The translations under genes were made by a program, and so were the position numbers. This document shows positions 1 to 48,626 of a DNA stretch of 48,626 nt, piece after piece. Location of the stretch: assembly GCA_023129235.1 (NCBI GenBank), contig JAGMCN010000013.1, forward strand, positions 1 to 48,626, in the 5' to 3' direction. Source of the DNA: a candidate division WOR-3 bacterium. GTDB lineage: Bacteria; Hydrothermota; UBA3073; JACQXS01. A model generated the notes under the pieces. It saw only the letters and a program-made list of their open reading frames with translations, did not search any database and was not told the origin of the DNA. Each line of letters starts with the position of its first letter. Positions within the stretch are counted from its first letter, which is position 1.

Positions 1-1089
1 TGGTTCCAGCACTCATTTTTGCTTTCAATGACTAATGAGGAGAAATCTTGCTTTAAGTCTGTTCTTACTCATGGGCTTATTCTTGATAAGGAAATGAAGA
101 AAATGTCCAAATCGCTTGGGAATGTCATATCTCCGATGGGCATAATTGAGAAACAAGGGGCAGATATTTTGAGACTTTATTTCTCGGCACTTGATTATAC
201 CTGCGATGTGCCATTTGACCCCGATGGACTTGAATCAGCTGTCACAGCTTACCGAAGAATTCGCAATACATTTAAGTTCTTGCTCGGCAACCTTTATGAT
301 TTTGAAACAAAACTCCCTTACGATGAATTGCTTGAGCTTGACAGGTTAATGTTACACAGACTTGCATTACTTACAAAAAAGGTCAACCTTGCTTATGAAA
401 ACTTTGAATTCTATAAAGTTTATCATAGTATCTACAACTACTGCACGCTTGATTTATCAAAATTTTATCTTGATATATTGAAGGACCGACTTTATACTTA
501 TGGCAAGAATTCTTTGGAGCGAAGAAGCGCCCAAACAACATTATATGAAATTCTATTGGCTCTTGTGAAACTTGTAGCACCTATAATTCCTTTTACCGCA
601 GAGGAAGTTTGGCAACATATAACTCTCAACTCGCAACTCATAACTCATAACTCAAAGAGTGTGCATCTTGAGTTACTCCCTGAAGCCAATCTTGAATGGA
701 TAGACGAAAAACTTGCCAAAGACTATGAGCTGATAGAAGCTATACGGGATGATATTCTTCTTGCACTTGAATCTGCAAGGAACAAAAAACTCATCGGAAA
801 TACACTTAAGGCAAAAGTAACGTTATGGACTAAGGATAAAAGCACGAGGGACTTTCTTCAGCAGAAACTGCCGAACTTACCGAATATTTTCATTGTCTCG
901 CAGGTAAATATTGATAAAGTCCCGGAGATGTCACACCTCAAGAAAGTAGATGCATTTATTGATAAAGCAGAAGGTGAACGATGTGAGCGATGCTGGATAT
1001 GGTCTAAAGATATCGGACTATCTTCAGAACACCCAACACTTTGTCCCAAGTGTATAAATGTATTAAAGGAGGATAATTATGAATGCTAA
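1..1089 (+). CDS. ileS: Isoleucyl-tRNA synthetase, C-terminal part (5' end lies outside the window)
   Basis: The frame is open from base 1. It has the KMSKS motif (KKMSKSLGN), anticodon-binding-type sequence and a C-terminal zinc knuckle (CERCW...CPKC). The classic ileS-lspA neighbourhood is present. Confidence 0.95.
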   Translation, partial: WFQHSFLLSMTNEEKSCFKSVLTHGLILDKEMKKMSKSLGNVISPMGIIEKQGADILRLYFSALDYTCDVPFDPDGLESAVTAYRRIRNTFKFLLGNLYDFETKLPYDELLELDRLMLHRLALLTKKVNLAYENFEFYKVYHSIYNYCTLDLSKFYLDILKDRLYTYGKNSLERRSAQTTLYEILLALVKLVAPIIPFTAEEVWQHITLNSQLITHNSKSVHLELLPEANLEWIDEKLAKDYELIEAIRDDILLALESARNKKLIGNTLKAKVTLWTKDKSTRDFLQQKLPNLPNIFIVSQVNIDKVPEMSHLKKVDAFIDKAEGERCERCWIWSKDIGLSSEHPTLCPKCINVLKEDNYEC

Positions 1090-1438
1090 AAAACTTGAAT
1101 ATTTTAAGAAACTCCTGCTTGCAAAAAAAAAGGAACTTGAAGATGAATTGGGTGAGCTTGAAGTGAAATTTAATGTCTCGCAACAAGACTCTTCCTCCGA
1201 CCTCTCTTCTCATCCAACGCATGTGGCTGATATTAGCGGAGATGCAGAAGATAGGGAATCTCGCTCTTGTTTAATCACTTCAATGGTTGAAGAACTTGCT
1301 CAAGTCAACCGTGCTATTAAAAAAATATATTCTGACTCCTATGGGATTTGCGAAAAGTGTAACTCCAAAATATCGCCGAAAAGGCTTGAGGCAATCCCTT
1401 ATGCAGAACTTTGTATTAAATGTGGAAAAAATTCTTAA
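1079..1438 (+). CDS. DksA/TraR-family C4 zinc-finger protein
   Basis: 119 aa with a charged helical N-terminus and C-terminal CEKC-N17-CIKC. It overlaps the ileS stop by 11 nt. Confidence 0.8.
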   Translation: MNAKKLEYFKKLLLAKKKELEDELGELEVKFNVSQQDSSSDLSSHPTHVADISGDAEDRESRSCLITSMVEELAQVNRAIKKIYSDSYGICEKCNSKISPKRLEAIPYAELCIKCGKNS

Positions 1439-1872
1439 CGCTTTTGCACGGCATTCTGCGAACCAGAATCTTCTGGATAAGTCTAATTGTCCTTGTTGCA
1501 GACCAATTAACGAAATTCTGGGTTTGGAAAACCAACGCAAATGTGTCAGTTATTGGAGATTTTCTGAGAATTACTACCACTCAAAATCCTTATGGAATTT
1601 TTGGGCTCCGTTATAAAATCCCTATTCTCCCAATTACCGGCCTTGCGATTTGTGCAATCTTTATAATATTATATAAATCTAAACTGCTTCCGCTTTCTCT
1701 GATATTAGGAGGAGCAATTGGAAATTTTATAGACCGTATAAGAATCGGTGCGGTTATAGACTGGATTGATATTGGGGTAAATAACACCAGATGGTATGTC
1801 TTTAATATTGCAGATGCAAGCATAACTATTGGAATCCTCTGGCTCATCCTCAAGGAAATAAAAAGAAAGTGA
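1420..1872 (+). CDS. lspA: Lipoprotein signal peptidase (signal peptidase II)
   Basis: 150 aa with 4 TM segments. Conserved LTK, GGAIGNFIDR and FNIADASI motifs are present. Confidence 0.9.
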   Translation: MWKKFLTLLHGILRTRIFWISLIVLVADQLTKFWVWKTNANVSVIGDFLRITTTQNPYGIFGLRYKIPILPITGLAICAIFIILYKSKLLPLSLILGGAIGNFIDRIRIGAVIDWIDIGVNNTRWYVFNIADASITIGILWLILKEIKRK

Positions 1873-1897
1873 AAAATTCTAAAATGGATTTAGAAAT

Positions 1898-1989
1898 AAC
1901 CACAAAGGCTCAAAGACTCAAAGGTCACAAAGTTTCTAAAAATTATTTTTCGTTCTTTGTGTTCTTCGTGCCTCTGTGTCTTTGTGGTT
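1898..1989. repeat. Imperfect palindromic word-repeat element (AACCACAAAG ... CTTTGTGGTT termini)
   Basis: Left arm is aaccacaaag gctcaaag actcaaag gtcacaaag. Right arm is ctttgtg ttcttcgtg cctctgtgt ctttgtggtt. The 10-nt termini are perfectly complementary. Confidence 0.7.
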
Positions 1990-2018
1990 AAAATTTGTAG
2001 TTTAATCAGGAGGATATT

Positions 2019-3707
2019 ATGATGGTAATGCGTAAATTGAGAAAAAAGATGAGAGTATTTCTTTGGTTTGCTATCGTTGTATTTGTAGCTGGAATGACTG
2101 CTATGATGGTGGGGGACGGAGGACGAAAACCTACTCCAACAGAACAAGGAAAAGTTGGTGAAATTTACATAAAACCTACTTCTGCTTGGCAGAAAATTAA
2201 GAGCTGGACCCGCAAAGAGAAAATACCTCTTTCTTATCGGGACTACTCAAATCTTCTTGAACACTACAAGAAACAGGGAATCCCAGCCTGGAAATGCAAG
2301 AACCTTGCTTTCAGCACGCTCGTAGAAGAAGTTTTAGTAACTCAGGAAATGAAAAAGAGAGGAATTGAACTTACAGATGAAGAAGTTGTTGAAATCATTA
2401 AAAATAATCCACCACCTGAATTATTACAGGATACTCTTCTCCTCACAAATGGTGAGTTTGATTATAATAAATACCTCGCTATTATATCTGACCCATCGAA
2501 CATTAGATGGCTCCAGTCTTATGAACTTCTGATAAGAAGTCAGGTGCCAAGAGAAATCCTATATCAAACTATAACATCAGCGGCAAGACCTACAACCATT
2601 GACCTTATTGAAGCTTATGCTCATTCCCACTTGAAACTTACACTGGAATACGCATTAATCCCCAATCCCCAATCCCCAATCTCCAATCCCGAGTTACTGG
2701 AATATTACAATACTCATCAGGATGAATTTATGCTTCAAGAGGAGCCAATTATAAATTATGTTGTCTTTCAAGTCCCAATATCCGCAGAAGATGAAGATTA
2801 CACAAAAGAAATTGCTCAGGAGATTGCAGATTTTGCTCAGGAAGGTGCTTCCCTTGATAGCTTGGCAATAGAATACGGCTGTCAAATCATACAAACTCAT
2901 TCACGATTCACGATACAGGGTTCACGATTCACGAAAAAAGACGATGGATACCATATAATAAAGGAAGAGAAAGAATTGATTTTACCTATCCGACCGTCTG
3001 ATGAAAGCTTCGTTCTCACAGAAGATAAAGCATCCGATTTTATATCTGCCGCTAAATCTGATTTCCTCTCCACCGCAAAATCTTATGATTTAGAAGTCCA
3101 TAAAGGTACGATTTCCGAACTGCCTATCCCTGCTGACCTCTCTTACATTAACCTTGCTGAAAAAGATAAAATTATAGGTCCCATTGAAGGACATAATTGC
3201 TTTTATGTCCTTCATACTCTTGGAATACAAGAATCTCCTGTTCCGGAATTCTCTACCCTATCCGATAAAGTGCGAGATAAATATTATCGCTCCAAGGCAC
3301 AAGAACTTGCCCAAAAACTACTTGACAAAATAACGGGTAGGTTGAAGCCCTCGCTTCAACCTTTTAGGGAAGTCTTACAAGCTAACGGATTTCCTGTTGA
3401 AACCCGGGAATTTTCGGTAGGGGCGATTTATGAATCGCCCTTGTTCGCAGAATCCCGTGGACAGGAGATTTTCCTCAAAGCTTCAAATCTTCCCGAGAAC
3501 GAGACTGGAATTGTGTCAACCGAAGATGGCATTTATCTCGTTCACTGCTTAAAGCACGAAAAACCAGTTCAAGAAGAAATTGAAAAAGCTATCCCTGAAG
3601 TGTATCCCGACTGGATAAAAGAGGAAAAGGAAATGATTTACGAAGAGTGGCTTGCGAACCTAAAAACATCTGCAGACATAAAAGACTACCGATACAAAAT
3701 CCACTAA
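2019..3707 (+). CDS. PpiD/SurA-N-like periplasmic chaperone, membrane anchored
   Basis: 562 aa. The N-terminus (MRKLRKKMRVFLWFAIVVFVAG) is a signal anchor typical of PpiD-like proteins. An AGGAGGA RBS lies 4-7 nt upstream. Two nucleotide-repeat insertions sit inside the gene (see findings). Confidence 0.5.
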   Translation: MMVMRKLRKKMRVFLWFAIVVFVAGMTAMMVGDGGRKPTPTEQGKVGEIYIKPTSAWQKIKSWTRKEKIPLSYRDYSNLLEHYKKQGIPAWKCKNLAFSTLVEEVLVTQEMKKRGIELTDEEVVEIIKNNPPPELLQDTLLLTNGEFDYNKYLAIISDPSNIRWLQSYELLIRSQVPREILYQTITSAARPTTIDLIEAYAHSHLKLTLEYALIPNPQSPISNPELLEYYNTHQDEFMLQEEPIINYVVFQVPISAEDEDYTKEIAQEIADFAQEGASLDSLAIEYGCQIIQTHSRFTIQGSRFTKKDDGYHIIKEEKELILPIRPSDESFVLTEDKASDFISAAKSDFLSTAKSYDLEVHKGTISELPIPADLSYINLAEKDKIIGPIEGHNCFYVLHTLGIQESPVPEFSTLSDKVRDKYYRSKAQELAQKLLDKITGRLKPSLQPFREVLQANGFPVETREFSVGAIYESPLFAESRGQEIFLKASNLPENETGIVSTEDGIYLVHCLKHEKPVQEEIEKAIPEVYPDWIKEEKEMIYEEWLANLKTSADIKDYRYKIH

Positions 3708-3734
3708 CCCCGCTCAGGATAGCATTAAATCCTT

Positions 3735-3848
3735 AATCTGTAATCTACGTCCGCGTCCATCTGCGTTATCTGCGGGGAAAGAAAAGCTTTTTATCTTTGT
3801 GCGCTTTGTGGTTTAAAAATATTATATCTGTAAAATCTGTGGTTGCGG
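3735..3848. repeat. Word-repeat array (ATCTG/GCGT words, two ...GTGGTT ends)
   Basis: Sequence reads aatctgtaatctacgtccgcgtccatctgcgttatctgcgg ... ctttgtgcgctttgtggtt ... atctgtaaaatctgtggtt. It is the reverse-orientation vocabulary of the 39317-39429 element. Confidence 0.5.
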
Positions 3849-3855
3849 TTTTTTC

Positions 3856-3883
3856 TTGACTTTATTTTGAAGCATCTTAAAAT
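3856..3883 (+). promoter_or_regulatory. Putative sigma70 promoter for serS (TTGACT-16-TAAAAT)
   Basis: -35 at 3856-3861 and -10 at 3878-3883, about 50 nt upstream of the serS ATG. Confidence 0.4.
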
Positions 3884-3933
3884 CTATGCCAACACGCAAA
3901 CACTGGCAATCGGATTAAACGGATTCAACTGAT

Positions 3934-5190
3934 ATGTTTGATATAAAATTTATAAGAGAGAATATAGAGCTCATTAATCGTGGCATCAAAGAAAAGGGCG
4001 AAAGTGTTGACATCAATAAATTTATTAAACTTGATGAGAAAAGAAGAAAACTCATAGGAGAAATAGATGATATAAGGAGAGAGAAGAAAAAACTCTCTCA
4101 AGATGTAGCTCAGCTCAAAAGAGATGATAAGGATGCCTCTCGGTTGATTGGCGATTCAAAATCCTTGTCAGAGAAGGAGAAAAAGCTGGATAACGAGCTG
4201 CAAGATATTAACTCAGGCATTCAGGAGATAATGGCAGGCATACCGAATTTAGCACACCCAGATATTCCTCGCGACAAGGAAACTGTGGCGCAGGAGTATG
4301 GAGAGCCGAAAGAGTTTGACTTCAAACCTCTCGCGGCAGAGAAGCTTTGTGATTCACTTGGGATACTTGATTTTGCTCGTGGTAGCAAAATAGCCGGCAC
4401 GAACTTTCCTTGCTACCTGGGACTTGGTGCAAGACTTGAGAGGGCATTTATTAACTTTATGATTGATTTGCATACAAAACAGGGATATACAGAAGTATTT
4501 CCGCCATTTCTTGCGAATCGGAAATCGATGTTCGGGACAGCTCAACTGCCAAAGCTTGAAGACGATATGTATTTTATCCCCCGAGAGGAGCTTTTTCTAA
4601 ACCCAACCGCAGAAGTTCCACTTGTAAATTTGCACCAAGACGAGACTTTGAAAGCAGAAAAGCTACCGATTAAGTATGTTGGATATGCCGCCAGCTTTAG
4701 AAGAGAAGCAGGTTCCTATGGCAAGGAGACACGGGGATTGAGGAGAGTTCATCAATTCAATAAGGTGGAACTTATAAAATTCACATCGCCCAAGAATTCT
4801 TACGAGGAACTTGAGTCAATGCTGAAGGATGCAGAGGAGGTTCTGAAGCTGCTTGGGCTCAGGTATCGTGTGCTGCTTCTTCCCGTGAAGGACTTGAGTT
4901 TTGCATCAGCCAAGACATACGACATAGAAGTCTGGGCTTCTGCAAGTCAGGAGTGGCTTGAAGTGTCTTCTGTAAGTAATTGCGAGAGTTTTCAAGCACG
5001 GCGAGCAGGGATTAGATTTAAAGAAAAAGGCAAATCCTCAAAAGAATTTGTTCATATTTTAAATGGTTCAGGAGTAGCAACCCCACGTACATTTATTGCC
5101 TTGATAGAGCAATATCAAGAAAAGGACGGGAGCATCAAGTTGCCAGATGTCCTCATCCCGTATATGGGCGGGATAGATAAAATCAAGTAA
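3934..5190 (+). CDS. serS: Seryl-tRNA synthetase
   Basis: 418 aa with an N-terminal coiled-coil arm and a class II core (FRREAGSYGKETRGLRRVHQF, GSGVATPR). Confidence 0.95.
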   Translation: MFDIKFIRENIELINRGIKEKGESVDINKFIKLDEKRRKLIGEIDDIRREKKKLSQDVAQLKRDDKDASRLIGDSKSLSEKEKKLDNELQDINSGIQEIMAGIPNLAHPDIPRDKETVAQEYGEPKEFDFKPLAAEKLCDSLGILDFARGSKIAGTNFPCYLGLGARLERAFINFMIDLHTKQGYTEVFPPFLANRKSMFGTAQLPKLEDDMYFIPREELFLNPTAEVPLVNLHQDETLKAEKLPIKYVGYAASFRREAGSYGKETRGLRRVHQFNKVELIKFTSPKNSYEELESMLKDAEEVLKLLGLRYRVLLLPVKDLSFASAKTYDIEVWASASQEWLEVSSVSNCESFQARRAGIRFKEKGKSSKEFVHILNGSGVATPRTFIALIEQYQEKDGSIKLPDVLIPYMGGIDKIK

Positions 5191-5210
5191 TGGAGAGAAA
5201 GGAGGGAAAA

Positions 5211-5699
5211 ATGAAGAAGTTTAGTGCTATGCTATTATATGTTACTCTTACTTCTTCTTTGACTTATGCGCAGAGTAGCGTCACAGATAATCCCATTGTG
5301 GGGCCGAATCAAATAGTTATTACTGGTGGGTTTATGGTAGCAAACTCCTTGATTGGCGGAGAGGCAGAACTTTGTCTTAACAACCGTTTAGGCATTGAGT
5401 TAGGAGTAGGATTTATAGGGGCAGGCGGAGGGGTTAATCTTCATCTCTACACCACAGAGAAAGACGATTATTACTTTAATTTGGAAGGAAAGTATATGCC
5501 TGTCCTTGGTTTTTTACCTGCAATTGAGTTCGGAGCAAGGTCATTCTTTGGTGAATCAAAAAAATTTGGATTAGGAGCAGAAATTGGAATAGGAATTCAT
5601 ACATCGGAAAGCAGCTTTACGGTGGGTTCTCAAACATATGAATTTCACAAAGGAGATTCTATGTTGACATATTCTTTGGGATTGGTTGTTAATCTTTAA
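5211..5699 (+). CDS. Small secreted / outer-membrane beta-barrel-like hypothetical protein
   Basis: Start moved to the ATG at 5211, which follows AAGGAGGGA. It has a signal peptide (MKKFSAMLLYVTLTSSLTYAQ) and a Gly-rich alternating pattern. Confidence 0.45.
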   Translation: MKKFSAMLLYVTLTSSLTYAQSSVTDNPIVGPNQIVITGGFMVANSLIGGEAELCLNNRLGIELGVGFIGAGGGVNLHLYTTEKDDYYFNLEGKYMPVLGFLPAIEFGARSFFGESKKFGLGAEIGIGIHTSESSFTVGSQTYEFHKGDSMLTYSLGLVVNL

Positions 5700-5710
5700 T
5701 ATAAAAACTA

Positions 5711-6424
5711 ATGGAGAGAAAAGATAAGCGAGCATCAGATGAGCTGAGACCAGTAAAAATAGAGAAGGATTATCTTCGGCATCCCGAAGGAAGCTGTCTT
5801 ATTGAGCTTGGCAGGACTCAAGTTATATGCTCGGCTACTGTTGAAGAAAGGGTCCCTTTTTTTCTGAGAGACAAGCGGTGCGGGTGGGTAACTGCGGAAT
5901 ATGGAATGCTTCCACGAAGCACAAAAGAGAGAATTCAGAGGAACCGCACATCCGGCAGGATTTATGAGATTCAGAGAATTATTGGCAGGGTTCTTCGGAA
6001 TGTAACAGACCTTGATTTTATGCCGGGGTTCACGATTGCAATAGATTGTGATGTTATTCAAGCAGACGGAGGGACACGAACTGCCGCAATAACTGGCGGA
6101 TATGTGGCTCTTTACGATGCCTGCCAATATATGTTGTCTCAAGGGTTAATTGACCATTCGCCAATCCGGGAAGCAGTGGCTGCTGTGAGTTGCGGCATAG
6201 TTAATGGAACTCCAATTCTTGACCTTGCTTACGAGGAAGACTCGCGTGCAGATGTAGATATGAATGTCTCTATGACAGAGTCTGGCAAGTTTGTTGAAAT
6301 TCAAGGAACTGGAGAAGGAAACGCTTTTACTCGCGAGGAACTTGACGCAATGCTAAAACTCGCAGACAAAGGAATAAACGAATTAATCTCAGCCCAGAGG
6401 GAAGCACTTTTTTTGAAGCTATAG
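5711..6424 (+). CDS. rph: Ribonuclease PH
   Basis: 237 aa with RASDELRPV, EGSCLIELG, and DCDVIQADGGTRTAAITG motifs. Confidence 0.95.
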   Translation: MERKDKRASDELRPVKIEKDYLRHPEGSCLIELGRTQVICSATVEERVPFFLRDKRCGWVTAEYGMLPRSTKERIQRNRTSGRIYEIQRIIGRVLRNVTDLDFMPGFTIAIDCDVIQADGGTRTAAITGGYVALYDACQYMLSQGLIDHSPIREAVAAVSCGIVNGTPILDLAYEEDSRADVDMNVSMTESGKFVEIQGTGEGNAFTREELDAMLKLADKGINELISAQREALFLKL

Positions 6425-6428
6425 AGAG

Positions 6429-6821
6429 ATGAAAGAATATACTTCTGCTGGACTAAAGGCTAAACTCCCAAAGATTGAATGCTTCCCCAGTCAATTCAGA
6501 GATTATGAAATTACACATATCATTCCTGAGTTCACTTCACTGTGCCCAAAAACAGGTCTCCCGGACTTTGGAACCATAACCATAAAATACATTCCAGACA
6601 AATTATGCATAGAGCTTAAGTCCCTTAAGCTATATATAGGAGCTTATCGGAATCTCGGCATCTTTTACGAGAACTCAGTGAATCAAATCTTGAAAGATAT
6701 AATTAAAGCATCCAAGCCCATTAAAGCAGAAATAACAGGTGAATTTAACCCCCGTGGCGGAATCAAGTCCGTTGTCCGAGCAACTTACCCAGATAAAAAA
6801 ATCTTGCCCATTTTACAGTAG
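6429..6821 (+). CDS. queF: NADPH-dependent 7-cyano-7-deazaguanine (preQ0) reductase, type I
   Basis: 130 aa with EFTSLCPKTGLPDFG (catalytic Cys) and the IELKSLKLY motif. Confidence 0.9.
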   Translation: MKEYTSAGLKAKLPKIECFPSQFRDYEITHIIPEFTSLCPKTGLPDFGTITIKYIPDKLCIELKSLKLYIGAYRNLGIFYENSVNQILKDIIKASKPIKAEITGEFNPRGGIKSVVRATYPDKKILPILQ

Positions 6822-6867
6822 TAACAAGAGCTTACTTAAATACTTTTCGGTTTTTTAAATTTTTTCC

Positions 6868-6895
6868 TTGACAGATTTAAATTTGGCAGTATTTT
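6868..6895 (+). promoter_or_regulatory. Putative sigma70 promoter of the TetR gene (TTGACA-16-TATTTT)
   Basis: -35 at 6868-6873 and -10 at 6890-6895, immediately followed by the palindrome at 6901-6925. Confidence 0.4.
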
Positions 6896-6900
6896 ATTAT

Positions 6901-6925
6901 TAGACTATTAAACTATTTTAGTCTA
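6901..6925. promoter_or_regulatory. Candidate TetR operator 1 (TAGAC-N15-GTCTA)
   Basis: Inverted repeat tagac-tattaaactatttta-gtcta. The arms and spacing are the same as the site at 7538-7564. Confidence 0.55.
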
Positions 6926-6926
6926 T

Positions 6927-7523
6927 ATGTCTAATAGCAAGGAAAGGATGAAAGAAGATAGAAAAGAGGGTATTATTGAGACTGCGCGAGATCTTTTTGC
7001 ACGATTCGGTTTCAAGAAGACTACCGTTGACGATATTGCCAGAGCTATCCACATGGGGAAAAGCACAATCTACTATTACTTTGAAACCAAAGAGGATATT
7101 TTTAAGGCAGTGATAGAAAGGGAGAGCAAATTCTTAGCTATGAAAATCAAGAAAGCTGTAGACAAAGTAACTTCTCCTGTGGAAAAACTGCGGGTATTTA
7201 TACTAACAAGGATGCAGTGTCTCAAGCAGTTGGCTAATTTTTACAGTGTACTTAAAGATGAATATTTAGAGCATTACCCGTTTATTGAGAAAGTAAGGAA
7301 GAAAGACTTTGAAGAAGAAATTGAAACTATAAAAACCTTTCTAAAAGAAGGAGTGGAAAAGGGTATTTTTGCTATCAAAAACCCACGATTGACTTCCTTT
7401 GCAATTGTTACCGCCTTAAAAGGATTAGAGTATCCTTTGACAATAGAAACCAAAACGGCAGATATCAAAAGAAACGTTAATATCTTATTAGAGACTCTAT
7501 TTAACGGGGTAAAAAAGAGATAA
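6927..7523 (+). CDS. TetR/AcrR-family transcriptional regulator
   Basis: N-terminal HTH (FGFKKTTVDDIARAIHMGKSTIYYYF). The ATG at 6948, preceded by GGAAAGG, may be the real start. Confidence 0.9.
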   Translation: MSNSKERMKEDRKEGIIETARDLFARFGFKKTTVDDIARAIHMGKSTIYYYFETKEDIFKAVIERESKFLAMKIKKAVDKVTSPVEKLRVFILTRMQCLKQLANFYSVLKDEYLEHYPFIEKVRKKDFEEEIETIKTFLKEGVEKGIFAIKNPRLTSFAIVTALKGLEYPLTIETKTADIKRNVNILLETLFNGVKKR

Positions 7524-7537
7524 ATTTTTTGTCAAAA

Positions 7538-7564
7538 TTAGACCCAAAAACCAATATGGTCTAA
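7538..7564. promoter_or_regulatory. Candidate TetR operator 2 (TTAGAC-N15-GTCTAA)
   Basis: Perfect 6-bp arms, 22 nt upstream of the radical SAM ATG. It overlaps plausible promoter hexamers (TTGTCA at 7529-7534, CAATAT at 7552-7557). Confidence 0.6.
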
Positions 7565-7585
7565 TAATCTATAAGGAGGTGTGTT

Positions 7586-9016
7586 ATGGTTGAGGTGAAG
7601 GATTTGGGTGCAAAAGCACTTAAGGGAGTTGCGAGTACCGCGGTTCGGAGCAGTACAATTAGAAAGCTTGCACTCAAAAAGATTGAGAGTGAGATGTATA
7701 AATCGATTACCTTGAAAAGAGCGGATACTTATCCTCCCAAGCAGATACAAGATGTGTTCTGTATGGGAGATGCTTTGCTTCACTCGGCGGATAGGTCTAT
7801 GTCTTGTAATATTTCTTCCGGATGTAGGAATGCCATTATAAATATTTTAGCAAAGGATATACTTACGGGTGGAGATATTAAGACGAAGGAAAAATTTGAG
7901 AGTGAATTTGGATTTATACCTCCGTTATTTCTTACCATAAGTCCAAGTAATGCCTGTAATCTGAGGTGTAAGGGCTGTTATGCCAATGCTGGAGTCCAAA
8001 GTGCTGATAAACTTACTTTTGATGTGTTTGACCGAATTATACAAGAGACAAGAGAACTCTGGGGTTCTCATTTTGCGGTCATATCGGGTGGAGAGCCACT
8101 TCTTTATAAAGGAATCTTTGAGATAGCAGAAAAACACAAAGATACATTCTTTTTGATGTATACAAATGGGACTCTTATTGATGAGAAGGTTGCAAGGAGA
8201 CTTGCGGAAGTAGGTAATGTTACTCCTGCTATTTCTGTTGAAGGATTTGAAAAGGAGACAGATGCACGAAGAGGAAAAGGCGTTTATAAGCGTATTCGGA
8301 AGGCAATGCAAAACTTGAAAGATGCTGGAGTTCCTTTTGGGTTATCTATCACCGCAACAAAACAAAATGTAGATATAATAACAAGCGATGAGTTTTATGA
8401 TTTCTATTTTGAAAAAGAACCTAAAGCGACTTATGGCTGGATATTTCATTATATGCCAATAGGCAGAAGTTATACAATTGAGCTTATGCCAACTCCGGAA
8501 CAAAGACTTCTTATGTGGGAGAAGAATAGGGAAATGGTGAGAAAACAAAAGATTCTTATTGCGGACTTCTGGAATGATGGGGTCGTCTCAAATGGATGCA
8601 TATCAGCAGGTAGGACAGGAGGATATTTTTACATAAATTGGAATGGAGATTGTACTCCTTGTGTTTTCCAACCTTACGCTGTTCACAATATCAATAAGGT
8701 TTATAAGAATGGTGGCAATCTGAATACCGTTCTGAATTCTGAGTTCTTCAAGGCAATACGAAAGTGGCAAAATGAATATGGTTATGGGCAACCGAAGGAT
8801 AAAAAAGAAAATCTCTTAAGACCCTGTGCTATTAGAGACCATTATGGAACATATCATAAACTTTTAGAATGTTACAAACCTTATCCTATCGATAAGAGTG
8901 CCCGAGATGCCTTGAATGATGAGGAATATCGCAAGAAACTCACAGCATACGGAGAAAAGATAGGAGAATTAACAAAGGATATCTGGGAAAAAGAGTATTT
9001 GCAAAGTGGAAGATAA
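7586..9016 (+). CDS. Radical SAM protein with about 110-aa N-terminal extension and Cys-rich SPASM/twitch-like C-terminal region
   Basis: CX3CX2C (CNLRCKGCYA), ISGGEPLL, and later Cys residues (NGCISAG, GDCTPCVF, RPCAIRDH). An AAGGAGG RBS lies 6 nt upstream. Confidence 0.85.
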   Translation: MVEVKDLGAKALKGVASTAVRSSTIRKLALKKIESEMYKSITLKRADTYPPKQIQDVFCMGDALLHSADRSMSCNISSGCRNAIINILAKDILTGGDIKTKEKFESEFGFIPPLFLTISPSNACNLRCKGCYANAGVQSADKLTFDVFDRIIQETRELWGSHFAVISGGEPLLYKGIFEIAEKHKDTFFLMYTNGTLIDEKVARRLAEVGNVTPAISVEGFEKETDARRGKGVYKRIRKAMQNLKDAGVPFGLSITATKQNVDIITSDEFYDFYFEKEPKATYGWIFHYMPIGRSYTIELMPTPEQRLLMWEKNREMVRKQKILIADFWNDGVVSNGCISAGRTGGYFYINWNGDCTPCVFQPYAVHNINKVYKNGGNLNTVLNSEFFKAIRKWQNEYGYGQPKDKKENLLRPCAIRDHYGTYHKLLECYKPYPIDKSARDALNDEEYRKKLTAYGEKIGELTKDIWEKEYLQSGR

Positions 9017-9019
9017 GAA

Positions 9020-9682
9020 ATGAGAGCTTCAAGAAAGTTATTTATTCTCTTTTTCTTTGGTGTGGCAATGGCATTTGTGGAAGCGGCAGTGGTCGTCTAT
9101 CTCAGAGAACTTTACTATCCTGAAGGTTTTTCGCTTCAGCTTAAAGCAATACCCCGAGATATTTTTGCCGTAGAACTGGGTAGAGAGTTTTCAACCATAA
9201 TAATGTTAGTTGCCATAGGGGTAATTGCTGGAAGAAATTTTATAGAGCGGTTTTCTTATTTCATTTTTTGCTTTGGTGTATGGGACATCTTTTATTACAT
9301 CTTTCTGAAGCAAACATTGAATTGGCCAGAATCATTACTGGCATGGGATATTCTATTTCTTATACCCGTTCCCTGGATTGCTCCTGTTTTAGCACCTGTG
9401 CTTGTTGCTCTCACAATGGTGATAATTGCAATAATATCGGTCTTGAAGATGGAGAAGGGTTATGAGTTAAAATTCTTGAAATCAGACTGGATATTGGGTT
9501 TTATCGCAACTCTGATTATTTTTGTGTCATTTATCCTATACCTTCCGAGAAGCCAGAAGTTATTTTATCCATATCATTGGGAACTCTTTATAGCAGGTAA
9601 AGTTGTGGGTATTTTCTCTTTCTGTCGGGTTTTAAAACGGGCAAGTAATAAATACCATTTAGAGAAAGGAGAATCCATATAA
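9020..9682 (+). CDS. Polytopic integral membrane protein, unknown function
   Basis: 220 aa with about 6 hydrophobic segments. It starts 3 nt after the radical SAM stop. Confidence 0.6.
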   Translation: MRASRKLFILFFFGVAMAFVEAAVVVYLRELYYPEGFSLQLKAIPRDIFAVELGREFSTIIMLVAIGVIAGRNFIERFSYFIFCFGVWDIFYYIFLKQTLNWPESLLAWDILFLIPVPWIAPVLAPVLVALTMVIIAIISVLKMEKGYELKFLKSDWILGFIATLIIFVSFILYLPRSQKLFYPYHWELFIAGKVVGIFSFCRVLKRASNKYHLEKGESI

Positions 9683-9709
9683 AATCAAATACCTTTGCCT
9701 GAGGCGAAA

Positions 9710-10351
9710 ATGCTTTACTCAATCATACATTCAATCCTAAGAGTTATCTTAGCAGTCTATATTAGATTAGGAACTGTTGGGCTTGAGAATATTCCGAAAC
9801 AGGGTGGTGTAATTCTGGCACCGAACCATCCCAGTGACTCGGATTCATTTATCCTGGGAACTGCAATTAGAAGGCAACTTCATACAATGGGTAAAGAAGA
9901 ACTATTCAGAAAACGTTTCACAGAATTTATTTTTAGAAAATTGAACGCTTTTCCTGTAAAAAGGGGAAGAGTTGATAGAGAAGCTATACGAACTGCTGTT
10001 AGTGTTCTCAAAGAGGGACATATAATTGATATGTATCCTGAAGGAACAGTAAGTAAAGATAGTTTTTTGCAGGAGCCAAAATTAGGAACAGCATTTGTTG
10101 CCTTGCAAGCAAAAACACCTGTTGTTCCGGTAGCAATGATAGGCACTTTCAATGTTATGTCAAAGGGACAAAAATTTCCCCGACCACATAAAGTAATCAT
10201 CAGATTTGGCAAACCGCTCTATTTTGACGAATACTATGATAAATCTTACAACAAAGAAATATTGAAGATTGTAACTAAACAAATAATGAGCGAGATAAAA
10301 AGACTATTGAACTCGAATGCCTTGGAGGAGACACACTATGTCAGCACTTGA
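9710..10351 (+). CDS. PlsC-family lysophospholipid (1-acyl-sn-glycerol-3-phosphate) acyltransferase
   Basis: HX4D motif (NHPSDSD), FPVKRG and YPEGT blocks. The ATG at 9710 is preferred over the TTG at 9695. Confidence 0.85.
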   Translation: MLYSIIHSILRVILAVYIRLGTVGLENIPKQGGVILAPNHPSDSDSFILGTAIRRQLHTMGKEELFRKRFTEFIFRKLNAFPVKRGRVDREAIRTAVSVLKEGHIIDMYPEGTVSKDSFLQEPKLGTAFVALQAKTPVVPVAMIGTFNVMSKGQKFPRPHKVIIRFGKPLYFDEYYDKSYNKEILKIVTKQIMSEIKRLLNSNALEETHYVST

Positions 10352-10580
10352 AAGAGTAAAAAAGGTTATTGTAGAAGTGCTGGGCATAAAAGAGGCAGAA
10401 ATTTTCCCAGAAACTTCTTTTACGGATAATTTGGGAGCAGATAGTCTTGATTATGTTGTACTACTTCAAGCACTTGAAGTAGAGTTTAATATTCAGATTC
10501 CAGACTCAGATACCGAAAAACTTCAAACTGTAGAGGATGCTGTGAAATATATAGAGAGTAAAACTTTAAGCATCAAGTAA
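10338..10580 (+). CDS. Acyl carrier protein (copy 1)
   Basis: 80 aa with the LGADSLD phosphopantetheine-attachment motif. A GGAGGAG RBS lies 7 nt upstream. It overlaps the acyltransferase stop. Confidence 0.85.
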   Translation: MSALERVKKVIVEVLGIKEAEIFPETSFTDNLGADSLDYVVLLQALEVEFNIQIPDSDTEKLQTVEDAVKYIESKTLSIK

Positions 10581-10584
10581 AGTG

Positions 10585-10830
10585 ATGAAATTGACAATGT
10601 ATGAGAGAGTGAAGAGAATTGTTATCAAATACACAAATATACCTGAAGAACGGATTACACCGGAAGCATCTTTTACCGATGATTTGGGAGTGGACTCATC
10701 CGATATTACTGGACTCATTATGAATATTGAAGACGAGTTCGGCATCGATGTCCTTGATACCGTGGAAAGACTCAGGACAGTGGGAGATGTGGTGGAGCAT
10801 CTCCGTGCAAGGTTGCCAGTAAATGAATAA
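10585..10830 (+). CDS. Acyl carrier protein (copy 2, DSS variant)
   Basis: 81 aa with the LGVDSSD motif. It is only weakly similar to copy 1. Confidence 0.8.
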   Translation: MKLTMYERVKRIVIKYTNIPEERITPEASFTDDLGVDSSDITGLIMNIEDEFGIDVLDTVERLRTVGDVVEHLRARLPVNE

Positions 10831-10869
10831 TCTTAAATAAAATAATGGGGAGATATCAGCTTTTAGCCA

Positions 10870-12018
10870 TTAAAAGCAATAAGAGAATATAGTTTCTGCA
10901 TCCTCGGCGTCAAGTGTCTTTAAACTGCCCAAAGGAGACATACGCATTGACATTTCTGCGAGAACGGGTATTTCCTCTTCTTTTATGCCAAAGTCTTTAA
11001 ACGAGCTTTCTAATCCTATAGAGTTGAACCACTCTTTTAATTTCTGTATTCCTGCATCTGGATTGTCTATGCCCCATATTTTTTGAGAAAATCTGGTTAT
11101 CTTGTGTTCTATGTACGGCATCATATATTTAAGCCAAGCAGGGAAAATTATTGCAAGTCCTGCACCATGTGCAATCTCTGGATGAATACCACTTAAAGAA
11201 TGTTCTAACATATGGCTTGACCAATCTCCCGGTCCCCTGCCTATTCCGTTCACTCCATTGAGTGCAAACAATGCAGACAATATAACTTGGGCTCGTGCGT
11301 GATAATCATCTGGGTTTTTAATCAGTGTCGGAGTAAAGGAAATCACTGTTCTTAAAATCCCTTCAGAAAACTCATCTTGCAATTCCGTTTCCTCCTCGCC
11401 ACAGAAATACAACTCAAAAATATGGGCAATAATATCAGAAGCACCCGCTGAAGTCTGATAACTTGGGAGCGTAAATTGCAATACAGGGTCAAGTATAGAT
11501 GCTCTGGGATAAACCGCAGTAGATGTAAAATAAAACTTCTCTCTTGTGTCTTCGTTTGTTACAACCGTTGAGGGATTCATTTCGGAGCCAGTTGCAGATA
11601 GAGTTAGCACAATAAATATAGGCAATGCTTTCTCCACTCGTGCCTTGCGTTGAAAGACTTGCCAGAAATCACCATCAAAAAATACGCCTCCAGCAATCGC
11701 TTTTACGCTATCTACTACACTGCCACCACCAACTGCAAGGATAGCCCCTACGCCCTCTTTTTTGCATATTTCAATCCCCTCAAGCACCTTTGAGAAAACA
11801 GGATTTGGTCTTATCCCGCTTAATTCTACATATTGAATATTCTCCTTGTGTAGAGAAGTTACTACTTTATCGTATGTGCCTGTGTTTTTTATGCTGCCCT
11901 GCCCATAGGCAAGTAGCACTTTATTGTATCCGGCAGATTTAATTTCCTTGCCAATCTCAAGCACTTTGCCTTTGCCAAAGACAATCTTTGTAGGATTATG
12001 AAATACAAAATCTTTCAT
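10870..12018 (-). CDS. Iron-containing (group III) alcohol dehydrogenase, BdhA/YqhD-like
   Basis: The N-terminus MKDFVFHNPTKIVFGKGK fits the family. GGGSVVD and His-rich metal motifs (HIFE, HMLEH, AHGAG) are present. The 45-aa TTG-initiated extension in the ORF track was dropped. Confidence 0.85.
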   Translation of the reverse strand: MKDFVFHNPTKIVFGKGKVLEIGKEIKSAGYNKVLLAYGQGSIKNTGTYDKVVTSLHKENIQYVELSGIRPNPVFSKVLEGIEICKKEGVGAILAVGGGSVVDSVKAIAGGVFFDGDFWQVFQRKARVEKALPIFIVLTLSATGSEMNPSTVVTNEDTREKFYFTSTAVYPRASILDPVLQFTLPSYQTSAGASDIIAHIFELYFCGEEETELQDEFSEGILRTVISFTPTLIKNPDDYHARAQVILSALFALNGVNGIGRGPGDWSSHMLEHSLSGIHPEIAHGAGLAIIFPAWLKYMMPYIEHKITRFSQKIWGIDNPDAGIQKLKEWFNSIGLESSFKDFGIKEEEIPVLAEMSMRMSPLGSLKTLDAEDAETIFSYCF

Positions 12019-12149
12019 CTGTTTCTTCTGTAAGTTAAGCAATGGGGTAGGAAAGTCAAGCAAAAAGTGTTTTTGAGTTCTCTTTGATTGGCAATTCACC
12101 TCGTAAGGGACTGAAGGTCTCGCAGGGTTCATGATTGGAAGCGAGCGAA

Positions 12150-13130
12150 TCAATTACCCCTACATATACTTTCATAAACCTTTATGTATTTTTTGCCAAT
12201 TTTATCATGCCTGAATTCAGATAAGACAAAATCTCTTCCTTTCAGATTCGGCTCCATTTTAGCGAGCGCAAGCTTAAGTTCCTGATGTATATCTTCTATA
12301 CGTTTGATCTGAGAACAATGAGGCATAAAATAGTTCCAGACAACCCATTTCCCGCGTGCGAGTGCTTCCAAAACCATAGAACTGAGCCCATCATGCCGAG
12401 GAAATCTCAAAAGCACTGACACCTCTTCCCATACCTTGTCCATATTGCTGACCCATCCATGATAATGAATATTTACATAAGTGGGTAGGAACCCGCTATG
12501 GCGTGTTCCTACGACATGAAATTCTACATCTTGGAATACCCTGGCGAACTCAAGAACCTCAGCACCACGATGGAAATCTACTCTATCCCAAGGTATATAC
12601 ACAAGAACTCCTTGTCTACCTGCAACTGACAATTGGCTATGAATTGGTGGAATGGTTGGCAAGTAATTTGCAAGAATCCTTGCTTCTTTGAGTTCTCTGA
12701 CTAAATGAGGAGAGTTTGCAAACTGGATATGAATTAACAAGTCAGTAATTCGGGTAAGTAGCTTTGAACGAGCATTTTTTGTCACGCTCAGCACATCTGT
12801 TCCAATCCAGTGATTAACAACTTTCTTCCCCCACAGGCGAGTCCAGATGAGAAGTTTTATTCTTTGATATCCAGAAATAAAGTGAACAATCTCAAACCTT
12901 TGGAGCTTTTTCGTGAATTCAACTATCTTTTTCGGATTTAGTCCAACTCTTTGAGCAAGTAAAAGTTCTGCCTCTACCCCCACTCTCTTGAGCATATTTA
13001 CCAAATATCTGCCGGGGATTTGAAATTGAGAAATTACAAGGATTCGTGGCACTATATCTTTAGGGCTTGCTTTTTTAATAGAAAGCTCGGGCTTTCCCCA
13101 TCCACCTATCTGTGTCATTCTGTGGCTCAT
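12150..13130 (-). CDS. GT-B-type glycosyltransferase-like protein
   Basis: 326 aa. The C-terminal DGLSSMVLEALARGKWVV resembles the GT1/GT4 E-x7-E region. It shows 4-nt overlap coupling with rluD. Confidence 0.5.
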   Translation of the reverse strand: MSHRMTQIGGWGKPELSIKKASPKDIVPRILVISQFQIPGRYLVNMLKRVGVEAELLLAQRVGLNPKKIVEFTKKLQRFEIVHFISGYQRIKLLIWTRLWGKKVVNHWIGTDVLSVTKNARSKLLTRITDLLIHIQFANSPHLVRELKEARILANYLPTIPPIHSQLSVAGRQGVLVYIPWDRVDFHRGAEVLEFARVFQDVEFHVVGTRHSGFLPTYVNIHYHGWVSNMDKVWEEVSVLLRFPRHDGLSSMVLEALARGKWVVWNYFMPHCSQIKRIEDIHQELKLALAKMEPNLKGRDFVLSEFRHDKIGKKYIKVYESICRGN

Positions 13131-14068
13131 TTTGATAAGTAATCCAGCAATTCCTGCATATCAGGAGGCAGAGGAGCTTGAAGACTTATCTCTTTTTTGC
13201 TTATTGGATGTATGAATGCGAGAGACTCTGCATGTAATGCCTGGCGAGTCATTATCTGCATAGTTTTATTGAACTCCTCCAAAGGAACTTCTGGTGGGCG
13301 AGCTCTCCCATCATATGTTAAGTCTCCCACAACAGGGTGATTCAAATGAGAAAGGTGAACCCTTATCTGATGAGTTCTTCCTGTCTCAAGCTTTACCGCA
13401 AGATGGGTTATATACTTAAATTCCTTGATAGTCTTAAAATAAGTAACGGCACTTCTTGAGCGAAGAGGAGTTACCGCCATTTGCTTTCTCTCAATCGTAT
13501 GTCTTCCAATAGGCGCATCTATTGTTCCTTCTGGAAGTCCCATTTTTCCCCACACAAATGCAATATATTTGCGTTTAAATTTATGTAGCTCAACATCACG
13601 GGCAAGGAGAGTTAAGGCAATATCTGATTTTGCAAATACCAACAGTCCACTAGTATGCTGGTCCAGACGATGCAGGACTCCGGGTCTTGTCCGTTCAGTT
13701 TGAAAGCTAAGGTCACAGTGATGGAGAAGAGCATTTACAAGTGTTCCGGTAGGATGCCCAGGCGCCGGATGAGTTACCATACCGGGTGGTTTATTTACTA
13801 CGATTACATCTGCGTCCTCATACGCGATATCAAGAGGAATTGCTTCTGGGATAACTTTAAATCTGGTGGGCTTTTCGTAATTTACAACAACTTTATCCCC
13901 GGGATTCAGATTTGTATGAACCTTTACTGGATGGTCATTTACAAGGACCTTCCCTTCCAGAATTAGTCTCTGAATCTGAGTCCTTGATACACCAATCCCT
14001 GCTTTGTATAGATATTTATCAAGTCGTATCTTCTCTTTGGGTCTTGCTATCCTTGTAAATTCGGTCAT
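13127..14068 (-). CDS. rluD: RluA-family 23S rRNA pseudouridine synthase
   Basis: N-terminal S4 domain, the catalytic HRLDQHTSGLLVFAK motif, and GRTHQIRVH. Confidence 0.9.
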   Translation of the reverse strand: MTEFTRIARPKEKIRLDKYLYKAGIGVSRTQIQRLILEGKVLVNDHPVKVHTNLNPGDKVVVNYEKPTRFKVIPEAIPLDIAYEDADVIVVNKPPGMVTHPAPGHPTGTLVNALLHHCDLSFQTERTRPGVLHRLDQHTSGLLVFAKSDIALTLLARDVELHKFKRKYIAFVWGKMGLPEGTIDAPIGRHTIERKQMAVTPLRSRSAVTYFKTIKEFKYITHLAVKLETGRTHQIRVHLSHLNHPVVGDLTYDGRARPPEVPLEEFNKTMQIMTRQALHAESLAFIHPISKKEISLQAPLPPDMQELLDYLSK

Positions 14069-14134
14069 CTTTTAAAATCTACTTCTATAAAAGCATTTCG
14101 TCAACATTTTTTATCCGAGAGCCAGAACCTTTTT

Positions 14135-14190
14135 AACCACAGAAGGCACGGAGAAATAGATTGTGTTTAAAGGTTTAAGGGTTTAAAGGG
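14135..14190. repeat. Word-repeat array (AACCACAGAAGG... followed by GGTTTAAR octamers)
   Basis: Sequence reads aaccacagaaggcacggag ... aaaggttt aagggttt aaaggg. Confidence 0.5.
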
Positions 14191-14195
14191 CAATA

Positions 14196-15656
14196 TTACA
14201 GAACGTAGGACACCTGTATTCTCCAAGAATAAACATTCATCAGTGGTGTGGCGGCAACATCAATGTTAAGGTTTTTGAAGAGCTTCCATCCAAACCCAGC
14301 AGTTTTTGTAAATGATGGACCGCAAAGAGAACTTGTCTCTGTTTTTTGCCCTTTTTCTTCAAGGATTGAGGAGCTATAGGTCTCTGTTGCCAGCAATCCA
14401 AGTCTGAAAGATAAGCCCTTTCCAATGGTGTATTCCATCCCAAACGGGACTTTTATATAGATTGTTTTAGAAGAATAACTTTCCTCTAATTCTTCTCCGC
14501 ATAAAGTTCCTTGCATAGGTAAGTTGAGATACTCGTAGGACACACAGACACCAAATCCTGCAACAAGGTCAGATGTAACATTAATTTCCCCTCCTGCTTT
14601 TAAAAAACCTGTCACTACGGTCGCTTCTCCTTCAAGAGAGTCGTGTGAAAAGTCAGAGGAAATAGTTGTATCGCTACTATAATTAGTAGTATCGGAACCA
14701 TCGTAATCATATCTGTCGTAGCGGTAAAAGTAAAAAGAGCTATCCAATGCACTTGATTTAGCTTTTCCTTTTCCTGCATAAGTCATTCCAGCTATATGAA
14801 AAGTTAGCATATCAGATAACTTATTTGAATATTTGCCACCAACTCCAATACTAAAGGGAGATACTATTGCTTCCTCTTTTGTAAAACTATTGTTGGTTCT
14901 TGCTGACATACTCACATGTCCACTCGTTGGGCTATATTGGCTAATCCTTACGGTAGAATCGAAATCTTCTTGTTCAGAATACAAATTTGTGCTCTCATCA
15001 TTGAGTTGAAAATCACTAATTAACTCTATGCTACTACTTTTCCCCAAGTTCCGAAACCATCCCAGAGTAATTGAGTGAGCCAAAGTTGAGTTCTTGTACT
15101 CATAATTATGCTCGCGAATATCTATATCTCTATAATAATCATAGTGGTTGCTCGTAGAATCTAATGAATTTCTGACAGATATATCTTTCATACTGTATGG
15201 AGAGTTGTCATACTTGTATTTGATACCAAAAGTTGTCTTATCTGAAAGTTTCTTGGAAATAAGCAATGCTCCCCTCCATTGTTCTTGTTGCCATTCTTCC
15301 TTGTCCAAAGAATAATATTCATCATCATATACAGAACTCGTGCGTTCTCTAAAAGATTCATTGCCACAGGTTTTGATTTTACCGCAGACCCCTAATCTAA
15401 GTCCAAGAGGACCTGGAATCACACATACTAACCTGTTAGGGAATTCCCCAGCAATTCCATTCTTTTCTGGTAATCGTGCCGGGTTCCACAACATATCAGT
15501 AAGATTATCCGAAATTATACCCGTGAGTTCTCTTCCCAAACATTCCATACGAAGTGATGGATATATTTCAGCTTCTGGCACAGGAATACCTGGCACATCG
15601 CATAGCAATCTACCACACAGGAAAGTGCTACTAAAAACAAGTAAAAAGATTCTCAT
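14196..15656 (-). CDS. Hypothetical secreted / outer-membrane beta-barrel-like protein
   Basis: 486 aa with a signal peptide (MRIFLLVFSSTFLCG), Ser/Tyr/Asp-rich sequence and an alternating C-terminal strand. AAGGAGGA RBS. Confidence 0.5.
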   Translation of the reverse strand: MRIFLLVFSSTFLCGRLLCDVPGIPVPEAEIYPSLRMECLGRELTGIISDNLTDMLWNPARLPEKNGIAGEFPNRLVCVIPGPLGLRLGVCGKIKTCGNESFRERTSSVYDDEYYSLDKEEWQQEQWRGALLISKKLSDKTTFGIKYKYDNSPYSMKDISVRNSLDSTSNHYDYYRDIDIREHNYEYKNSTLAHSITLGWFRNLGKSSSIELISDFQLNDESTNLYSEQEDFDSTVRISQYSPTSGHVSMSARTNNSFTKEEAIVSPFSIGVGGKYSNKLSDMLTFHIAGMTYAGKGKAKSSALDSSFYFYRYDRYDYDGSDTTNYSSDTTISSDFSHDSLEGEATVVTGFLKAGGEINVTSDLVAGFGVCVSYEYLNLPMQGTLCGEELEESYSSKTIYIKVPFGMEYTIGKGLSFRLGLLATETYSSSILEEKGQKTETSSLCGPSFTKTAGFGWKLFKNLNIDVAATPLMNVYSWRIQVSYVL

Positions 15657-15730
15657 AATGTCCTCCTTTTCTTAGCTTAATATATATTTATCCTGCAAAG
15701 CACAAAAAGTCAAGTCAAAAGGTAAAGTGC

Positions 15731-15758
15731 TTGACATTTTAGCTTTATTCCCTATAAT
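15731..15758 (+). promoter_or_regulatory. Consensus sigma70 promoter (TTGACA-16-TATAAT)
   Basis: Perfect hexamers at 15731-15736 and 15753-15758, pointing towards the repeat at 15789-15907 and the ORF at 15949. Confidence 0.6.
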
Positions 15759-15788
15759 CTGATGTAAAAGATAGATATTTCTAAAAAA

Positions 15789-15907
15789 TAGCACACAGAT
15801 TCACACAGATTGAAAAGATGAACACGGATTTAGATAAAATAAATTTTCTGTGGCAATCTGTTTTATCTCCCGTCAAGTCGGGACAGATGTGAATACCTGC
15901 GTGCTGA
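15789..15907. repeat. Degenerate palindromic word-repeat element containing the 19-mer core
   Basis: It contains tagcacacagattcacacagattgaaaagatgaacacggatt and a degenerate complementary arm (acagatgtgaatacctgcgtgctga), with an internal cccg-tcaagt-cggg hairpin. Confidence 0.6.
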
Positions 15908-15948
15908 TGTTTTAGTTTTAGAAAAACTAAACTATTGCAATTTGATAG

Positions 15949-16350
15949 ATGGGAATTTTTATATTCTTTGTCTTGCTCGCTGAACCATCGGATTCTTTTA
16001 TACAAGGTAGGCTGAATCATTCTCTTCAACCCGATGAGTCCAGCGTGGGGAAGAAATATAGCGGGCAGACACATAGGTCTGCCCCTACAGCAGATAGATG
16101 GATTAGTCGTGATAAGTTTCATCACTTCTCTTATTCGCTTGGGCTTACAGGACTTTCATACCATATTTATCATTGCCAATTTAATAACCCAAATCCAGAG
16201 GCAAGATATTTCTCTATCTCCCTTACAGCAGTAGCAGGAATTTCAAAAGAACTATACGATAAATTCTATAAAAAAAGCATCTTCTCTTACAAAGACCTTG
16301 TCTGGGATGCAGTTGGCATAACAGTTGGCAGTCTTTTGTTCTTGAGATAA
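15949..16350 (+). CDS. Hypothetical small membrane/lipoprotein, possibly YfiM/DUF2279-like
   Basis: 133 aa with a hydrophobic N-terminus. The DRWISRDKFHHFSYS motif resembles DUF2279. No clear RBS. Confidence 0.4.
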   Translation: MGIFIFFVLLAEPSDSFIQGRLNHSLQPDESSVGKKYSGQTHRSAPTADRWISRDKFHHFSYSLGLTGLSYHIYHCQFNNPNPEARYFSISLTAVAGISKELYDKFYKKSIFSYKDLVWDAVGITVGSLLFLR

Positions 16351-16368
16351 ATGAGAAGAAGAACAGTG

Positions 16369-16509
16369 AACCACAAAGAAATGATTAAATAAAATGCCAC
16401 GAAATCACCAAATCACAAAACTACACAAAAGAATTATATTATATAACTTTGGTGGAATTTAGCGTCTTAGTGTTTTCGTGGCAAATTAATCTTTGTGCCC
16501 TTTGTGGTT
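16369..16509. repeat. 141-bp imperfect palindromic word-repeat element (AACCACAAAG ... CTTTGTGGTT)
   Basis: Three complementary block pairs: aaccacaaag/ctttgtggtt, gccacgaaa/tttcgtggc, caccaaa/tttggtg. Confidence 0.7.
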
Positions 16510-16515
16510 AAAGCA

Positions 16516-18900
16516 ATGGAGCATATTTTTCCGCATATTAGAAAACCCTTAAGGTATATAGGAAACGAGATTGGGGCAGTGCATAAAGATTGGACCAAAA
16601 CTCCTGTTAAATTTGCTCTTTCCTATCCGGACTTGTATGAACTTGGGATGAGTTGTCTTGGGGTGAGAATAATCTACTCGCTCTTAAATTCAAGAGGAGA
16701 TACGCTTTGTGAGCGAGTCTTTGCCCCAGCTCTTGACCTTGAAGAAGCACTGCTGAAGACAGATACTCCTCTTTTTTCTATGGAATCCGGCAACCCATTA
16801 AAGAAATTTGATTGCATTGGCTTTTCTTTGCAATATGAACTTACATTTACTAATGCCTTAAATATACTAAAGCTCTCGCAAGTCCCTATTCATAGAGAAG
16901 AGCGAGGCGAGACTGACCCTCTTATTATTGCTGGTGGGAGTTGCACCTCAAATCCAGCACCAATAGCAAGGTTCTTTGATTGCCTCTTTATAGGAGAAGC
17001 CGAACATTCGCTGCCAAAATTTATAGACCTTGTGCGAGAGCGGAAAAGCAAAAAACTAACTCGGCAGGAGCTACTTAAAGAAGCATCCCGGATACGAGGA
17101 ATCTTTGTTCCCGGGATTAGCAAAAAGGCAACTCGTGGCTTTTATGAGGAGCTACTGGATGACTTCGTCATCGGGGGGGCAATTCTCCCTTTTGTAGAAA
17201 TTACGCGTGATTCTCTCGTAGTTGAAATTGCAAGAGGGTGCACTCGTGGATGCAGATTCTGTCAAGCTGGTATGATTTCAAGACCTTACAAAGAAAGGCA
17301 AGCAAAGCAGGTGATAGAGATTGTTAAGGCGGGAATCAAGGAGACGGGCTATAGCACTGCCTCGCTTCTTTCTCTTTCTGCAAGCGACCATTCTGAACTG
17401 ATTCCAATAATTCAGGGAATTCGCAGACAGGGAATAGGAGTTTCACTTCCCTCACTTCGTGGAGATGCACTAACGGCTGAGCTTGCAAAATTGATAGGAA
17501 AAGGTGGAATAACTATTGCCCCTGAAACTGGGACCGAAAGGTTGAGAGGAAAAATAAATAAGCCAATATCTGACGACAAGATTTTAAATTCCTGCGAGAT
17601 TGCGGCTCGCAATGGCTTTACTCATATCAAATTATACTACATAATTGGACTGCCGGGAGAAACACAGCAAGACATAGATGGAATAGTGAACCTTACCCAC
17701 CGTATATCAAAGGTGATGAAAGGAAAGCGGATAAATGTAGCTCTTTCTCCTTTTGTCCCAAGACCCCATACGCCGTTTCAATGGGAAGCCCAAGAACGAG
17801 ATGAGGAGGTGGAACACAAAATACAATATATCAAGAACAAGCTACGACACGGGAATATGAGAGTAAAACATAGAAATCCCTTGATGGCTACGCTTGAAGG
17901 AATATTCGCAAGAGGAGACGAGAAAATAGCAGAGGCAATAGAAGTGGCGTGGGAAAATGGAGCAAAGTTCGATGGATGGGGCGACCAGTTTAACTTTAGC
18001 CATTGGGAGAAAGCGTTTCAGAAGCTTGATATAAATCCTTCCGCTTATTTAGGCAGGCGAGAGATAAAGTCTCCTCTCTCGTGGGATTTGATAGATGTGG
18101 GAGTTAAAAAAGACTGGCTAAAGGAGGAAGGGCAGAAGCAGGAACCAACTTTAGATTGCCGAATTGCAGGGTGTTATGAGTGTGGAGCTTGCAAGTCTCC
18201 TAATCCCGTGCCTATGCGTAGGGATGAGAGCGTTTTGACCTTGTCCCCACGGGATATAAGCTATGGAAGACCTCCAAAACGCAAAACATCAACTTATGTT
18301 AAGTTAAGATTTAGAGTAAGGTTTGAGAAGGCAGAGCCCTTGAGATTCTTGGGACACCTTGACCTTGTAAAGGCAATCACTCGGGCATTCAGGAGAGCAG
18401 ATATTCCAATTGTATATTCTCAAGGATTCACCAGGCGACCCAGCATTTCATTTTCTCCACCACTTCCGTTTGGGATAACGAGTAAGGAGGAATATTTTGA
18501 CATCTGGCTTGAATCACCTCCCCGCGAGGACATTAAGCTCTTGCTCAACCAGACTCTCCCCAAGGGACTTAAGGCATTACAAGTAACTTCAATATTAAAA
18601 AGCACTCCTTCTTTGTTTGAGGAGCTCAAGAAATGTAAATACAGGGTAGCCGATATAAGTGTGTCGGATGTCTTGAAAAGAATACAAGAATTTATGTCAA
18701 AGAAAGAAGTGTTGGTGCGAGAGATAAATATTCGCCCTGCGGTGATTGATATAGAGGAAGAAACGGCATTCGCAAACAGGAGTTTGCTCCTACATATGCA
18801 AATTGGGAAAGTAAAGCCCTGGTGGGTTATCGAATCCTTGCTTGGAATCTCTGAGGATAAGGCACTTGAGTTTAAAATAGAGAGGGTAGGGTATTGCTAA
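16516..18900 (+). CDS. B12-binding-like radical SAM protein fused to a DUF2344-type domain (TIGR03960 + TIGR03936 architecture)
   Basis: VEIARGCTRGCRFCQAG cluster motif. The C-terminal 200 aa (FLGHLDLVKAITRAFRRADIPIVYSQGFTRRPSISF) matches DUF2344. The ATG at 16516 is preferred because the upstream GTG lies inside the repeat. Confidence 0.85.
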   Translation: MEHIFPHIRKPLRYIGNEIGAVHKDWTKTPVKFALSYPDLYELGMSCLGVRIIYSLLNSRGDTLCERVFAPALDLEEALLKTDTPLFSMESGNPLKKFDCIGFSLQYELTFTNALNILKLSQVPIHREERGETDPLIIAGGSCTSNPAPIARFFDCLFIGEAEHSLPKFIDLVRERKSKKLTRQELLKEASRIRGIFVPGISKKATRGFYEELLDDFVIGGAILPFVEITRDSLVVEIARGCTRGCRFCQAGMISRPYKERQAKQVIEIVKAGIKETGYSTASLLSLSASDHSELIPIIQGIRRQGIGVSLPSLRGDALTAELAKLIGKGGITIAPETGTERLRGKINKPISDDKILNSCEIAARNGFTHIKLYYIIGLPGETQQDIDGIVNLTHRISKVMKGKRINVALSPFVPRPHTPFQWEAQERDEEVEHKIQYIKNKLRHGNMRVKHRNPLMATLEGIFARGDEKIAEAIEVAWENGAKFDGWGDQFNFSHWEKAFQKLDINPSAYLGRREIKSPLSWDLIDVGVKKDWLKEEGQKQEPTLDCRIAGCYECGACKSPNPVPMRRDESVLTLSPRDISYGRPPKRKTSTYVKLRFRVRFEKAEPLRFLGHLDLVKAITRAFRRADIPIVYSQGFTRRPSISFSPPLPFGITSKEEYFDIWLESPPREDIKLLLNQTLPKGLKALQVTSILKSTPSLFEELKKCKYRVADISVSDVLKRIQEFMSKKEVLVREINIRPAVIDIEEETAFANRSLLLHMQIGKVKPWWVIESLLGISEDKALEFKIERVGYC

Positions 18901-18909
18901 CTCCATTTT

Positions 18910-19073
18910 AACCACGAATTATCCGAAGGATCCATATGGACACGAAAAAGATTAGCACACAGATTCACACAGATTAAAAAGATAATCACAGATTGCAGAA
19001 AAGATTAACCACAAAGGCACAAAGATTGGAGATTAAGGGTTTAAAGGTTCAGGGGTTCAAGGGGTTAGGAGTT
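18910..19073. repeat. Half palindromic element (left arm only) plus AACCACAAAG word and G-rich octamer array
   Basis: Sequence reads aaccacgaattatccgaaggatccatatggacacgaaaaagattagcacacagattcacacagatt..., then aaccacaaaggcacaaag, then gggtttaa aggttcag gggttcaa ggggttag gagtt. Confidence 0.7.
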
Positions 19074-19111
19074 TTGCGGAGATAAAAGGTTGGAGCGAGG
19101 GGGTCACAAGC

Positions 19112-21301
19112 TCAGGGTATTATGCGGATTACTTTCTTTGTTAGCTTATGAGCGGCTGTTGTGAGGGTTGCAAAATAGATGCCTGTCCCTAATTCTTTCG
19201 TATCCCAGTCTATCTTGTAACATCCCGGCTCTTTCTTTCCATTAACTAAAGTTTTTACACATCTTCCCGCAATATCATAAATCTTTAAAGAGATATGCTG
19301 TCTATTGGGTATGGAATACTGTATGCAGGTTTTCTGAATAAACGGATTAGGGTAAACTTCTAATTTTGCATTTTGCACTTTGTGTTTTGTGCTTTCTTCC
19401 ACTCCAGGAGTGTCATCTTGAAGCACCCACACCACCCCATCCTCATAACAGGTAACATAAACTCTGTTAGGAGTTGAATCTACAGCAATCCCATAAGGGG
19501 TATTCCCAACTGTTACTACTTGTATTACTCTGTCGTCCTTGCCATTGATAACAGAAATATCATTACTACCCTTGTTCGCTACATAAATGCGATTAGTCTT
19601 TGGATTGACGGTAACGCGGTGAGGGTACTTTCCGACTGGCACCTCAGCTGTTATAAAATTAAGTTCTCCGTCAATTACAGAAACAATACCATCCTTTATG
19701 TTATGAGTTACATAGAGCTTATCGGTGACAGGATTAACACAAATATCATAAGGACTGGAATTAACTGCTAATACAGATATTATTGAATCAGTCTCTCCGT
19801 CGATTGCATAAATACTGTTGCCATCGCTGTTTATTACATAGATATAATTAATATTGGGATTAACAAAGACTCTTTGAGGGTCACAAGCTAATGCTATTGT
19901 ATCTATAATTGAATAATTGCTCCGGTCAAGGACCAACAATCCGGAAATAGGATATCCCTTTGTTACATAAATACGGTTAGTATTTGGATTTACAGAAACA
20001 TCCTCGGTCTTTCCGTCCATTTTTATTATATCTGTAACATAATTAGTTAAACCATCTATTACTGACATTCTACCACCCCGCCCATGTGTAACATAAATTC
20101 TATTAGCGTCTGAGTCAACGCAGACATTGTGAGGGTTATAGTTAAGAATTATTGTATCCTTAACTGAACGGGCTATTTCACCAATTACAAAAATCTTGTT
20201 CTCTTCAACTGCCGCATAAACATTAAAAGTGTTTAGATTAATAGAAATGGCAGTAGGATGAAGAATCCCAAGAGGCACAACAGTTTCTACTGAGTTAGTT
20301 GCTCCATCAATAATATAAATATCATTAGTCCCGTAGTTTGTCACATAAATGTGATTAGTCTTTTGATTAATCAAAACATCCCAGGGTTTACCACCAATCG
20401 GCATTGCATCCACAATACCATTCGTTGCTCCATCAATGACATAAACTTTACCATCTCCACCACTCGCCACATAGATGCGATTAGTAGTGGGATTCACGGA
20501 AATATTCTGTAGATAAAAACCCACTTCCAATGTATCAACAATAGAATTGGTTGCTCCATCAATTACAGAAATATTATGATAACCTCCCCAACCATGGTAA
20601 TGTGACACATAAATACGGTTGGTATTTGGATTCACAGAAATACCATAAGGATTGCATCCAACTGGTATTGAATCTACAACCAAATTAGTCGTCTCGTCAA
20701 TCACAGAGATTTTACCATCAGGATTATTCCTGTGTGCTACATAGATTTGGTTAGTATTGGGATTTCTGGCAATACCACAAACTGCGCCCTTAACTATTAT
20801 CGTGTCTATCAGACTGTTAGTGGTTGCATCAATTACAGCAATCCTTCCGCTATAAACAGCTACATAAATACGATTAGTAGTTGCGTCAAATATAATTCCC
20901 TTAGGCCCATTACCCACTACAATTGTATCTATAACCAAATTGCTTATTCCATCAATAATAAGGACCTCGTCATCTTTGGTGCCGTATTCGGAGCCAGTCG
21001 TTACGTAAACAAAATGTGTATTCGGATTTACACAGAGATAATTAGGATATACCCCTAACGGGATTAATGCTACAATCTCATTACTTGCTCTATCAATCAC
21101 AGAAATATTCTTGCTGATATAGTTTGCCACATAAATGCGGTTAAGGACCGTGTCTACGGCAATACCCTTTGGAGAACTGGCGTTTCCAATTCTTGGACCT
21201 ATCTGTATAGTATACATAACTACAAGTTTTGCTTTTAGCTCTAAAGCAAAAAAAACAGACAAAATACTTAAAGTTGCTTTTAGACTTTTCTTCATCCTCA
21301 T
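19112..21301 (-). CDS. YVTN-family beta-propeller repeat protein with T9SS C-terminal sorting domain
   Basis: 729 aa with a signal peptide and about 14 repeats ending in N-R-I-Y-V-type motifs. The C-terminus (VYPNPF...LKIYDIAGR...GIYFATL) is a T9SS type A CTD. Confidence 0.85.
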   Translation of the reverse strand: MRMKKSLKATLSILSVFFALELKAKLVVMYTIQIGPRIGNASSPKGIAVDTVLNRIYVANYISKNISVIDRASNEIVALIPLGVYPNYLCVNPNTHFVYVTTGSEYGTKDDEVLIIDGISNLVIDTIVVGNGPKGIIFDATTNRIYVAVYSGRIAVIDATTNSLIDTIIVKGAVCGIARNPNTNQIYVAHRNNPDGKISVIDETTNLVVDSIPVGCNPYGISVNPNTNRIYVSHYHGWGGYHNISVIDGATNSIVDTLEVGFYLQNISVNPTTNRIYVASGGDGKVYVIDGATNGIVDAMPIGGKPWDVLINQKTNHIYVTNYGTNDIYIIDGATNSVETVVPLGILHPTAISINLNTFNVYAAVEENKIFVIGEIARSVKDTIILNYNPHNVCVDSDANRIYVTHGRGGRMSVIDGLTNYVTDIIKMDGKTEDVSVNPNTNRIYVTKGYPISGLLVLDRSNYSIIDTIALACDPQRVFVNPNINYIYVINSDGNSIYAIDGETDSIISVLAVNSSPYDICVNPVTDKLYVTHNIKDGIVSVIDGELNFITAEVPVGKYPHRVTVNPKTNRIYVANKGSNDISVINGKDDRVIQVVTVGNTPYGIAVDSTPNRVYVTCYEDGVVWVLQDDTPGVEESTKHKVQNAKLEVYPNPFIQKTCIQYSIPNRQHISLKIYDIAGRCVKTLVNGKKEPGCYKIDWDTKELGTGIYFATLTTAAHKLTKKVIRIIP

Positions 21302-21304
21302 CCT

Positions 21305-22198
21305 TTAAAGTTTTATAATTTTACGTAAAAACTTCCTTCCACTTATTTTAAATCTCACAAAATATACTCCTGTAGCCACCGATTTCCCGCTCTTGTCCTT
21401 TCCATCCCAAATAACTTGATTAGCCTCGTCGTTCAAATTAAGGGTTTCTTTAATAACTTTACCCGAGAGATCATAAATTGTTATTTGAGGTGATTCCCGT
21501 TCGCCACTTCCTAAAGAGTAACGAATGAATACGCTATTCCTAAATGGATTAGGAGATACCTCAAATTTAAATGGTTTGTTCCTTTCTTCCTCTTCCATCC
21601 CTACCTCCGTTCCTGATATATAAGCATCATCAATCCAAAACCACACATATGCACCTGCATCACTAATATCACCGCTACCTGCCCGGGTTGAGGCACAAAA
21701 TTTGATGCCACTCACTCTATCGGAAGCCCCAAATATTTTCCCCCATTTTGTCCAAATTAGATTATTTCCGGAAGTAGACCATTGACTTACCCACTCATTA
21801 TTTATCTTCACAAAAATATCTACAGACCAACTTGCCCGAAATGAGGCCTGACCATACCGATCCCCACCATTTTTAAAATAAACCATGCAGGTACAATTTA
21901 TTACAGGCGTTATTTCCTGAAATACACGAGCTCCTGCAGAAGCTGACCTTGGATAATCAAAATGATACCCTGCTCCTGCAGTGGCAAATAATTTACAGCT
22001 ACGAGGAAATGAATGACAGCACGTGTCCGGCGAGGCATCAACGCTTGCACCAGCGCCCTCAGTACTACTTGAAGATGTATCAATTGTCCAGCTTGTATCC
22101 CAGGGAGCTTCGTCAAAGCCGGGGTTAATTAAAAGGTTCTCGGTAACCGCAGTAATGGGAAAAACAACTAATCCTACAAGAAATAATAGTTTTTGCAT
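21305..22198 (-). CDS. Secreted CBM4/9-like jelly-roll protein with T9SS C-terminal sorting domain
   Basis: 297 aa. It has a signal peptide, an NLLINPGFDE opening typical of carbohydrate-binding modules, and the CTD VSPNPF...ITIYDLSGK...GVYFVRF. Confidence 0.7.
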   Translation of the reverse strand: MQKLLFLVGLVVFPITAVTENLLINPGFDEAPWDTSWTIDTSSSSTEGAGASVDASPDTCCHSFPRSCKLFATAGAGYHFDYPRSASAGARVFQEITPVINCTCMVYFKNGGDRYGQASFRASWSVDIFVKINNEWVSQWSTSGNNLIWTKWGKIFGASDRVSGIKFCASTRAGSGDISDAGAYVWFWIDDAYISGTEVGMEEEERNKPFKFEVSPNPFRNSVFIRYSLGSGERESPQITIYDLSGKVIKETLNLNDEANQVIWDGKDKSGKSVATGVYFVRFKISGRKFLRKIIKL

Positions 22199-22218
22199 AT
22201 CGGCGTTGCCTTTTATTA

Positions 22219-22247
22219 TATATACTTCAAAACTTTGATTTTGTCAA
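22219..22247 (-). promoter_or_regulatory. Putative sigma70 promoter (TTGACA-17-TATATA) for the T9SS cargo pair
   Basis: On the minus strand, -35 is at 22242-22247 and -10 at 22219-22224. Confidence 0.45.
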
Positions 22248-22260
22248 GAAGAAACTGCTA

Positions 22261-22338
22261 CAGAGGACACGGAAAAGATTAGCACACAGATTCACACAGT
22301 TTGGGAGTTTAAGGAGTTGAGGAGTTAGGGAGTTAGAG
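22261..22338. repeat. Partial left-arm element with 19-mer core followed by an (RGGAGTTR)x4 octamer array
   Basis: Sequence reads gacacggaaaagattagcacacagattcacacag, then ggagttta aggagttg aggagtta gggagtta gag. The last unit overlaps the gpsA stop codon. Confidence 0.55.
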
Positions 22339-23304
22339 TTTTTCGGGTTTGGGGTCGCGGGTCATTAAATCTCGGATCCCATCACGAGGGGGTTTGCCAT
22401 TAAAAAGAATCGCATATACCTCACGGGTTATCGGCATAGGGACTTTGTGTTTCTCAGATAATTTAACTGCGGCTTGTGTAGTAGAAACCCCTTCTGCTAC
22501 CTCAACCATTCCGTTGAGAATCTCGCGAAGCGTTTTTCCTTGTCCTATTTGCTCTCCTACCTGTCGGTTTCTTGAGTCCTTGCTAAACGATGTAGTAATG
22601 AGGTCTCCTATTCCAGAGAGTCCTGCAAATGTCAGAGGGTCTGCACCCATCTGGGCTCCAAGCCGTGTGATTTCCCTTATTCCTCTGGTGAGTAAAGCTC
22701 CTTTTGTATTTACTCCAAGCCCCAGTCCGTCGCAAATTCCAGCAGCAAGAGCGATAACATTTTTTAACGCCCCGCCAAGCTCAACTCCAAGAACATCTGT
22801 GCTCGTGTAAACCCTAAAAGCAGGAGAGCTAAATAATTTCTGGACAACCTTTGCAGAGTCCTCATTGGCAGAAGCACACACGCAGGAAGCAGGAATTCCT
22901 CGCACAACCTCTCTTGCAATATTCGGTCCGGAGAGGACGCAAATTTTATCAGGAGAGACCCCTGTTTCAAGTTCCAAAATCTCCGACATCCTTTCAAGCG
23001 TTGGTGTTTCAATGCCCTTAGCCACAGATAAAAGTATGGTATGGGATTCGGGGGACACTTCTTGAGTCACTTCTCGCATAGCTTGAGAGGGTAAGGCAAA
23101 AACAAGGAGTTTTGAACCAGCTATGGTTTCTTTAAGGTCCGTTGTAATGTTGACATTTGGGGGGATTTTATAGCTCGGGAGATATTTCTTGTTTTCCCTG
23201 CCCTCTATTTTTTCTATAGTCCATAAGGTCACGGGGATTTTATTACTTAGCATAATAGCTAAAGTAGTTCCCCAGTTCCCGGCGCCAAGAATGGAAACTT
23301 TCAT
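22333..23304 (-). CDS. gpsA: NAD(P)H-dependent glycerol-3-phosphate dehydrogenase
   Basis: 323 aa with MKVSILGAGNWGTTLA (Rossmann fold), the GALKNVIA motif, and GEQIGQGK. Confidence 0.95.
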   Translation of the reverse strand: MKVSILGAGNWGTTLAIMLSNKIPVTLWTIEKIEGRENKKYLPSYKIPPNVNITTDLKETIAGSKLLVFALPSQAMREVTQEVSPESHTILLSVAKGIETPTLERMSEILELETGVSPDKICVLSGPNIAREVVRGIPASCVCASANEDSAKVVQKLFSSPAFRVYTSTDVLGVELGGALKNVIALAAGICDGLGLGVNTKGALLTRGIREITRLGAQMGADPLTFAGLSGIGDLITTSFSKDSRNRQVGEQIGQGKTLREILNGMVEVAEGVSTTQAAVKLSEKHKVPMPITREVYAILFNGKPPRDGIRDLMTRDPKPEKL

Positions 23305-23609
23305 TGTAATAGTTCAGTTTAAATATCCGCACATAGATATTACACGCCCGCCCCGACTATGCGGGAGACAAAACAGATTACCACGGGAGGAAATCAATTT
23401 TGTGCTACTCTCGTGCAAATCTCGTGGTCTACAGAAGGAATATAACCCAAGAATTTTTTTTGTCAAATAAAAATTTTTTCTCTTGACACTTCTAAACTTA
23501 CCTTGTTAGTCTCAAAAGAGGCAAGAAAAATGAATGTTAATAAGTTGACAGACGTGACGGGGCAAGCCCCTGCCGTCCTGCCAGGCAAGGGATTGGGGAT
23601 GTCAAGGGA

Positions 23610-23630
23610 TGTGGACAACTCTGTTGATAA
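23610..23630. promoter_or_regulatory. Two adjacent DnaA-box-like 9-mers upstream of dnaA
   Basis: tgtggacaa (23610-23618; reverse complement TTGTCCACA) and tgttgataa (23622-23630; reverse complement TTATCAACA). Each is one mismatch from TTATCCACA. Confidence 0.5.
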
Positions 23631-23675
23631 TTCAGAGGGCTTTAATCATAAGAGATTGAAAAACAATTAGTTAAG

Positions 23676-24992
23676 ATGTTAAATGGTGCGAAGAATTTGT
23701 GGGAAGAAGTGCTTGGCCAAATAAAGCCCAAGATTCCTTCCCAGAATTACGAAACATGGCTTGAGCCAACAGAGGGTGAAACGCTTACTCAAAATACTCT
23801 CTGGGTTAGAGTCCCAAACGCTTTTTTTATAGATTGGATTGAGGAGCATTATCACACGAGTATTTACGAAATATTGGGGACCCTAAATCAGGAGCATTTA
23901 AAGGTTAAGTATAAGTCTGTCGAAGGAGGGAAAGAGAAGAGTGTTCCGAGTAGAGTTTATCAGCCGGACTCATCTCATCTACAACCGAGATATACTTTTG
24001 ATAACTTTATTATAGGTGAATCCAACAACTTTGCTCGAGCGGCATCGCTTGCTGTAGCCAAAACCCCGGGCAGGCAATATAACCCACTTTTTATTTACGG
24101 AAGCGTGGGACTTGGCAAAACACACTTGCTTCAAGCGGTTGGGAATTATATAAAAGAACATTTTTCTGGATTGAAAGTATATTACCTTGGTTGCGAAGAA
24201 TTTATGACTGAGATGATAGATGCTATTCAGATAAATAGAGTGGTGCAATTTAAAAATAAATATCGGAGAAAAGATGCTCTCTTAATAGATGACATTCAAT
24301 TTCTTGAGGGAAAAGAGGGGTTGCAAGAAGAGATTTTTCATACTTTTAATGCTTTATATGATGAAGGGAAGCAAGTTATTTTTTCATCGGATAGACCACC
24401 AGGAGCGTTAGCAAATCTTGAGGAGAGGCTTGTCTCAAGATTTCAGGGAGGCCTTGTTTGTGATATAAAGCCTCCGTCCTTTGAGACGAGGATAGCAATT
24501 TTAAAGAGAAAAGCGTCTTTGGCGGAGGTGCAAGTGTCTGATGAGGTTATTTCATTCATTGCAACCGAGATAAGAGGTAACATTCGGGAACTTGAAGGAG
24601 CTCTTATTAAATTATTTGCTTTTGCTTCGCTTACTAATGGAGTTATAGATATTGAGAGGGCAAGAGAACTTTTGCGTGATTTGCTTTCAAGGAATGGCCG
24701 CGAAGTAACTATGGGGAAAATTCAGCAGGTCGTGGCAAATCATTATAATATTTCATTAGCCAGTATGAGAGGAAAGCGTAGAATGCAATCTATTGTGCTC
24801 CCAAGAGATGTGGCAATATATTTATCAAGAGAATATACGACATCCTCATTAAAAGAAATAGGAAAAACTTTTGGCGGAAGAGACCACACTACCATAATTC
24901 ATGCTTATAACAAGATAAAAAAATTATTAAACAGAAACAACGAACTCTCCGAAGAAGTTAATAACATCGTAAAGTTAATAACCTGTTCCTAA
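23676..24992 (+). CDS. dnaA: Chromosomal replication initiator protein DnaA
   Basis: 438 aa with Walker A (GSVGLGKTHLLQA), LLIDDIQFL, sensor motifs, and the C-terminal DNA-binding domain (GGRDHTTIIHAYNKI). Confidence 0.95.
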   Translation: MLNGAKNLWEEVLGQIKPKIPSQNYETWLEPTEGETLTQNTLWVRVPNAFFIDWIEEHYHTSIYEILGTLNQEHLKVKYKSVEGGKEKSVPSRVYQPDSSHLQPRYTFDNFIIGESNNFARAASLAVAKTPGRQYNPLFIYGSVGLGKTHLLQAVGNYIKEHFSGLKVYYLGCEEFMTEMIDAIQINRVVQFKNKYRRKDALLIDDIQFLEGKEGLQEEIFHTFNALYDEGKQVIFSSDRPPGALANLEERLVSRFQGGLVCDIKPPSFETRIAILKRKASLAEVQVSDEVISFIATEIRGNIRELEGALIKLFAFASLTNGVIDIERARELLRDLLSRNGREVTMGKIQQVVANHYNISLASMRGKRRMQSIVLPRDVAIYLSREYTTSSLKEIGKTFGGRDHTTIIHAYNKIKKLLNRNNELSEEVNNIVKLITCS

Positions 24993-25164
24993 TTTTTTAG
25001 TGTGGAAAACTTGGTATCTCCCAACACAGTTATTAACACTTTTATCGTTCCTAAAACATAATCCCTATACCCTTTTATATAACTTATTAACTTATCCACA
25101 TTACCTATTACAACACATTATTCTTTATTATAATCTTTATCCTTAATATTTGGGGAAAACTTTA
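24993..25164. promoter_or_regulatory. Candidate oriC segment (DnaA boxes plus AT-rich tract)
   Basis: One perfect TTATCCACA at 25092-25100. TGTGGAAAA at 25001-25009 is one mismatch in reverse orientation. Two-mismatch boxes occur near 25030 and 25137. The remainder is very AT-rich. Confidence 0.5.
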
Positions 25165-25260
25165 TTATTTAGGTCTAAGGGCTTTATAGAGGAAATATCC
25201 TAATCCTCCATAAAGTACTATACATCCAAATATGAGCATTATTATTGCAGAAATAGGCAT
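25165..25260 (-). CDS. Possible 31-aa hydrophobic micro-protein (MPISAIIMLIFGCIVLYGGLGYFLYKALRPK)
   Basis: The ATG lies 1 nt after the tsf stop. It has a single TM-like segment with a basic tail. It is not in the ORF track because it is under 60 aa. Confidence 0.25.
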   Translation of the reverse strand: MPISAIIMLIFGCIVLYGGLGYFLYKALRPK

Positions 25261-25261
25261 A

Positions 25262-25852
25262 TTAATCTATTCTAAATCGGGTAAATCTTTTTATGTATAT
25301 ATTTTCTCTAAGTTTTCCAATGTATTCTTTTATTAACTCATTTATAGTTATTTCGGAATTCTTTATAAATGGTTGTTCAAGTAAACATACTTCTTTATAA
25401 AACTTTTCAAGCTTTCCTTGAGTAATCTGCTCTATTACTTTATCCGGCTTTCCAGACTCTTTTGCCTGAGTGTTATATATTTCAAGCTCATGCTCTATCT
25501 CTTCTTTTGGAATTTCTTCTCTGGATACCCATCTGGGATTAATTGCAGCTACCTGCATTGCAAGGTCCTTCGCAAGTTGCTTAAATTCAGGAGTTCTTAC
25601 AGTAAAATCTGTTTCGCAACGAAGTTCAATAATAACTCCAAGCCTTGAGCCTGGGTGGATATAAGTTTCAATTATACCTTCACCTGCAATTCTTCCTAAT
25701 TTTTCGTCTGCCTTTGCAATACCCTTTTTTCTTAAATAATCAATAGCTTCTTCTATATTATTTACAGCAAGTAAAGCACGTTTACAATTCATTATTCCTG
25801 CTCCTGTTCTTGCCCGCAACTCCTTTATTGAATTAACGCCTATCTCTTTCAT
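25262..25852 (-). CDS. tsf: Elongation factor Ts (short form)
   Basis: 196 aa with an N-terminal UBA-like segment (IKELRARTGAGIMNCKRAL) and a conserved core. Confidence 0.95.
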   Translation of the reverse strand: MKEIGVNSIKELRARTGAGIMNCKRALLAVNNIEEAIDYLRKKGIAKADEKLGRIAGEGIIETYIHPGSRLGVIIELRCETDFTVRTPEFKQLAKDLAMQVAAINPRWVSREEIPKEEIEHELEIYNTQAKESGKPDKVIEQITQGKLEKFYKEVCLLEQPFIKNSEITINELIKEYIGKLRENIYIKRFTRFRID

Positions 25853-26565
25853 TTACTTTCAACTTCTTTATGCTTATTAAACTCCTCGGTTCCCTCTAAA
25901 ACCGAGCTCGCAATTGCAGCAGTTATTAAATTTACAGACTTCATTGAATCATCATTTCCGGGAATCGGGTAAGTTATTTCTCTTGGGTCTACATTTGTAT
26001 CAACAATTGCTATTATGGGAAGTCCAAGCTTTACCACTTCATGAACAGCCAACTTCTCCTTTTTAATATCCGTTACATAAACAATTCCGGGAAATTCCTC
26101 CATATCCTTTATCCCATCTAGACCACGATGCATCTTTGTAAGTTCTTTGTCAATTGACAATCTTTCTTTCTTTGTAAGTTTATTTAATTCACCCTTCTCC
26201 TTTTGTTCTTCAAGCGATTTCATTTTTTCAACACTCTTTCTTATTGTAGAAAAGTTTGTGAGAGTTCCACCGAGCCATCGATGAACACAATAAAAAGCTC
26301 CACACCTTATGGCATCCTTTTTTACCTCATCAGCAAATTGTCTTTTCGTCCCCACAAACAATATTTTTTTTCCTTCGCTTGCTATTTTCTTTGCCTCTTC
26401 GCATGCGCGACTGAGAAGTTCGAGAGTTTTTTCGGGGTCAATTACACAAATTCCCTTGCGTTCTGCAAATATATAAGGCTCCATCTTTGGATTCCAGCTC
26501 TCTCGTTTGTGTCCAAGATGAACTCCCGCTTCTATTAAGCTCTTTATGGTTATCGTTTGGTCCAT
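25849..26565 (-). CDS. rpsB: 30S ribosomal protein S2
   Basis: 238 aa with LIEAGVHLGHKRESWNPKM. The canonical rpsB-tsf pair. Confidence 0.95.
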   Translation of the reverse strand: MDQTITIKSLIEAGVHLGHKRESWNPKMEPYIFAERKGICVIDPEKTLELLSRACEEAKKIASEGKKILFVGTKRQFADEVKKDAIRCGAFYCVHRWLGGTLTNFSTIRKSVEKMKSLEEQKEKGELNKLTKKERLSIDKELTKMHRGLDGIKDMEEFPGIVYVTDIKKEKLAVHEVVKLGLPIIAIVDTNVDPREITYPIPGNDDSMKSVNLITAAIASSVLEGTEEFNKHKEVESK

Positions 26566-26936
26566 TGGAATGATTTCCTTGCTTTTGCTTTACCGTATTT
26601 TTTGCGTTCTTTCTCTCTCGGGTCACGCTTCAGCAATCCTTTTGACTTAAGAGACTTTCTAAATTCCGGGTTAACCCTTAAAAGTGCCCTTGCAATACCG
26701 AGTGCCAACGCCCCGGCTTGACCTGACAAACCACCCCCGTTGACAGTGACAATTGCATCAAACTGGATATCACTTTTTATCGTGTGAAAAGGAAGTTCAA
26801 TATATTTTAGAAAATCGTCTCTGCCAAAATAATCTTTGGGATTCTTGCCATTTACAGTTATATTTCCTTTTCCTTCTCGCAAAATTACTTGAGCTGTTGC
26901 TCTTTTCCTTCTTCCTATGGCTATGATTTGTTCCAT
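26550..26936 (-). CDS. rpsI: 30S ribosomal protein S9
   Basis: 128 aa with GGGLSGQAGALALGIARAL and the C-terminal KKYGKAKARK...KR. Confidence 0.95.
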   Translation of the reverse strand: MEQIIAIGRRKRATAQVILREGKGNITVNGKNPKDYFGRDDFLKYIELPFHTIKSDIQFDAIVTVNGGGLSGQAGALALGIARALLRVNPEFRKSLKSKGLLKRDPREKERKKYGKAKARKSFQWTKR

Positions 26937-27332
26937 TTATATCTCTAATTTAGTCGGAGCTTGAGCCTGATGAGGATGCTCCGACCCCCGATATATCTTG
27001 AGTTTGTTTAACCTTCGGGCTCTCAATCGGTTTTTGGGAAGCATTCCGCGAACTGCATGATAAATTATCCGTTCGGGATGTTCTTCCATCATACGGTCAA
27101 ATCTTATGAACTTAAGCCCTGAAGGATACCCGGAGTACCTTTTGTAAAATTTCTTTTCCTCTTTGCCCCCGGTAACGGCAACTTTTTCGGCGTTCACGCA
27201 AACAACGGTATCCCCATCGTCTCTCCATGGGACATAAGTAGATTTATCTTTGCCCATAAGCATTTTGGCAATGTGAGTTGCAAGCCTGCCAAGTGTCCTT
27301 CCGTTTGCGTCTACGAGCCACCATTTCTCCAT
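26937..27332 (-). CDS. rplM: 50S ribosomal protein L13
   Basis: MEKWWLVDANGRTLGRLAT is the typical L13 N-terminus. The start was set at the ATG at 27332 rather than 27353. Confidence 0.93.
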   Translation of the reverse strand: MEKWWLVDANGRTLGRLATHIAKMLMGKDKSTYVPWRDDGDTVVCVNAEKVAVTGGKEEKKFYKRYSGYPSGLKFIRFDRMMEEHPERIIYHAVRGMLPKNRLRARRLNKLKIYRGSEHPHQAQAPTKLEI

Positions 27333-27341
27333 AGCTTGAGG

Positions 27342-27369
27342 AGAATAACACAAAAAACTCGGTTGTCAA
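27342..27369 (-). promoter_or_regulatory. Putative rplM promoter (TTGACA-16-TATTCT)
   Basis: On the minus strand, -35 is at 27364-27369 and -10 at 27342-27347, only 9 nt before the ATG at 27332. Confidence 0.4.
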
Positions 27370-27377
27370 GATTAAAA

Positions 27378-27406
27378 TTGACAAAAACATAAACCAAGCG
27401 TATTTT
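27378..27406 (+). promoter_or_regulatory. Putative folK promoter (TTGACA-17-TATTTT)
   Basis: -35 at 27378-27383 and -10 at 27401-27406, with the ATG at 27414 only 7 nt downstream. Confidence 0.45.
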
Positions 27407-27413
27407 TGAAACA

Positions 27414-27935
27414 ATGCAGAACGTTTATCTTGGATTTGGCTCAAATATCGGTGATAGGCTTGGGAATATTATATCTGCTATCTCAAAACTCCTATCTTGT
27501 GCTAATCTCAAAACCTGTTCTTCTGTATGGGAAACTTCGCCCTGGGGGCTTCAGGAACAATCACTTTTCTTGAATTGTGTTGGCTTGTTCGAAACAACTA
27601 TTAGCTCTATTGAGCTGCTCAAGAAGACTTCTCAAATTGAACTTGAGCTTGGCAGAAAGAGGACGCAGAAGTTTGGCCCAAGGGTCATAGATATAGATAT
27701 ATTGCTTTATAATAGAAAGACTACACACACCCCAGAGATCGTAATCCCTCATCCTCGTCTGCATGAAAGGAAATTTGTTCTCTTGCCTCTTGCTGAAATT
27801 GCGCCCGGGGTAGAACATCCTGTGTTGAAAAAGAGCATGAAAGAGCTCTTGGATTTAATAAATCAAGCTCCTGTAAAGGAGCAATGCAATCTTTTTATGA
27901 GTAAGAATAAATTTTTCTCAAAAGTGAAACCCTGA
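27414..27935 (+). CDS. folK: 2-amino-4-hydroxy-6-hydroxymethyldihydropteridine pyrophosphokinase (HPPK)
   Basis: VYLGFGSNIGDR, GPRVIDIDILLY, and IPHPRLHERKFVLLPLAEI motifs. Confidence 0.9.
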   Translation: MQNVYLGFGSNIGDRLGNIISAISKLLSCANLKTCSSVWETSPWGLQEQSLFLNCVGLFETTISSIELLKKTSQIELELGRKRTQKFGPRVIDIDILLYNRKTTHTPEIVIPHPRLHERKFVLLPLAEIAPGVEHPVLKKSMKELLDLINQAPVKEQCNLFMSKNKFFSKVKP

Positions 27936-28007
27936 ATATTTTGCTTGACCTAATCTTTTCTGTCGTATAAAGTAAAGAATAACCAACGAGTAGAGCAAAA
28001 ATTGGTA

Positions 28008-28709
28008 ATGTTTAGAGGCAAACACATAAAATTACAAAGAATTTTACAGACAAAACTTAAAAGGCAAAATCACAAATTAAAATTCAAAAAAGTCTCTGAG
28101 ATTGTAGGAACTATTTTGATTGGAACTACTTTGATAGATATGCTGTCTTTGGCGCAAGGACAGGAAGTTGTATGTGGAGAGAAGAGTTATGAAAACAGGA
28201 AAGAATTGGGCATCACGGTCACCAACAACGCAACCTTCAATTTATTGAATAATATTGTTGGTCAAACAGGAGAAAAAGAACGCGACATATCAGCGAACTT
28301 CACAGTAGTAGGAATGATTACAGGGATTCTTCATTCTGGTTTAGTTCCCACAAGATTTGCAATGGAGGACGGGGGGCTTTACCAAGAGAAGTGGGGAGTT
28401 GTTCTCCCTGTGTGTATCGCGGATGTGGCCGCAGGATTGCTGGGAGGCCATACAACTGGGTTGGTATGCAATGGATGGCTTAATGAATGGGAAGGTGGAA
28501 CAAGGACTTTCTTTAAGGGCTTTACCGCAGGAATTCTTGGAGGAATTATCTGGGGAGGCATAACTTCAGGAACATGGATGTTCAGCACGGATGATTACGT
28601 ACATTCTGAAGATTACAGAAAATACAATACGAAATTCTTTTCAAGTGTAGGCACAGGCATTGTGCTTAACAGTATCGGACAAGGCGTTATCGCCATTTTT
28701 TCAAGATAG
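28008..28709 (+). CDS. Hypothetical Gly-rich membrane protein
   Basis: About 233 aa with a Lys-rich N-terminus, a signal/TM segment and Gly-rich hydrophobic segments. I recognise no family. Confidence 0.4.
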   Translation: MFRGKHIKLQRILQTKLKRQNHKLKFKKVSEIVGTILIGTTLIDMLSLAQGQEVVCGEKSYENRKELGITVTNNATFNLLNNIVGQTGEKERDISANFTVVGMITGILHSGLVPTRFAMEDGGLYQEKWGVVLPVCIADVAAGLLGGHTTGLVCNGWLNEWEGGTRTFFKGFTAGILGGIIWGGITSGTWMFSTDDYVHSEDYRKYNTKFFSSVGTGIVLNSIGQGVIAIFSR

Positions 28710-28744
28710 TTCTGACTCCAGTCGCTGACTTGAGAATAGAGAAA

Positions 28745-30007
28745 ATGAAAGTATATAGCGTATCGGAGATTACAGCAGGAATAAAGGAACTTCTGGAAAG
28801 CGAGTTTCCAGAAGCTTGGATTGAAGGAGAAGTTACGGATTATAGACCATCGCCAACAGGACACCTTTATTTTAGCTTAAAAGACGAGTTTGCACTACTT
28901 AACTGCATAATATGGAAAGAAAATCGGACTCTTGCAACTGTGGCATTGAAAAATGGGGCGAAAGTAAGAATTTATGGGAATTTGCGAGTTTATGCAAAAG
29001 GCGGGAGATATAATCTGCAAGTTGAACGTGTATATCCTATGGGAATTGGAGAACTTCAAATTAAGTTTGAAGAATTAAAGCATAAGTTAGCTCAAGAAGG
29101 ACTTTTTGCTTCAGCTCACAAAAAGCCCATTCCTCGTTGGGTAAACCGAATAGGAGTTATTACTGCACTTGATGGAGCCGCAGTTCGGGATATAATTAGA
29201 GTTGCCCACAGGAGATACCCCGGGATTCAAATAATTGTAAGGTCTTCAAGGGTTCAGGGAGCTGGAGCGGCACAAGATATTGCACAGGGGATAATGGAGT
29301 TTAACGAGTACGGAGAAGTAGATTTGCTCATTGTTGGTAGAGGAGGTGGCTCAATTGAGGCCCTTTGGGCTTTTAACGAAGAGGTAGTTGCACAGGCAAT
29401 ATATAATTCAAGAATTCCTGTAATATCAGCAGTTGGGCATGAAATTGACTGGACGATAGCAGATTTTGTGGCTGACTACCGGGCTCCGACTCCATCAGCC
29501 GCCGCCGAGATTGCTGTTGCAGACAGCGAAGAGATTCTGGAAAAATTAAGCAGTTTTGAGCATAGAATTGAAGACAGGACAAGGAAGAACATTGAGGACG
29601 CCCGGGATAAAATAAACTCCATAGAGAGGAGCTATGGATTAAAACGACTTTTTGATTTAATACATACTCATTGGCAGACAATAGATGAATTTGGTTATAG
29701 GATTGGGATCTCTTTTGCTCATCCACTGGAACAAAAGAGGGCAGAGTTTGAATTTACGGTTCAAAGATTTAATCAGGGAATGAAGCATTTTTTAGAGTGG
29801 GAATTGCAGAGAATAAAGGTAATAGACGCCAGGATGCGGGGAATAAACCCCCGCGCTACTTTGCAAAGAGGGTATAGCATTTGCTATAAGCTTCCGGAGA
29901 AAAAGGTGGTTAAGATGAGCAATGCCCTTCTCCCAAAAGAGAAGGTAGAGATTGAGTTTTATGAGGGCAAAGCAGAATGTGAGGTGTTAAATGCAAATGA
30001 AGTTTGA
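28745..30007 (+). CDS. xseA: Exodeoxyribonuclease VII large subunit
   Basis: The MKVYSVSEIT start and OB-fold N-terminus (GEVTDYRPSPTGHLYFSLKD) fit the family. GRGGGSIEALWAFN is present. Confidence 0.9.
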   Translation: MKVYSVSEITAGIKELLESEFPEAWIEGEVTDYRPSPTGHLYFSLKDEFALLNCIIWKENRTLATVALKNGAKVRIYGNLRVYAKGGRYNLQVERVYPMGIGELQIKFEELKHKLAQEGLFASAHKKPIPRWVNRIGVITALDGAAVRDIIRVAHRRYPGIQIIVRSSRVQGAGAAQDIAQGIMEFNEYGEVDLLIVGRGGGSIEALWAFNEEVVAQAIYNSRIPVISAVGHEIDWTIADFVADYRAPTPSAAAEIAVADSEEILEKLSSFEHRIEDRTRKNIEDARDKINSIERSYGLKRLFDLIHTHWQTIDEFGYRIGISFAHPLEQKRAEFEFTVQRFNQGMKHFLEWELQRIKVIDARMRGINPRATLQRGYSICYKLPEKKVVKMSNALLPKEKVEIEFYEGKAECEVLNANEV

Positions 30008-30230
30008 GGAAGCATTAAAAAGGATTGAGGAAATTGTTGGTAAGCTTGAGCAAGGAGATGTCTCGCTTGATGATTCGTTAAAGCTTTACGAAGAAGGGCA
30101 ATCTTTAATCAAATTCTGTAGAGAGAAACTTACAAAAGTAGAGGAGAAAGTAAGGGAACTCGTCCACACAGAAAAAGGGGATTTTAAGCTAAAGGATACA
30201 AGAATAGAAAAGAGTGAAGAAGAGAGATAA
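29991..30230 (+). CDS. xseB: Exodeoxyribonuclease VII small subunit
   Basis: 79 aa with FEEALKRIEEIVGKLEQGDVSLDDSLKLYEEG. It overlaps the xseA stop. Confidence 0.9.
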   Translation: MQMKFEEALKRIEEIVGKLEQGDVSLDDSLKLYEEGQSLIKFCREKLTKVEEKVRELVHTEKGDFKLKDTRIEKSEEER

Positions 30231-30235
30231 GCATT

Positions 30236-30401
30236 AACCACGAATGACACGAATTATCACGAAAAAGATTAGCACACAGATTCACACAGATTGGAAAGAT
30301 AGTCACAGATTATATTCTATCAAGACTGTGTAAATCTATTTTATCTGTGAACATCTGTGTGCAGTTTTCTAATTCGTGTCCATTTGTGTTAATTCGTGGT
30401 T
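30236..30401. repeat. Full-length 166-bp imperfect palindromic element (AACCACGAA ... TTCGTGGTT), copy 1
   Basis: About 93% identical (10 substitutions and 1 indel) to 35232-35398. It contains the 19-mer core at 30271-30289. Confidence 0.85.
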
Positions 30402-30433
30402 CAAAAATCTTTTTAATGTATTTTCTGATATAA

Positions 30434-32314
30434 ATGGAATATAAACTTATATTAAACCATATTGACTCGCCAAAGGACATTAAGGAATTATCTATAAAAG
30501 AATTAATGGGGCTTGCCAATGAGATTCGTGAGGAGATAATAGATGTTGTTTCAAAAACTGGTGGGCACATTGGTCCCTCGCTTGGTGCAGTAGAGCTTAC
30601 CCTTGCTCTTCATCGGGTATTTGACACCCCAAGAGATAAAATAATCTGGGATGTAGGGCACCAATCTTATGCCCATAAACTTATAACGGGAAGGCGAAAA
30701 GAGATGCACACCCTGCGTCAACACAAAGGTATTGCTGGTTTCCCAAGACGTGAGGAGAGTGAATACGATGCATTTGGGACAGGGCACGCAGGCACCGCAA
30801 TATCCGCTGGTCTTGGAATGGCGGTGGCAAGAGATTTAAATAATGAGAACTTCAAAGTAATAGCTGTAATTGGAGATGGAGCTCTAACCTCTGGAGAATC
30901 TTACGAAGGACTCAATCAGATGGGGTTTGTGCGAGAGGACATGATAGTCGTGCTTAATGATAATCAGATGTCTATATCGGAAAATGTTGGTGGACTTGCG
31001 CATTACTTAAATCGCATTGTTATGACCCCTGTTTATACTTATCTCAAAGCCGATGTTTGGGATCTTATGGACAAGCTCCCAGGGAATATTAGCAAGAAAG
31101 CAAAAGATGTTACAAGAAGATTAAAAGAGGGCTTGAAAAACTTCGTTGTTCCTACCATCTTTTTTGAGGAGCTTGGGGTCAGATATATCGGACCACTTGA
31201 TGGACACGACATCCGAACACTTATAGAAAATCTCAAGTATGTAAAGAATTTAAAAGAGCCGGTGCTTGTCCATATAATAACAGAAAAAGGTAGAGGATAT
31301 AAACCTGCTCTACAAGAACCCGCAAGGTTTCACGGATTATCAGCGTTTGATAAGCTTACAGGTAAATCCTTAAAAGAGAGTAGGGTTCCCACTTATAGTG
31401 ATGTATTTGGAGAAACGATGGTTGAGCTTGCACATAAAGACAAGCGTGTGGTAGCAATAACAGCGGCTATGCCAGATGGAACAGGACTCAGCAAATTTAG
31501 AGATACCTTTCCTGATAGATTTTTTGATGTGGGAATCGCAGAGCAACACGCAGTTACTTTTGCGGCAGGGCTTGCACTTGAGGACTTAAAACCCGTTTGT
31601 GCTATATACTCTACTTTCTTGCAGAGGGGATTTGACCAGGTGCTACATGATGTTTGCCTTCAGCGGATACCCGTTGTTTTTGCAATAGACCGAGCAGGAA
31701 TAGTAGGTGCGGATGGACCCACTCATCAAGGGGCATTTGATTTATCTTATTTGAGATGCATGCCAAATCTTGTGATTGCTGCACCAAAGGATGCTGAGGA
31801 GTTCAGGAATATGTTATACACTGCAATAAATTATACCAAAGGACCTATTGCAATAAGGTATCCGAGAACTAATATCCCGGATGACCTGTCTATTGGTAGG
31901 AGCAAACTCAAGTGTCTGCCCATCGGAGAGGCGGAAGTATTAAAAGAGGGGAAAAAGGGGATGATTTTAGCTATTGGCTCAATGGTATATCCGGCACTGG
32001 AAGTTGCCAAAGAACTGGATTTAGGAGTAGTAAATGCAAGGTTTGTAAAGCCATTGGACGAGAAGTTACTCAAGAAAATTGTAGGGGCATATCACGATAC
32101 ACCCAAAATCATAACTATTGAGGAAAACACGATTAATGGGGGCTTTGGCTCAGCAGGCTTGGAATTCTTTAGCAAACAAGGGATTCAGGTAGACTTACTT
32201 ATGATTGGCTTGCCTGACAAATTTATAGAACATGGCTCTCGCAAAATATTACTTGAAAAATATGGCTTAACTCCTCTCAAGATAAAACAAAGGATAAAGA
32301 AATTTCTTGGGTAA
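30434..32314 (+). CDS. dxs: 1-deoxy-D-xylulose-5-phosphate synthase
   Basis: 626 aa with GGHIGPSLGAVELTLALH, DVGHQSYAHK, the GDGALTSG ThDP motif, and a transketolase-like C-terminus. Confidence 0.95.
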   Translation: MEYKLILNHIDSPKDIKELSIKELMGLANEIREEIIDVVSKTGGHIGPSLGAVELTLALHRVFDTPRDKIIWDVGHQSYAHKLITGRRKEMHTLRQHKGIAGFPRREESEYDAFGTGHAGTAISAGLGMAVARDLNNENFKVIAVIGDGALTSGESYEGLNQMGFVREDMIVVLNDNQMSISENVGGLAHYLNRIVMTPVYTYLKADVWDLMDKLPGNISKKAKDVTRRLKEGLKNFVVPTIFFEELGVRYIGPLDGHDIRTLIENLKYVKNLKEPVLVHIITEKGRGYKPALQEPARFHGLSAFDKLTGKSLKESRVPTYSDVFGETMVELAHKDKRVVAITAAMPDGTGLSKFRDTFPDRFFDVGIAEQHAVTFAAGLALEDLKPVCAIYSTFLQRGFDQVLHDVCLQRIPVVFAIDRAGIVGADGPTHQGAFDLSYLRCMPNLVIAAPKDAEEFRNMLYTAINYTKGPIAIRYPRTNIPDDLSIGRSKLKCLPIGEAEVLKEGKKGMILAIGSMVYPALEVAKELDLGVVNARFVKPLDEKLLKKIVGAYHDTPKIITIEENTINGGFGSAGLEFFSKQGIQVDLLMIGLPDKFIEHGSRKILLEKYGLTPLKIKQRIKKFLG

Positions 32315-32320
32315 GAGAAA

Positions 32321-35001
32321 ATGATTAACGAATTAATTTTGTTTATCTTGCTTACAGTCAATTCGGGAGATACCACTGATATTGATTCTGTTTTTGCTGA
32401 TACCACCGCTGATTCTATTCTTGCTAATACTACGATATTTATTGATAAAAAAGACCTTGAATGGATGCCTATTTCGGAAATTTTAGCTCAACAAATTGGT
32501 ATAGTTAAAACAGGTACAGGATTACACTTTCGGGGTGGAGACATTGGAGAAGAAGTATTTTTTGTAGACGGCATAGAAGTTACAGACCCAGTTTATAGAG
32601 TTCCTTATATAGCTTTCAACCGAGATGCTATTTCTGAAATGTCAATCACTCTTGATGGATTTGATGCAGAATATGGCAACTCTTCTTCGGGAACAGTGAA
32701 TATATTAACCAAAGAAGGCACCGAACATTACGATGGAGAGATAAGGTATTTCACGAACACTGATATTGGAGAGCATAGGTGTAATCTAAATGTTGGTGGA
32801 CCCTTTCCCTTGCTTAAGAATATAACCTTTTTCGCATCTGGCAATATGGATACGACGGATAACCATTCTCCGAGCATTTTGCCAAAGCCAAATAACGCTC
32901 TTTGTCAAGGGAACGGAATGGCAAAGATAAACTGGAAGCCAATATCTTCTTTGAAAATTGGTTTAAAAGGGGAGCTATTACATCAGAAATACAAGATTTA
33001 TGACCACAGGAGGTCTCGTGGAGCCTGGTTTGAAGATTGGCCTCTTTGTAAATTTGACTACTCTGCAATAAATTTATTTCTGACGCATAATATTACTCGC
33101 AATACTTCTTATACTGTAAATTTTGGCAAAACGAGTTCTCATTTTAAGGCAAGCTCACAGGGAGGCAAATCTTATAATGAGTGGAAAACAATTGGGACAC
33201 GACTTCCCTGGGTTAACGTGGCTGAAGATTCTTTGTGGTATAATCCTGAGACGAAGAAATGGAAAGAAGGTTGGTCAGAAGAACGTGCATGGATGTGGTA
33301 TTATGAGAATATAAATAAGCTTGGATATTGGAATCCAAGTGCAGGCAAATGGGAATGGAATTTTGATGCAGAACCAAAGGATATTATTGATGCATTAGAG
33401 TTTAGATGCTATCAAACGGGCACTTATCTTATGAGTTCCACTTCACGAGAAGGCGATGAACTTATTTATACGAGAGGAGATAGTATATATATTTACTATC
33501 ATAAGTTCAATCTTGACAAATATGTTAGGGATTTAGAGAGATATGTGGCGGATGAAATTGGTGCAGCTGAAATTGAGCCATCGGGAAATTTGTATATGAC
33601 AAGATATAACACCGATGAATGGGGCCGTTTTGAGTATAATTTTTATCCATTCTGGGAAAAGCAAGAACATTTAAAGAATTTTGCGAATTTCTCATTTGCC
33701 TCCAGAATAGGTAAATATAACAAAGTAAAATTGGGTGGTTCTTTAAAGAAATACGAGATGAGTTCAACCAAACTTAACTTTATAAATCGCAATCCTTATT
33801 TGAGCAGTTATGAAGGAGAACCAAGAGTTTATGCTGTTTATTTATCGGATAAGATTAAATGCGAGGAATTAAAGATTAATGCTGGAATAAGACTCGATTG
33901 CTTTGACCCGGCTTCAGAATGTTTTATCCATCTTGATAGCCTTGACGCCGGGAAAAAGTCAGCCGAGACAAAATATGGAGTGAGTCCAAGAATTAAAGTG
34001 GCTTTCCATATTTTTGATAAGTCAGTAATATATGTTAATTATGGTCATTTTTATAAACCTCATAACTTTGCTTACTTGTATCAAAATCTTAATCCTGCCT
34101 TGGATATAGGTTGGCCTACGATAGGAAATCCTGACCTTCCGTTGCAAAAACTATTATGTATGCAAGTGGAATAAGACAAAAATTACCTTTAGATTTTGTA
34201 TTAGGAGCATCAGCTTATTGCAAGGATATGAAAAATTTATTGACTACCCGAACAATGACTACAATCTGGCGTCATAAACTTGCATCTTATACCATTGTTG
34301 AGGCAGAAAATGAGGCAAAAGTTTATGGAGTAGATTTAGCTCTAAACAAAAAGATGTCAAATCATCTTTCTGGAGCGATTGGTTATTCTTATTTAAATGC
34401 TAAGGGAGTTGGAGTTTCCCCAGAAGTATGGTTTTATTATCATTATTACGGAATACCTCCCCCTGCAAGCGAGTATTCTTTGGAAGTTGACGAAGTCCAC
34501 TCGTGGAACGCAAATATTCATTTCTCCTTACCTTCTGTAACATCATTTAAACCTATTTCTAATCTAAATTTTGACCTCCGATACACATACACAACAGGTG
34601 CACTTTTTGACAGTACTGGCCAAAAGGGAACGTTTGCAGGAAAGGGAAGGATGCCACCTACTTCTCGGGTAGATATGAGAATAGAGAAAGGATTCAAGAT
34701 TGCTGGAGTAAAATTAGGATTATTTATGAATGTATGGAATGTATTTAATTATCAGAACGTTTTAAATGTCTATTCCGGTACCGGAGAACCTGATAATAAT
34801 GGAAATCCCCCAAAATGGGATGAGACCATCTATACTGCTGTATATAATAGCCGTGAAGAATATTATCAAGAAAGATATGGATGGGATAGTCCTCGAGAGA
34901 TGTATCGGGCTAATGTTGAGAACTGGGGAAAGTATTATAATAACCCAGGCCACTATGATATTCCCCGAATCATCCAATTTGGTCTCGTTACCCATTTTTG
35001 A
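32321..35001 (+). pseudogene. TonB-dependent-receptor-like outer-membrane protein split by a 1-nt frame shift
   Basis: Plug-like motif GLHFRGGDIGEEVFFVDGIEVTDP. ORFs 32321-34174 and 34156-35001 overlap in different frames. Adding one A to the A5 run at 34146-34150 joins them (…NPDLPLQKTIMYASGIRQKL…). Confidence 0.65.
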
Positions 35002-35016
35002 CTTGTGTAAACAGCT

Positions 35017-35226
35017 ATGGACAGAATAACTAAAGAGATGACGGTTGAGGAGGTTATTGAAAGATATTCGGATACAGTGAAGGTTTTTATGGACTTGAGG
35101 ATTCCCTGTCTTGTGTGTGGAGAGCCGTTATGGGGGACTATTGAAGAAACTGCCGAAAGATATAATGTTGAGCTTGATATTTTACTTGAGAAACTTAACC
35201 AGGTTTTGGATAATAAGTTTAAGTAA
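35017..35226 (+). CDS. DUF1858-type small redox/disulfide domain protein
   Basis: 69 aa with TVEEVIERYSDTVKVFMDLRIPCLVCGEPLWGTIEE. Confidence 0.7.
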   Translation: MDRITKEMTVEEVIERYSDTVKVFMDLRIPCLVCGEPLWGTIEETAERYNVELDILLEKLNQVLDNKFK

Positions 35227-35231
35227 TAATT

Positions 35232-35398
35232 AACCACGAAGGATGCGAATTATCACGAAAAAAGGTTAGCACACAGATTCACACAGATTGGAAAGATGGT
35301 CACAGATTATATTCTATCAAGACTGTGCAAATCTATTTTATCTGTGAATATCTGTGTGCAATTTTCTAATTCGTGTCCATTAGCGTTAATTCGTGGTT
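35232..35398. repeat. Full-length 167-bp imperfect palindromic element, copy 2
   Basis: Near-identical twin of 30236-30401, with the 19-mer core at 35268-35286. Confidence 0.85.
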
Positions 35399-35409
35399 CG
35401 AAAGCATAA

Positions 35410-35949
35410 ATGAATACAAAGATTAAGTATTGCCCGATGTGTAGGACTCTGCTCAAGAGAAAGAAATTGGAAGGATATTCAAGACTTGTTTGTCCAGAAT
35501 GTGGATGGATAAATTATGAAAACCCTATTCCGTCAGTAGCTATTCTCCTAAAGAACCAGAATAACGAGATTCTCTTGGTGAAAAGGAATGTGGAGCCAGA
35601 GAAAGGAAAATGGGCTCTCCCAAGCGGATTTATAGAGGCAGAAGAGACTACCGAAGATGCCACAACGAGAGAATTAAAAGAGGAAACTAATCTAAAGGGC
35701 AAGACAAAAAAGCTTATTGGGGTTTACATTGAGCATCCTGAGATTTACAAAAGTGTTTTAGTAATTGGTTATGAGGTTGAATTTATTAGTGGGTCTCTTT
35801 TGGCTGGGTCAGACTGCAGCGGAGCCAGGTTCTTCTCCCTTAACGAACTTCCCCCTATTCCATTTTCATCACATCGTAAAATAATCAAGGAGAGCTATTT
35901 ACCGCAAAGACGCAAAGTTCGCAGAGGAAAACCAAAGAATGAATCATAA
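35410..35949 (+). CDS. NUDIX hydrolase with N-terminal zinc ribbon
   Basis: CPMC...CPEC ribbon and the Nudix box GKWALPSGFIEAEETTEDATTRELKEETNL. The basic C-terminal tail is encoded by a word-repeat array. Confidence 0.85.
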   Translation: MNTKIKYCPMCRTLLKRKKLEGYSRLVCPECGWINYENPIPSVAILLKNQNNEILLVKRNVEPEKGKWALPSGFIEAEETTEDATTRELKEETNLKGKTKKLIGVYIEHPEIYKSVLVIGYEVEFISGSLLAGSDCSGARFFSLNELPPIPFSSHRKIIKESYLPQRRKVRRGKPKNES

Positions 35950-35985
35950 ATCTTTGCGTTCTCTGCGGTTGATGTATAATCTGAA

Positions 35986-36912
35986 ATGAAATATATTTAC
36001 GGACCTGTGCCTTCTCGGAGACTCGGATTCTCTTTAGGGGTTGACCTTGTTCCATACAAAACCTGCCCGTTTGATTGTATATATTGCCAATTGGGGAAGA
36101 CGACCGACAAGACAATCGCACGGAGAGAATGTTTTCCAAAAGAAGATATCTTGCGAGATGTTAGGAAAGCTCTCTTGCTCGACAAAAAGATTGATTATAT
36201 TACATTTTCGGGCTCTGGTGAGCCAACACTGAATTCTGGGATTGGATGGCTTGCAAGGGAAATTAAGAAAATTACTCAAATTCCAATTGCAGTTCTTACC
36301 AACAGTTCTTTTCTGTGGGATAAGTCGTTGAGGGAGGATTTGTTGCCAGCAGACCTTGTAGTTCCTTCGCTTGATGCGGCTACAGAGGAGGTATTTAAAG
36401 CTATGAATCGTCCACACTCATCTCTTAATATAGATAAAATTGTAGAAGGCATCAAGGAGTTTCGGAAGGAGTTTAAGAACGAGCTTTGGCTTGAGATAAT
36501 GCTGGTCAAAGGAATAAATGATAGTAAGGATGAGATTGAGAAATTTAAAGAGCTAATTTCTGAAACTCATCCAGAGAAGGTGCATCTTAATACAGTAGTT
36601 CGTCCACCGGCTGAGGAATTTGCTCATCCTCTATCTGTTAAAGAGTTAGAGGAAACAAGAGATTTCTTTGGCGAGAATTGTGAGGTGATAGCCAGATTTG
36701 ATAAGTCAAGACTTGATAAATTAAGTCTCTCTGGAGATATTGAGTGCGTAATTATTGAACTCATAAAAAGGCGTCCTGTTACTTTATCTGATATTCACAG
36801 CTCTCTGGGCATCCACAGAAACGAACTGATAAAATATCTTGAAATCTTGGAGAGGGATAAGAAAATTAAGAAGGTTGATTATGAAGGAGTAACTTATTAC
36901 GAGTGCAAGTAA
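35986..36912 (+). CDS. Radical SAM protein (COG0731-like) with C-terminal winged-helix-like region
   Basis: YGPVPSRRLGFSLGVDL followed by CPFDCIYCQ (CX3CX2C), then FSGSGEPTL. Confidence 0.8.
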   Translation: MKYIYGPVPSRRLGFSLGVDLVPYKTCPFDCIYCQLGKTTDKTIARRECFPKEDILRDVRKALLLDKKIDYITFSGSGEPTLNSGIGWLAREIKKITQIPIAVLTNSSFLWDKSLREDLLPADLVVPSLDAATEEVFKAMNRPHSSLNIDKIVEGIKEFRKEFKNELWLEIMLVKGINDSKDEIEKFKELISETHPEKVHLNTVVRPPAEEFAHPLSVKELEETRDFFGENCEVIARFDKSRLDKLSLSGDIECVIIELIKRRPVTLSDIHSSLGIHRNELIKYLEILERDKKIKKVDYEGVTYYECK

Positions 36913-36919
36913 ATCCGTA

Positions 36920-37504
36920 ATGCCCAAACATATAATCAAGGAATTAAAGACCCATATGCCCTTCACGAGCTTTGGGGCTCTCACAGGAATTATAATTATG
37001 GTAATAGTGATTTTAACCAAAGTCCCTTCTCATGTTTCTGAGAGCATTTTTTATATACTCCATCCTTTGCATATAGTATTGAGTGCGATTGTAACTACAG
37101 CGATGTACAAACTTCACGGAGGTAAGGCATTGGCAGGAATTTTAATTGGGTATGTTGGCTCTATTGGGATAGCTACAATATCTGATACAATATTTCCATA
37201 TCTTGGGGGTATGCTTGTTGGAGCAAAGATGGAGTTGCATATTGGCTTTATTGAAAAATGGTGGCTTGTGAATCCTTTGGCTTTCTTGGGCATCGCAATC
37301 GGTTGGTTGAGACCCACGACCAGGATTCCTCATTTTGGGCATGTGTTATTAAGCACATGGGCATCGTTGTTTAGTCTTATGGCTTTTGGGGCAGCAAGTT
37401 GGATGAGATTGCTTCCGTTTGTTTTCCTCACATTATTTTTTGCAGTCTGGATTCCCTGTTGTTTATCAGATGTTGTATTCCCTCTTATCTTTGTGAAAAA
37501 GTGA
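36920..37504 (+). CDS. Polytopic membrane protein, unknown function
   Basis: 194 aa with about 6 TM segments. It starts 7 nt after the radical SAM stop. Confidence 0.5.
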   Translation: MPKHIIKELKTHMPFTSFGALTGIIIMVIVILTKVPSHVSESIFYILHPLHIVLSAIVTTAMYKLHGGKALAGILIGYVGSIGIATISDTIFPYLGGMLVGAKMELHIGFIEKWWLVNPLAFLGIAIGWLRPTTRIPHFGHVLLSTWASLFSLMAFGAASWMRLLPFVFLTLFFAVWIPCCLSDVVFPLIFVKK

Positions 37505-39309
37505 TTCTCCTCTTTTTGATTTTCCTCGTATATCAGGAGTTTGAGGCTCCTCAAGGAAATGAGGATTTGATTGATGAGCTTGGCAAATTAGAACAACATC
37601 CGATTCAACTCAATAAAGCGAAGAAAGAAAACTTTTTGAGGATATACTGGATTTCTCCAGAGCTTGCAAAGTCCATTATAGAAACGAGAAATAAGATTGG
37701 AGGATTTAAGAAGGTGGAAGATTTAAACAAAGTTCTTGGGCTGACAGACGAGACATTAGAACTTATTAAGCCCTATGTAACAGTAGGGGCAATTCACAAA
37801 TCACCCCTGCTATTTGAATTGAGGGCAAGGGTCAAAGAATCCTTTCCAAGAGAGTCAGGAAAACTCGGTGACCCATGGAAAACTTATGAGAGACTTAAAC
37901 TCAGATATAGAAATCTTTCTGGGGTGCTACTTCTTGAAAAGGATTATTATGAGGAAAGCTACGGAGACTTTATTACTGGGGGAATAATGCTCCAACTGAA
38001 CAAGCGATTTCCCAAGTTCGTGCTTGGCGACTATAAACTTGAATTTGGGGAGGGACTTTTGTTCGGATATCCACCACTTATTACTTTTAAGAATCAGGGA
38101 ATGATTAAATCGCGAGAAAGAGGAATTCGGTTATATACCAATGCAGGAGAAAACACTTATTTGCGTGGACTGGCTTTGGAATCAAGGATAAGCAGTCAGG
38201 GTAAGAACTTTATCTTCTGTTCTCGCACTCTGCTGGATGGCAAAGTTGAGGATGGAGAGGTTTTTATTTATTATGATTATGAAAGCGACCACTCTACTGA
38301 GTCTGGCTTAGACAAAAGAGATAGGATACGGGAGGAGCTTTTGGGCACAAGATTTGAATGGAGTGGAATGATAAAGCTTGGAGTTACAGGATATAAGAAC
38401 TCGCATTTCTTAAATCCAGAAGGAACGAAACTTGGGACGCATAAGCTTTTTGGAGCTGACTTTTCATATAAGCTGGCTAAAACCCAGTGGTTTGGTGAGC
38501 TTGGAAGATGTGATACAAGTTGGCGACTTTCGTCGCCTTTCCTTTGTAAGCTTAACCACCATTGCTCGACGGAATGGGCTTGGGTTACGGGAGTTGAATA
38601 TAAAAGAGGGAAATTAAAATTAGGAGCTTTATCAAGATATTATCCGTCGCATTTTTATGTCTTTCACTCTTCGCCTTGGGCGGATAGGTCAGTCACAACA
38701 GGCGGGCTCGCAGAAAAAGGAAATTACCTGTACATCGGATACAAGATTTCAAAGAGCACGAAATTCTCAGGATATTTTGATGTCTTTACTCGCCTGCCAA
38801 AAATCTATTCTCAAGAACTCCCGGAACAGGGAGTTAAATATTCCAGTGAGATAGAACACAAGTTCACAAAGCAATTTAGTATTACCAGCAGATATTCTTT
38901 TAAGTCTCTTGGAATCAGCCGGAGCAATCAATTTAGACTGCAAGCAGATATTGGGGTTAAAAATATTGATATGCGAGTTCGGGGAGAGAAGGGTTATGAG
39001 ACTGATGGTAGGGAGGGTGAGCTTTTATATGGAGATATTAACTTTAAGTTCTTGAGAAATTTAAGTGTGTCAACAAGACTTATTTTGTTTGACTCAAATC
39101 TTTCTAAGTTTAAGCTTTATGAATATGAAAGAGACCTGCCCGGACTTATGACAAACCGCGTTATAGCAGGCAAAGGCTCAAGGGCTTATTTTATTATTAA
39201 AGGCAGAGTTGCCTCAATTTGTGAGCTTGGTTTGAAATATGAGATAACCTCAAAATTCAGAGAGTCCCCAACCCAGAGATACAGTATCCAGCTGGATTTA
39301 GAGATATAA
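37501..39309 (+). CDS. Helix-hairpin-helix (ComEA-like) domain protein with large beta-barrel-like C-terminal region
   Basis: The GTG at 37501 overlaps the previous stop (GTGA). It has a hydrophobic N-terminus, an HhH segment (ISPELAKSIIETRNKIGGFKKVEDL) and an alternating beta-pattern thereafter. Confidence 0.55.
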   Translation: MILLFLIFLVYQEFEAPQGNEDLIDELGKLEQHPIQLNKAKKENFLRIYWISPELAKSIIETRNKIGGFKKVEDLNKVLGLTDETLELIKPYVTVGAIHKSPLLFELRARVKESFPRESGKLGDPWKTYERLKLRYRNLSGVLLLEKDYYEESYGDFITGGIMLQLNKRFPKFVLGDYKLEFGEGLLFGYPPLITFKNQGMIKSRERGIRLYTNAGENTYLRGLALESRISSQGKNFIFCSRTLLDGKVEDGEVFIYYDYESDHSTESGLDKRDRIREELLGTRFEWSGMIKLGVTGYKNSHFLNPEGTKLGTHKLFGADFSYKLAKTQWFGELGRCDTSWRLSSPFLCKLNHHCSTEWAWVTGVEYKRGKLKLGALSRYYPSHFYVFHSSPWADRSVTTGGLAEKGNYLYIGYKISKSTKFSGYFDVFTRLPKIYSQELPEQGVKYSSEIEHKFTKQFSITSRYSFKSLGISRSNQFRLQADIGVKNIDMRVRGEKGYETDGREGELLYGDINFKFLRNLSVSTRLILFDSNLSKFKLYEYERDLPGLMTNRVIAGKGSRAYFIIKGRVASICELGLKYEITSKFRESPTQRYSIQLDLEI

Positions 39310-39316
39310 TGTATTG

Positions 39317-39429
39317 GACGCAGATGAACGCAGATAGACACAGATTACTTGATAGACAGAGATAGAGATTTGAGATGGAGCTTTTTCTCTATCTCTATCT
39401 CGAGCCTCAACTCTGTGTCCTCTGTGGTT
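39317..39429. repeat. Word-repeat element (GCAGAT words ... CTCTGTGGTT) with central strong hairpin
   Basis: Sequence reads ggacgcagatgaacgcagatagacacagatt. A 14-bp stem pairs 39354-39367 with 39387-39400 at 13 of 14 positions. It ends ctctgtgtcctctgtggtt followed by T-runs. Confidence 0.55.
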
Positions 39430-39491
39430 TTTGCATTTTTCACTTGACAAAACGGGAGTTTTAGCACATATAATATACAATGGAGGTGGTT

Positions 39492-41984
39492 ATGAATAAA
39501 TTTTTGTGTATTTTGTTTGGGATTTTTGTTAGTGGGGCTGGCTATTCTGCTGATATGATAGCCGATATTACGGATACGGTGCACACAGAATTTGGAGTGT
39601 ATCATCCTTATCCGGTAGACGTTAATCCTGCCTGCACACCTTATGCAATAGACTCAGGATTCACGAATGTGGCTAACTTTGATAGCTTTACCTTCACTGC
39701 TTGTGAGGAGTCACTTTTACTGAATAATGCTTTTGTGTCCACGCCTTCTGCTCGGATGGAGATTTACGACATTTATAACGAGGTAAGAGAACGAGAGATG
39801 CCTATATTCGTGAGTTGCGATGCGCTGTTGCATACTTATCATATTTTGTATGACAAGTTGCTCCAGACAGCTGAAATTGAGCGACTCGTTGGAGATATAG
39901 AAAATCTTACTGATACGCTTTATTCCAAAGTCAAGGAGGAATGGGATTCAGCAAGTGCTCCATCTGTTAAAGAGGCGCTGCAACGGAATCTCGCTTATTT
40001 GAGTGTAGCAAAATGCTTGCTCAATACTACCTTCACTCCGTTGCCAGAAGTAGAAACACTTGTAGATACTGAACTCGCACTTGTTTATGCTCATAAAGGA
40101 TATACTCCTTCACCTATATTTGAGTGTGCTGAAGATTACAGTCAATATGTGCCAAGAGGGCATTATACAAAGAGCGATACACTTGAGCGGTATTTCAGAG
40201 CAATGATGTGGTATGGGAGAATGACTTTTGCAATGAGAGCAGTAGTGGCAGGGGATTACGTGTGTGTCCCAGATACAATACTTCAAACAAGGATGGCAGT
40301 GCTTTTAGTTCACGGAATACATAATATTGAAGTAGCAGGAGAGCCGGGGACAGATGTCTGGGAAAGAGTTTATTTGCCGACTATGTTCTTTGTGGGCAAG
40401 TCAGATGATATACATCTCGAGCAATATACTCAAATTGCAGAAGGAGTTTATGGAGCCGGCTTTGCTTCACTGCCGCCTGATAGTTTTGCTAACGATGTGC
40501 TACTCAATGAATTTATTGCAAAGGCGAATACACTTCCGGACCCTGCGATACCTACATTGACTCCCAAGGGATTTAGGTTTATGGGGCAGAGATTTGTCCC
40601 GGACTCCTGGATGTTTAGTCAACTAACATTCGATAGAATCCCAGGGGAGAGACTTTTTCCAAGGGGGCTTGATGTAATGAGTGTTTTGGGTTCTGAGCAT
40701 GCATACGAAATACTTGACCAGATTTACGATGAGACTGCATATGAGGGTTATCCGGGAAAGATGAGTTATCTTAAAGCATATTTTTCGGCTTTGCCAGATG
40801 CGACCTGGGCGCAGAATCTTTACTGGAATTGGTTGTATTGTCTTATGCCCTTTACCTTTGCAAAAGGAACTGGATTCCCGACTTTTATGCAAAATGAGGC
40901 ATGGACACGCAAGGAACTTTATGGAGCTCTTGGAAGCTGGAGCGAGCTCAGGCACGATACAATATTATATGCAAAGCAGAGTGTGAGTCCTCCGACAGGG
41001 AGTCCTTCAGAGTCATATACAATTCATGGTTATGTAGAGCCGAATCCCTGGGCATTTGCAAGACTTGCTTCTCTTGTGAAATATACAAAGGAAGGACTTA
41101 AAGAACTTGATTTACTTTATTATGATTTTGAAGCACGACTTATAGGGCTTGAAAACTCGTTGCTTGTTTTAAAAATAATAGCGGAGAAAGAGCTTACAAA
41201 TCAAAGTATTAGTTACGGAGAAGATAGGGCAATTACAGGAATAGGAGCAGAGATTGCTAAACTTGTAATCTTTGATGAATATGAGCCTTATCCAGGATAT
41301 GATTTTTGTGGACTGCCTAAATATCCACCTCCTGATGACCAGATGCCAGTTATTGCAGATGTCCATACAGATGCTAATCTTATGCAATGTCTTGAAGAGG
41401 GAGTGGGTTATCCATTTAATTTGTATGTGATAGTTCCTTTAAATGGGGAGCTTACGGTATGTTGGGGAGCAGGGTTTTCGTATTATGAGTTTAAACAGCC
41501 AATATCTAATAGACTAACGGATGAGCAGTGGCAGACGATATTACAAACTGACCCACCTGATGTGCCGATTTGGGCAGCAAGTTTTGTAGATACTTCACAG
41601 TTGGGCGCTGTTCCAAATCCAGAATATTACTATGGAGCTGGTTTTTGTTGGTGCATCCAGCAATTTGGGGTTGAGGAGAGAGAGTTGAGTCCGTCAGTTG
41701 ACGGAAAGAGTTTAGAGTTAAGGGTTTATCCTAATCCATCTGGGAGAGGGGCTGATATTAGATTTCAGATTCCAGATTACAAATTGCAGATTAAAGATAT
41801 GCGGTTAACGGTTCACGATATCTCTGGCAGACTGGTAAGAGAGTTGAGGGTTGAGAGTAAAGAGTTTAGGGTTGAGTGGAATGGGAGAGATAGTGCAGGT
41901 AAGCAAGTGCCTCAAGGGATTTATTTCATCAATCTTAAGCTTGGAGATTTTGAGAAAGTATGCAAGTTTGTGCTCGTGCGATAA
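39492..41984 (+). CDS. Secreted DUF3160-like protein with T9SS C-terminal sorting domain
   Basis: GGAGGTGG RBS before the ATG at 39492. It has a signal peptide, VPRGHYTKSDTLERYFRAMMWYGR (a DUF3160-like block) and the CTD VYPNPS...LTVHDISGR...GIYFINL. Confidence 0.65.
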   Translation: MNKFLCILFGIFVSGAGYSADMIADITDTVHTEFGVYHPYPVDVNPACTPYAIDSGFTNVANFDSFTFTACEESLLLNNAFVSTPSARMEIYDIYNEVREREMPIFVSCDALLHTYHILYDKLLQTAEIERLVGDIENLTDTLYSKVKEEWDSASAPSVKEALQRNLAYLSVAKCLLNTTFTPLPEVETLVDTELALVYAHKGYTPSPIFECAEDYSQYVPRGHYTKSDTLERYFRAMMWYGRMTFAMRAVVAGDYVCVPDTILQTRMAVLLVHGIHNIEVAGEPGTDVWERVYLPTMFFVGKSDDIHLEQYTQIAEGVYGAGFASLPPDSFANDVLLNEFIAKANTLPDPAIPTLTPKGFRFMGQRFVPDSWMFSQLTFDRIPGERLFPRGLDVMSVLGSEHAYEILDQIYDETAYEGYPGKMSYLKAYFSALPDATWAQNLYWNWLYCLMPFTFAKGTGFPTFMQNEAWTRKELYGALGSWSELRHDTILYAKQSVSPPTGSPSESYTIHGYVEPNPWAFARLASLVKYTKEGLKELDLLYYDFEARLIGLENSLLVLKIIAEKELTNQSISYGEDRAITGIGAEIAKLVIFDEYEPYPGYDFCGLPKYPPPDDQMPVIADVHTDANLMQCLEEGVGYPFNLYVIVPLNGELTVCWGAGFSYYEFKQPISNRLTDEQWQTILQTDPPDVPIWAASFVDTSQLGAVPNPEYYYGAGFCWCIQQFGVEERELSPSVDGKSLELRVYPNPSGRGADIRFQIPDYKLQIKDMRLTVHDISGRLVRELRVESKEFRVEWNGRDSAGKQVPQGIYFINLKLGDFEKVCKFVLVR

Positions 41985-42014
41985 AGATTAATATAGTGTA
42001 GCGTAAGGCATTGA

Positions 42015-42821
42015 ATGGAGTGCGACGACAGAAAGATTGTTTGTATAGACATAGGGAATTCTGCTACATCCATTGGATTGTTTGATGTAGTGACGGTTCG
42101 CGAACCGCCACTACTTGCGAACCCCCAAAGAATATCAAACAAGAAACTTGGAGATATAAAATCCTGGCTTCTCCCGATAAATCGGGATTTTCGTTTCACT
42201 CCAACAAATGATAAAGTATCTGCTGTAATGATTGCTTCTGTTGTGCCAGAAAAAAATGAAGTCTTTCGTTGTGTGATTCAAGGAGTTTATGGGATAGCCC
42301 CGAAGTTTGTTGACTCAAGTTTAATTAAAAGGGCTTATTCTGAGTTAGGAGCAGATAGAGTAGCAAATCTCATAGGTGGATACGAGAAATTTGGATTGCC
42401 TGTTTGTGTGATTGATTTTGGGAGTGCGATAACCATAGATGTTTTAAAACAGGCAACAGGCAAAAGGCAAAAGGCAAAAGTTGATGGGGAGTATGGGGGT
42501 GGAGTTATATTGCCTGGCGTGGAAATGGGACTCAAGGTTTTACATCAAGACACCTCCTTGCTTCCAGAAGTTTCTTTTGTGGGGACAATTCGCGAATTGC
42601 CCCTACTTGGTAAATCTACAATTGAGTGTATTAAATCAAGTAGCTACTGGGGAGAATTGTGCAGAATTCAAGGATTGATAGAGAAAATCAAGCAGGACTT
42701 GAATCCAAAAATTGTTTGCACAGGAGGAGCTGGTGAATTATTTGCCAAAGCATTAGGGCTTAAGTATGAGCCCTGGCTTACTCTTTGGGGGCTATATTTT
42801 ATATGGAAAAAGTCCGTGTAA
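42015..42821 (+). CDS. coaX: Type III pantothenate kinase
   Basis: IDIGNSATSIG, GADR, IDFGSAITIDV, and GGVILPG motifs. It contains a heptamer-array insertion (see findings). Confidence 0.9.
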   Translation: MECDDRKIVCIDIGNSATSIGLFDVVTVREPPLLANPQRISNKKLGDIKSWLLPINRDFRFTPTNDKVSAVMIASVVPEKNEVFRCVIQGVYGIAPKFVDSSLIKRAYSELGADRVANLIGGYEKFGLPVCVIDFGSAITIDVLKQATGKRQKAKVDGEYGGGVILPGVEMGLKVLHQDTSLLPEVSFVGTIRELPLLGKSTIECIKSSSYWGELCRIQGLIEKIKQDLNPKIVCTGGAGELFAKALGLKYEPWLTLWGLYFIWKKSV

Positions 42822-42840
42822 TAGGAATAAACTACTTAAA

Positions 42841-42986
42841 AGATAGCACGCAGATATTCACAGATAAAACAGACTTACACAACAAAGTGTTATTTTTTAT
42901 ACAATCTGTGATAATCTTTTCAATTTGTGTAAATCTGTGTGCTAATGATTTTTCCATACGGATCCTTCGGACGTGTAATTCGTGTT
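42841..42986. repeat. Palindromic word-repeat element, opposite orientation of the 18910 subfamily
   Basis: The right arm (aatctgtgataatc...aatctgtgtgctaat...ccatacggatccttcgg...aattcgtgtt) is approximately the reverse complement of 18910-18994. Confidence 0.7.
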
Positions 42987-43001
42987 CGGGTATTGGGAAT
43001 C

Positions 43002-43940
43002 TTAAATTCTATCGTATTCGTCTTCTATTTCGCCGAACAATTCTTCAATTACATCTTCGGCAGTAATAAGTCCGACGAGCCCTCCGCGACGGTCCTTTAC
43101 CAGAGCAAAGAAGTTTTCTTTATTCTTTAGCTCCTCAAAAAGAGCTTCTATTGATAAATTATCATCGATGAACTTACAGGGCTTGATTGCATCGGATACA
43201 CTTGTTGCGATAAGGAGACTTTTAGCTTCAACCACGCCAATTATTTCATCCGCATCAGGTGATTTTGACCCATAGACAGGAACTCTTGAGTATCCACTCT
43301 CTTTTATTATTTGCTTTAGTTCTTGAAGAGAAACATCTGCTGGAGCAGAGAGGATTCTGTTTTTAGGGATCATTATTTCTTTTGCCTGTTTTCCTCTAAA
43401 GTCCAGGAGTCGCGAAATAATGCGATGTTCAGGTAAAGAAAGAGCTTTTTTGCTGGCAACTCGCAAGTCCTCTCTTGTAAATTTGTGGAATGTGAATTTA
43501 GGATGGGCGTTGAATAGTTTCAATATCCCAATAGAGCTATGATACACTATGAATATCAATGGATAGAAGAGCCAGTAGATTACAACATAAGGTTTTGCAA
43601 GAATAATCACGAGTTGTTCCTTAAATCTTGAAGCTATAGATTTTGGCAGGACTTCTCCGAATATAAAGATAAGTAGTGCTGTAAGCAATATTACAACCCC
43701 TTCTTGAAGTCCCCAGACGCTTGATGCTATAACCGAAAGTCCGACTATTGCAAGATTATTCCCAACGAGGATGGTTATTAGTAACTTATCTTGATTGCGG
43801 AGGAGGTTTAAGGCAAACTTTGCTCCCTTTTTGTTTTTGCTTGCCCAATGCCTGAGCTTAATCCAATCACAGGATATAAAAGCCATCTCTGAAGCAGTAA
43901 AAAAGGCAGAAGCAATAAGAAGTAATATTATTCCTATCAT
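43002..43940 (-). CDS. CNNM/TlyC-family DUF21 + CBS-pair membrane protein (no CorC_HlyC domain), paralogue B
   Basis: 312 aa with SAFFTASEMAF at the N-terminus, 3-4 TM segments, and CBS-like repeats. Confidence 0.8.
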   Translation of the reverse strand: MIGIILLLIASAFFTASEMAFISCDWIKLRHWASKNKKGAKFALNLLRNQDKLLITILVGNNLAIVGLSVIASSVWGLQEGVVILLTALLIFIFGEVLPKSIASRFKEQLVIILAKPYVVIYWLFYPLIFIVYHSSIGILKLFNAHPKFTFHKFTREDLRVASKKALSLPEHRIISRLLDFRGKQAKEIMIPKNRILSAPADVSLQELKQIIKESGYSRVPVYGSKSPDADEIIGVVEAKSLLIATSVSDAIKPCKFIDDNLSIEALFEELKNKENFFALVKDRRGGLVGLITAEDVIEELFGEIEDEYDRI

Positions 43941-44860
43941 TGTCCGATTATAGTGCGTAGAATATCATCAAGTGTAATGACCCCCACGACACTCTTGTTA
44001 TCATCAACAACTATAGCGATATGGACTCTTTTTCGCTGAAACTCTGAGAGCAATTCACTCGCATTCATTGAGGCAGATACAAAATAGGGTTTGCGTAAAG
44101 GCAATTCTTGTATTGCTCCTACTGTTTCCCTGTCAATTAAATCCTTGAGATAAAGGATGCCTGTGATGTGTTCAGGGTTACTATTATAAACAGGGATTCT
44201 TGAATAATATAGTTTTGATATTGTGGCAGGGGTTAATCGTGTGGATGCAGAAAGAGATTTAAGTTCGGTTTTGGGTGTCATTATATCTTTCACTTTTTTA
44301 TCCTTGAAATTCAAAAGCGAGAGGATGAATTCCTTTTCCATATTGTTTATGCGGCCTTCCTCTACTTCGGTTGCAACAAGCACCCGAAGTTCATCTCTGG
44401 TTATAGAGGTTCTGGGTTCAGGATTAATTAGTGAAATTAGCGCATTGACCGGTATAGTAATGGGCAAGAAGATATACCGAGCAAAGCGAAGACAGGGCAC
44501 TAATTTTAATGACACACTTTCGGCGTGTTCCAGCGAATAGAGCTTTGGGACAAATTCTCCAAACACAAGTAATAGGTAAGTCATAACTCCTGTTACTATT
44601 GCTAATCCTTCGGTCTGAAATATCCGATAAAATATTCTGGCAGCAATGATAGACGCACCTGCGTTCACAAGAGTATTGCCAAAAAGGATGGTTCCCAGAA
44701 GCTTTTCCCGTTCTCGGAGCATAGAGAAACTACGGTATCGTGAAGCAAGTTTTTCAATCTTTACTTTTGGGAGGTGAAATATAGCGGTTTCTGCGCCCGA
44801 GAAGAAAGCAGAAAGGAAAAGCAGAAAAATAAGAGCCAACCCTTCAAATAAGTATGCCAC
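43937..44860 (-). CDS. CNNM/TlyC-family DUF21 + CBS-pair membrane protein, paralogue A
   Basis: 307 aa with the SAFFSGAETAIF motif. It overlaps paralogue B by 4 nt. Confidence 0.8.
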   Translation of the reverse strand: MAYLFEGLALIFLLFLSAFFSGAETAIFHLPKVKIEKLASRYRSFSMLREREKLLGTILFGNTLVNAGASIIAARIFYRIFQTEGLAIVTGVMTYLLLVFGEFVPKLYSLEHAESVSLKLVPCLRFARYIFLPITIPVNALISLINPEPRTSITRDELRVLVATEVEEGRINNMEKEFILSLLNFKDKKVKDIMTPKTELKSLSASTRLTPATISKLYYSRIPVYNSNPEHITGILYLKDLIDRETVGAIQELPLRKPYFVSASMNASELLSEFQRKRVHIAIVVDDNKSVVGVITLDDILRTIIGQ

Positions 44861-44865
44861 TTAGA

Positions 44866-45333
44866 TTAAATCAAAGCCTTTTTCTGCTTTTTTATTTTCT
44901 GAAGGTAGTATTCCTGCCTTTCTTCCATTTCGCTACTATGATTATAGCCCAAAAGATGTAGCATGCCATGAACTAAAAGGCGAAAAACCTCAAGTTCAAG
45001 CGTTTCACCAGCAGGAATCTGCTCCTCAGCCCTGTCTAAGGATATGTATATATCTCCCAAGAACTTGTGGGGGCGAGGTAACTTCGCCCCTACCTTCTTG
45101 GGCGCAATGAATTGTGTCTCTATTTCTATGGGAAAGGCAAGAACATCCGTTGGGGAGTCAACTTTTCTGTATTTTTTGTTCAACTTCTGTATATATCCGT
45201 TATCTACGAGGGTAATGTCAATCTCTGTATCCTCTGCACCTTCAATCTCAAGCACGAGCAAGGCAAGAGATTTAAGCGAAGTCCTTTTTATCCCTGGATT
45301 CTTTTTCAGACTCTTTATCTGTACTTTTCTCAT
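44866..45333 (-). CDS. ybeY: rRNA maturation endoribonuclease YbeY
   Basis: 155 aa with TDVLAFP and the zinc motif HGMLHLLGYNH. Confidence 0.9.
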   Translation of the reverse strand: MRKVQIKSLKKNPGIKRTSLKSLALLVLEIEGAEDTEIDITLVDNGYIQKLNKKYRKVDSPTDVLAFPIEIETQFIAPKKVGAKLPRPHKFLGDIYISLDRAEEQIPAGETLELEVFRLLVHGMLHLLGYNHSSEMEERQEYYLQKIKKQKKALI

Positions 45334-47410
45334 ATTTTATTCGTTGATGGAAAAGACCTGTTAGCACAGGAAGGAAACTTTGTTCTATTTTCTTGAGTTC
45401 TTCAAGGGACAAATTAACCTTGGAGAATTGCCCGTCTTCCATCTTTCTTTCAACGGTGTCCTCTATAATCCCTTTTATTCTGGAGGGAGTTGGGTTTGCA
45501 AGACTTCTTGCGGTAGCTTCAATTGAATCGGCAAGCATCACAATTGCTGATTCTTTTGTGTGTGGCAATGGTCCGGGATATCTAAAATCCAGCTCATTTA
45601 CTTCTTTGCTAGCCAGTTTCGCCTTATTATAAAACGATTCTACTAAAGTCGTGCCGTGATGCTCTTTTATAATATCTATAACTTCTCCCGGGAGCTTTTC
45701 TCTGCGTGCAAGTTCTATCCCTTCTCTTACATGAGAGATAATAATACGAGCATTTAATTCTGGATTGAGTTTAGTATGTGGATTTACGCCCTGCTGGTTT
45801 TCAATAAAATAATCCGGTTTCTTGAGCTTGCCAATATCATGATAATATGCTCCAACTCTTGCAAGTAATGGATTAGCCCCTACTACTCTTGCTCCTTGCT
45901 CGGCAAGAGTTGCTACTATCATAGAGTGATGATAGGTGCCAGTCGCATATCGGCTTAGGTCCATCAGAATAGGATGGTCAGGATTTGTATATTCTAAAAG
46001 AGTAATTGGAGTAGTAATTTTAAACCCGCGTTCAAAGAAAGAAAGTAGTCCAAAAGCCACGAATGAACTTCCGACACCTCCAATCGCAGCATATCCTAAG
46101 GACTTGAGCAAGGAAATCCCGGAAGAAAGTTTTATAAGTTCCATTCCCAACGCAGTAAGGGCATAAGCTCCTCCGATATAAAGAGCGGGTTTATAGAAAT
46201 CCGATGGTTTCTTAACATTGGTGCTTACAAAAACAGAGACAACACCTGAAAACAGGCAAAGACTTAGCACCTCAAATCCTCCACCTGAATATACTGATAT
46301 AAGGATTGTCAAAACTATAATTCCTGCTACACCTGCTTGGATTCCTAAAAGCAAAGAAGCTAAAACTCCGAATATTGCTATAGGGATAAGATATAAAGAG
46401 AATTTTGACAAGATAATAAGAGATGATACCCCCATAACAATAAACATAAGGAGCATAAGCAAAAATAATTTCCAGAAATCATTGAGTAATGGAGGGTGGA
46501 AAAAATAAAGAGATAAGTAAAGAACGAGGAGTGCAATGAGATATATAATATTCCTCCCAATAAATGTGGACATTCCAGAAATACCAGCTTCTTTGGGGAG
46601 AGATTGCAATTTCTCTATAACTTCAGGGGTGACAATATCATGAGCCCGTACAATCATTTCTCCTTTTGAGACAGTCCCCTTAGTAGGATTAATTCGCATA
46701 ATTGCCTGTTCTCTCCTCTTCAAAGTTTTTGGCAAATCAGCTACCAGATTTGGCTTAACAAAAGAATTCGCAAGAGCTACAAAGGTGCTAATCGCATCGT
46801 TATTTCTTGGAAACATTTGAGTTGCCCGAGACTTAAAAATTCTGGAGAGTTCGTTAGAATCTAAGAATTCTCCTATGCTTCTTGGTTTTTCTTCTCCCAG
46901 GATTACTACTACCGCCCCATCAATTTTACTTTTCTCCGTGATTACCCCTTGCTTTAAAACTTCATCTAATATTTTGAGGAGGCTATCCTTTAAAGGTCTA
47001 TAATTTTTAATCAAGAGGAATCCTATCTCCTTTTTCCCCAAAGAAGACTCAAGTTCAATAAGTTTAGCTCTTTTTTTGTTAAATGCCTCCTTCTCCCATC
47101 GCATCTTTTCGAGGTGCTCAAAGAAGTTCTCTGCCTCTTTTTTTACCACTTGAGCCTGCTTCCGGTCCCGGCGAAGTACAAAAAATATGCTCTTCCTGAT
47201 ACTTTCTTTTTCTTCTTGGAGTTCCTCCTTGTTCTTCTTTATGTAAAAAATGTGGGGAGCTATTATATCTTTTGGGGCGATATCTCCTATCGTTAAGCTA
47301 AATTTTGTTGGAAACGAGGCGGGATATATCAAGTTAAGAATCAACAAAAATCCAGCGAATAAAGCTATATTCTTAATGTTTATCCCGGAAAGATTCAGCT
47401 TCATCTTCAT
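45272..47410 (-). CDS. 7TM-receptor HD-domain phosphohydrolase (PgpH/YqfF-like)
   Basis: 712 aa with an extracellular domain, 7 TM segments and an HD domain (HHSM, YYHDIGK). It sits in the conserved phoH-HD-ybeY order. Confidence 0.85.
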   Translation of the reverse strand: MKMKLNLSGINIKNIALFAGFLLILNLIYPASFPTKFSLTIGDIAPKDIIAPHIFYIKKNKEELQEEKESIRKSIFFVLRRDRKQAQVVKKEAENFFEHLEKMRWEKEAFNKKRAKLIELESSLGKKEIGFLLIKNYRPLKDSLLKILDEVLKQGVITEKSKIDGAVVVILGEEKPRSIGEFLDSNELSRIFKSRATQMFPRNNDAISTFVALANSFVKPNLVADLPKTLKRREQAIMRINPTKGTVSKGEMIVRAHDIVTPEVIEKLQSLPKEAGISGMSTFIGRNIIYLIALLVLYLSLYFFHPPLLNDFWKLFLLMLLMFIVMGVSSLIILSKFSLYLIPIAIFGVLASLLLGIQAGVAGIIVLTILISVYSGGGFEVLSLCLFSGVVSVFVSTNVKKPSDFYKPALYIGGAYALTALGMELIKLSSGISLLKSLGYAAIGGVGSSFVAFGLLSFFERGFKITTPITLLEYTNPDHPILMDLSRYATGTYHHSMIVATLAEQGARVVGANPLLARVGAYYHDIGKLKKPDYFIENQQGVNPHTKLNPELNARIIISHVREGIELARREKLPGEVIDIIKEHHGTTLVESFYNKAKLASKEVNELDFRYPGPLPHTKESAIVMLADSIEATARSLANPTPSRIKGIIEDTVERKMEDGQFSKVNLSLEELKKIEQSFLPVLTGLFHQRIKYEKSTDKESEKESRDKKDFA

Positions 47411-48335
47411 AAGCTTCTACTATTTTCTTCACCAAAGGATGACGCAGGATGTCGCTCTTGGAAAGCTTCACAAATTTAATCCCACGAATTCCTGAAAGCA
47501 CTTGTTGAATATGTAAAAGACCCGAGAGATTAGGATTCTCAAGGTCAATCTGGGTTATATCTCCTGTGATACAAGCTTTTGAGCCTATGCCGAGTCTTGT
47601 AAGGAACATCTTCATCTGCCCTTTTCCTGTGTTCTGAGCTTCATCAAGAATCACGAAAGAATTATCTAAGTTTCTACCTCTCATATAAGCAAGAGGAGCT
47701 ACTTCAATTGTATGGTCTTCAATACAATGCTTTATTTTATCATGAGGCATTAACTCATAAAGAGCGTCATAAAGTGGGCGAAGGTAGGGTTCTATTTTTT
47801 CTTTGAAATCCCCCGGCAGGAACCCAAGCCTTTCTCCTGCCTCCACAGCAGGTCTTGTAAGTATGATTCTACGGAAGACCCCCTTTTTTAAAAGCTCGAC
47901 CGCCTTTGCAACAGCAAGGTAAGTTTTTCCTGTCCCCGCAGGTCCTATACAAACGATTATATCAAAGGAATTTAGTGCTCTCAGATACTCAACTTGCCCA
48001 GAGGTTCTTGGTTTTATCAGTCTTTTGGATGTTACAATAACCTGCTTATTCGTGACTGTGGGGGACGGGTTTGTCCTACCTAAATCTTCCTTAGATATGG
48101 TTTTTCCCTCTTTTATTTCTTTAATCAAGGATAAAATCTTTAGTTTTAAGAGCGAAATTTTCTCGGGTTCACCACAGAGGATGATATTATTACCCCTTAG
48201 CACAATATCTGTATTGAACTCCTTTGAAAGGAGTTTCAGATTTTCATCTAACCTGCCACAAAGCAGTAAGGGGTCTATACCTTTTAAAGAGAGACGCTCT
48301 TTTACCAACTCTTTTCCCGATACGGGATTCCACAA
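47373..48335 (-). CDS. phoH: PhoH-family ATPase
   Basis: 320 aa with Walker A (GPAGTGKTYLAV) and ILDEAQN. TTG start. Confidence 0.9.
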   Translation of the reverse strand: MWNPVSGKELVKERLSLKGIDPLLLCGRLDENLKLLSKEFNTDIVLRGNNIILCGEPEKISLLKLKILSLIKEIKEGKTISKEDLGRTNPSPTVTNKQVIVTSKRLIKPRTSGQVEYLRALNSFDIIVCIGPAGTGKTYLAVAKAVELLKKGVFRRIILTRPAVEAGERLGFLPGDFKEKIEPYLRPLYDALYELMPHDKIKHCIEDHTIEVAPLAYMRGRNLDNSFVILDEAQNTGKGQMKMFLTRLGIGSKACITGDITQIDLENPNLSGLLHIQQVLSGIRGIKFVKLSKSDILRHPLVKKIVEAYEDEAESFRDKH

Positions 48336-48336
48336 A

Positions 48337-48626
48337 TTAGGGTCTCGGAACTTTGAGTTTCCACCCGGGCTGAATAAGAATTGGGCTTTTTATCAAATCC
48401 TTGTTGGCTCTGTAAATCTTGGGCCACATAGCGTAATTTCCACGTCCATAGACATCAGGATATTCCGCAAGTTTCGCAAGCCAATCGCCTTGTCTTACAA
48501 CATATATATCATGCTTCGGCTCTGCTGCATGGAGTTTTGCTATTTCATCTGCAATAGCTAAAATCTCGGCATCAAGCTTTGCGATTTCTCCCTCTAAAAC
48601 AGCTATTTTCTCTTCTTCTTCCGTTA
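48337..48626 (-). CDS. LysM-domain protein, C-terminal part (5' end lies outside the window)
   Basis: My own translation of the minus strand gives ...EEEEKIAVLEGEIAKLDAEILAIADEIAKLHAAEPKHDIYVVRQGDWLAKLAEYPDVYGRGNYAMWPKIYRANKDLIKSPILIQPGWKLKVPRP*. That is a coiled coil followed by a LysM-like fold. It is not in the ORF track. Confidence 0.65.
   Translation of the reverse strand, partial: TEEEEKIAVLEGEIAKLDAEILAIADEIAKLHAAEPKHDIYVVRQGDWLAKLAEYPDVYGRGNYAMWPKIYRANKDLIKSPILIQPGWKLKVPRP

Follow-up and report, generated by a model that had tools for sequence, protein, structure and literature searches.

We consider it probable that the intergenic repeats of the window (the whole 48,626-nt stretch of DNA analysed here) are cargo-less copies of cross-phylum 'tandem-word hairpin cassettes', which would be cut by the host RNase III by analogy with the intervening sequences (IVSs) of 23S rRNA. 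The best reading of these hairpins, which the reader of an earlier note on this DNA could not see, is that they are empty shells of cassettes carrying a GxxExxY nuclease gene elsewhere.

A restricted word vocabulary in the intergenic DNA

Word enrichment in the window's intergenic DNA is far beyond chance. CACAGATT/AATCTGTG occurred 16 times in 3.9 kb of intergenic DNA (~8% of the window) and 0 times in 44.7 kb of coding DNA, 11.5 times the intergenic length, and the intergenic and coding counts were 20 vs 1 for ACAGATT, 21 vs 4 for CACAGAT and 7 vs 1 for CACGAATT. A fixed word list covered 10-38% of 11 gaps named in the earlier note, compared to 1-2% in dinucleotide shuffles and 1.4% of coding DNA, and six arrays with at least three spaced words were found in the window vs 0.02 expected. 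The restricted vocabulary that the note had described is therefore real. Its statement that the gaps are 'largely built' from such words is too strong: whole elements (words, spacers and loop) are present in 11 of the 12 gaps and fill 40-91% of each, and the words alone make up the 10-38% given above. Gap 23305-23675 was a poor example, with words over only 2% of it; apart from a doubtful ~50-nt hairpin, it consists of the conserved promoter and leader of dnaA. The sequence GGGATTGG at about 23590 belongs to this leader and is probably unrelated to the element family.

Seven of 12 AACCAC and seven of 14 GTGGTT occurrences are intergenic, and AACCAC on the left and GTGGTT on the right, the termini proposed before, are both present in four elements (1898-1989, 16369-16509, 30236-30401 and 35232-35398). 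The G-rich octamers, put forward as a second word class, are present but confined to three runs (14165-14190, 19031-19100 and 22303-22332), each fused to a one-armed CAC-word array. The elements, with one neighbouring promoter, are as follows, L064 being the syntenic contig of a sister genome.

1898..1989, no strand assigned: complete empty hairpin AACCAC...GTGGTT between lspA and a surA-like gene, with words CACAAAG/CTCAAAG on the left and CTTTGTG/CTTCGTG/CTCTGTG on the right (inverted repeat I2; MFE -31.8/-36.0 kcal/mol, z -7.7/-7.2)
3734..3844, plus strand: two tandem right-arm-only arrays of ATCTGT, ATCTGCG and CTTTGTG words downstream of the stop of gene 2019-3707, both closed by GTGGTT (3808-3813 and 3839-3844); called from sequence, z about 0, no significant fold
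14135..14190, minus strand: one-armed array, on that strand running from the stop codon of gene 14196-15656 through C-rich octamers and GTG-type words to GTGGTT (sequence, direct-repeat family D7, word coverage)
15731-15758: perfect sigma-70 promoter, with the next hairpin just downstream
15790..15905, plus strand: complete core hairpin with arm A AGCACACAGATTCACACAGATT-GAAAAGAT-GAACACGGATT and, in the right arm, a nested 20-nt GC mini-hairpin at 15868-15887 (family D2; z -4.1/-4.7; alignments A2 and A3)
16369..16509, no strand assigned: complete empty hairpin AACCACAAAG...CTTTGTGGTT with inner words CACGAAA, CACCAAA and CACAAAA, abutting the start of a radical-SAM gene and absent in L064 (inverted repeat I1; z -4.4/-8.6)
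18910..19030, plus strand: left-arm-only composite of AACCACGAAT..., core arm A and a second AACCACAAAGGCACAAAG array, with a small TCCGAAGGA hairpin inside and without fold signal (families D2 and D8)
19031..19100, plus strand: G-rich octamer run (GGGTTTAA, GGTTCAGG, GGGTTCAA, GGAGTTTT; G-rich cluster 19037-19074), C-rich on the minus strand directly after the stop of gene 19112-21301 (family D7)
22262..22332, plus strand: lone arm A (GGACACGGAAAAGATTAGCACACAGATTCACACAG) joined to GGAGTT octamers at 22303-22332, placed on the minus strand after the gpsA stop codon and absent downstream of gpsA in L064 (family D2; G-rich cluster)
23375..23425, no strand assigned: small hairpin ACCACGGGAGG...CTCTCGTG...CTCGTGGT of doubtful membership, lying upstream of the dnaA promoter (weak fold, z -2.2; word coverage 2%), in a stretch absent from L064, where promoter and leader are conserved
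30236..30401, plus strand: complete composite hairpin starting 5 nt past the xseB stop codon, with outer module AACCACGAAT-GACACGAAT-TATCACGAA, inner core arm A/arm B and a 15-nt loop (MFE -66.5 kcal/mol, z -10.1; families D2, D4 and D8)
35232..35398, plus strand: second composite hairpin copy, 94% identical to 30236-30401 (BLAST 93% over 175 nt), starting a few nt past the stop of DUF1858 ORF 35017-35226 (family D4; z -7.7)
39316..39429, no strand assigned: complete hairpin with outer words CGCAGAT/CACAGAT (left) and CTCTGTG (right, ending GTGGTT) and inner words GAGATAGAG/CTCTATCTC (z -4.1/-4.8)
42845..42990, minus strand: core hairpin in opposite orientation (arm B first on the plus strand) plus a decayed outer right arm (CCATACGGATCCTTCGG, ATTCGTG), with convergent genes on either side and matches to both arms of locus L008 (z -4.6 on the plus strand; alignment A3 reverse complement)

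The DUF1858 ORF (69 aa), which precedes gap 35227-35409, had not been called. Window ORFs with Pfam matches are all housekeeping genes, about eight ORFs have no match, and the earlier observation that the window holds no transposase, integrase or Cas gene stands as far as Pfam sees.

Folding and arm structure

Seven copies can form long hairpins with regular interruptions (z -4 to -10), in which the helices are the words and the internal loops the spacers. Both the inverted repeats and the folding confirm the mirrored arms described before, and the modular, word-based build is a real and indeed the defining property of these elements. Four window elements are one-armed, so that a stem cannot be formed, and the G-rich octamer runs have no partner, no complementary C-rich run being found in the window's intergenic DNA. 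The 30236-30401 and 35232-35398 copies differ by one compensatory and two wobble-compatible changes, and compensatory covariation in the homologous core was seen in 0 of 29 pairs, the copies being too similar. Arm mismatches showed no bias to G:U over A:C on the sense strand, so RNA-level and DNA-level hairpins are indistinguishable by this measure, and the empty hairpins showed no bias relative to gene orientation (9 vs 6).

Insertion at empty orthologous sites

The window elements are insertions: the syntenic sister genome lacks them. Presence/absence comparison, which the note had proposed as a check, revealed no elements in L064 at xseB-dxs, at both flanks of the radical-SAM gene or after gpsA; the xseB-dxs gap is an empty orthologous site of 37 nt vs 203 nt in the window, and the gap orthologous to the 18910..19030 site measures 62 nt and holds no element. 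Near-identical copies are present at unrelated loci, as in the 94% identical pair above. The same arms were found in contigs of 31-67% GC, with the AACCRC/GYGGTT termini conserved over that range, but several loci were found via the 21-mer search itself, which inflates the apparent cross-phylum word conservation.

Enclosure of GxxExxY genes

In locus L008, from the same metagenome-assembled genome as L064, a decayed GxxExxY gene occupies the hairpin apex, and the arms around it are 93-97% identical to those of window 30236-30401. The apex insertion of ~115 nt encodes the first ~38 GxxExxY residues (tblastn E 5e-8; Pfam E 7e-6, above the cut-off). Inverted arms of the same grammar enclose or bracket 13 of the 15 GxxExxY genes compared, and the other two have a left arm only and a direct repeat, respectively. 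The 15 genes come from metagenomes, from viral contigs and from cultured Bacteroides, Bernardetia, Gemmatirosa, Treponema and Sphingomonas. The vocabularies differ between cassettes (CACAGAT, CACGGAT, CACCGAT, CGCCGAT, CGCAGAA, ACGGAAT, CGCGAAAAG, CACAGAGG, CGCAGAGG), and within one element both arms always match. The median flanking inverted-repeat score was 48 for 22 cargo genes vs 18 for 79 ordinary genes (Mann-Whitney p 2.8e-10), and window elements gave 39 blastn-short matches to cargo arms vs 0 to control flanks. One of these is independent of the search word: the right end of 39316..39429, CTCTGTGTCCTCTGTGGT, matches the right arm of a Bacteroides finegoldii GxxExxY cassette at 18 of 18 nt. 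In all ten annotated cases the GxxExxY cassette reads in the same direction as the genes on both sides and sits within an operon, e.g. fabD|X|fabG.

GxxExxY corresponds to Pfam PDDEXK_3, and the cargo of this subtype (120 aa) is predicted to be a minimal Cas4/RecB-like PD-(D/E)XK nuclease. Its catalytic site is intact, with D66, E76-x-K78 and Q90xxxY94 invariant, and the AlphaFold2 model (pLDDT 94) is closest in fold to Cas4 and lambda exonuclease. The window itself yielded neither a cargo gene nor a remnant of one, and its link to the cargo comes from relatives.

Relation to 23S rRNA intervening sequences

Locus L017 carries an element of the window's word family in 23S helix 25 (Rfam LSU model position 583), a classic IVS site, and again in the 23S leader. 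All seven PF05635 (23S rRNA-intervening sequence protein) genes examined, which lie outside rRNA, are enclosed by inverted tandem heptamers, those of Nostoc, Planktothrix, Euhalothece and Chondrinema using AATCCCC/GGGGATT-type and CAGTTA/TAACTGA-type words. In the Coxiella IVS, the 5' arm of the stem contains GACAGAT in 2-3 tandem copies; RNase III cuts at the first of these and excises the IVS (PMC4990558). The earlier remark that such elements have no described function was thus too strong, given the same hairpin type with a near-identical stem word in Coxiella and a copy of the window's own family in helix 25.

Proposed mechanism and alternatives

A full cassette is an imperfect palindrome with each arm a run of tandem 7-11-nt units; the window's subtype has the unit core C-R-C-R-R-A-D, a period of about 9-10 nt and termini AACCRC...GYGGTT. 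The apex holds either a short loop or, as cargo, a small gene, which in this subtype is the GxxExxY gene, and the sites would lie in transcribed DNA, i.e. just past stop codons, between cistrons, in leaders and at rRNA helix tips. In the transcript the two arms should anneal to each other as one long double-stranded stem broken at regular intervals, and the window copies are, judging from 23S rRNA IVSs, probably substrates of the host RNase III. The cut insert would be removed from, or insulated in, the host transcript, leaving flanking genes or rRNA unharmed, and host read-through would express the cargo gene, whose orientation always agrees with that of its neighbours. The empty window hairpins probably derive from internal cargo deletion and may persist or spread as non-autonomous copies, with word number shifting through replication slippage. 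The GxxExxY nuclease is a mobility candidate as a homing enzyme.

An alternative that we regard as unlikely takes the hairpins as primary, whether autonomous or host-maintained, and GxxExxY/PF05635 as separate selfish genes homing into apexes via the shared arm vocabulary as repair homology, the window copies being never-occupied targets. PD-(D/E)XK homing endonucleases such as I-Ssp6803I exist, the nuclease active site is conserved, two unrelated cargo families share one kind of shell, each locus set holds more empty than filled hairpins, and the position of the cargo is always apical or exactly between two complete hairpins (L024, L045 and Gemmatirosa). However, the truncated L008 gene within otherwise intact arms indicates that cargo deletion does happen, the arrival of empty hairpins at new sites is not explained by homing, and the arrays have a period of 7 around PF05635 but of about 9-10 around GxxExxY, which suggests shell-cargo co-evolution rather than promiscuous homing. 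We hold it improbable that these are REP/REPIN- or MITE-type elements moved in trans by a transposase (RAYT/IS200-like Y1 or DDE) encoded elsewhere, with the GxxExxY link incidental. The likeness seen in the earlier note is justified insofar as these are many-copy, dispersed extragenic palindromes, some near-identical at unrelated loci and missing at orthologous sites of the sister genome, and the AACCAC...GTGGTT termini could be a transposase recognition or cleavage site. It fails on the lack of a GTAG/CGTC head, on arms of 40-80 nt of tandem units instead of a 20-40-nt REP, and on the lack of target-site duplication at the four elements checked (1898/1989, 16369/16509, 30236/30401 and 35232/35398); no Y1/DDE transposase domain was seen in the window or in the annotated sister and GxxExxY contig gene tables, and it is far from random that two specific gene families are enclosed (p value above). 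The defining features of REP/BIME are lacking (no such head, a different arm structure, no RAYT seen), as are those of classical MITEs (target-site duplication and transposase parent).

Non-mobile host features under selection, be they 3' stem-loops for mRNA stability or termination, Rho-loading C-rich tracts or protein-binding arrays phased at 10 nt, are a very improbable explanation. Element starts do fall 5-25 nt past stop codons, the array period is near one helical turn, C-rich runs directly follow three minus-strand stop codons, a half-element upstream of glmS is syntenic in three high-GC contigs, and REP sequences are known mRNA stabilisers. Yet the elements are missing from the same gaps of a genome whose orthologues are 70% identical and whose true promoters are kept, no window element matches the intrinsic-terminator pattern, and the same core stands in rRNA as well as beside genes that are unrelated to one another. 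An inserted hairpin that affects its host would fit the cassette model and does not speak against it. Non-functional simple-sequence repeats from polymerase slippage, with palindromy by chance or local inverted duplication, are already disfavoured and scarcely credible. Word copy number does vary between copies and between Coxiella strains, and heptamer repeats of no assigned function are over-represented in bacterial intergenic DNA (PMC4692102, PMC4679880), but slippage does not produce matched inverted arms, as scored by inverted repeats, or account for termini conserved from 31 to 67% GC, near-identical 170-nt copies at two loci or the specific enclosure of two gene families.

Comparison with known systems

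The cassette reading places the window elements closest to known classes as follows. REP/BIME and REPIN elements are likewise short and often just downstream of genes, some in composite or mosaic clusters, with a probable effect on mRNA processing or stability; unlike them, the window's class has as its associated gene a PD-(D/E)XK nuclease or four-helix-bundle protein, inside the palindrome and not flanked by single REPs. With MITEs (Correia/NEMIS, Nezha, RUP, BOX) it shares terminal inverted repeats, insertion polymorphism, co-transcription with host genes and non-autonomous copies that apparently arose when a longer, gene-carrying parent lost its interior (L008 vs the window). BOX elements are modular too, and Correia/NEMIS elements are also cut by RNase III in transcripts. 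In contrast to MITEs, the arms are internally repetitive and the class spans many phyla. Integron attC sites are imperfect palindromes that delimit promoterless gene cassettes and have AAC...GTT ends, whereas the RYYYAAC/GTTRRRY consensus, intI, a cassette array and the extrahelical-base signature are absent here and the neighbours are housekeeping genes in conserved synteny. Heptamer arrays (cyanobacterial STRR, GGGAATC of Xanthomonas/Nostoc, TAACTGA of Beggiatoaceae/cyanobacteria) are tandem 7-9-nt units confined to intergenic DNA, and the PF05635 cassettes named above use exactly such vocabularies; the published arrays, nearer the upstream than the downstream gene, shared by distant phyla and with 'no mechanism evident' (PMC4692102, PMC4679880), are treated there as simple direct repeats, with no mention of an inverted partner array, an enclosed gene or an IVS link, and have period 7 vs about 10 nt in the window.

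IVSs of Coxiella, Leptospira, Salmonella and others share with the window's class an extended stem-loop from terminal inverted repeats, a loop that may contain a small ORF, a sporadic, horizontally transferred distribution and tandem 7-nt stem words, GACAGAT being one base from the window's CACAGAT. The window copies differ in lying between protein-coding genes without an ORF, and their relatives carry a GxxExxY nuclease instead of S23p; RNase III cleavage, demonstrated for IVSs, is for them a matter of analogy. The literature searched holds no description of IVSs as members of a genome-wide dispersed family, and no paper or Rfam family describing this element class was found. The empty hairpins of the window are best read as shells of a very widespread, barely described IVS-type cassette class.

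Word content and folding of the intergenic elements

The earlier note had claimed that most longer intergenic gaps of the window are filled with a restricted vocabulary of words in mirrored arms, and this observation as a whole was confirmed. Using a gene set of long ORFs together with the gene calls on identical public contigs (3.9 kb intergenic, 44.7 kb coding), the canonical 8-mer CACAGATT/AATCTGTG was counted 16 times in intergenic DNA of the window and never in coding DNA. This bore out the claimed enrichment, as did the intergenic and coding counts of ACAGATT (20 vs 1), CACAGAT (21 vs 4), CACGAATT (7 vs 1) and AACCACA (8 vs 2). A fixed list of CAC-type words taken from the earlier note makes up 10-38% of the length of eleven of the listed gaps, compared with 1.4% of coding DNA and 1-2% after shuffling of these gaps with dinucleotides preserved, and six arrays of at least three spaced words were found in the window against 0.02 expected. 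The proposal that the gaps are built from words holds for whole elements, which fill 40-91% of these gaps, but not for the words alone. Gap 23305-23675 proved unconvincing as a member, with a word coverage of 2% and a remainder consisting of the dnaA promoter and leader, both of which are kept in the sister genome. The G-rich octamers proposed as a further word class are present, but only as three runs, each fused to a one-armed CAC-word array, and no complementary C-rich run occurs in the intergenic DNA of the window. The termini AACCAC and GTGGTT (intergenic in 7 of 12 and 7 of 14 occurrences, respectively) do bound four complete elements, as had been proposed, and others have one terminus.

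Imperfect palindromes are formed by seven elements, 92-167 nt long, whose predicted folds are far more stable than those of shuffles (z -4 to -10), the strongest being 30231-30406 with an MFE of -66.5 kcal/mol. The predicted helices are the words themselves (7-10 bp, e.g. AACCACGAAT/ATTCGTGGTT and GCACACAGAT/ATCTGTGTGC), and the variable inter-word spacers of 2-4 nt form symmetric internal loops. The build is modular: an outer module, AACCACGAAT-GACACGAAT-TATCACGAA, can enclose an inner core in which arm A reads AGCACACAGATT-CACACAGATT-GGAAAGATAGT-CACAGATT and arm B is its imperfect complement, and other copies in the window use the alternative words CACAAAG, CGCAGAT or GAGATAGAG. Since the core is asymmetric, its orientation can be defined (+ at 15.8, 30.2 and 35.2 kb; - at 42.8 kb). 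Complete copies begin 5-25 nt past a stop codon, and the orientation of empty hairpins (those without a cargo gene at the apex) relative to genes, 9 vs 6, gave no informative bias. No compensatory pair was found in the homologous core (0/29), the copies being too alike.

One-armed elements and nested mini-hairpin of the window
3734-3844: one-armed element, without fold
14135-14190: one-armed element, without fold
18910-19100: one-armed element, without fold
22262-22332: one-armed element, without fold
15868-15887: GC mini-hairpin of 20 nt, nested in a right arm

Small GC-rich mini-hairpins nested within arms were also observed in the related loci L017, L022/L034 and L025 (1715-1745). One of them, CCCGACTTTGGTCGGG, is shared by contigs that differ in GC content (41% and 66%) and has a degenerate form in the window. 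These mini-hairpins resemble the 'small dispersed repeats' of cyanobacteria.

Comparison with a sister genome

The window organism is an uncultured bacterium with kinship to candidate division WOR-3 and Stahlbacteria. Its radical-SAM orthologue on the syntenic sister contig L064 is 70% identical, and the gene order there is radical SAM - gpsA - dnaA - tsf/rpsB/rpsI/rplM - HPPK - xseA - xseB - dxs. A presence/absence comparison with this sister genome, as suggested in the earlier note, showed the elements to be polymorphic, the orthologous gaps of L064 being empty: the xseB-dxs gap spans 37 nt in L064 and 203 nt in the window, and L064 has no element at either radical-SAM flank or at the gpsA 3' flank. 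True promoters, those of dnaA and of the divergent rplM/HPPK pair, are conserved in L064. Contigs sharing the DnaA of the window are uninformative on polymorphism because they are 99.98% identical to the window. Two copies at unrelated loci, 30236-30401 and 35232-35398, are 94% identical; their differences include a single compensatory pair (A-T to G-C at 30249/30387), alongside two changes compatible with wobble pairing and two that disrupt pairing. As judged from these sequence comparisons, the window elements are insertions.

The absence of transposase, integrase and Cas genes from the window, as stated in the earlier note, was corroborated by a Pfam search of the ORFs, in which no Y1 domain was detected either. 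The ORFs with Pfam matches are all housekeeping (ileS, lspA, serS, RNase PH, queF, acyl carrier proteins, gpsA, dnaA, tsf, rpsB, xseAB, dxs, coaX, YbeY, PhoH and others).

Several further features were observed in this region. The two 94% identical copies form direct repeats around dxs plus three genes, and ORFs of 617 aa and 281 aa past dxs have no Pfam match, the sister genome having neither of them after its dxs. Two type IX secretion (Por_Secre_tail) genes and a 235-aa ORF without Pfam match (19112-22198 and 28002-28709) are all missing in L064 and look like lineage-specific insertions adjoining word elements; the Por_Secre_tail gene at 19112-21301 encodes an NHL beta-propeller and has an internal DNA periodicity of ~126 nt. 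An uncalled 69-aa ORF at 35017-35226 (DUF1858, E 6.5e-8) stops a few nt short of the 35.2 kb element, so that the gap 35002-35409 of the earlier note is partly coding. A perfect promoter, TTGACA-16-TATAAT, lies at 15731-15758 directly upstream of the 15.8 kb element, and the dnaA-tsf gap (24993-25261) with its TTATCCACA boxes is conserved in L064 and fits a replication origin.

GxxExxY genes inside the hairpin shells

On the related contig L024, a 120-aa ORF bracketed exactly by two complete word-hairpins encodes a GxxExxY protein (TIGR04256, E 2e-44; Pfam PDDEXK_3, E 2e-42). L008, another contig of the MAG that contains L064, matches the 30.2 kb window element in both arms at 93-97% identity (30-38 nt each side); its apex carries an insertion of ~115 nt coding for the N-terminal ~38 residues of a GxxExxY protein, where the window counterpart has a 15-nt loop. 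In locus L042, AACCACAGATgaaCACGGATagaCACGGATaaga directly precedes the ATG of a full gene, and ATTTGTGtccATCTGTGttcATCTGTGGTT follows past its stop codon. A deletion series runs from the full gene (L042) through the 38-codon remnant (L008) to the empty element (window), in which tblastn detected no GxxExxY remnant and the loops measure 15-25 nt.

Besides L024 and L008, five homologues, L042 among them, were picked solely for lying on long contigs, and all were found within or directly between such hairpins (5/5). Three distant homologues on viral contigs (38-43% identity) display the same grammar in other words (AACCGCAGAA.../...TTCTGCGGTT, AACATCGGAAT.../...ATTCCGATGTT and AACCGCAAAAG.../...CTTTTCGCGGTT). 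Among cultured carriers, Bacteroides finegoldii, Bernardetia, Gemmatirosa and Treponema have arms of this grammar around the gene, the exceptions being Sphingomonas, with a left arm only, and a Fusobacteria plasmid, with a direct repeat instead. In total, 13 of 15 GxxExxY genes are enclosed or bracketed by inverted arms, and all ten annotated cases are co-directional with both neighbours, wedged in operons, for example between fabD and fabG or between xanthine dehydrogenase subunits. Over both cargo families (GxxExxY and the PF05635 genes described below), the flanking inverted-repeat score had a median of 48 for 22 cargo genes and 18 for 79 ordinary genes (95th percentile 26; Mann-Whitney p 2.8e-10). 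A comparison of G:T with A:C mismatches in cargo-oriented arms, as a mark of an RNA-level hairpin, gave no strand bias, two of the alignments being spurious.

The window elements are similar in sequence to these arms. Positions 39411-39428 match the B. finegoldii right arm at 18/18 nt, and of the short-BLAST matches of the window elements, 39 fell in cargo arms and 0 in control flanks. The termini AACCRC...GYGGTT occur in the window, in the GxxExxY loci L041, L042, L043, L045, L048 and L050, and in Gemmatirosa, with CACCAC/GTGGTG in B. finegoldii. The window also follows the arm rule of the GxxExxY-associated tandem-word cassette, a class defined in the present analysis, namely a core C-R-C-R-R-A-D, a period of ~9-10 nt and words matching between arms.

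The GxxExxY family comprises 29,243 clusters at 50% identity (E <= 1e-3), and its members mostly come from very short contigs, as would be expected if assemblies broke at the arms. The closest solved folds to its AlphaFold2 model (pLDDT 94) are Cas4 SSO0001, lambda exonuclease, LHK-Exo and MGME1; a PDB sequence search with the family profile gave nothing significant, and the placement of the family near Cas4 and lambda exonuclease comes from fold comparison alone. Residues D66, E76-x-K78 and Q90xxxY94 are invariant, so that a RecB/Cas4-type active site is intact. PDDEXK_3 has been listed as 'unknown', with multiple horizontal transfers (PMC3424549). Some family proteins (P0241-P0390) have 250-290 aa and two tandem domains, and many gene calls have an N-terminal extension that is a read-through of the left arm.

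Other ORFs were considered as cargo. In metagenome locus L033 (260-870), arms following the same grammar surround an ORF of 140 aa that has no Pfam match and whose N-terminus resembles a signal peptide. This ORF had the top inverted-repeat score of the metagenome-locus scan and may represent a third cargo type. The 133-aa ORF between two window elements (15949-16350) was rejected, being neither GxxExxY nor PF05635, with a sub-threshold DUF2279 match only.

PF05635 genes and rRNA intervening sequences

The origin of the intervening sequences (IVSs) of 23S rRNA has been an open question since 1990. Contig L017, an rRNA operon of 41% GC, contains the element in two nearly identical copies: one in the leader directly 5' of the 23S gene (predicted fold -87 kcal/mol) and one as an insert in helix 25 (Rfam LSU model position 583), a classic IVS site. 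Three more expansions of this 23S rRNA (L017, reverse strand, 700-1075 and 1110-1200) measure 128, 175 and 68 nt and map to Rfam LSU model positions ~165, 228 and 290; the two largest are hairpins of other vocabularies (AATCAAAA; CTAATTA/TTAGAAA).

The IVS of Coxiella burnetii lies in helix 45 and has a 28-bp terminal stem, an S23p ORF in the loop and, directly upstream of this ORF, 2-3 tandem GACAGAT heptamers whose number is strain-dependent (PMC4990558). It was excised in vitro after RNase III cutting at the first repeat, and RNase III excision is known for the IVSs of Coxiella, Salmonella and Leptospira, whose origin is stated to be unclear (PMC4990558).

Seven S23p-family genes outside rRNA were sampled by tblastn with a consensus as probe. 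They originate from Bacteroidota, Spirochaetota, Cyanobacteriota and Chloroflexota, carry the independent annotation 'four helix bundle protein' and match PF05635 in every case (7/7, E 1e-21 to 1e-31). All seven are enclosed by inverted tandem-heptamer arrays, each with a vocabulary of its own. The array period is 7 in 7/7 PF05635 shells and 9-10 in most GxxExxY shells, the latter matching the window.

Vocabulary of PF05635 shells
Bernardetia: (TTAGTGA)x15
Nostoc punctiforme: AGTCGGAGG/TCGGAAG
Euhalothece: (CACTGGT)x13
Planktothrix: (AATCCCC)x6 and (AATCGTA)x4

In loci L060, L062 and L063, PF05635 four-helix-bundle genes were observed within restriction-modification or DISARM operons, for example with drmD and a MmeI-type enzyme on either side, or with adjoining N-6 DNA methylases.

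Distribution of the core word across contigs

The exact core 21/22-mer was found at seven genome-assembly loci (labelled WOR-3, Cloacimonadota, Porphyromonadaceae and unclassified MAG) and at 27 metagenome loci of 31-67% GC; viral contigs held no copy of the exact 21-mer. As these loci were ascertained by the word, its identity across phyla is partly by construction, but the shared grammar around it is not. High-GC contigs have simple hairpins, AACCACAGAT-GCACACAGAT-TCACACAGAT...ATCTGTGTGCATCTGTGGTT, with up to nine tandem decamers, and many high-GC copies are one-armed and directly past a stop codon.

One such form, AACCAC-GAT-GCACACAGATTCACACAGATT, is a syntenic half-element upstream of glmS in the high-GC loci L013 (300-345), L028 (140-185) and L029 (445-490); it lies between a small purS-like gene and glmS, and the rest of the gap differs in sequence. 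Six to eight CAC-word arrays lie within 8 kb of the MAG contig L003 (140-7220), on one strand and with no right-arm partner. Word arrays in L011, L018, L022, L024, L026, L027 and L033 translate to spurious ORFs (MHTDSHRFTQIHTD..., MSQMHTDAHRCTQMHTDAHRF), which gene callers may report as hypothetical proteins.

Relation to known element classes

The likeness to REP/BIME or MITE families put forward in the earlier note holds for behaviour but not for membership. REP/BIME-REPIN elements are palindromes of 20-40 nt with a GTAG or CGTC head, whereas the window elements have AACCAC/GTGGTT ends and tandem-word arms of 40-80 nt. REP/BIME-REPIN elements also flank a cognate RAYT (Y1 transposase) gene, and no such gene was detected in the window or among the genes annotated at related loci. 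Unlike MITEs, the window copies are without target-site duplication, no shared direct repeat being present at the flanks of the four complete AACCAC...GTGGTT copies. MITEs derive from an autonomous, transposase-encoding element by internal deletion; a deletion series is seen here too, from L042 through L008 to the window, but its protein is a small PD-(D/E)XK nuclease without demonstrated transposase activity. Members of the IVS class have terminal inverted repeats that fold to a long stem-loop, as do seven of the window elements by prediction. The window copies differ in lying in mRNA intergenic DNA and not at the tip of 23S helix 9, 25 or 45, and in having no loop ORF; S23p/PF05635 is optional in IVSs, and the relatives of the window copies carry GxxExxY instead. 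The window elements are best filed as a non-rRNA, cargo-less variant of the IVS-type hairpin cassette.

Other candidates were rejected. The elements do not fit the pattern of an intrinsic (Rho-independent) terminator, a GC-rich stem with a T-run after it, and none of 23 terminator-like sites in 14000-33999 overlaps an element. An integron attC, which would go with an adjacent intI and cassette arrays, is disfavoured by flanks that depart from the RYYYAAC...GTTRRRY consensus, the lack of an integrase and genes that are syntenic housekeeping. For CRISPR, DnaA-box arrays, FtsK-orienting polar sequences (KOPS) and DNA-uptake sequences, the defining motifs are missing or the orthologous gaps lack the elements. 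At the three sites of the octamer runs, and only there, C-rich runs may have a role in Rho loading.

Rfam gave no match at gathering score for the window and 20 related loci, nor any relevant one at E <= 1. When the words were looked up as strings in the literature, the matches were confined to primers and eukaryotic sequences. Tandem heptamers in intergenic DNA are on record as Calothrix repeats, as GGGAATC in Xanthomonas/Nostoc and as TAACTGA in Beggiatoaceae, cyanobacteria and some Bacteroidetes, with no function or transfer mechanism evident and no mobile-element association (PMC4692102, PMC4679880). Within a literature coverage that was incomplete and did not extend to curated database notes, so that an earlier description is possible, no paper or Rfam family was found that ties word-built hairpins, GxxExxY/PF05635 cargo and IVSs together, or that describes dispersed empty copies. 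The window elements hint at a much larger unrecognised element class.

Proposed mechanism and implications

The best-supported reading, which we consider rather probable as a whole, is that the window elements are cargo-less IVS-type cassettes. Transcribed elements would form long interrupted double-stranded stems, which host RNase III probably cuts; such cuts would spare operons and rRNA any harm from the insert and set free the mRNA of any cargo, expressed by read-through. The number of words would drift through slippage, and empty copies would arise by apex deletion of the cargo, as the series from full gene through the L008 remnant suggests. Neither target-site duplication nor transposase was seen, and the obvious candidate for a mover is the conserved GxxExxY nuclease, homing into apexes. 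We keep such homing as the main rival of, or complement to, cassettes emptied by deletion.

A broader reading, which we put forward tentatively and regard as rather unlikely in full, is that of one cross-phylum, selfish class of 'tandem-word hairpin cassettes', a new mobile element. It would unite 23S IVSs, the intergenic heptamer arrays of cyanobacteria (STRR), Xanthomonas/Nostoc (GGGAATC) and Beggiatoaceae (TAACTGA), the GxxExxY/PDDEXK_3 and the PF05635 four-helix-bundle, Avd-like families, and dispersed empty hairpins like those of the window. Such a cassette would be tolerated in operons and rRNA helix tips because RNase III would remove it from transcripts with no need for religation, and it would spread through the GxxExxY nuclease, which would home into the apexes of hairpins.

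If true, ~40% of the intergenic DNA of this genome would be the footprint of one element class, as would similar stretches in Bacteroides, cyanobacteria, soil Acidobacteria-like organisms and others. The class would supply a source population for rRNA IVSs and a reason for their tandem-heptamer stems, and would give a first genomic context and testable role to two huge families of unknown function, one related to Avd of diversity-generating retroelements and the other to Cas4. The very short contigs around these genes would be explained by assembly breaks at the arms, and annotators would be warned of spurious ORFs translated from words (MHTDSHRFTQIHTD...). Abundant RNase III sites within operons would also be predicted, which would bear on operon architecture and mRNA stability in many uncultured lineages.

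Follow-up and report, generated by a model that had tools for sequence, protein, structure and literature searches.

What does the radical SAM enzyme encoded directly behind a TetR gene in this candidate division WOR-3 genome do, and do the genes packed behind it share in its function? An open reading frame check of the window (the whole stretch of 48,626 nt that was analysed) confirmed six ORFs and their coordinates at 6927-10830, all on the + strand. They encode a TetR-family regulator of 198 aa (6927..7523; TetR_N, E=9.8e-17), a radical SAM enzyme of 476 aa assigned to the Mss family (7586..9016; Pfam Radical_SAM and SPASM matches, Mss homology), a six-helix membrane protein of 220 aa from an uncharacterised family (9020..9682), a PlsC/LPLAT-family acyltransferase of 218 aa (9695..10351; PF01553, E=2.9e-26), and two acyl carrier proteins, ACP1 (10317..10580; 87 aa, DSL motif; PP-binding, E=1.8e-13) and ACP2 (10582..10830; 82 aa, DSS motif; PP-binding, E=1.6e-12). 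The radical SAM gene starts 62 nt after tetR, with a strong AGGAGG 8 nt 5' of its ATG, and is followed at 3 nt by the membrane protein gene, which is itself 12 nt from plsC. The plsC and ACP1 frames overlap by 35 nt, or by 14 nt with the internal ATG at 10338, the likely start, as first codon of ACP1, and a single nucleotide separates ACP1 from ACP2. This spacing bears out the first-pass annotation, which had described five tightly packed same-strand genes after the TetR gene.

Judged by its sequence, the radical SAM enzyme is of the lipid C-C-bond-forming type and clearly related to Mss (membrane-spanning lipid synthase), which in bacteria couples two fatty-acid tails into one membrane-spanning lipid. 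It shares 38% identity over 370 aa with Thermotoga maritima TM0824/Tmari_0825 (pairwise E=1e-84, 257 bits), a level at which reaction and regiochemistry may still differ. With this protein as the reference (P0241, strain MSB8, AAD35906.1/AGL49750.1, 482 aa), the values lie within those published for Mss homologues, namely E<=1e-50 and at least 30% identity to a confirmed Mss (PMC13159169). Tmari_0825 expressed in E. coli yields C32/C33 diabolic acids, confirmed Mss being sufficient by itself in that host (PMC13159169), and lipid data suggest that coupling takes place on preformed membrane diacylglycerolipids (PMC8788747). The match lends support to the radical lipid modification hypothesised for the enzyme before any database comparison.

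The correspondence between the 482-aa protein and TM0824 is based on the following: (i) the T. maritima gene order is ADH-PheS-PheT-TetR-rSAM482-rSAM323, (ii) the Fe-ADH near P0241 is a full-length match to PDB 1VLJ (870 bits), and (iii) 1VLJ is TM0820, so that the 482-aa protein is TM0824. At TM0785-0787, with the TM numbers of encapsulin (3DKT) and Thi4 as reference, the Tmari number equals the TM number plus one; moreover, AGL50099 is Tmari_1175, consistent with AGL49750 being Tmari_0825.

The Mss family forms a sequence continuum, the window enzyme sharing 33-44% identity with members from Thermotogae, Bacillota, Chloroflexota and gammaproteobacteria, which share 38-50% with each other. 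Compared with the described enzymes of T. maritima and T. ethanolicus (WP_129545148.1; Sahonero-Canavesi et al. 2022, PMC13159169), it has 476 aa against 482 aa in T. maritima, and in both T. maritima and the window a TetR gene adjoins the enzyme gene. Homologues have already been reported in "candidate phyla / FCB" groups, which include the uncultured host lineage (WOR-3/Stahlbacteria-like MAGs), but the window enzyme belongs to a clade of its own, in which members from different candidate phyla share ~50% identity. The T. maritima locus lacks the PlsC-type acyltransferase, the two ACPs and the membrane protein that the window has, and the terms "acyl carrier" and "acyltransferase" are absent from the Mss paper (PMC13159169). 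The enzyme family is known, and the strain-variable gene context of this new member is undescribed.

The architecture of the enzyme agrees with this assignment. Its CxxxCxxC core motif (C124/C128/C131) follows an N-terminal domain modelled as five alpha-helices (residues 1-108; AF2, pLDDT 89.7). In an alignment of 56 family members these cysteines and C338, C359 and C414 are invariant, and each of the six pairs with a cysteine of T. maritima Mss. The N-terminal extension of 110 aa, initially regarded as unusual, is in fact kept across the whole family, and CxxxCxxC stands at almost the same position in T. maritima Mss; the ~110-aa helical N-terminus and the three extra cysteines appear to be family traits. 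Extra cysteines had also been read as a sign of auxiliary Fe-S clusters. Only three of them proved invariant, and the Pfam SPASM match is partial (positions 5-56 of 67, 25 bits). Because a full SPASM domain has seven cysteines, the alignment argues for a single auxiliary cluster of Twitch or partial-SPASM type in the C-terminal part, and not for two.

The other lipid-coupling family named by the first-pass annotation, Tes/GDGT-MAS, is also a radical SAM family that joins lipid tails, and its core also starts near residue 110. Likeness to MJ0619 was, however, confined to the radical SAM core (residues 115-250; phmmer, E=7.6e-6), the family profile gave no match at 1e-5, and in Foldseek the structures 7TOL/7TOM reached a TMq of 0.40 at an rmsd of 16-17 A, ranking 17 and 19, under peptide maturases. 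Homology to MJ0619 or MA_1486 did not extend over the full length or into the multi-cluster C-terminal domain. The GDGT-MAS structure reportedly holds two auxiliary clusters and a rubredoxin-like iron, whereas the window enzyme has only its three invariant extra cysteines. The comparison with Tes is thus not supported.

It is very improbable that the enzyme is instead a SPASM/Twitch maturase with a non-lipid substrate, be it a ribosomal peptide, heme d1/heme b (NirJ/AhbD) or mycofactocin. Its best NCBIfam matches are indeed NirJ2, MftC and AhbD, and its best PDB and Foldseek matches are SkfB (the best PDB sequence match, 57 bits), SuiB, anSME and CteB. Yet the former lie far under the equivalog cut-offs (NirJ2, the best, at 95 bits versus 500, AhbD at 76 versus 500, and NirJ at 75 versus 515), and the latter are limited to the core or to the core with the C-terminal Fe-S part, at a TM of ~0.5. 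In addition, the N-terminal domain is helical without an RRE fold, the seven-Cys SPASM motif for two auxiliary clusters is absent, a Pfam and NCBIfam search of the neighbours, small precursor-peptide ORFs left out, returned no RiPP-like biosynthetic protein, and the match to confirmed Mss is much stronger. No peptide or cofactor maturase model comes close to the match with T. maritima Mss.

We propose a model, which we hold to be probable, of a TetR-controlled operon built around an Mss-family enzyme to which PlsC and the ACPs are accessory. In it, gene order, sequence-based family membership, the operator-like motif with its conservation and the variation among accessory genes are observed; what the enzyme acts on and makes, how the operon is regulated and what PlsC and the ACPs do are inferred. 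By homology with the Mss of T. maritima and Thermoanaerobacter ethanolicus, the [4Fe-4S]/SAM site at C124/C128/C131 would generate a 5'-deoxyadenosyl radical, which would take a hydrogen from the omega or omega-1 carbon of an acyl chain already in a membrane glycerolipid. The resulting carbon radical would couple with another acyl chain at its tail, and a membrane-spanning dicarboxylic lipid of the diabolic-acid type would be formed. Electron handling and lipid or membrane binding may be the tasks of the one auxiliary cluster (C338/C359/C414) and of the helical N-terminal domain. The PlsC-type acyltransferase and the two ACPs would act in accessory remodelling, outside the coupling chemistry, by (re)acylating lysolipids from acyl-ACP and so determining which chains can be coupled. 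Patatin lipases, LpxL-type acyltransferases, GT4 glycosyltransferases and MMPL/LolA-like/DUF1302-like exporters may take on this accessory role in sister loci. An accessory position of PlsC and the ACPs fits both the sufficiency of Mss in E. coli and its coupling of preformed lipids (PMC13159169, PMC8788747).

The enzyme could alternatively be a diverged Mss paralogue that carries out another radical lipid modification (Gms-like bridging of chains already coupled, cyclisation, or coupling at another position), the true tail-to-tail synthase being the second paralogue in the genome of the closest relative. We regard this as unlikely. The MAG of L001, the window's nearest relative (97% identical), does contain a second family member at 50% identity (L037), several other MAGs have two or three, L002 and L033 contain tandem copies, the clade sharing >=70% identity has neighbourhood types of its own, and clustering of Gms homologues with mss has been reported for candidate phyla (PMC11214058). 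On the other hand, the window clade is as near to T. maritima Mss (37-41% identity) as the mainstream candidate-phyla clade is (35-40%), and all three auxiliary cysteines are shared, as is the general architecture. Moreover, the distinct second radical SAM protein found beside family members in L003a and L015 is only 25-31% identical and resembles T. maritima TM0825 rather than the window protein. Gms, or GMGT synthase, is a related SPASM/Twitch lipid enzyme, considered here by its literature description alone. The paralogues in the L001 MAG and elsewhere leave room for functional divergence.

The genes behind the enzyme differ in how far they can be assigned. The membrane protein was described from the start as belonging to no known family, and it indeed matches none in Pfam or NCBIfam; its 4862 homologues are all unnamed. 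Its model (AF2, pLDDT 87) has six helices and a beta-hairpin, and no PDB fold matched it (best E 0.5). A homologue lies directly 3' of the radical SAM gene in L161 and near it in L056, and the gene is missing from L001, L002 and L006. The acyltransferase reads HPSDSD at the HX4D motif and YPEGT in its translation, which places it in the PlsC/LPLAT family. It is similar to the acyltransferase domain found in Aas-type acyl-ACP:lysophospholipid acyltransferases and in acyl-ACP:phospholipid O-acyltransferase models, sharing HX4D and PEGT with E. coli Aas and the AGPAT family, but it scores below the curated cut-offs (AGP_acyltrn, TIGR00530, 86.9 bits versus 102.95). It also differs from Aas in having no acyl-ACP synthetase domain, and the two ACPs follow directly 3' of it. 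ACP1 (GADSLD) reaches 90.9 bits in TIGR00517 against a cut-off of 70.45, and ACP2 (GVDSSD) 75 bits in NF002148 against 71. The acyltransferase with HX4D and the pair of ACPs predicted earlier are thereby confirmed, and so is the lack of chain-building genes, the Pfam scan returning no ketosynthase, reductase or dehydratase in the operon or among window ORFs of at least 110 aa. The cited literature contains no mention of a PlsC-type acyltransferase paired with a radical SAM lipid synthase.

The gene neighbourhood varies strongly between related loci. The full five-gene set was found in 0 of 160, and in L001, at 93-97% DNA identity, the membrane protein, PlsC and ACP1 are absent through a clean 1.58-kb indel (window 9007-10586), so that of the four genes downstream of the radical SAM gene L001 keeps ACP2 alone (86% identity). 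PlsC is near the radical SAM gene in ~6 of the 160 loci, and an ACP lies within 1 kb of it in four (L001, L002, L006 and, distantly, L038). L002 has the order rSAM-PlsC-ACP-ACP and L006 the order TetR-PlsC-ACP-rSAM, with PlsC orthologues of 77-78% identity, and distant PlsC genes (27-30% identity) adjoin the radical SAM gene in L012 and L033. Loci without PlsC often have an LpxL-type acyltransferase in that position instead (L003, L006, L009, L161, L162). Among same-strand neighbours within 3 kb in the 76 genome loci with an anchor ORF, we counted TetR (16), phasin-like proteins (16), patatins (11), GT4 (7), ABC1 (6), MMPL (5), PlsC (5) and LpxL-like proteins (3), and 80 independent metagenome loci gave patatin (21), ABC1 (14), GT4 (12) and phasin-like (11). 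The neighbours that recur across the family are thus lipid genes: patatin, GT4, PlsC/LpxL-type, MMPL/LolA-like, ABC1 kinases and phasin-like. Conserved co-occurrence with the acyltransferase and ACP genes, on which the first-pass annotation had made its case depend, is therefore largely lacking for the module and does not weigh against the enzyme; the lipid hypothesis is supported, and a fixed five-gene module is not.

These data bear on the possibility that PlsC, the ACPs and the membrane protein are ordinary or unrelated genes, inserted beside mss in a strain-specific manner and linked to it by co-transcription only, which we consider a serious though minority possibility. The clean presence or absence of the 1.58-kb segment, the canonical AcpP-type score of ACP1 and the lack of a complete set in any related locus fit such an insertion. 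However, PlsC stands beside the radical SAM gene in three different arrangements among close-clade members (window, L002, L006) and, as distant genes, in two further loci, LpxL-type acyltransferases often replace it in the same position, and the genes of the operon overlap or are translationally coupled. The PlsC/ACP link is rare (~4% of loci) and lost in a relative of 93-97% identity, and it may lack a functional tie to Mss.

A carrier-tethered reaction can also be envisaged, in which the two ACPs would each present an acyl chain, the radical SAM enzyme would make an ACP-diabolyl-ACP bis-thioester, and PlsC would install it on lysolipids. The two distinct ACPs and the acyl-ACP-type acyltransferase directly downstream in one operon, the gene orders of L002 and L006, and the ACP beside the enzyme even in L001 are in line with it. 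This scheme nevertheless seems improbable: confirmed Mss enzymes need no partner in E. coli, T. maritima lipid data indicate coupling on preformed membrane lipids, ACPs are close to the enzyme in so few loci, L001 and L006 have a single ACP each, and neither the operon nor the sister loci showed a gene for an acyl-ACP synthetase or a phosphopantetheinyl transferase. Equally improbable is a carrier-dependent route of the window clade in which a PlsC/LpxL-type enzyme would install the diacid on a glycerolipid or glycolipid, and MMPL/LolA-like/DUF1302-like proteins of sister loci would export it to the outer membrane. If true, it would represent a second, soluble-precursor path to bacterial membrane-spanning lipids, under TetR control.

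Under our preferred model of an Mss-centred operon, TetR would probably repress its own gene and the operon through two TTAGAC-N15-GTCTAA palindromes and be released by a lipid-like ligand. The first palindrome (6900..6934, + strand) overlaps the tetR start codon and was also recovered by an independent inverted-repeat search; the second, TTAGACC-N13-GGTCTAA (7538..7564, + strand), lies 22 nt 5' of the radical SAM start codon. TTAGAC-N(5-30)-GTCTAA occurs twice in the 48.6 kb, against 0.05 expected, and both occurrences are promoter-proximal, which strengthens the earlier claim that the operon is regulated. The palindrome 5' of tetR is kept in L001 and L006, and that 5' of the radical SAM gene is kept in the same place in L001 and L002. 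Position and conservation make this motif a probable TetR operator. The regulator itself has a confirmed N-terminal HTH and FadR-like and other NCBIfam matches, all weak and sub-cut-off. Of the 76 anchor-bearing genome loci, 16-18 have a TetR gene adjoining the radical SAM gene. A consensus scan placed a promoter-like site, TTGACA-16-TATTTT (6868..6895, + strand; 10/12 matches), 5' of tetR; its position is only suggestive, such sites being no commoner in the region than in shuffled sequence. Further along the window, the convergent Fe-ADH and a weak glycosyltransferase-like gene are part of an opposite-strand run with rluD, and gpsA, whose linkage had been called weak, lies 11 kb off at 22333-23301, amid housekeeping genes.

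The radical SAM gene of the window (7586-9016, + strand) is, on the evidence of its sequence, an Mss-family homologue, that is, a relative of the bacterial membrane-spanning lipid synthases, and is neither Tes-like nor a peptide or cofactor maturase. Its 476-aa product, carrying a Radical_SAM domain and a partial SPASM match (Pfam/NCBIfam), is a member of a very large family (5692 matches) that extends at ~50% identity through many candidate and anaerobic phyla, and two peptide patterns alone pick up relatives in 534 stretches of the species-representative genome collection. The T. maritima Mss accessions were reached in three steps: (i) tblastn of plasmids returned an Escherichia albertii plasmid protein 36% identical to the window protein, (ii) a homology search with that protein found orthologues in essentially all Thermotogae genera at ~50% identity, and (iii) the members of this Thermotogae cluster include T. 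maritima MSB8 AAD35906.1/AGL49750.1, annotated as "AstB/chuR-related protein." The gene order there is Fe-ADH, PheS, PheT, TetR, a 482-aa radical SAM protein, and a 323-aa radical SAM protein. Since the Fe-ADH is a full-length match (870 bits) to PDB 1VLJ, which we take to be TM0820, this gene order makes the 482-aa protein TM0824. The Tmari number equals the TM number plus 1 at TM0785-0787, where encapsulin 3DKT and Thi4 serve as the reference points, and AGL50099 is Tmari_1175, consistent with AGL49750 being Tmari_0825. AAD35906.1/AGL49750.1 was thus identified as TM0824, i.e., Tmari_0825. Tmari_0825 is the T. maritima Mss, which gave C32/C33 diabolic acids in E. coli (PMC13159169).

Aligned over 370 residues, the window protein and Tmari_0825 share 38% identity (E=1e-84), which places the former within the published definition of an Mss homologue (E<=1e-50 and identity of at least 30%; PMC13159169). 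Moreover, the CxxxCxxC motif lies equally far from the N terminus in both proteins, and C338, C359, and C414 of the window protein each stand opposite a cysteine in the alignment. The window clade is 33 to 44% identical to the Thermotogae, Bacillota, Chloroflexota, and gammaproteobacterial members, which share 38 to 50% identity among themselves, and by these values the Mss family is a continuum. Candidate phyla and the FCB superphylum had already been reported to have Mss homologues (PMC13159169), and the window protein is an additional member of a known family, not a fresh enzyme class. Its nearest public relatives come from MAGs labelled WOR-3, Stahlbacteria, or plain "bacterium." The lipid hypothesis of the first-pass annotation was right in kind, whereas neither the likeness to Tes nor the idea of a conserved five-gene module held.

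Regarding Tes/GDGT-MAS, the archaeal tail-coupling enzyme with which a comparison had been suggested, the likeness does not extend beyond the radical SAM core (phmmer E=7.6e-6), and a profile built from 56 family members gave no match to GDGT-MAS at 1e-5. A Foldseek search with the AF2 model of the window protein (pLDDT 89.7) placed GDGT-MAS 17th (TMq 0.40, rmsd ~17 A); SuiB, SkfB, and anSME outrank it, yet reach a TM of ~0.5 only. We likewise rejected a RiPP or cofactor maturase. By sequence, the closest solved structure is SkfB (E=1e-14), the best NCBIfam equivalog is NirJ2 at 95 bits versus a 500-bit cut-off, and with NCBIfam scores so far below their cut-offs there was no firm grouping with a non-lipid maturase family. 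In the AF2 model, residues 1 to 108 make up five helices and not an RRE fold, and only three extra cysteines are invariant in the family; hence, the protein is not a typical RiPP maturase, and it is not a SPASM enzyme with the full two clusters either. The N-terminal extension, initially considered unusual, appears to be a family trait, as do the extra C-terminal cysteines, which are indeed present but do not support a full two-cluster SPASM architecture. A diverged function is possible, as the MAG of the closest relative, L001, holds a second family paralogue (L037). With regard to Mss itself, T. maritima has another SPASM radical SAM gene of a different kind, TM0825, directly upstream of it (4948-5919 of the locus L083). 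TM0825 is 30 to 34% identical to the radical SAM genes found immediately upstream of the Mss-family genes in two other loci, L003 (6457-7932) and L015 (6562-8004), and such genes could correspond to the partner resembling Gms, the SPASM/Twitch GMGT synthase, of which the literature speaks.

The gene arrangement first described, a TetR gene followed by five packed genes, all on the + strand, was recovered, with its domains backed by Pfam/NCBIfam. The TetR gene (6927-7523; TetR_N) precedes the Mss-family gene, a 220-aa membrane protein (9020-9682) that, as first noted, matches neither Pfam nor NCBIfam, a 218-aa PlsC acyltransferase (9695-10351; PF01553, with HX4D [HPSDSD] and PEGT in the translation), and two PP-binding carriers, ACP1 (10317-10580; DSL serine) and ACP2 (10582-10830; DSS serine). 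The five genes are separated by gaps of 3, 12, and 1 nt and one overlap, and a search 3' of ACP2 found no terminator-like site. The palindrome TTAGAC-N(5-30)-GTCTAA occurs exactly twice in the 48.6 kb, versus 0.05 expected, and two matches were reached in 0 of 100 shuffles. One copy (6900-6934) overlaps the tetR start, just 3' of a TTGACA-16-TATTTT promoter-like site, and the other (7538-7564) lies 22 nt upstream of the radical SAM start; the motif is kept at equivalent sites in the related loci L001, L002, and L006. This sequence pattern fits a model in which TetR would regulate its own gene and repress the operon through TTAGAC-N15-GTCTAA as the probable operator. A TetR gene also adjoins Mss in T. 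maritima, but the similarity of the two regulators is limited to the HTH and we do not claim orthology.

Relatives were compared at 80 genome loci by ORF clustering and at another 80 loci, from metagenomes, by tblastn, and in none of these 160 did the two methods find all five genes together, so that the proposed conservation of the set across genomes was not borne out. PlsC is near the radical SAM gene in about 6 of the 160 loci and the membrane protein in 2 (L056 and L161). L001 is colinear with window positions 1 to 9006 at 93 to 97% DNA identity and lacks 9007-10586 (1.58 kb: membrane protein, PlsC, and ACP1) as a clean presence/absence difference. It picks up again at ACP2, followed by MMPL, a T9SS-type secreted protein, a LolA-like protein, and a DUF1302-like barrel, where the window has a convergent Fe-ADH and synteny stops. 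Other orders are TetR-rSAM-rSAM-PlsC-ACP-ACP-MMPL-LolA-like (L002), TetR-PlsC-ACP-rSAM-LpxL-like ... MMPL-LolA-like-DUF1302-like (L006), rSAM-membrane protein-LpxL-like-GT4-MMPL (L161), and, in other members at identities of at least 70%, phasin-like-patatin-rSAM-GT4-patatin. Hence, the accessory gene set is fluid, even from strain to strain, and the five genes form an arrangement particular to the strain, not a conserved system. A second clean difference from L001 (5204-5705, 0.5 kb) concerns a 169-aa protein (5190-5699) with a signal-peptide-like N terminus and no Pfam match.

Neighbours were counted on the same strand within 3 kb in the 76 genome loci with an anchor ORF and as tblastn matches within 4 kb in the 80 metagenome loci (genome and metagenome counts, respectively): TetR (16 and 4), phasin/BMFP-like proteins (16 and 11), patatin (11 and 21), GT4 (7 and 12), ABC1/UbiB kinase (6 and 14), MMPL, PlsC, and B12-radical SAM (5 and 1 each), and LpxL-like proteins (3 and 2). 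The enzyme is therefore consistently set among genes for lipid hydrolysis, acylation, glycosylation, and transport. On their flanks, Mss-family genes often have a short coiled-coil protein that scores at or slightly under the Pfam thresholds of Phasin and BMFP (UbiK-like), an ABC1/UbiB-type kinase, and patatin-like lipases, one or two in number (loci L004, L005, L012, L017, L027, L033, L059, L089-L092, L108-L112, and others). This set may be the signature of machinery that extracts or remodels lipids. In the published Mss work consulted, we found no mention of the recurrent lipid-gene context.

By homology, a SAM-derived radical would link two acyl chains at their omega or omega-1 carbons. Coupling has been reported to act on preformed membrane lipids (PMC8788747) and Mss alone suffices in E. 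coli (PMC13159169); in our reading, therefore, PlsC and the ACPs would serve remodelling in an accessory capacity, acylating lysolipids from acyl-ACP. The two ACPs could otherwise be thought to tether the chains during coupling, but an ACP gene so seldom accompanies the enzyme (within 1 kb in 4 of 160 loci) that this is unlikely. Beside this accessory role of PlsC and the ACPs, the patatin, LpxL-like, and GT4 genes of sister loci would play an analogous one, and their MMPL, LolA-like, and DUF1302-like genes, absent from the window, would form an export branch. Among the window ORFs scanned outside the operon, there was no fatty-acid-synthesis domain; they are mostly housekeeping genes (IleRS, DksA-type, LspA, SerRS, RNase PH, QueF, RluD, gpsA, dnaA, ribosomal proteins, and Dxs).

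The membrane protein belongs to a large, unnamed family (4862 matches, including Ignavibacterium album IALB_0278) whose conserved polar residues, including E21, R29, E52, R55-E56, W88-D89, K97, and D110, suggest an enzyme or transporter. Its AF2 model (pLDDT 87) has six helices and a beta-hairpin, with no match in the PDB (best Foldseek E 0.5). Homologue contexts are mixed and often lipid-related (patatin-PAP2-X; beside Lnt; a third uninformative), and Pfam, NCBIfam, AF2 with Foldseek against the PDB, and these three contexts gave no functional assignment. The radical SAM gene beside the homologue in locus L086 falls outside the Mss family.

Branched GDGTs, in wide use as palaeoclimate proxies, presumably derive from membrane-spanning diabolic-acid lipids, and to our knowledge the producers of these lipids and the route of their synthesis are only partly known. 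We know of no characterization to date of the substrates, partners, or regulation of Mss. The enzyme was identified in 2022 (PMC13159169). An uncultured WOR-3/Stahlbacteria-like lineage now joins the candidate producers, and the useful additions from this locus are the probable TetR operator, a concrete and testable regulatory element, and a recurring, highly variable set of lipid genes around Mss homologues (TetR, patatin, PlsC- and LpxL-type acyltransferases, ACPs, GT4, MMPL/LolA-like exporters, ABC1 kinases, and phasin-like proteins). Acyl-chain supply, head-group addition, and export are accessory steps still missing from the pathway, and such neighbours make reasonable candidates for them.

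The convergent Fe-ADH (10870-12018, - strand) shares 50% identity with T. maritima TM0820 (L083 11564-12751), four genes from Mss; no Fe-ADH lies near the radical SAM gene in the 160 related loci, and its proximity in the window and in T. maritima is probably a coincidence. Mss-family genes ~50% identical to Thermotoga Mss stand alone on IncF plasmids, namely, E. albertii pEA5_1 (L081 2254-3633) and K. pneumoniae pFF1023_1 (L082 7857-9158), and occur beside IS66 elements and replication genes in Salmonella, Edwardsiella, Klebsiella oxytoca, Photobacterium, and Sodalis. Members in L008, L047, and L056 come from MAGs labelled "archaeon," "Shapirobacteria," and "Saccharibacteria," which may be binning or labelling errors because their neighbours resemble other bacterial loci. 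Two further radical SAM genes lie away from the operon, encoding an 801-aa Radical_SAM_N2/B12-like and DUF2344 fusion (16495-18900) and a 308-aa protein (35986-36912). Rfam and tRNA scans of the window gave no matches. The window is probably near a replication origin because dnaA lies at 23676-24989, and its T9SS-type secreted proteins with Por_Secre_tail or FlgD-Ig C-terminal sorting domains (19112-21301, 21305-22198, and 39480-41984) fit an FCB-group host.

Follow-up and report, generated by a model that had tools for sequence, protein, structure and literature searches.

The window, that is the whole 48,626-nt stretch of DNA analysed here, comes from a candidate division WOR-3 bacterium, and its larger open reading frames are all housekeeping genes (ileS, lspA, serS, rph, queF, gpsA, dnaA, tsf and rpsB, and further rpsI, rplM, folK, xseAB, dxs, coaX, ybeY and phoH). 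By the similarity of its Dxs, the organism is a relative of candidate division WOR-3/Stahlbacteria. The window contains no gene for a transposase, for RAYT or for GxxExxY. Two twin imperfect palindromes, copy 1 and copy 2, lie between these genes (Table 1); as the preliminary description had indicated, they are nearly identical, exactly 10 substitutions and 1 indel apart, and copy 1 is indeed placed 5 nt past the stop codon of xseB (Exonuc_VII_S) and 32 nt ahead of dxs. Copy 2 starts 5 nt past a DUF1858 gene, with a NUDIX gene downstream. The similarity between the twins ends sharply at AACCAC on the left and at GTGGTT on the right, with unrelated flanking sequences. Copy 1 encodes spurious short ORFs only, and its size and inverted-repeat ends (AACCACGAAT...ATTCGTGGTT) are those of a MITE.

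Both copies are compound, with CACGAAT-type outer arms around an inner palindrome of CACAGAT units (GCACACAGAT TCACACAGAT ... AGAT ... CACAGAT), and they exhibit the same 14-nt loop and the same compound structure at two different loci. In their general form the arms of such elements are arrays of ~10-nt units, NNN-CAC-NNNN, and the ends are AACCAC...GTGGTT. In the twin hairpin the heptamers form the paired segments and the 3-nt spacers are opposed as internal loops.

Table 1 The twin copies, their parts and related elements of the window, in order of position.
Feature	Position	Strand	Remarks
Related CACAAAG-type palindrome	1897..1990	.	TAACCACAAAGG...CTTTGTGGTTA
Right-arm module cluster	3735..3845	.	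ATCTTTGTGCGCTTTGTGGTT and ATCTGTAAAATCTGTGGTT
Solo left arm	14133..14190	+	TTAACCACAGAAGGCACGGAG, then GGTTTAAGGG modules
Inner palindrome alone	15789..15906	+	CACGAAT outer arms absent; divergent intergenic region
Related nested palindrome	16369..16509	.	AACCACAAAG...CTTTGTGGTT around GCCACGAAATCAC...GTGTTTTCGTGGC
Left-half copy	18909..19005	+	Outer left and inner left arm, directly after radical-SAM gene
Left-arm fragment	22251..22303	+	GGACACGGAAAAGATTAGCACACAGATTCACACAGTTTG, then GGAGTT-type modules to the gpsA stop codon
Small related palindrome	23385..23455	.	Upstream of dnaA; TACCACGGGAGG...CTCTCGTGCAAATCTCGTGGT
Copy 1	30236..30401	+	Compound palindrome, 166 bp, xseB/dxs gap; site empty in relatives L120 and L121
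Copy 1, outer left arm	30236..30264	+	AACCACGAAT GACACGAATT ATCACGAAA; three CAC units, period ~10 nt
Copy 1, inner left arm	30270..30311	+	TAGCACACAGAT TCACACAGAT TGGAAAGATAGTCACAGATT; contains the 19-mer
Copy 1, loop	30312..30325	+	From the minimum-free-energy structure
Copy 1, inner right arm	30326..30362	+	Reverse complement is GCACACAGATGTTCACAGATAAAATAGATTTACACAG; block kept in 8/8 window-type copies
Copy 1, outer right arm	30370..30401	+	Last letters ATTCGTGGTT
Copy 2	35232..35398	+	167-bp twin, 93.4% identical to copy 1; DUF1858/NUDIX gap
Related hybrid element	39316..39432	.	Left arm GGACGCAGATGAACGCAGATAGACACAGAT, right arm CTCTGTGTCCTCTGTGGTT, with different heptamers
Diverged full copy	~42840..42991	-	coaX / CNNM/CBS gap; 19-mer with 2 mismatches; site empty in L120

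The twins are not isolated. A reading of the intergenic regions of the window revealed at least 12 related elements, and phased CAC arms, nearly all of them intergenic, numbered 27 compared to 4.5 in shuffled sequences. The elements vary in the four nucleotides after CAC (CACAGAT, CACGAAT, CACAAAG, CACAGAG and CACGAGA), and the majority begin with AACCAC or finish with GTGGTT. The 19-mer AGCACACAGATTCACACAG was found exactly at positions 15790, 18954, 22281, 30271 and 35268, all on the plus strand, with 0 occurrences expected from 100 shuffles. The statement that it is always on the plus strand is true for five of six copies, since the sixth lies on the minus strand (42925-42943) with 2 mismatches. 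Two copies, those at 18954 and 22281, consist of left halves alone and are fused to other repeat modules; in the first, the junction at 19006 leads into a CACAAAG-type arm and GGGTT-type modules. The copy that consists of the inner palindrome alone has a 20-nt mini-hairpin nested at 15868-15887.

We then compared the two arms. The preliminary description had proposed that the left, plus-strand arm is preferentially conserved, which the alignment does not support: all eight window-type copies, including those of relatives, have the right-arm block ATCTrTTTTATCTGTGAATATCTGyGTGC, and the left 19-mer carries a 10-nt deletion in one of these eight copies (L094a) and is missing in two (L121 and L077). 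The orientation of the copies in the window, five plus and one minus, is skewed as had been remarked, but it fits neither transcription nor replication. Copies occur in co-directional, convergent and divergent gene contexts, and plus-oriented copies lie on both sides of the probable origin, which is put at ~23-28 kb by dnaA, by the window's single perfect DnaA box and by the minimum in GC skew; no replichore bias was seen with these six copies. Compensatory substitutions between the arms, which had been suggested as a test, gave a weak signal: in window-type copies 82.1% of the cells were paired compared to 80.4% in shuffles, and the observed covariation score was reached by 94 of 500 shuffles, which is background.

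The proposal that selection acts on a motif rather than on a hairpin fared better than its premise and is supported more strongly than expected: a sequence motif is conserved, whereas the bias towards the left arm is not there. Among the 45 paired elements in the matches listed, the agreement of free spacers was 0.42/0.44 within elements versus 0.42/0.47 between elements, whereas the termini co-vary strongly at the outermost two positions, with an agreement at position 2 of 0.89 within elements versus 0.51 between them. As the two arms of an element agree in their spacers no more often than arms of different elements, but do so at the outermost positions, it is the sequence of the heptamers that is conserved and, for the termini, their match with each other, a combination expected if a protein recognises both ends. 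Hybrid elements with different heptamers, such as that at 39316-39432, are awkward for one protein that acts on two identical ends.

The RNA of the twins is predicted to fold into hairpins of -66.5 and -62.3 kcal/mol (z about -9) with ~60 pairs in an AT-rich stem, and the DNA fold was -37.1 kcal/mol (z -7.6). Each imperfect pair of the twins is a G-U pair when read in sense (4 in one copy and 6 in the other, compared to 0 in antisense). This sense-strand bias is confined to the twins, and the two represent a single event. A scan of the elements for sigma-70 promoters and terminators showed nothing beyond chance. An intrinsic terminator was ruled out: no terminator-like site overlaps the elements, a U-tract is lacking and the stem is of ~60 pairs and AT-rich.

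The comparison with close relatives bears directly on mobility. Two relatives, L120 and L121, are syntenic with the window (Dxs identity 91% and 85%, respectively), and the gap between xseB and dxs, 203 nt in the window, measures 19 nt in L120 and 37 nt in L121. Because these gaps are short, copy 1 is a recent insertion gained in the lineage of the window. The site between coaX and the CNNM gene is also empty in L120. In contrast, the DUF1858-NUDIX site is filled in the window, L120 and L121, but it has been rebuilt from different modules. The orthologous element of L120 has the same right end (TTCGTGTCCATTAGTGTTAATTCGTGGTT), opens with the canonical AACCACAGAT and has AACCACAGATGAATGCAGATGAATGCAGAT... 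as its left part, and that of L121 is reduced to the loop and the right arm. The element is modular, and its modules are exchangeable at one locus. The older copy at the NUDIX site, or a sibling of it, likely seeded the copy at xseB-dxs 5 kb away. Since the twins are alike at two loci, one of which is empty in both relatives, it is the short form itself that was copied.

The dispersal typical of a MITE was observed, with six copies in the window and presence/absence polymorphism against L120 and L121. No clear case of target-site duplication was found, the two empty-site junctions giving 0-4 bp (TTAA being ambiguous), and among the 45 superfamily elements in the matches listed the 4-nt flanks were more often inverted than direct repeats. 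TTAA stands immediately 5' of CCAC in four copies of the window and may be a natural extension of the palindrome (TTAACCAC...GTGGTTAA). The preliminary description had named a selfish MITE-like repeat, or a known named family, as the outcomes that would speak against its own reading; the first is largely what the insertion polymorphism indicates, whereas no named family in Rfam or in the searchable literature matched the element.

Related arms are widespread outside this lineage. A scan for GCACACAGATNNNCACAGAT over 596 Gb, with one genome per species, gave at least 118 loci, and we estimate that ~70 matches are expected by chance. Of the 132 hits listed, more than 100 carry AACCACAGAT immediately 5' of the match, so that the hits cannot be ascribed to chance, and the conservation ends at -11 and +20. 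The canonical arm is of 30 nt, AACCACAGAT-GCACACAGAT-NAACACAGAT. The phyla represented among the matches listed are Cyanobacteria, Planctomycetota, Acidobacteriota, Bacteroidota, Pseudomonadota, NC10, Verrucomicrobiota, Nitrospirota, Chloroflexota and others. At least 118 loci, themselves chosen by the motif, contain the decamer GCACACAGAT and the heptamer CACAGAT, and they come from many phyla. An inverted partner is present at about half of the loci listed, and the 45 paired elements among the matches listed have a total length of 65-495 nt.

Copies 1 and 2 have the features that define this superfamily, AACCAC...GTGGTT termini and at least two to three NNNCACNNNN units with a period of 9-11 nt, and they have the unit GCACACAGAT in common with the cross-phylum consensus. 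A window-specific 20-mer was found at 5 metagenome loci only, 2 of which are coding coincidences, and the window subtype is therefore lineage-restricted; by its sequence the window element is a lineage-specific subtype of the cross-phylum superfamily. The viral scan returned 3 loci, and a tblastn search with GxxExxY against isolated phages returned nothing, so that the family is not phage-borne.

We clustered all ORFs of the at least 118 loci listed. The GxxExxY protein (PF13366/TIGR04256) was the sole specifically recurrent one; it is encoded in 8 of the loci listed, always between or against arms, and no transposase family recurs beside the arms either in the window or in these loci. The longer members of the superfamily have the gene between their arms, and its start codon often lies inside the arm, the N-terminus MNTD... 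being encoded by CAGATGAACACAGAT. Conversely, when GxxExxY genes were collected by tblastn from plasmids and chromids of 8 genera, 5-6 of 8 were flanked by phased-CAC arms. These arms are of various heptamer types (CACCACAGAGGACGCAGAGGACACGGAG ... CTCTGTGACCTCTGTGTCCTCTGTGGTG in Bacteroides finegoldii), and the genes are wedged into operons, for example between fabD and fabG or between radA and the gene of a FAD protein. In the 120 closest homologues of one GxxExxY protein, which are one related clade and not independent samples, the N-terminus is M-[NDH]-[TA]-[DN] in 87 and PQ[MIV][NDH][TA][DNE] in 17, and both types of start are translations of the arm. Three more contexts showed the arrangement arm-ORF-arm or arm-ORF-[arm-loop-arm]. 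One GxxExxY cassette sits between two genes of MacB/FtsX-type permeases with zero spare nucleotides, and one of the three further contigs also has a CACGAAT-type palindrome like the outer arms of the window.

The structural model of GxxExxY, a minimal single domain of ~125 aa, is that of a PD-(D/E)XK nuclease (pLDDT 91.9) with invariant residues D71, E81 and K83. A fold search gave generic matches only, of the lambda-exonuclease, Cas4 and Hjc types, with a TM of about 0.5, and a PDB sequence search gave no solved relative. The family is large, as one search matched 7,944 clusters or more at E<=1e-10, and many of its genes lie on contigs of less than 2 kb. In a census of PD-(D/E)XK enzymes, PDDEXK_3 is given the function 'Unknown' and multiple transfers between divisions (PMC3424549). 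GxxExxY is the best mobilising candidate, since no other gene accompanies the arms and the predicted nuclease site of the protein is intact. The association of arms and gene is correlative, and the gene, instead of encoding the mobilising enzyme, may be cargo or a favoured neighbour of the arms; a GxxExxY gene is absent from the window and from ~90 kb of readable DNA of WOR-3 relatives.

The twins are probably young copies of a mobile repeat of MITE/REPIN type, which is small, non-coding and non-autonomous and belongs to the GxxExxY-linked superfamily. The element was gained at new sites and copied as a short form, and its heptamers are constrained as sequence. The element would be mobilised in trans by a protein that reads the helically phased heptamers of both arms, and GxxExxY would be the best candidate for this task, by analogy with RAYT and REPINs; it may act on the hairpin or cruciform form of the element. 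Within an operon the element would be transcribed as a hairpin of ~-66 kcal/mol, and as this hairpin is without a U-tract terminator, dxs downstream should still be expressed. Effects at the level of the host, for instance processing by RNase III or stabilisation of mRNA, would be secondary. One may go further and take the palindromes for the non-autonomous form of an undescribed pan-bacterial mobile cassette, with arm-GxxExxY-arm as the autonomous form and PF13366/TIGR04256 as a transposase or a homing-type nuclease that reads phased CAC heptamers. This extension is put forward tentatively and may well be wrong; if true, a PD-(D/E)XK enzyme would take the place of the HUH enzyme in a partnership of the REP-RAYT kind.

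Four other explanations were considered. The hairpins might serve the host at the RNA level, as RNase III sites, mRNA 3'-end stabilisers or attenuators like REP and ERIC, and their high stability, the position of copies 5-25 nt past stop codons and the sense-strand G-U pairs of the twins would agree with this. We regard such a function as unlikely, given that the covariation is at background level, that other copies fold as well or better in antisense (-35.9 in sense versus -49.1 in antisense for the element at 16369-16509), that the orientation towards flanking genes is inconsistent, that close relatives do without the xseB-dxs copy and that neither a U-tract nor a canonical terminator is present. 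The period of ~10 bp, the conservation of sequence and not of pairing, and the occurrence of the same motif in many phyla could also be understood if the arms were arrays of binding sites for a chromosomal protein, nucleoid-associated or regulatory, with the heptamers on one helix face and with spread by recombination or gene conversion. The unit TTAACCACA, one mismatch away from a DnaA box, would point the same way, but the window shows no enrichment of DnaA-box-like matches (18 versus 14.4 expected), and to our knowledge there is no universally conserved protein of such specificity. In addition, the four nucleotides after CAC vary within one genome, a misfit with a single conserved factor, and the new insertions are sharp-bordered and lie at unrelated sites, which leaves binding arrays a quite improbable explanation.

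That a Y1 HUH transposase (RAYT/TnpA) encoded elsewhere in the genome moves the element in single-stranded form, the element being a REP/REPIN or an IS200/IS605-type PATE, appears very improbable. No Y1 transposase is present in the window or recurrent in the at least 118 loci listed, the arms are tandem decamers unlike the 20-40-nt REP hairpin with its 5' GTAG, and among the six copies no bias of orientation with respect to the probable origin was seen. The hairpin geometry and the lack of target-site duplications would suit it, as would the TTAA 5' of CCAC, which recalls the tetranucleotide targeting of the IS608 type but may simply extend the palindrome. The least probable of the explanations is that the short palindromes are immobile scars, solo arms that remained after deletion of a GxxExxY cassette. 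The continuous range of element lengths (65-495 nt), the arm-gene-[arm-loop-arm] arrangement and the common half-elements and mosaics are in its favour; yet the twins, with the same 14-nt loop and compound structure, stand at two loci, and the emptiness of one of these in both relatives means that the short form itself was copied, and the loops of window-type copies exhibit no trace of GxxExxY coding sequence. The reading as a non-autonomous mobile repeat is thus the one that we retain.

Whatever the mobiliser, the arm repeats have practical consequences: they break metagenome assemblies, give rise to spurious ORFs and to N-termini that are false (MNTDEHR, for example), and wedge into essential operons (xseB-dxs, fabD-fabG and the MacB/FtsX-type permease pair). 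If the link with GxxExxY holds, it would provide a role for a very large orphan family listed as 'unknown' in the PD-(D/E)XK census and a second enzyme-repeat partnership beside REP-RAYT, common to several phyla. The cross-phylum family is apparently undescribed, and the window element itself is an ordinary selfish palindromic repeat. Rfam covariance models gave no hit at the gathering threshold in the window and one tRNA only in 16 related loci, with noise alone at E values up to 10. In the searchable open-access literature the motif strings and the other heptamer types match primers by coincidence only, and no open-access paper was found that links GxxExxY, PDDEXK_3, PF13366 or TIGR04256 to repeats.

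Of the known systems, the REPIN-RAYT pair, in which REP doublets are associated with a domesticated Y1 transposase, provides a close model (Bertels & Rainey 2011, PMC3116915). Like REPINs, the elements are short non-coding inverted doublets that form hairpins, with many intergenic copies and mosaic, BIME-like clusters, and in the superfamily cassettes a single small enzyme gene is flanked by repeats. Unlike in REPs and REPINs, the arms consist of tandem CAC units with a ~10-nt period and have no GTAG, the doublet geometry alone being common, and the same arm sequence is common to several phyla, whereas REPs are lineage-specific. The flanked gene encodes the PF13366 PD-(D/E)XK nuclease and not a HUH Y1 enzyme; neither the window nor the at least 118 loci listed contain a Y1 HUH (RAYT) gene with the repeats on either side. 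With Correia/NEMIS, ERIC, RUP and Nezha the elements have in common a size of 65-170 bp, terminal inverted repeats, an intergenic position with insertion in operons, insertion polymorphism between strains and long RNA hairpins. They differ from these bacterial MITE-like palindromes in that neither a target-site duplication nor a parent IS with a DDE transposase was found, in the inverted repeat, which is a phased-heptamer array, and in the cross-phylum distribution.

An integron attC site (RYYYAAC...GTTRRRY around cassettes) was ruled out, since AACCAC...GTGGTT, the ends observed, are followed by C, and housekeeping genes lie on either side. In the 23S rRNA IVS with ORF of the Leptospira/Coxiella type, inverted-repeat stems bracket an ORF of ~120-130 aa that encodes a four-helix-bundle protein, and the insertion is tolerated since the stem can be processed. 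The window is without rRNA, and such an IVS was ruled out for the element. The GxxExxY cassettes may be seen as analogous in that stems surround a small ORF and the whole is wedged into an essential transcription unit, but their hosts are protein-coding operons and their ORF is GxxExxY. For PD-(D/E)XK enzymes in DNA mobility there is precedent in TnsA of Tn7 and in Rpn/YhgA (PDDEXK_2), from which GxxExxY is distinguished as a minimal single domain.

In the window, two half-elements (left-half members of the 166-bp mobile palindromic repeat family) lie in direct orientation, one on each side of a pair of genes for T9SS-sorted proteins, delimiting the segment 18909-22332. Both genes are missing in L121, the syntenic close relative, in which the radical-SAM gene and gpsA are separated by 62 nt (2586-2649). 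The absence of the gene pair in the relative, together with the bracketing direct half-elements in the window, suggests a repeat-associated gain or loss of this 3.4-kb segment. Families of direct repeats at 19542-21154, recurring about every 126 nt, are the coding repeats of the NHL/beta-propeller protein and do not belong to the palindrome system.

Short tandem modules of GGGTT/GGAGTT type, such as GGAGATTAAGGGTTTAAAGGTTCAGGGGTTCAAGGGGTTAGGAGTT, were found recurrently 3' of half-elements and may represent another kind of module within the same mosaic system. The copy at 15789-15906, which consists of the inner palindrome only, carries in its right arm a nested 20-nt mini-hairpin (TCCCGTCAAGTCGGGACAGA, 15868-15887) present in no other copy. 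In unrelated phyla, loops of phased-CAC elements (arms with CAC heptamers at a period of about 10 nt) contain or adjoin a second, widespread module of palindromic form, GTCATTGCGAG...GCAATC or GTCATTTCGACCGAAGGGAGAAATC.

Locations of the features in the window and in loci from other genomes
Feature	Position or locus	Context
T9SS-sorted protein gene, NHL beta-propeller	19112-21301
T9SS-sorted protein gene, second	21305-22198
GGGTT/GGAGTT-type modules	14160-14190, 19030-19075, 22300-22330
dnaA	23676-24992	window region 23300-25300
Second palindromic module	L020, L047, L063, L077, L109, L116	loops of superfamily elements
Canonical arms, JAIVTC 'Bathyarchaeota' MAG	L018, L020, L047, L059, L060, L087
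Canonical arms, 'Nanoarchaeota' MAG	L005, L068
GxxExxY cassettes	L135, L134, L140	fabD-fabG; radA and FAD protein; two MacB/FtsX-type permease genes

The window probably contains the chromosomal origin: its only perfect DnaA box is at 25092, near dnaA, with TTTTCCACA close by at 25001, two boxes with one mismatch at 23610 and 23622, and a cumulative GC skew minimum at 26-28 kb.

Canonical arms were observed on several contigs of MAGs with archaeal labels, which are either mis-binned bacterial contigs or true archaeal carriers. Cassettes in which phased-CAC arms flank a GxxExxY nuclease gene lie tightly between co-directional essential genes, with a spacer near zero, in Sphingomonas (L135), Bacteroides finegoldii (L134) and at locus L140. 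Annotated N-termini of the type MNTDEHR or EPQMNTDEHR in GxxExxY proteins are repeat-encoded, as is the C-terminal read-through into the right arm. In the protein search, many GxxExxY genes were carried by contigs of 0.5-2 kb, consistent with short-read assemblies being broken by these repeats.
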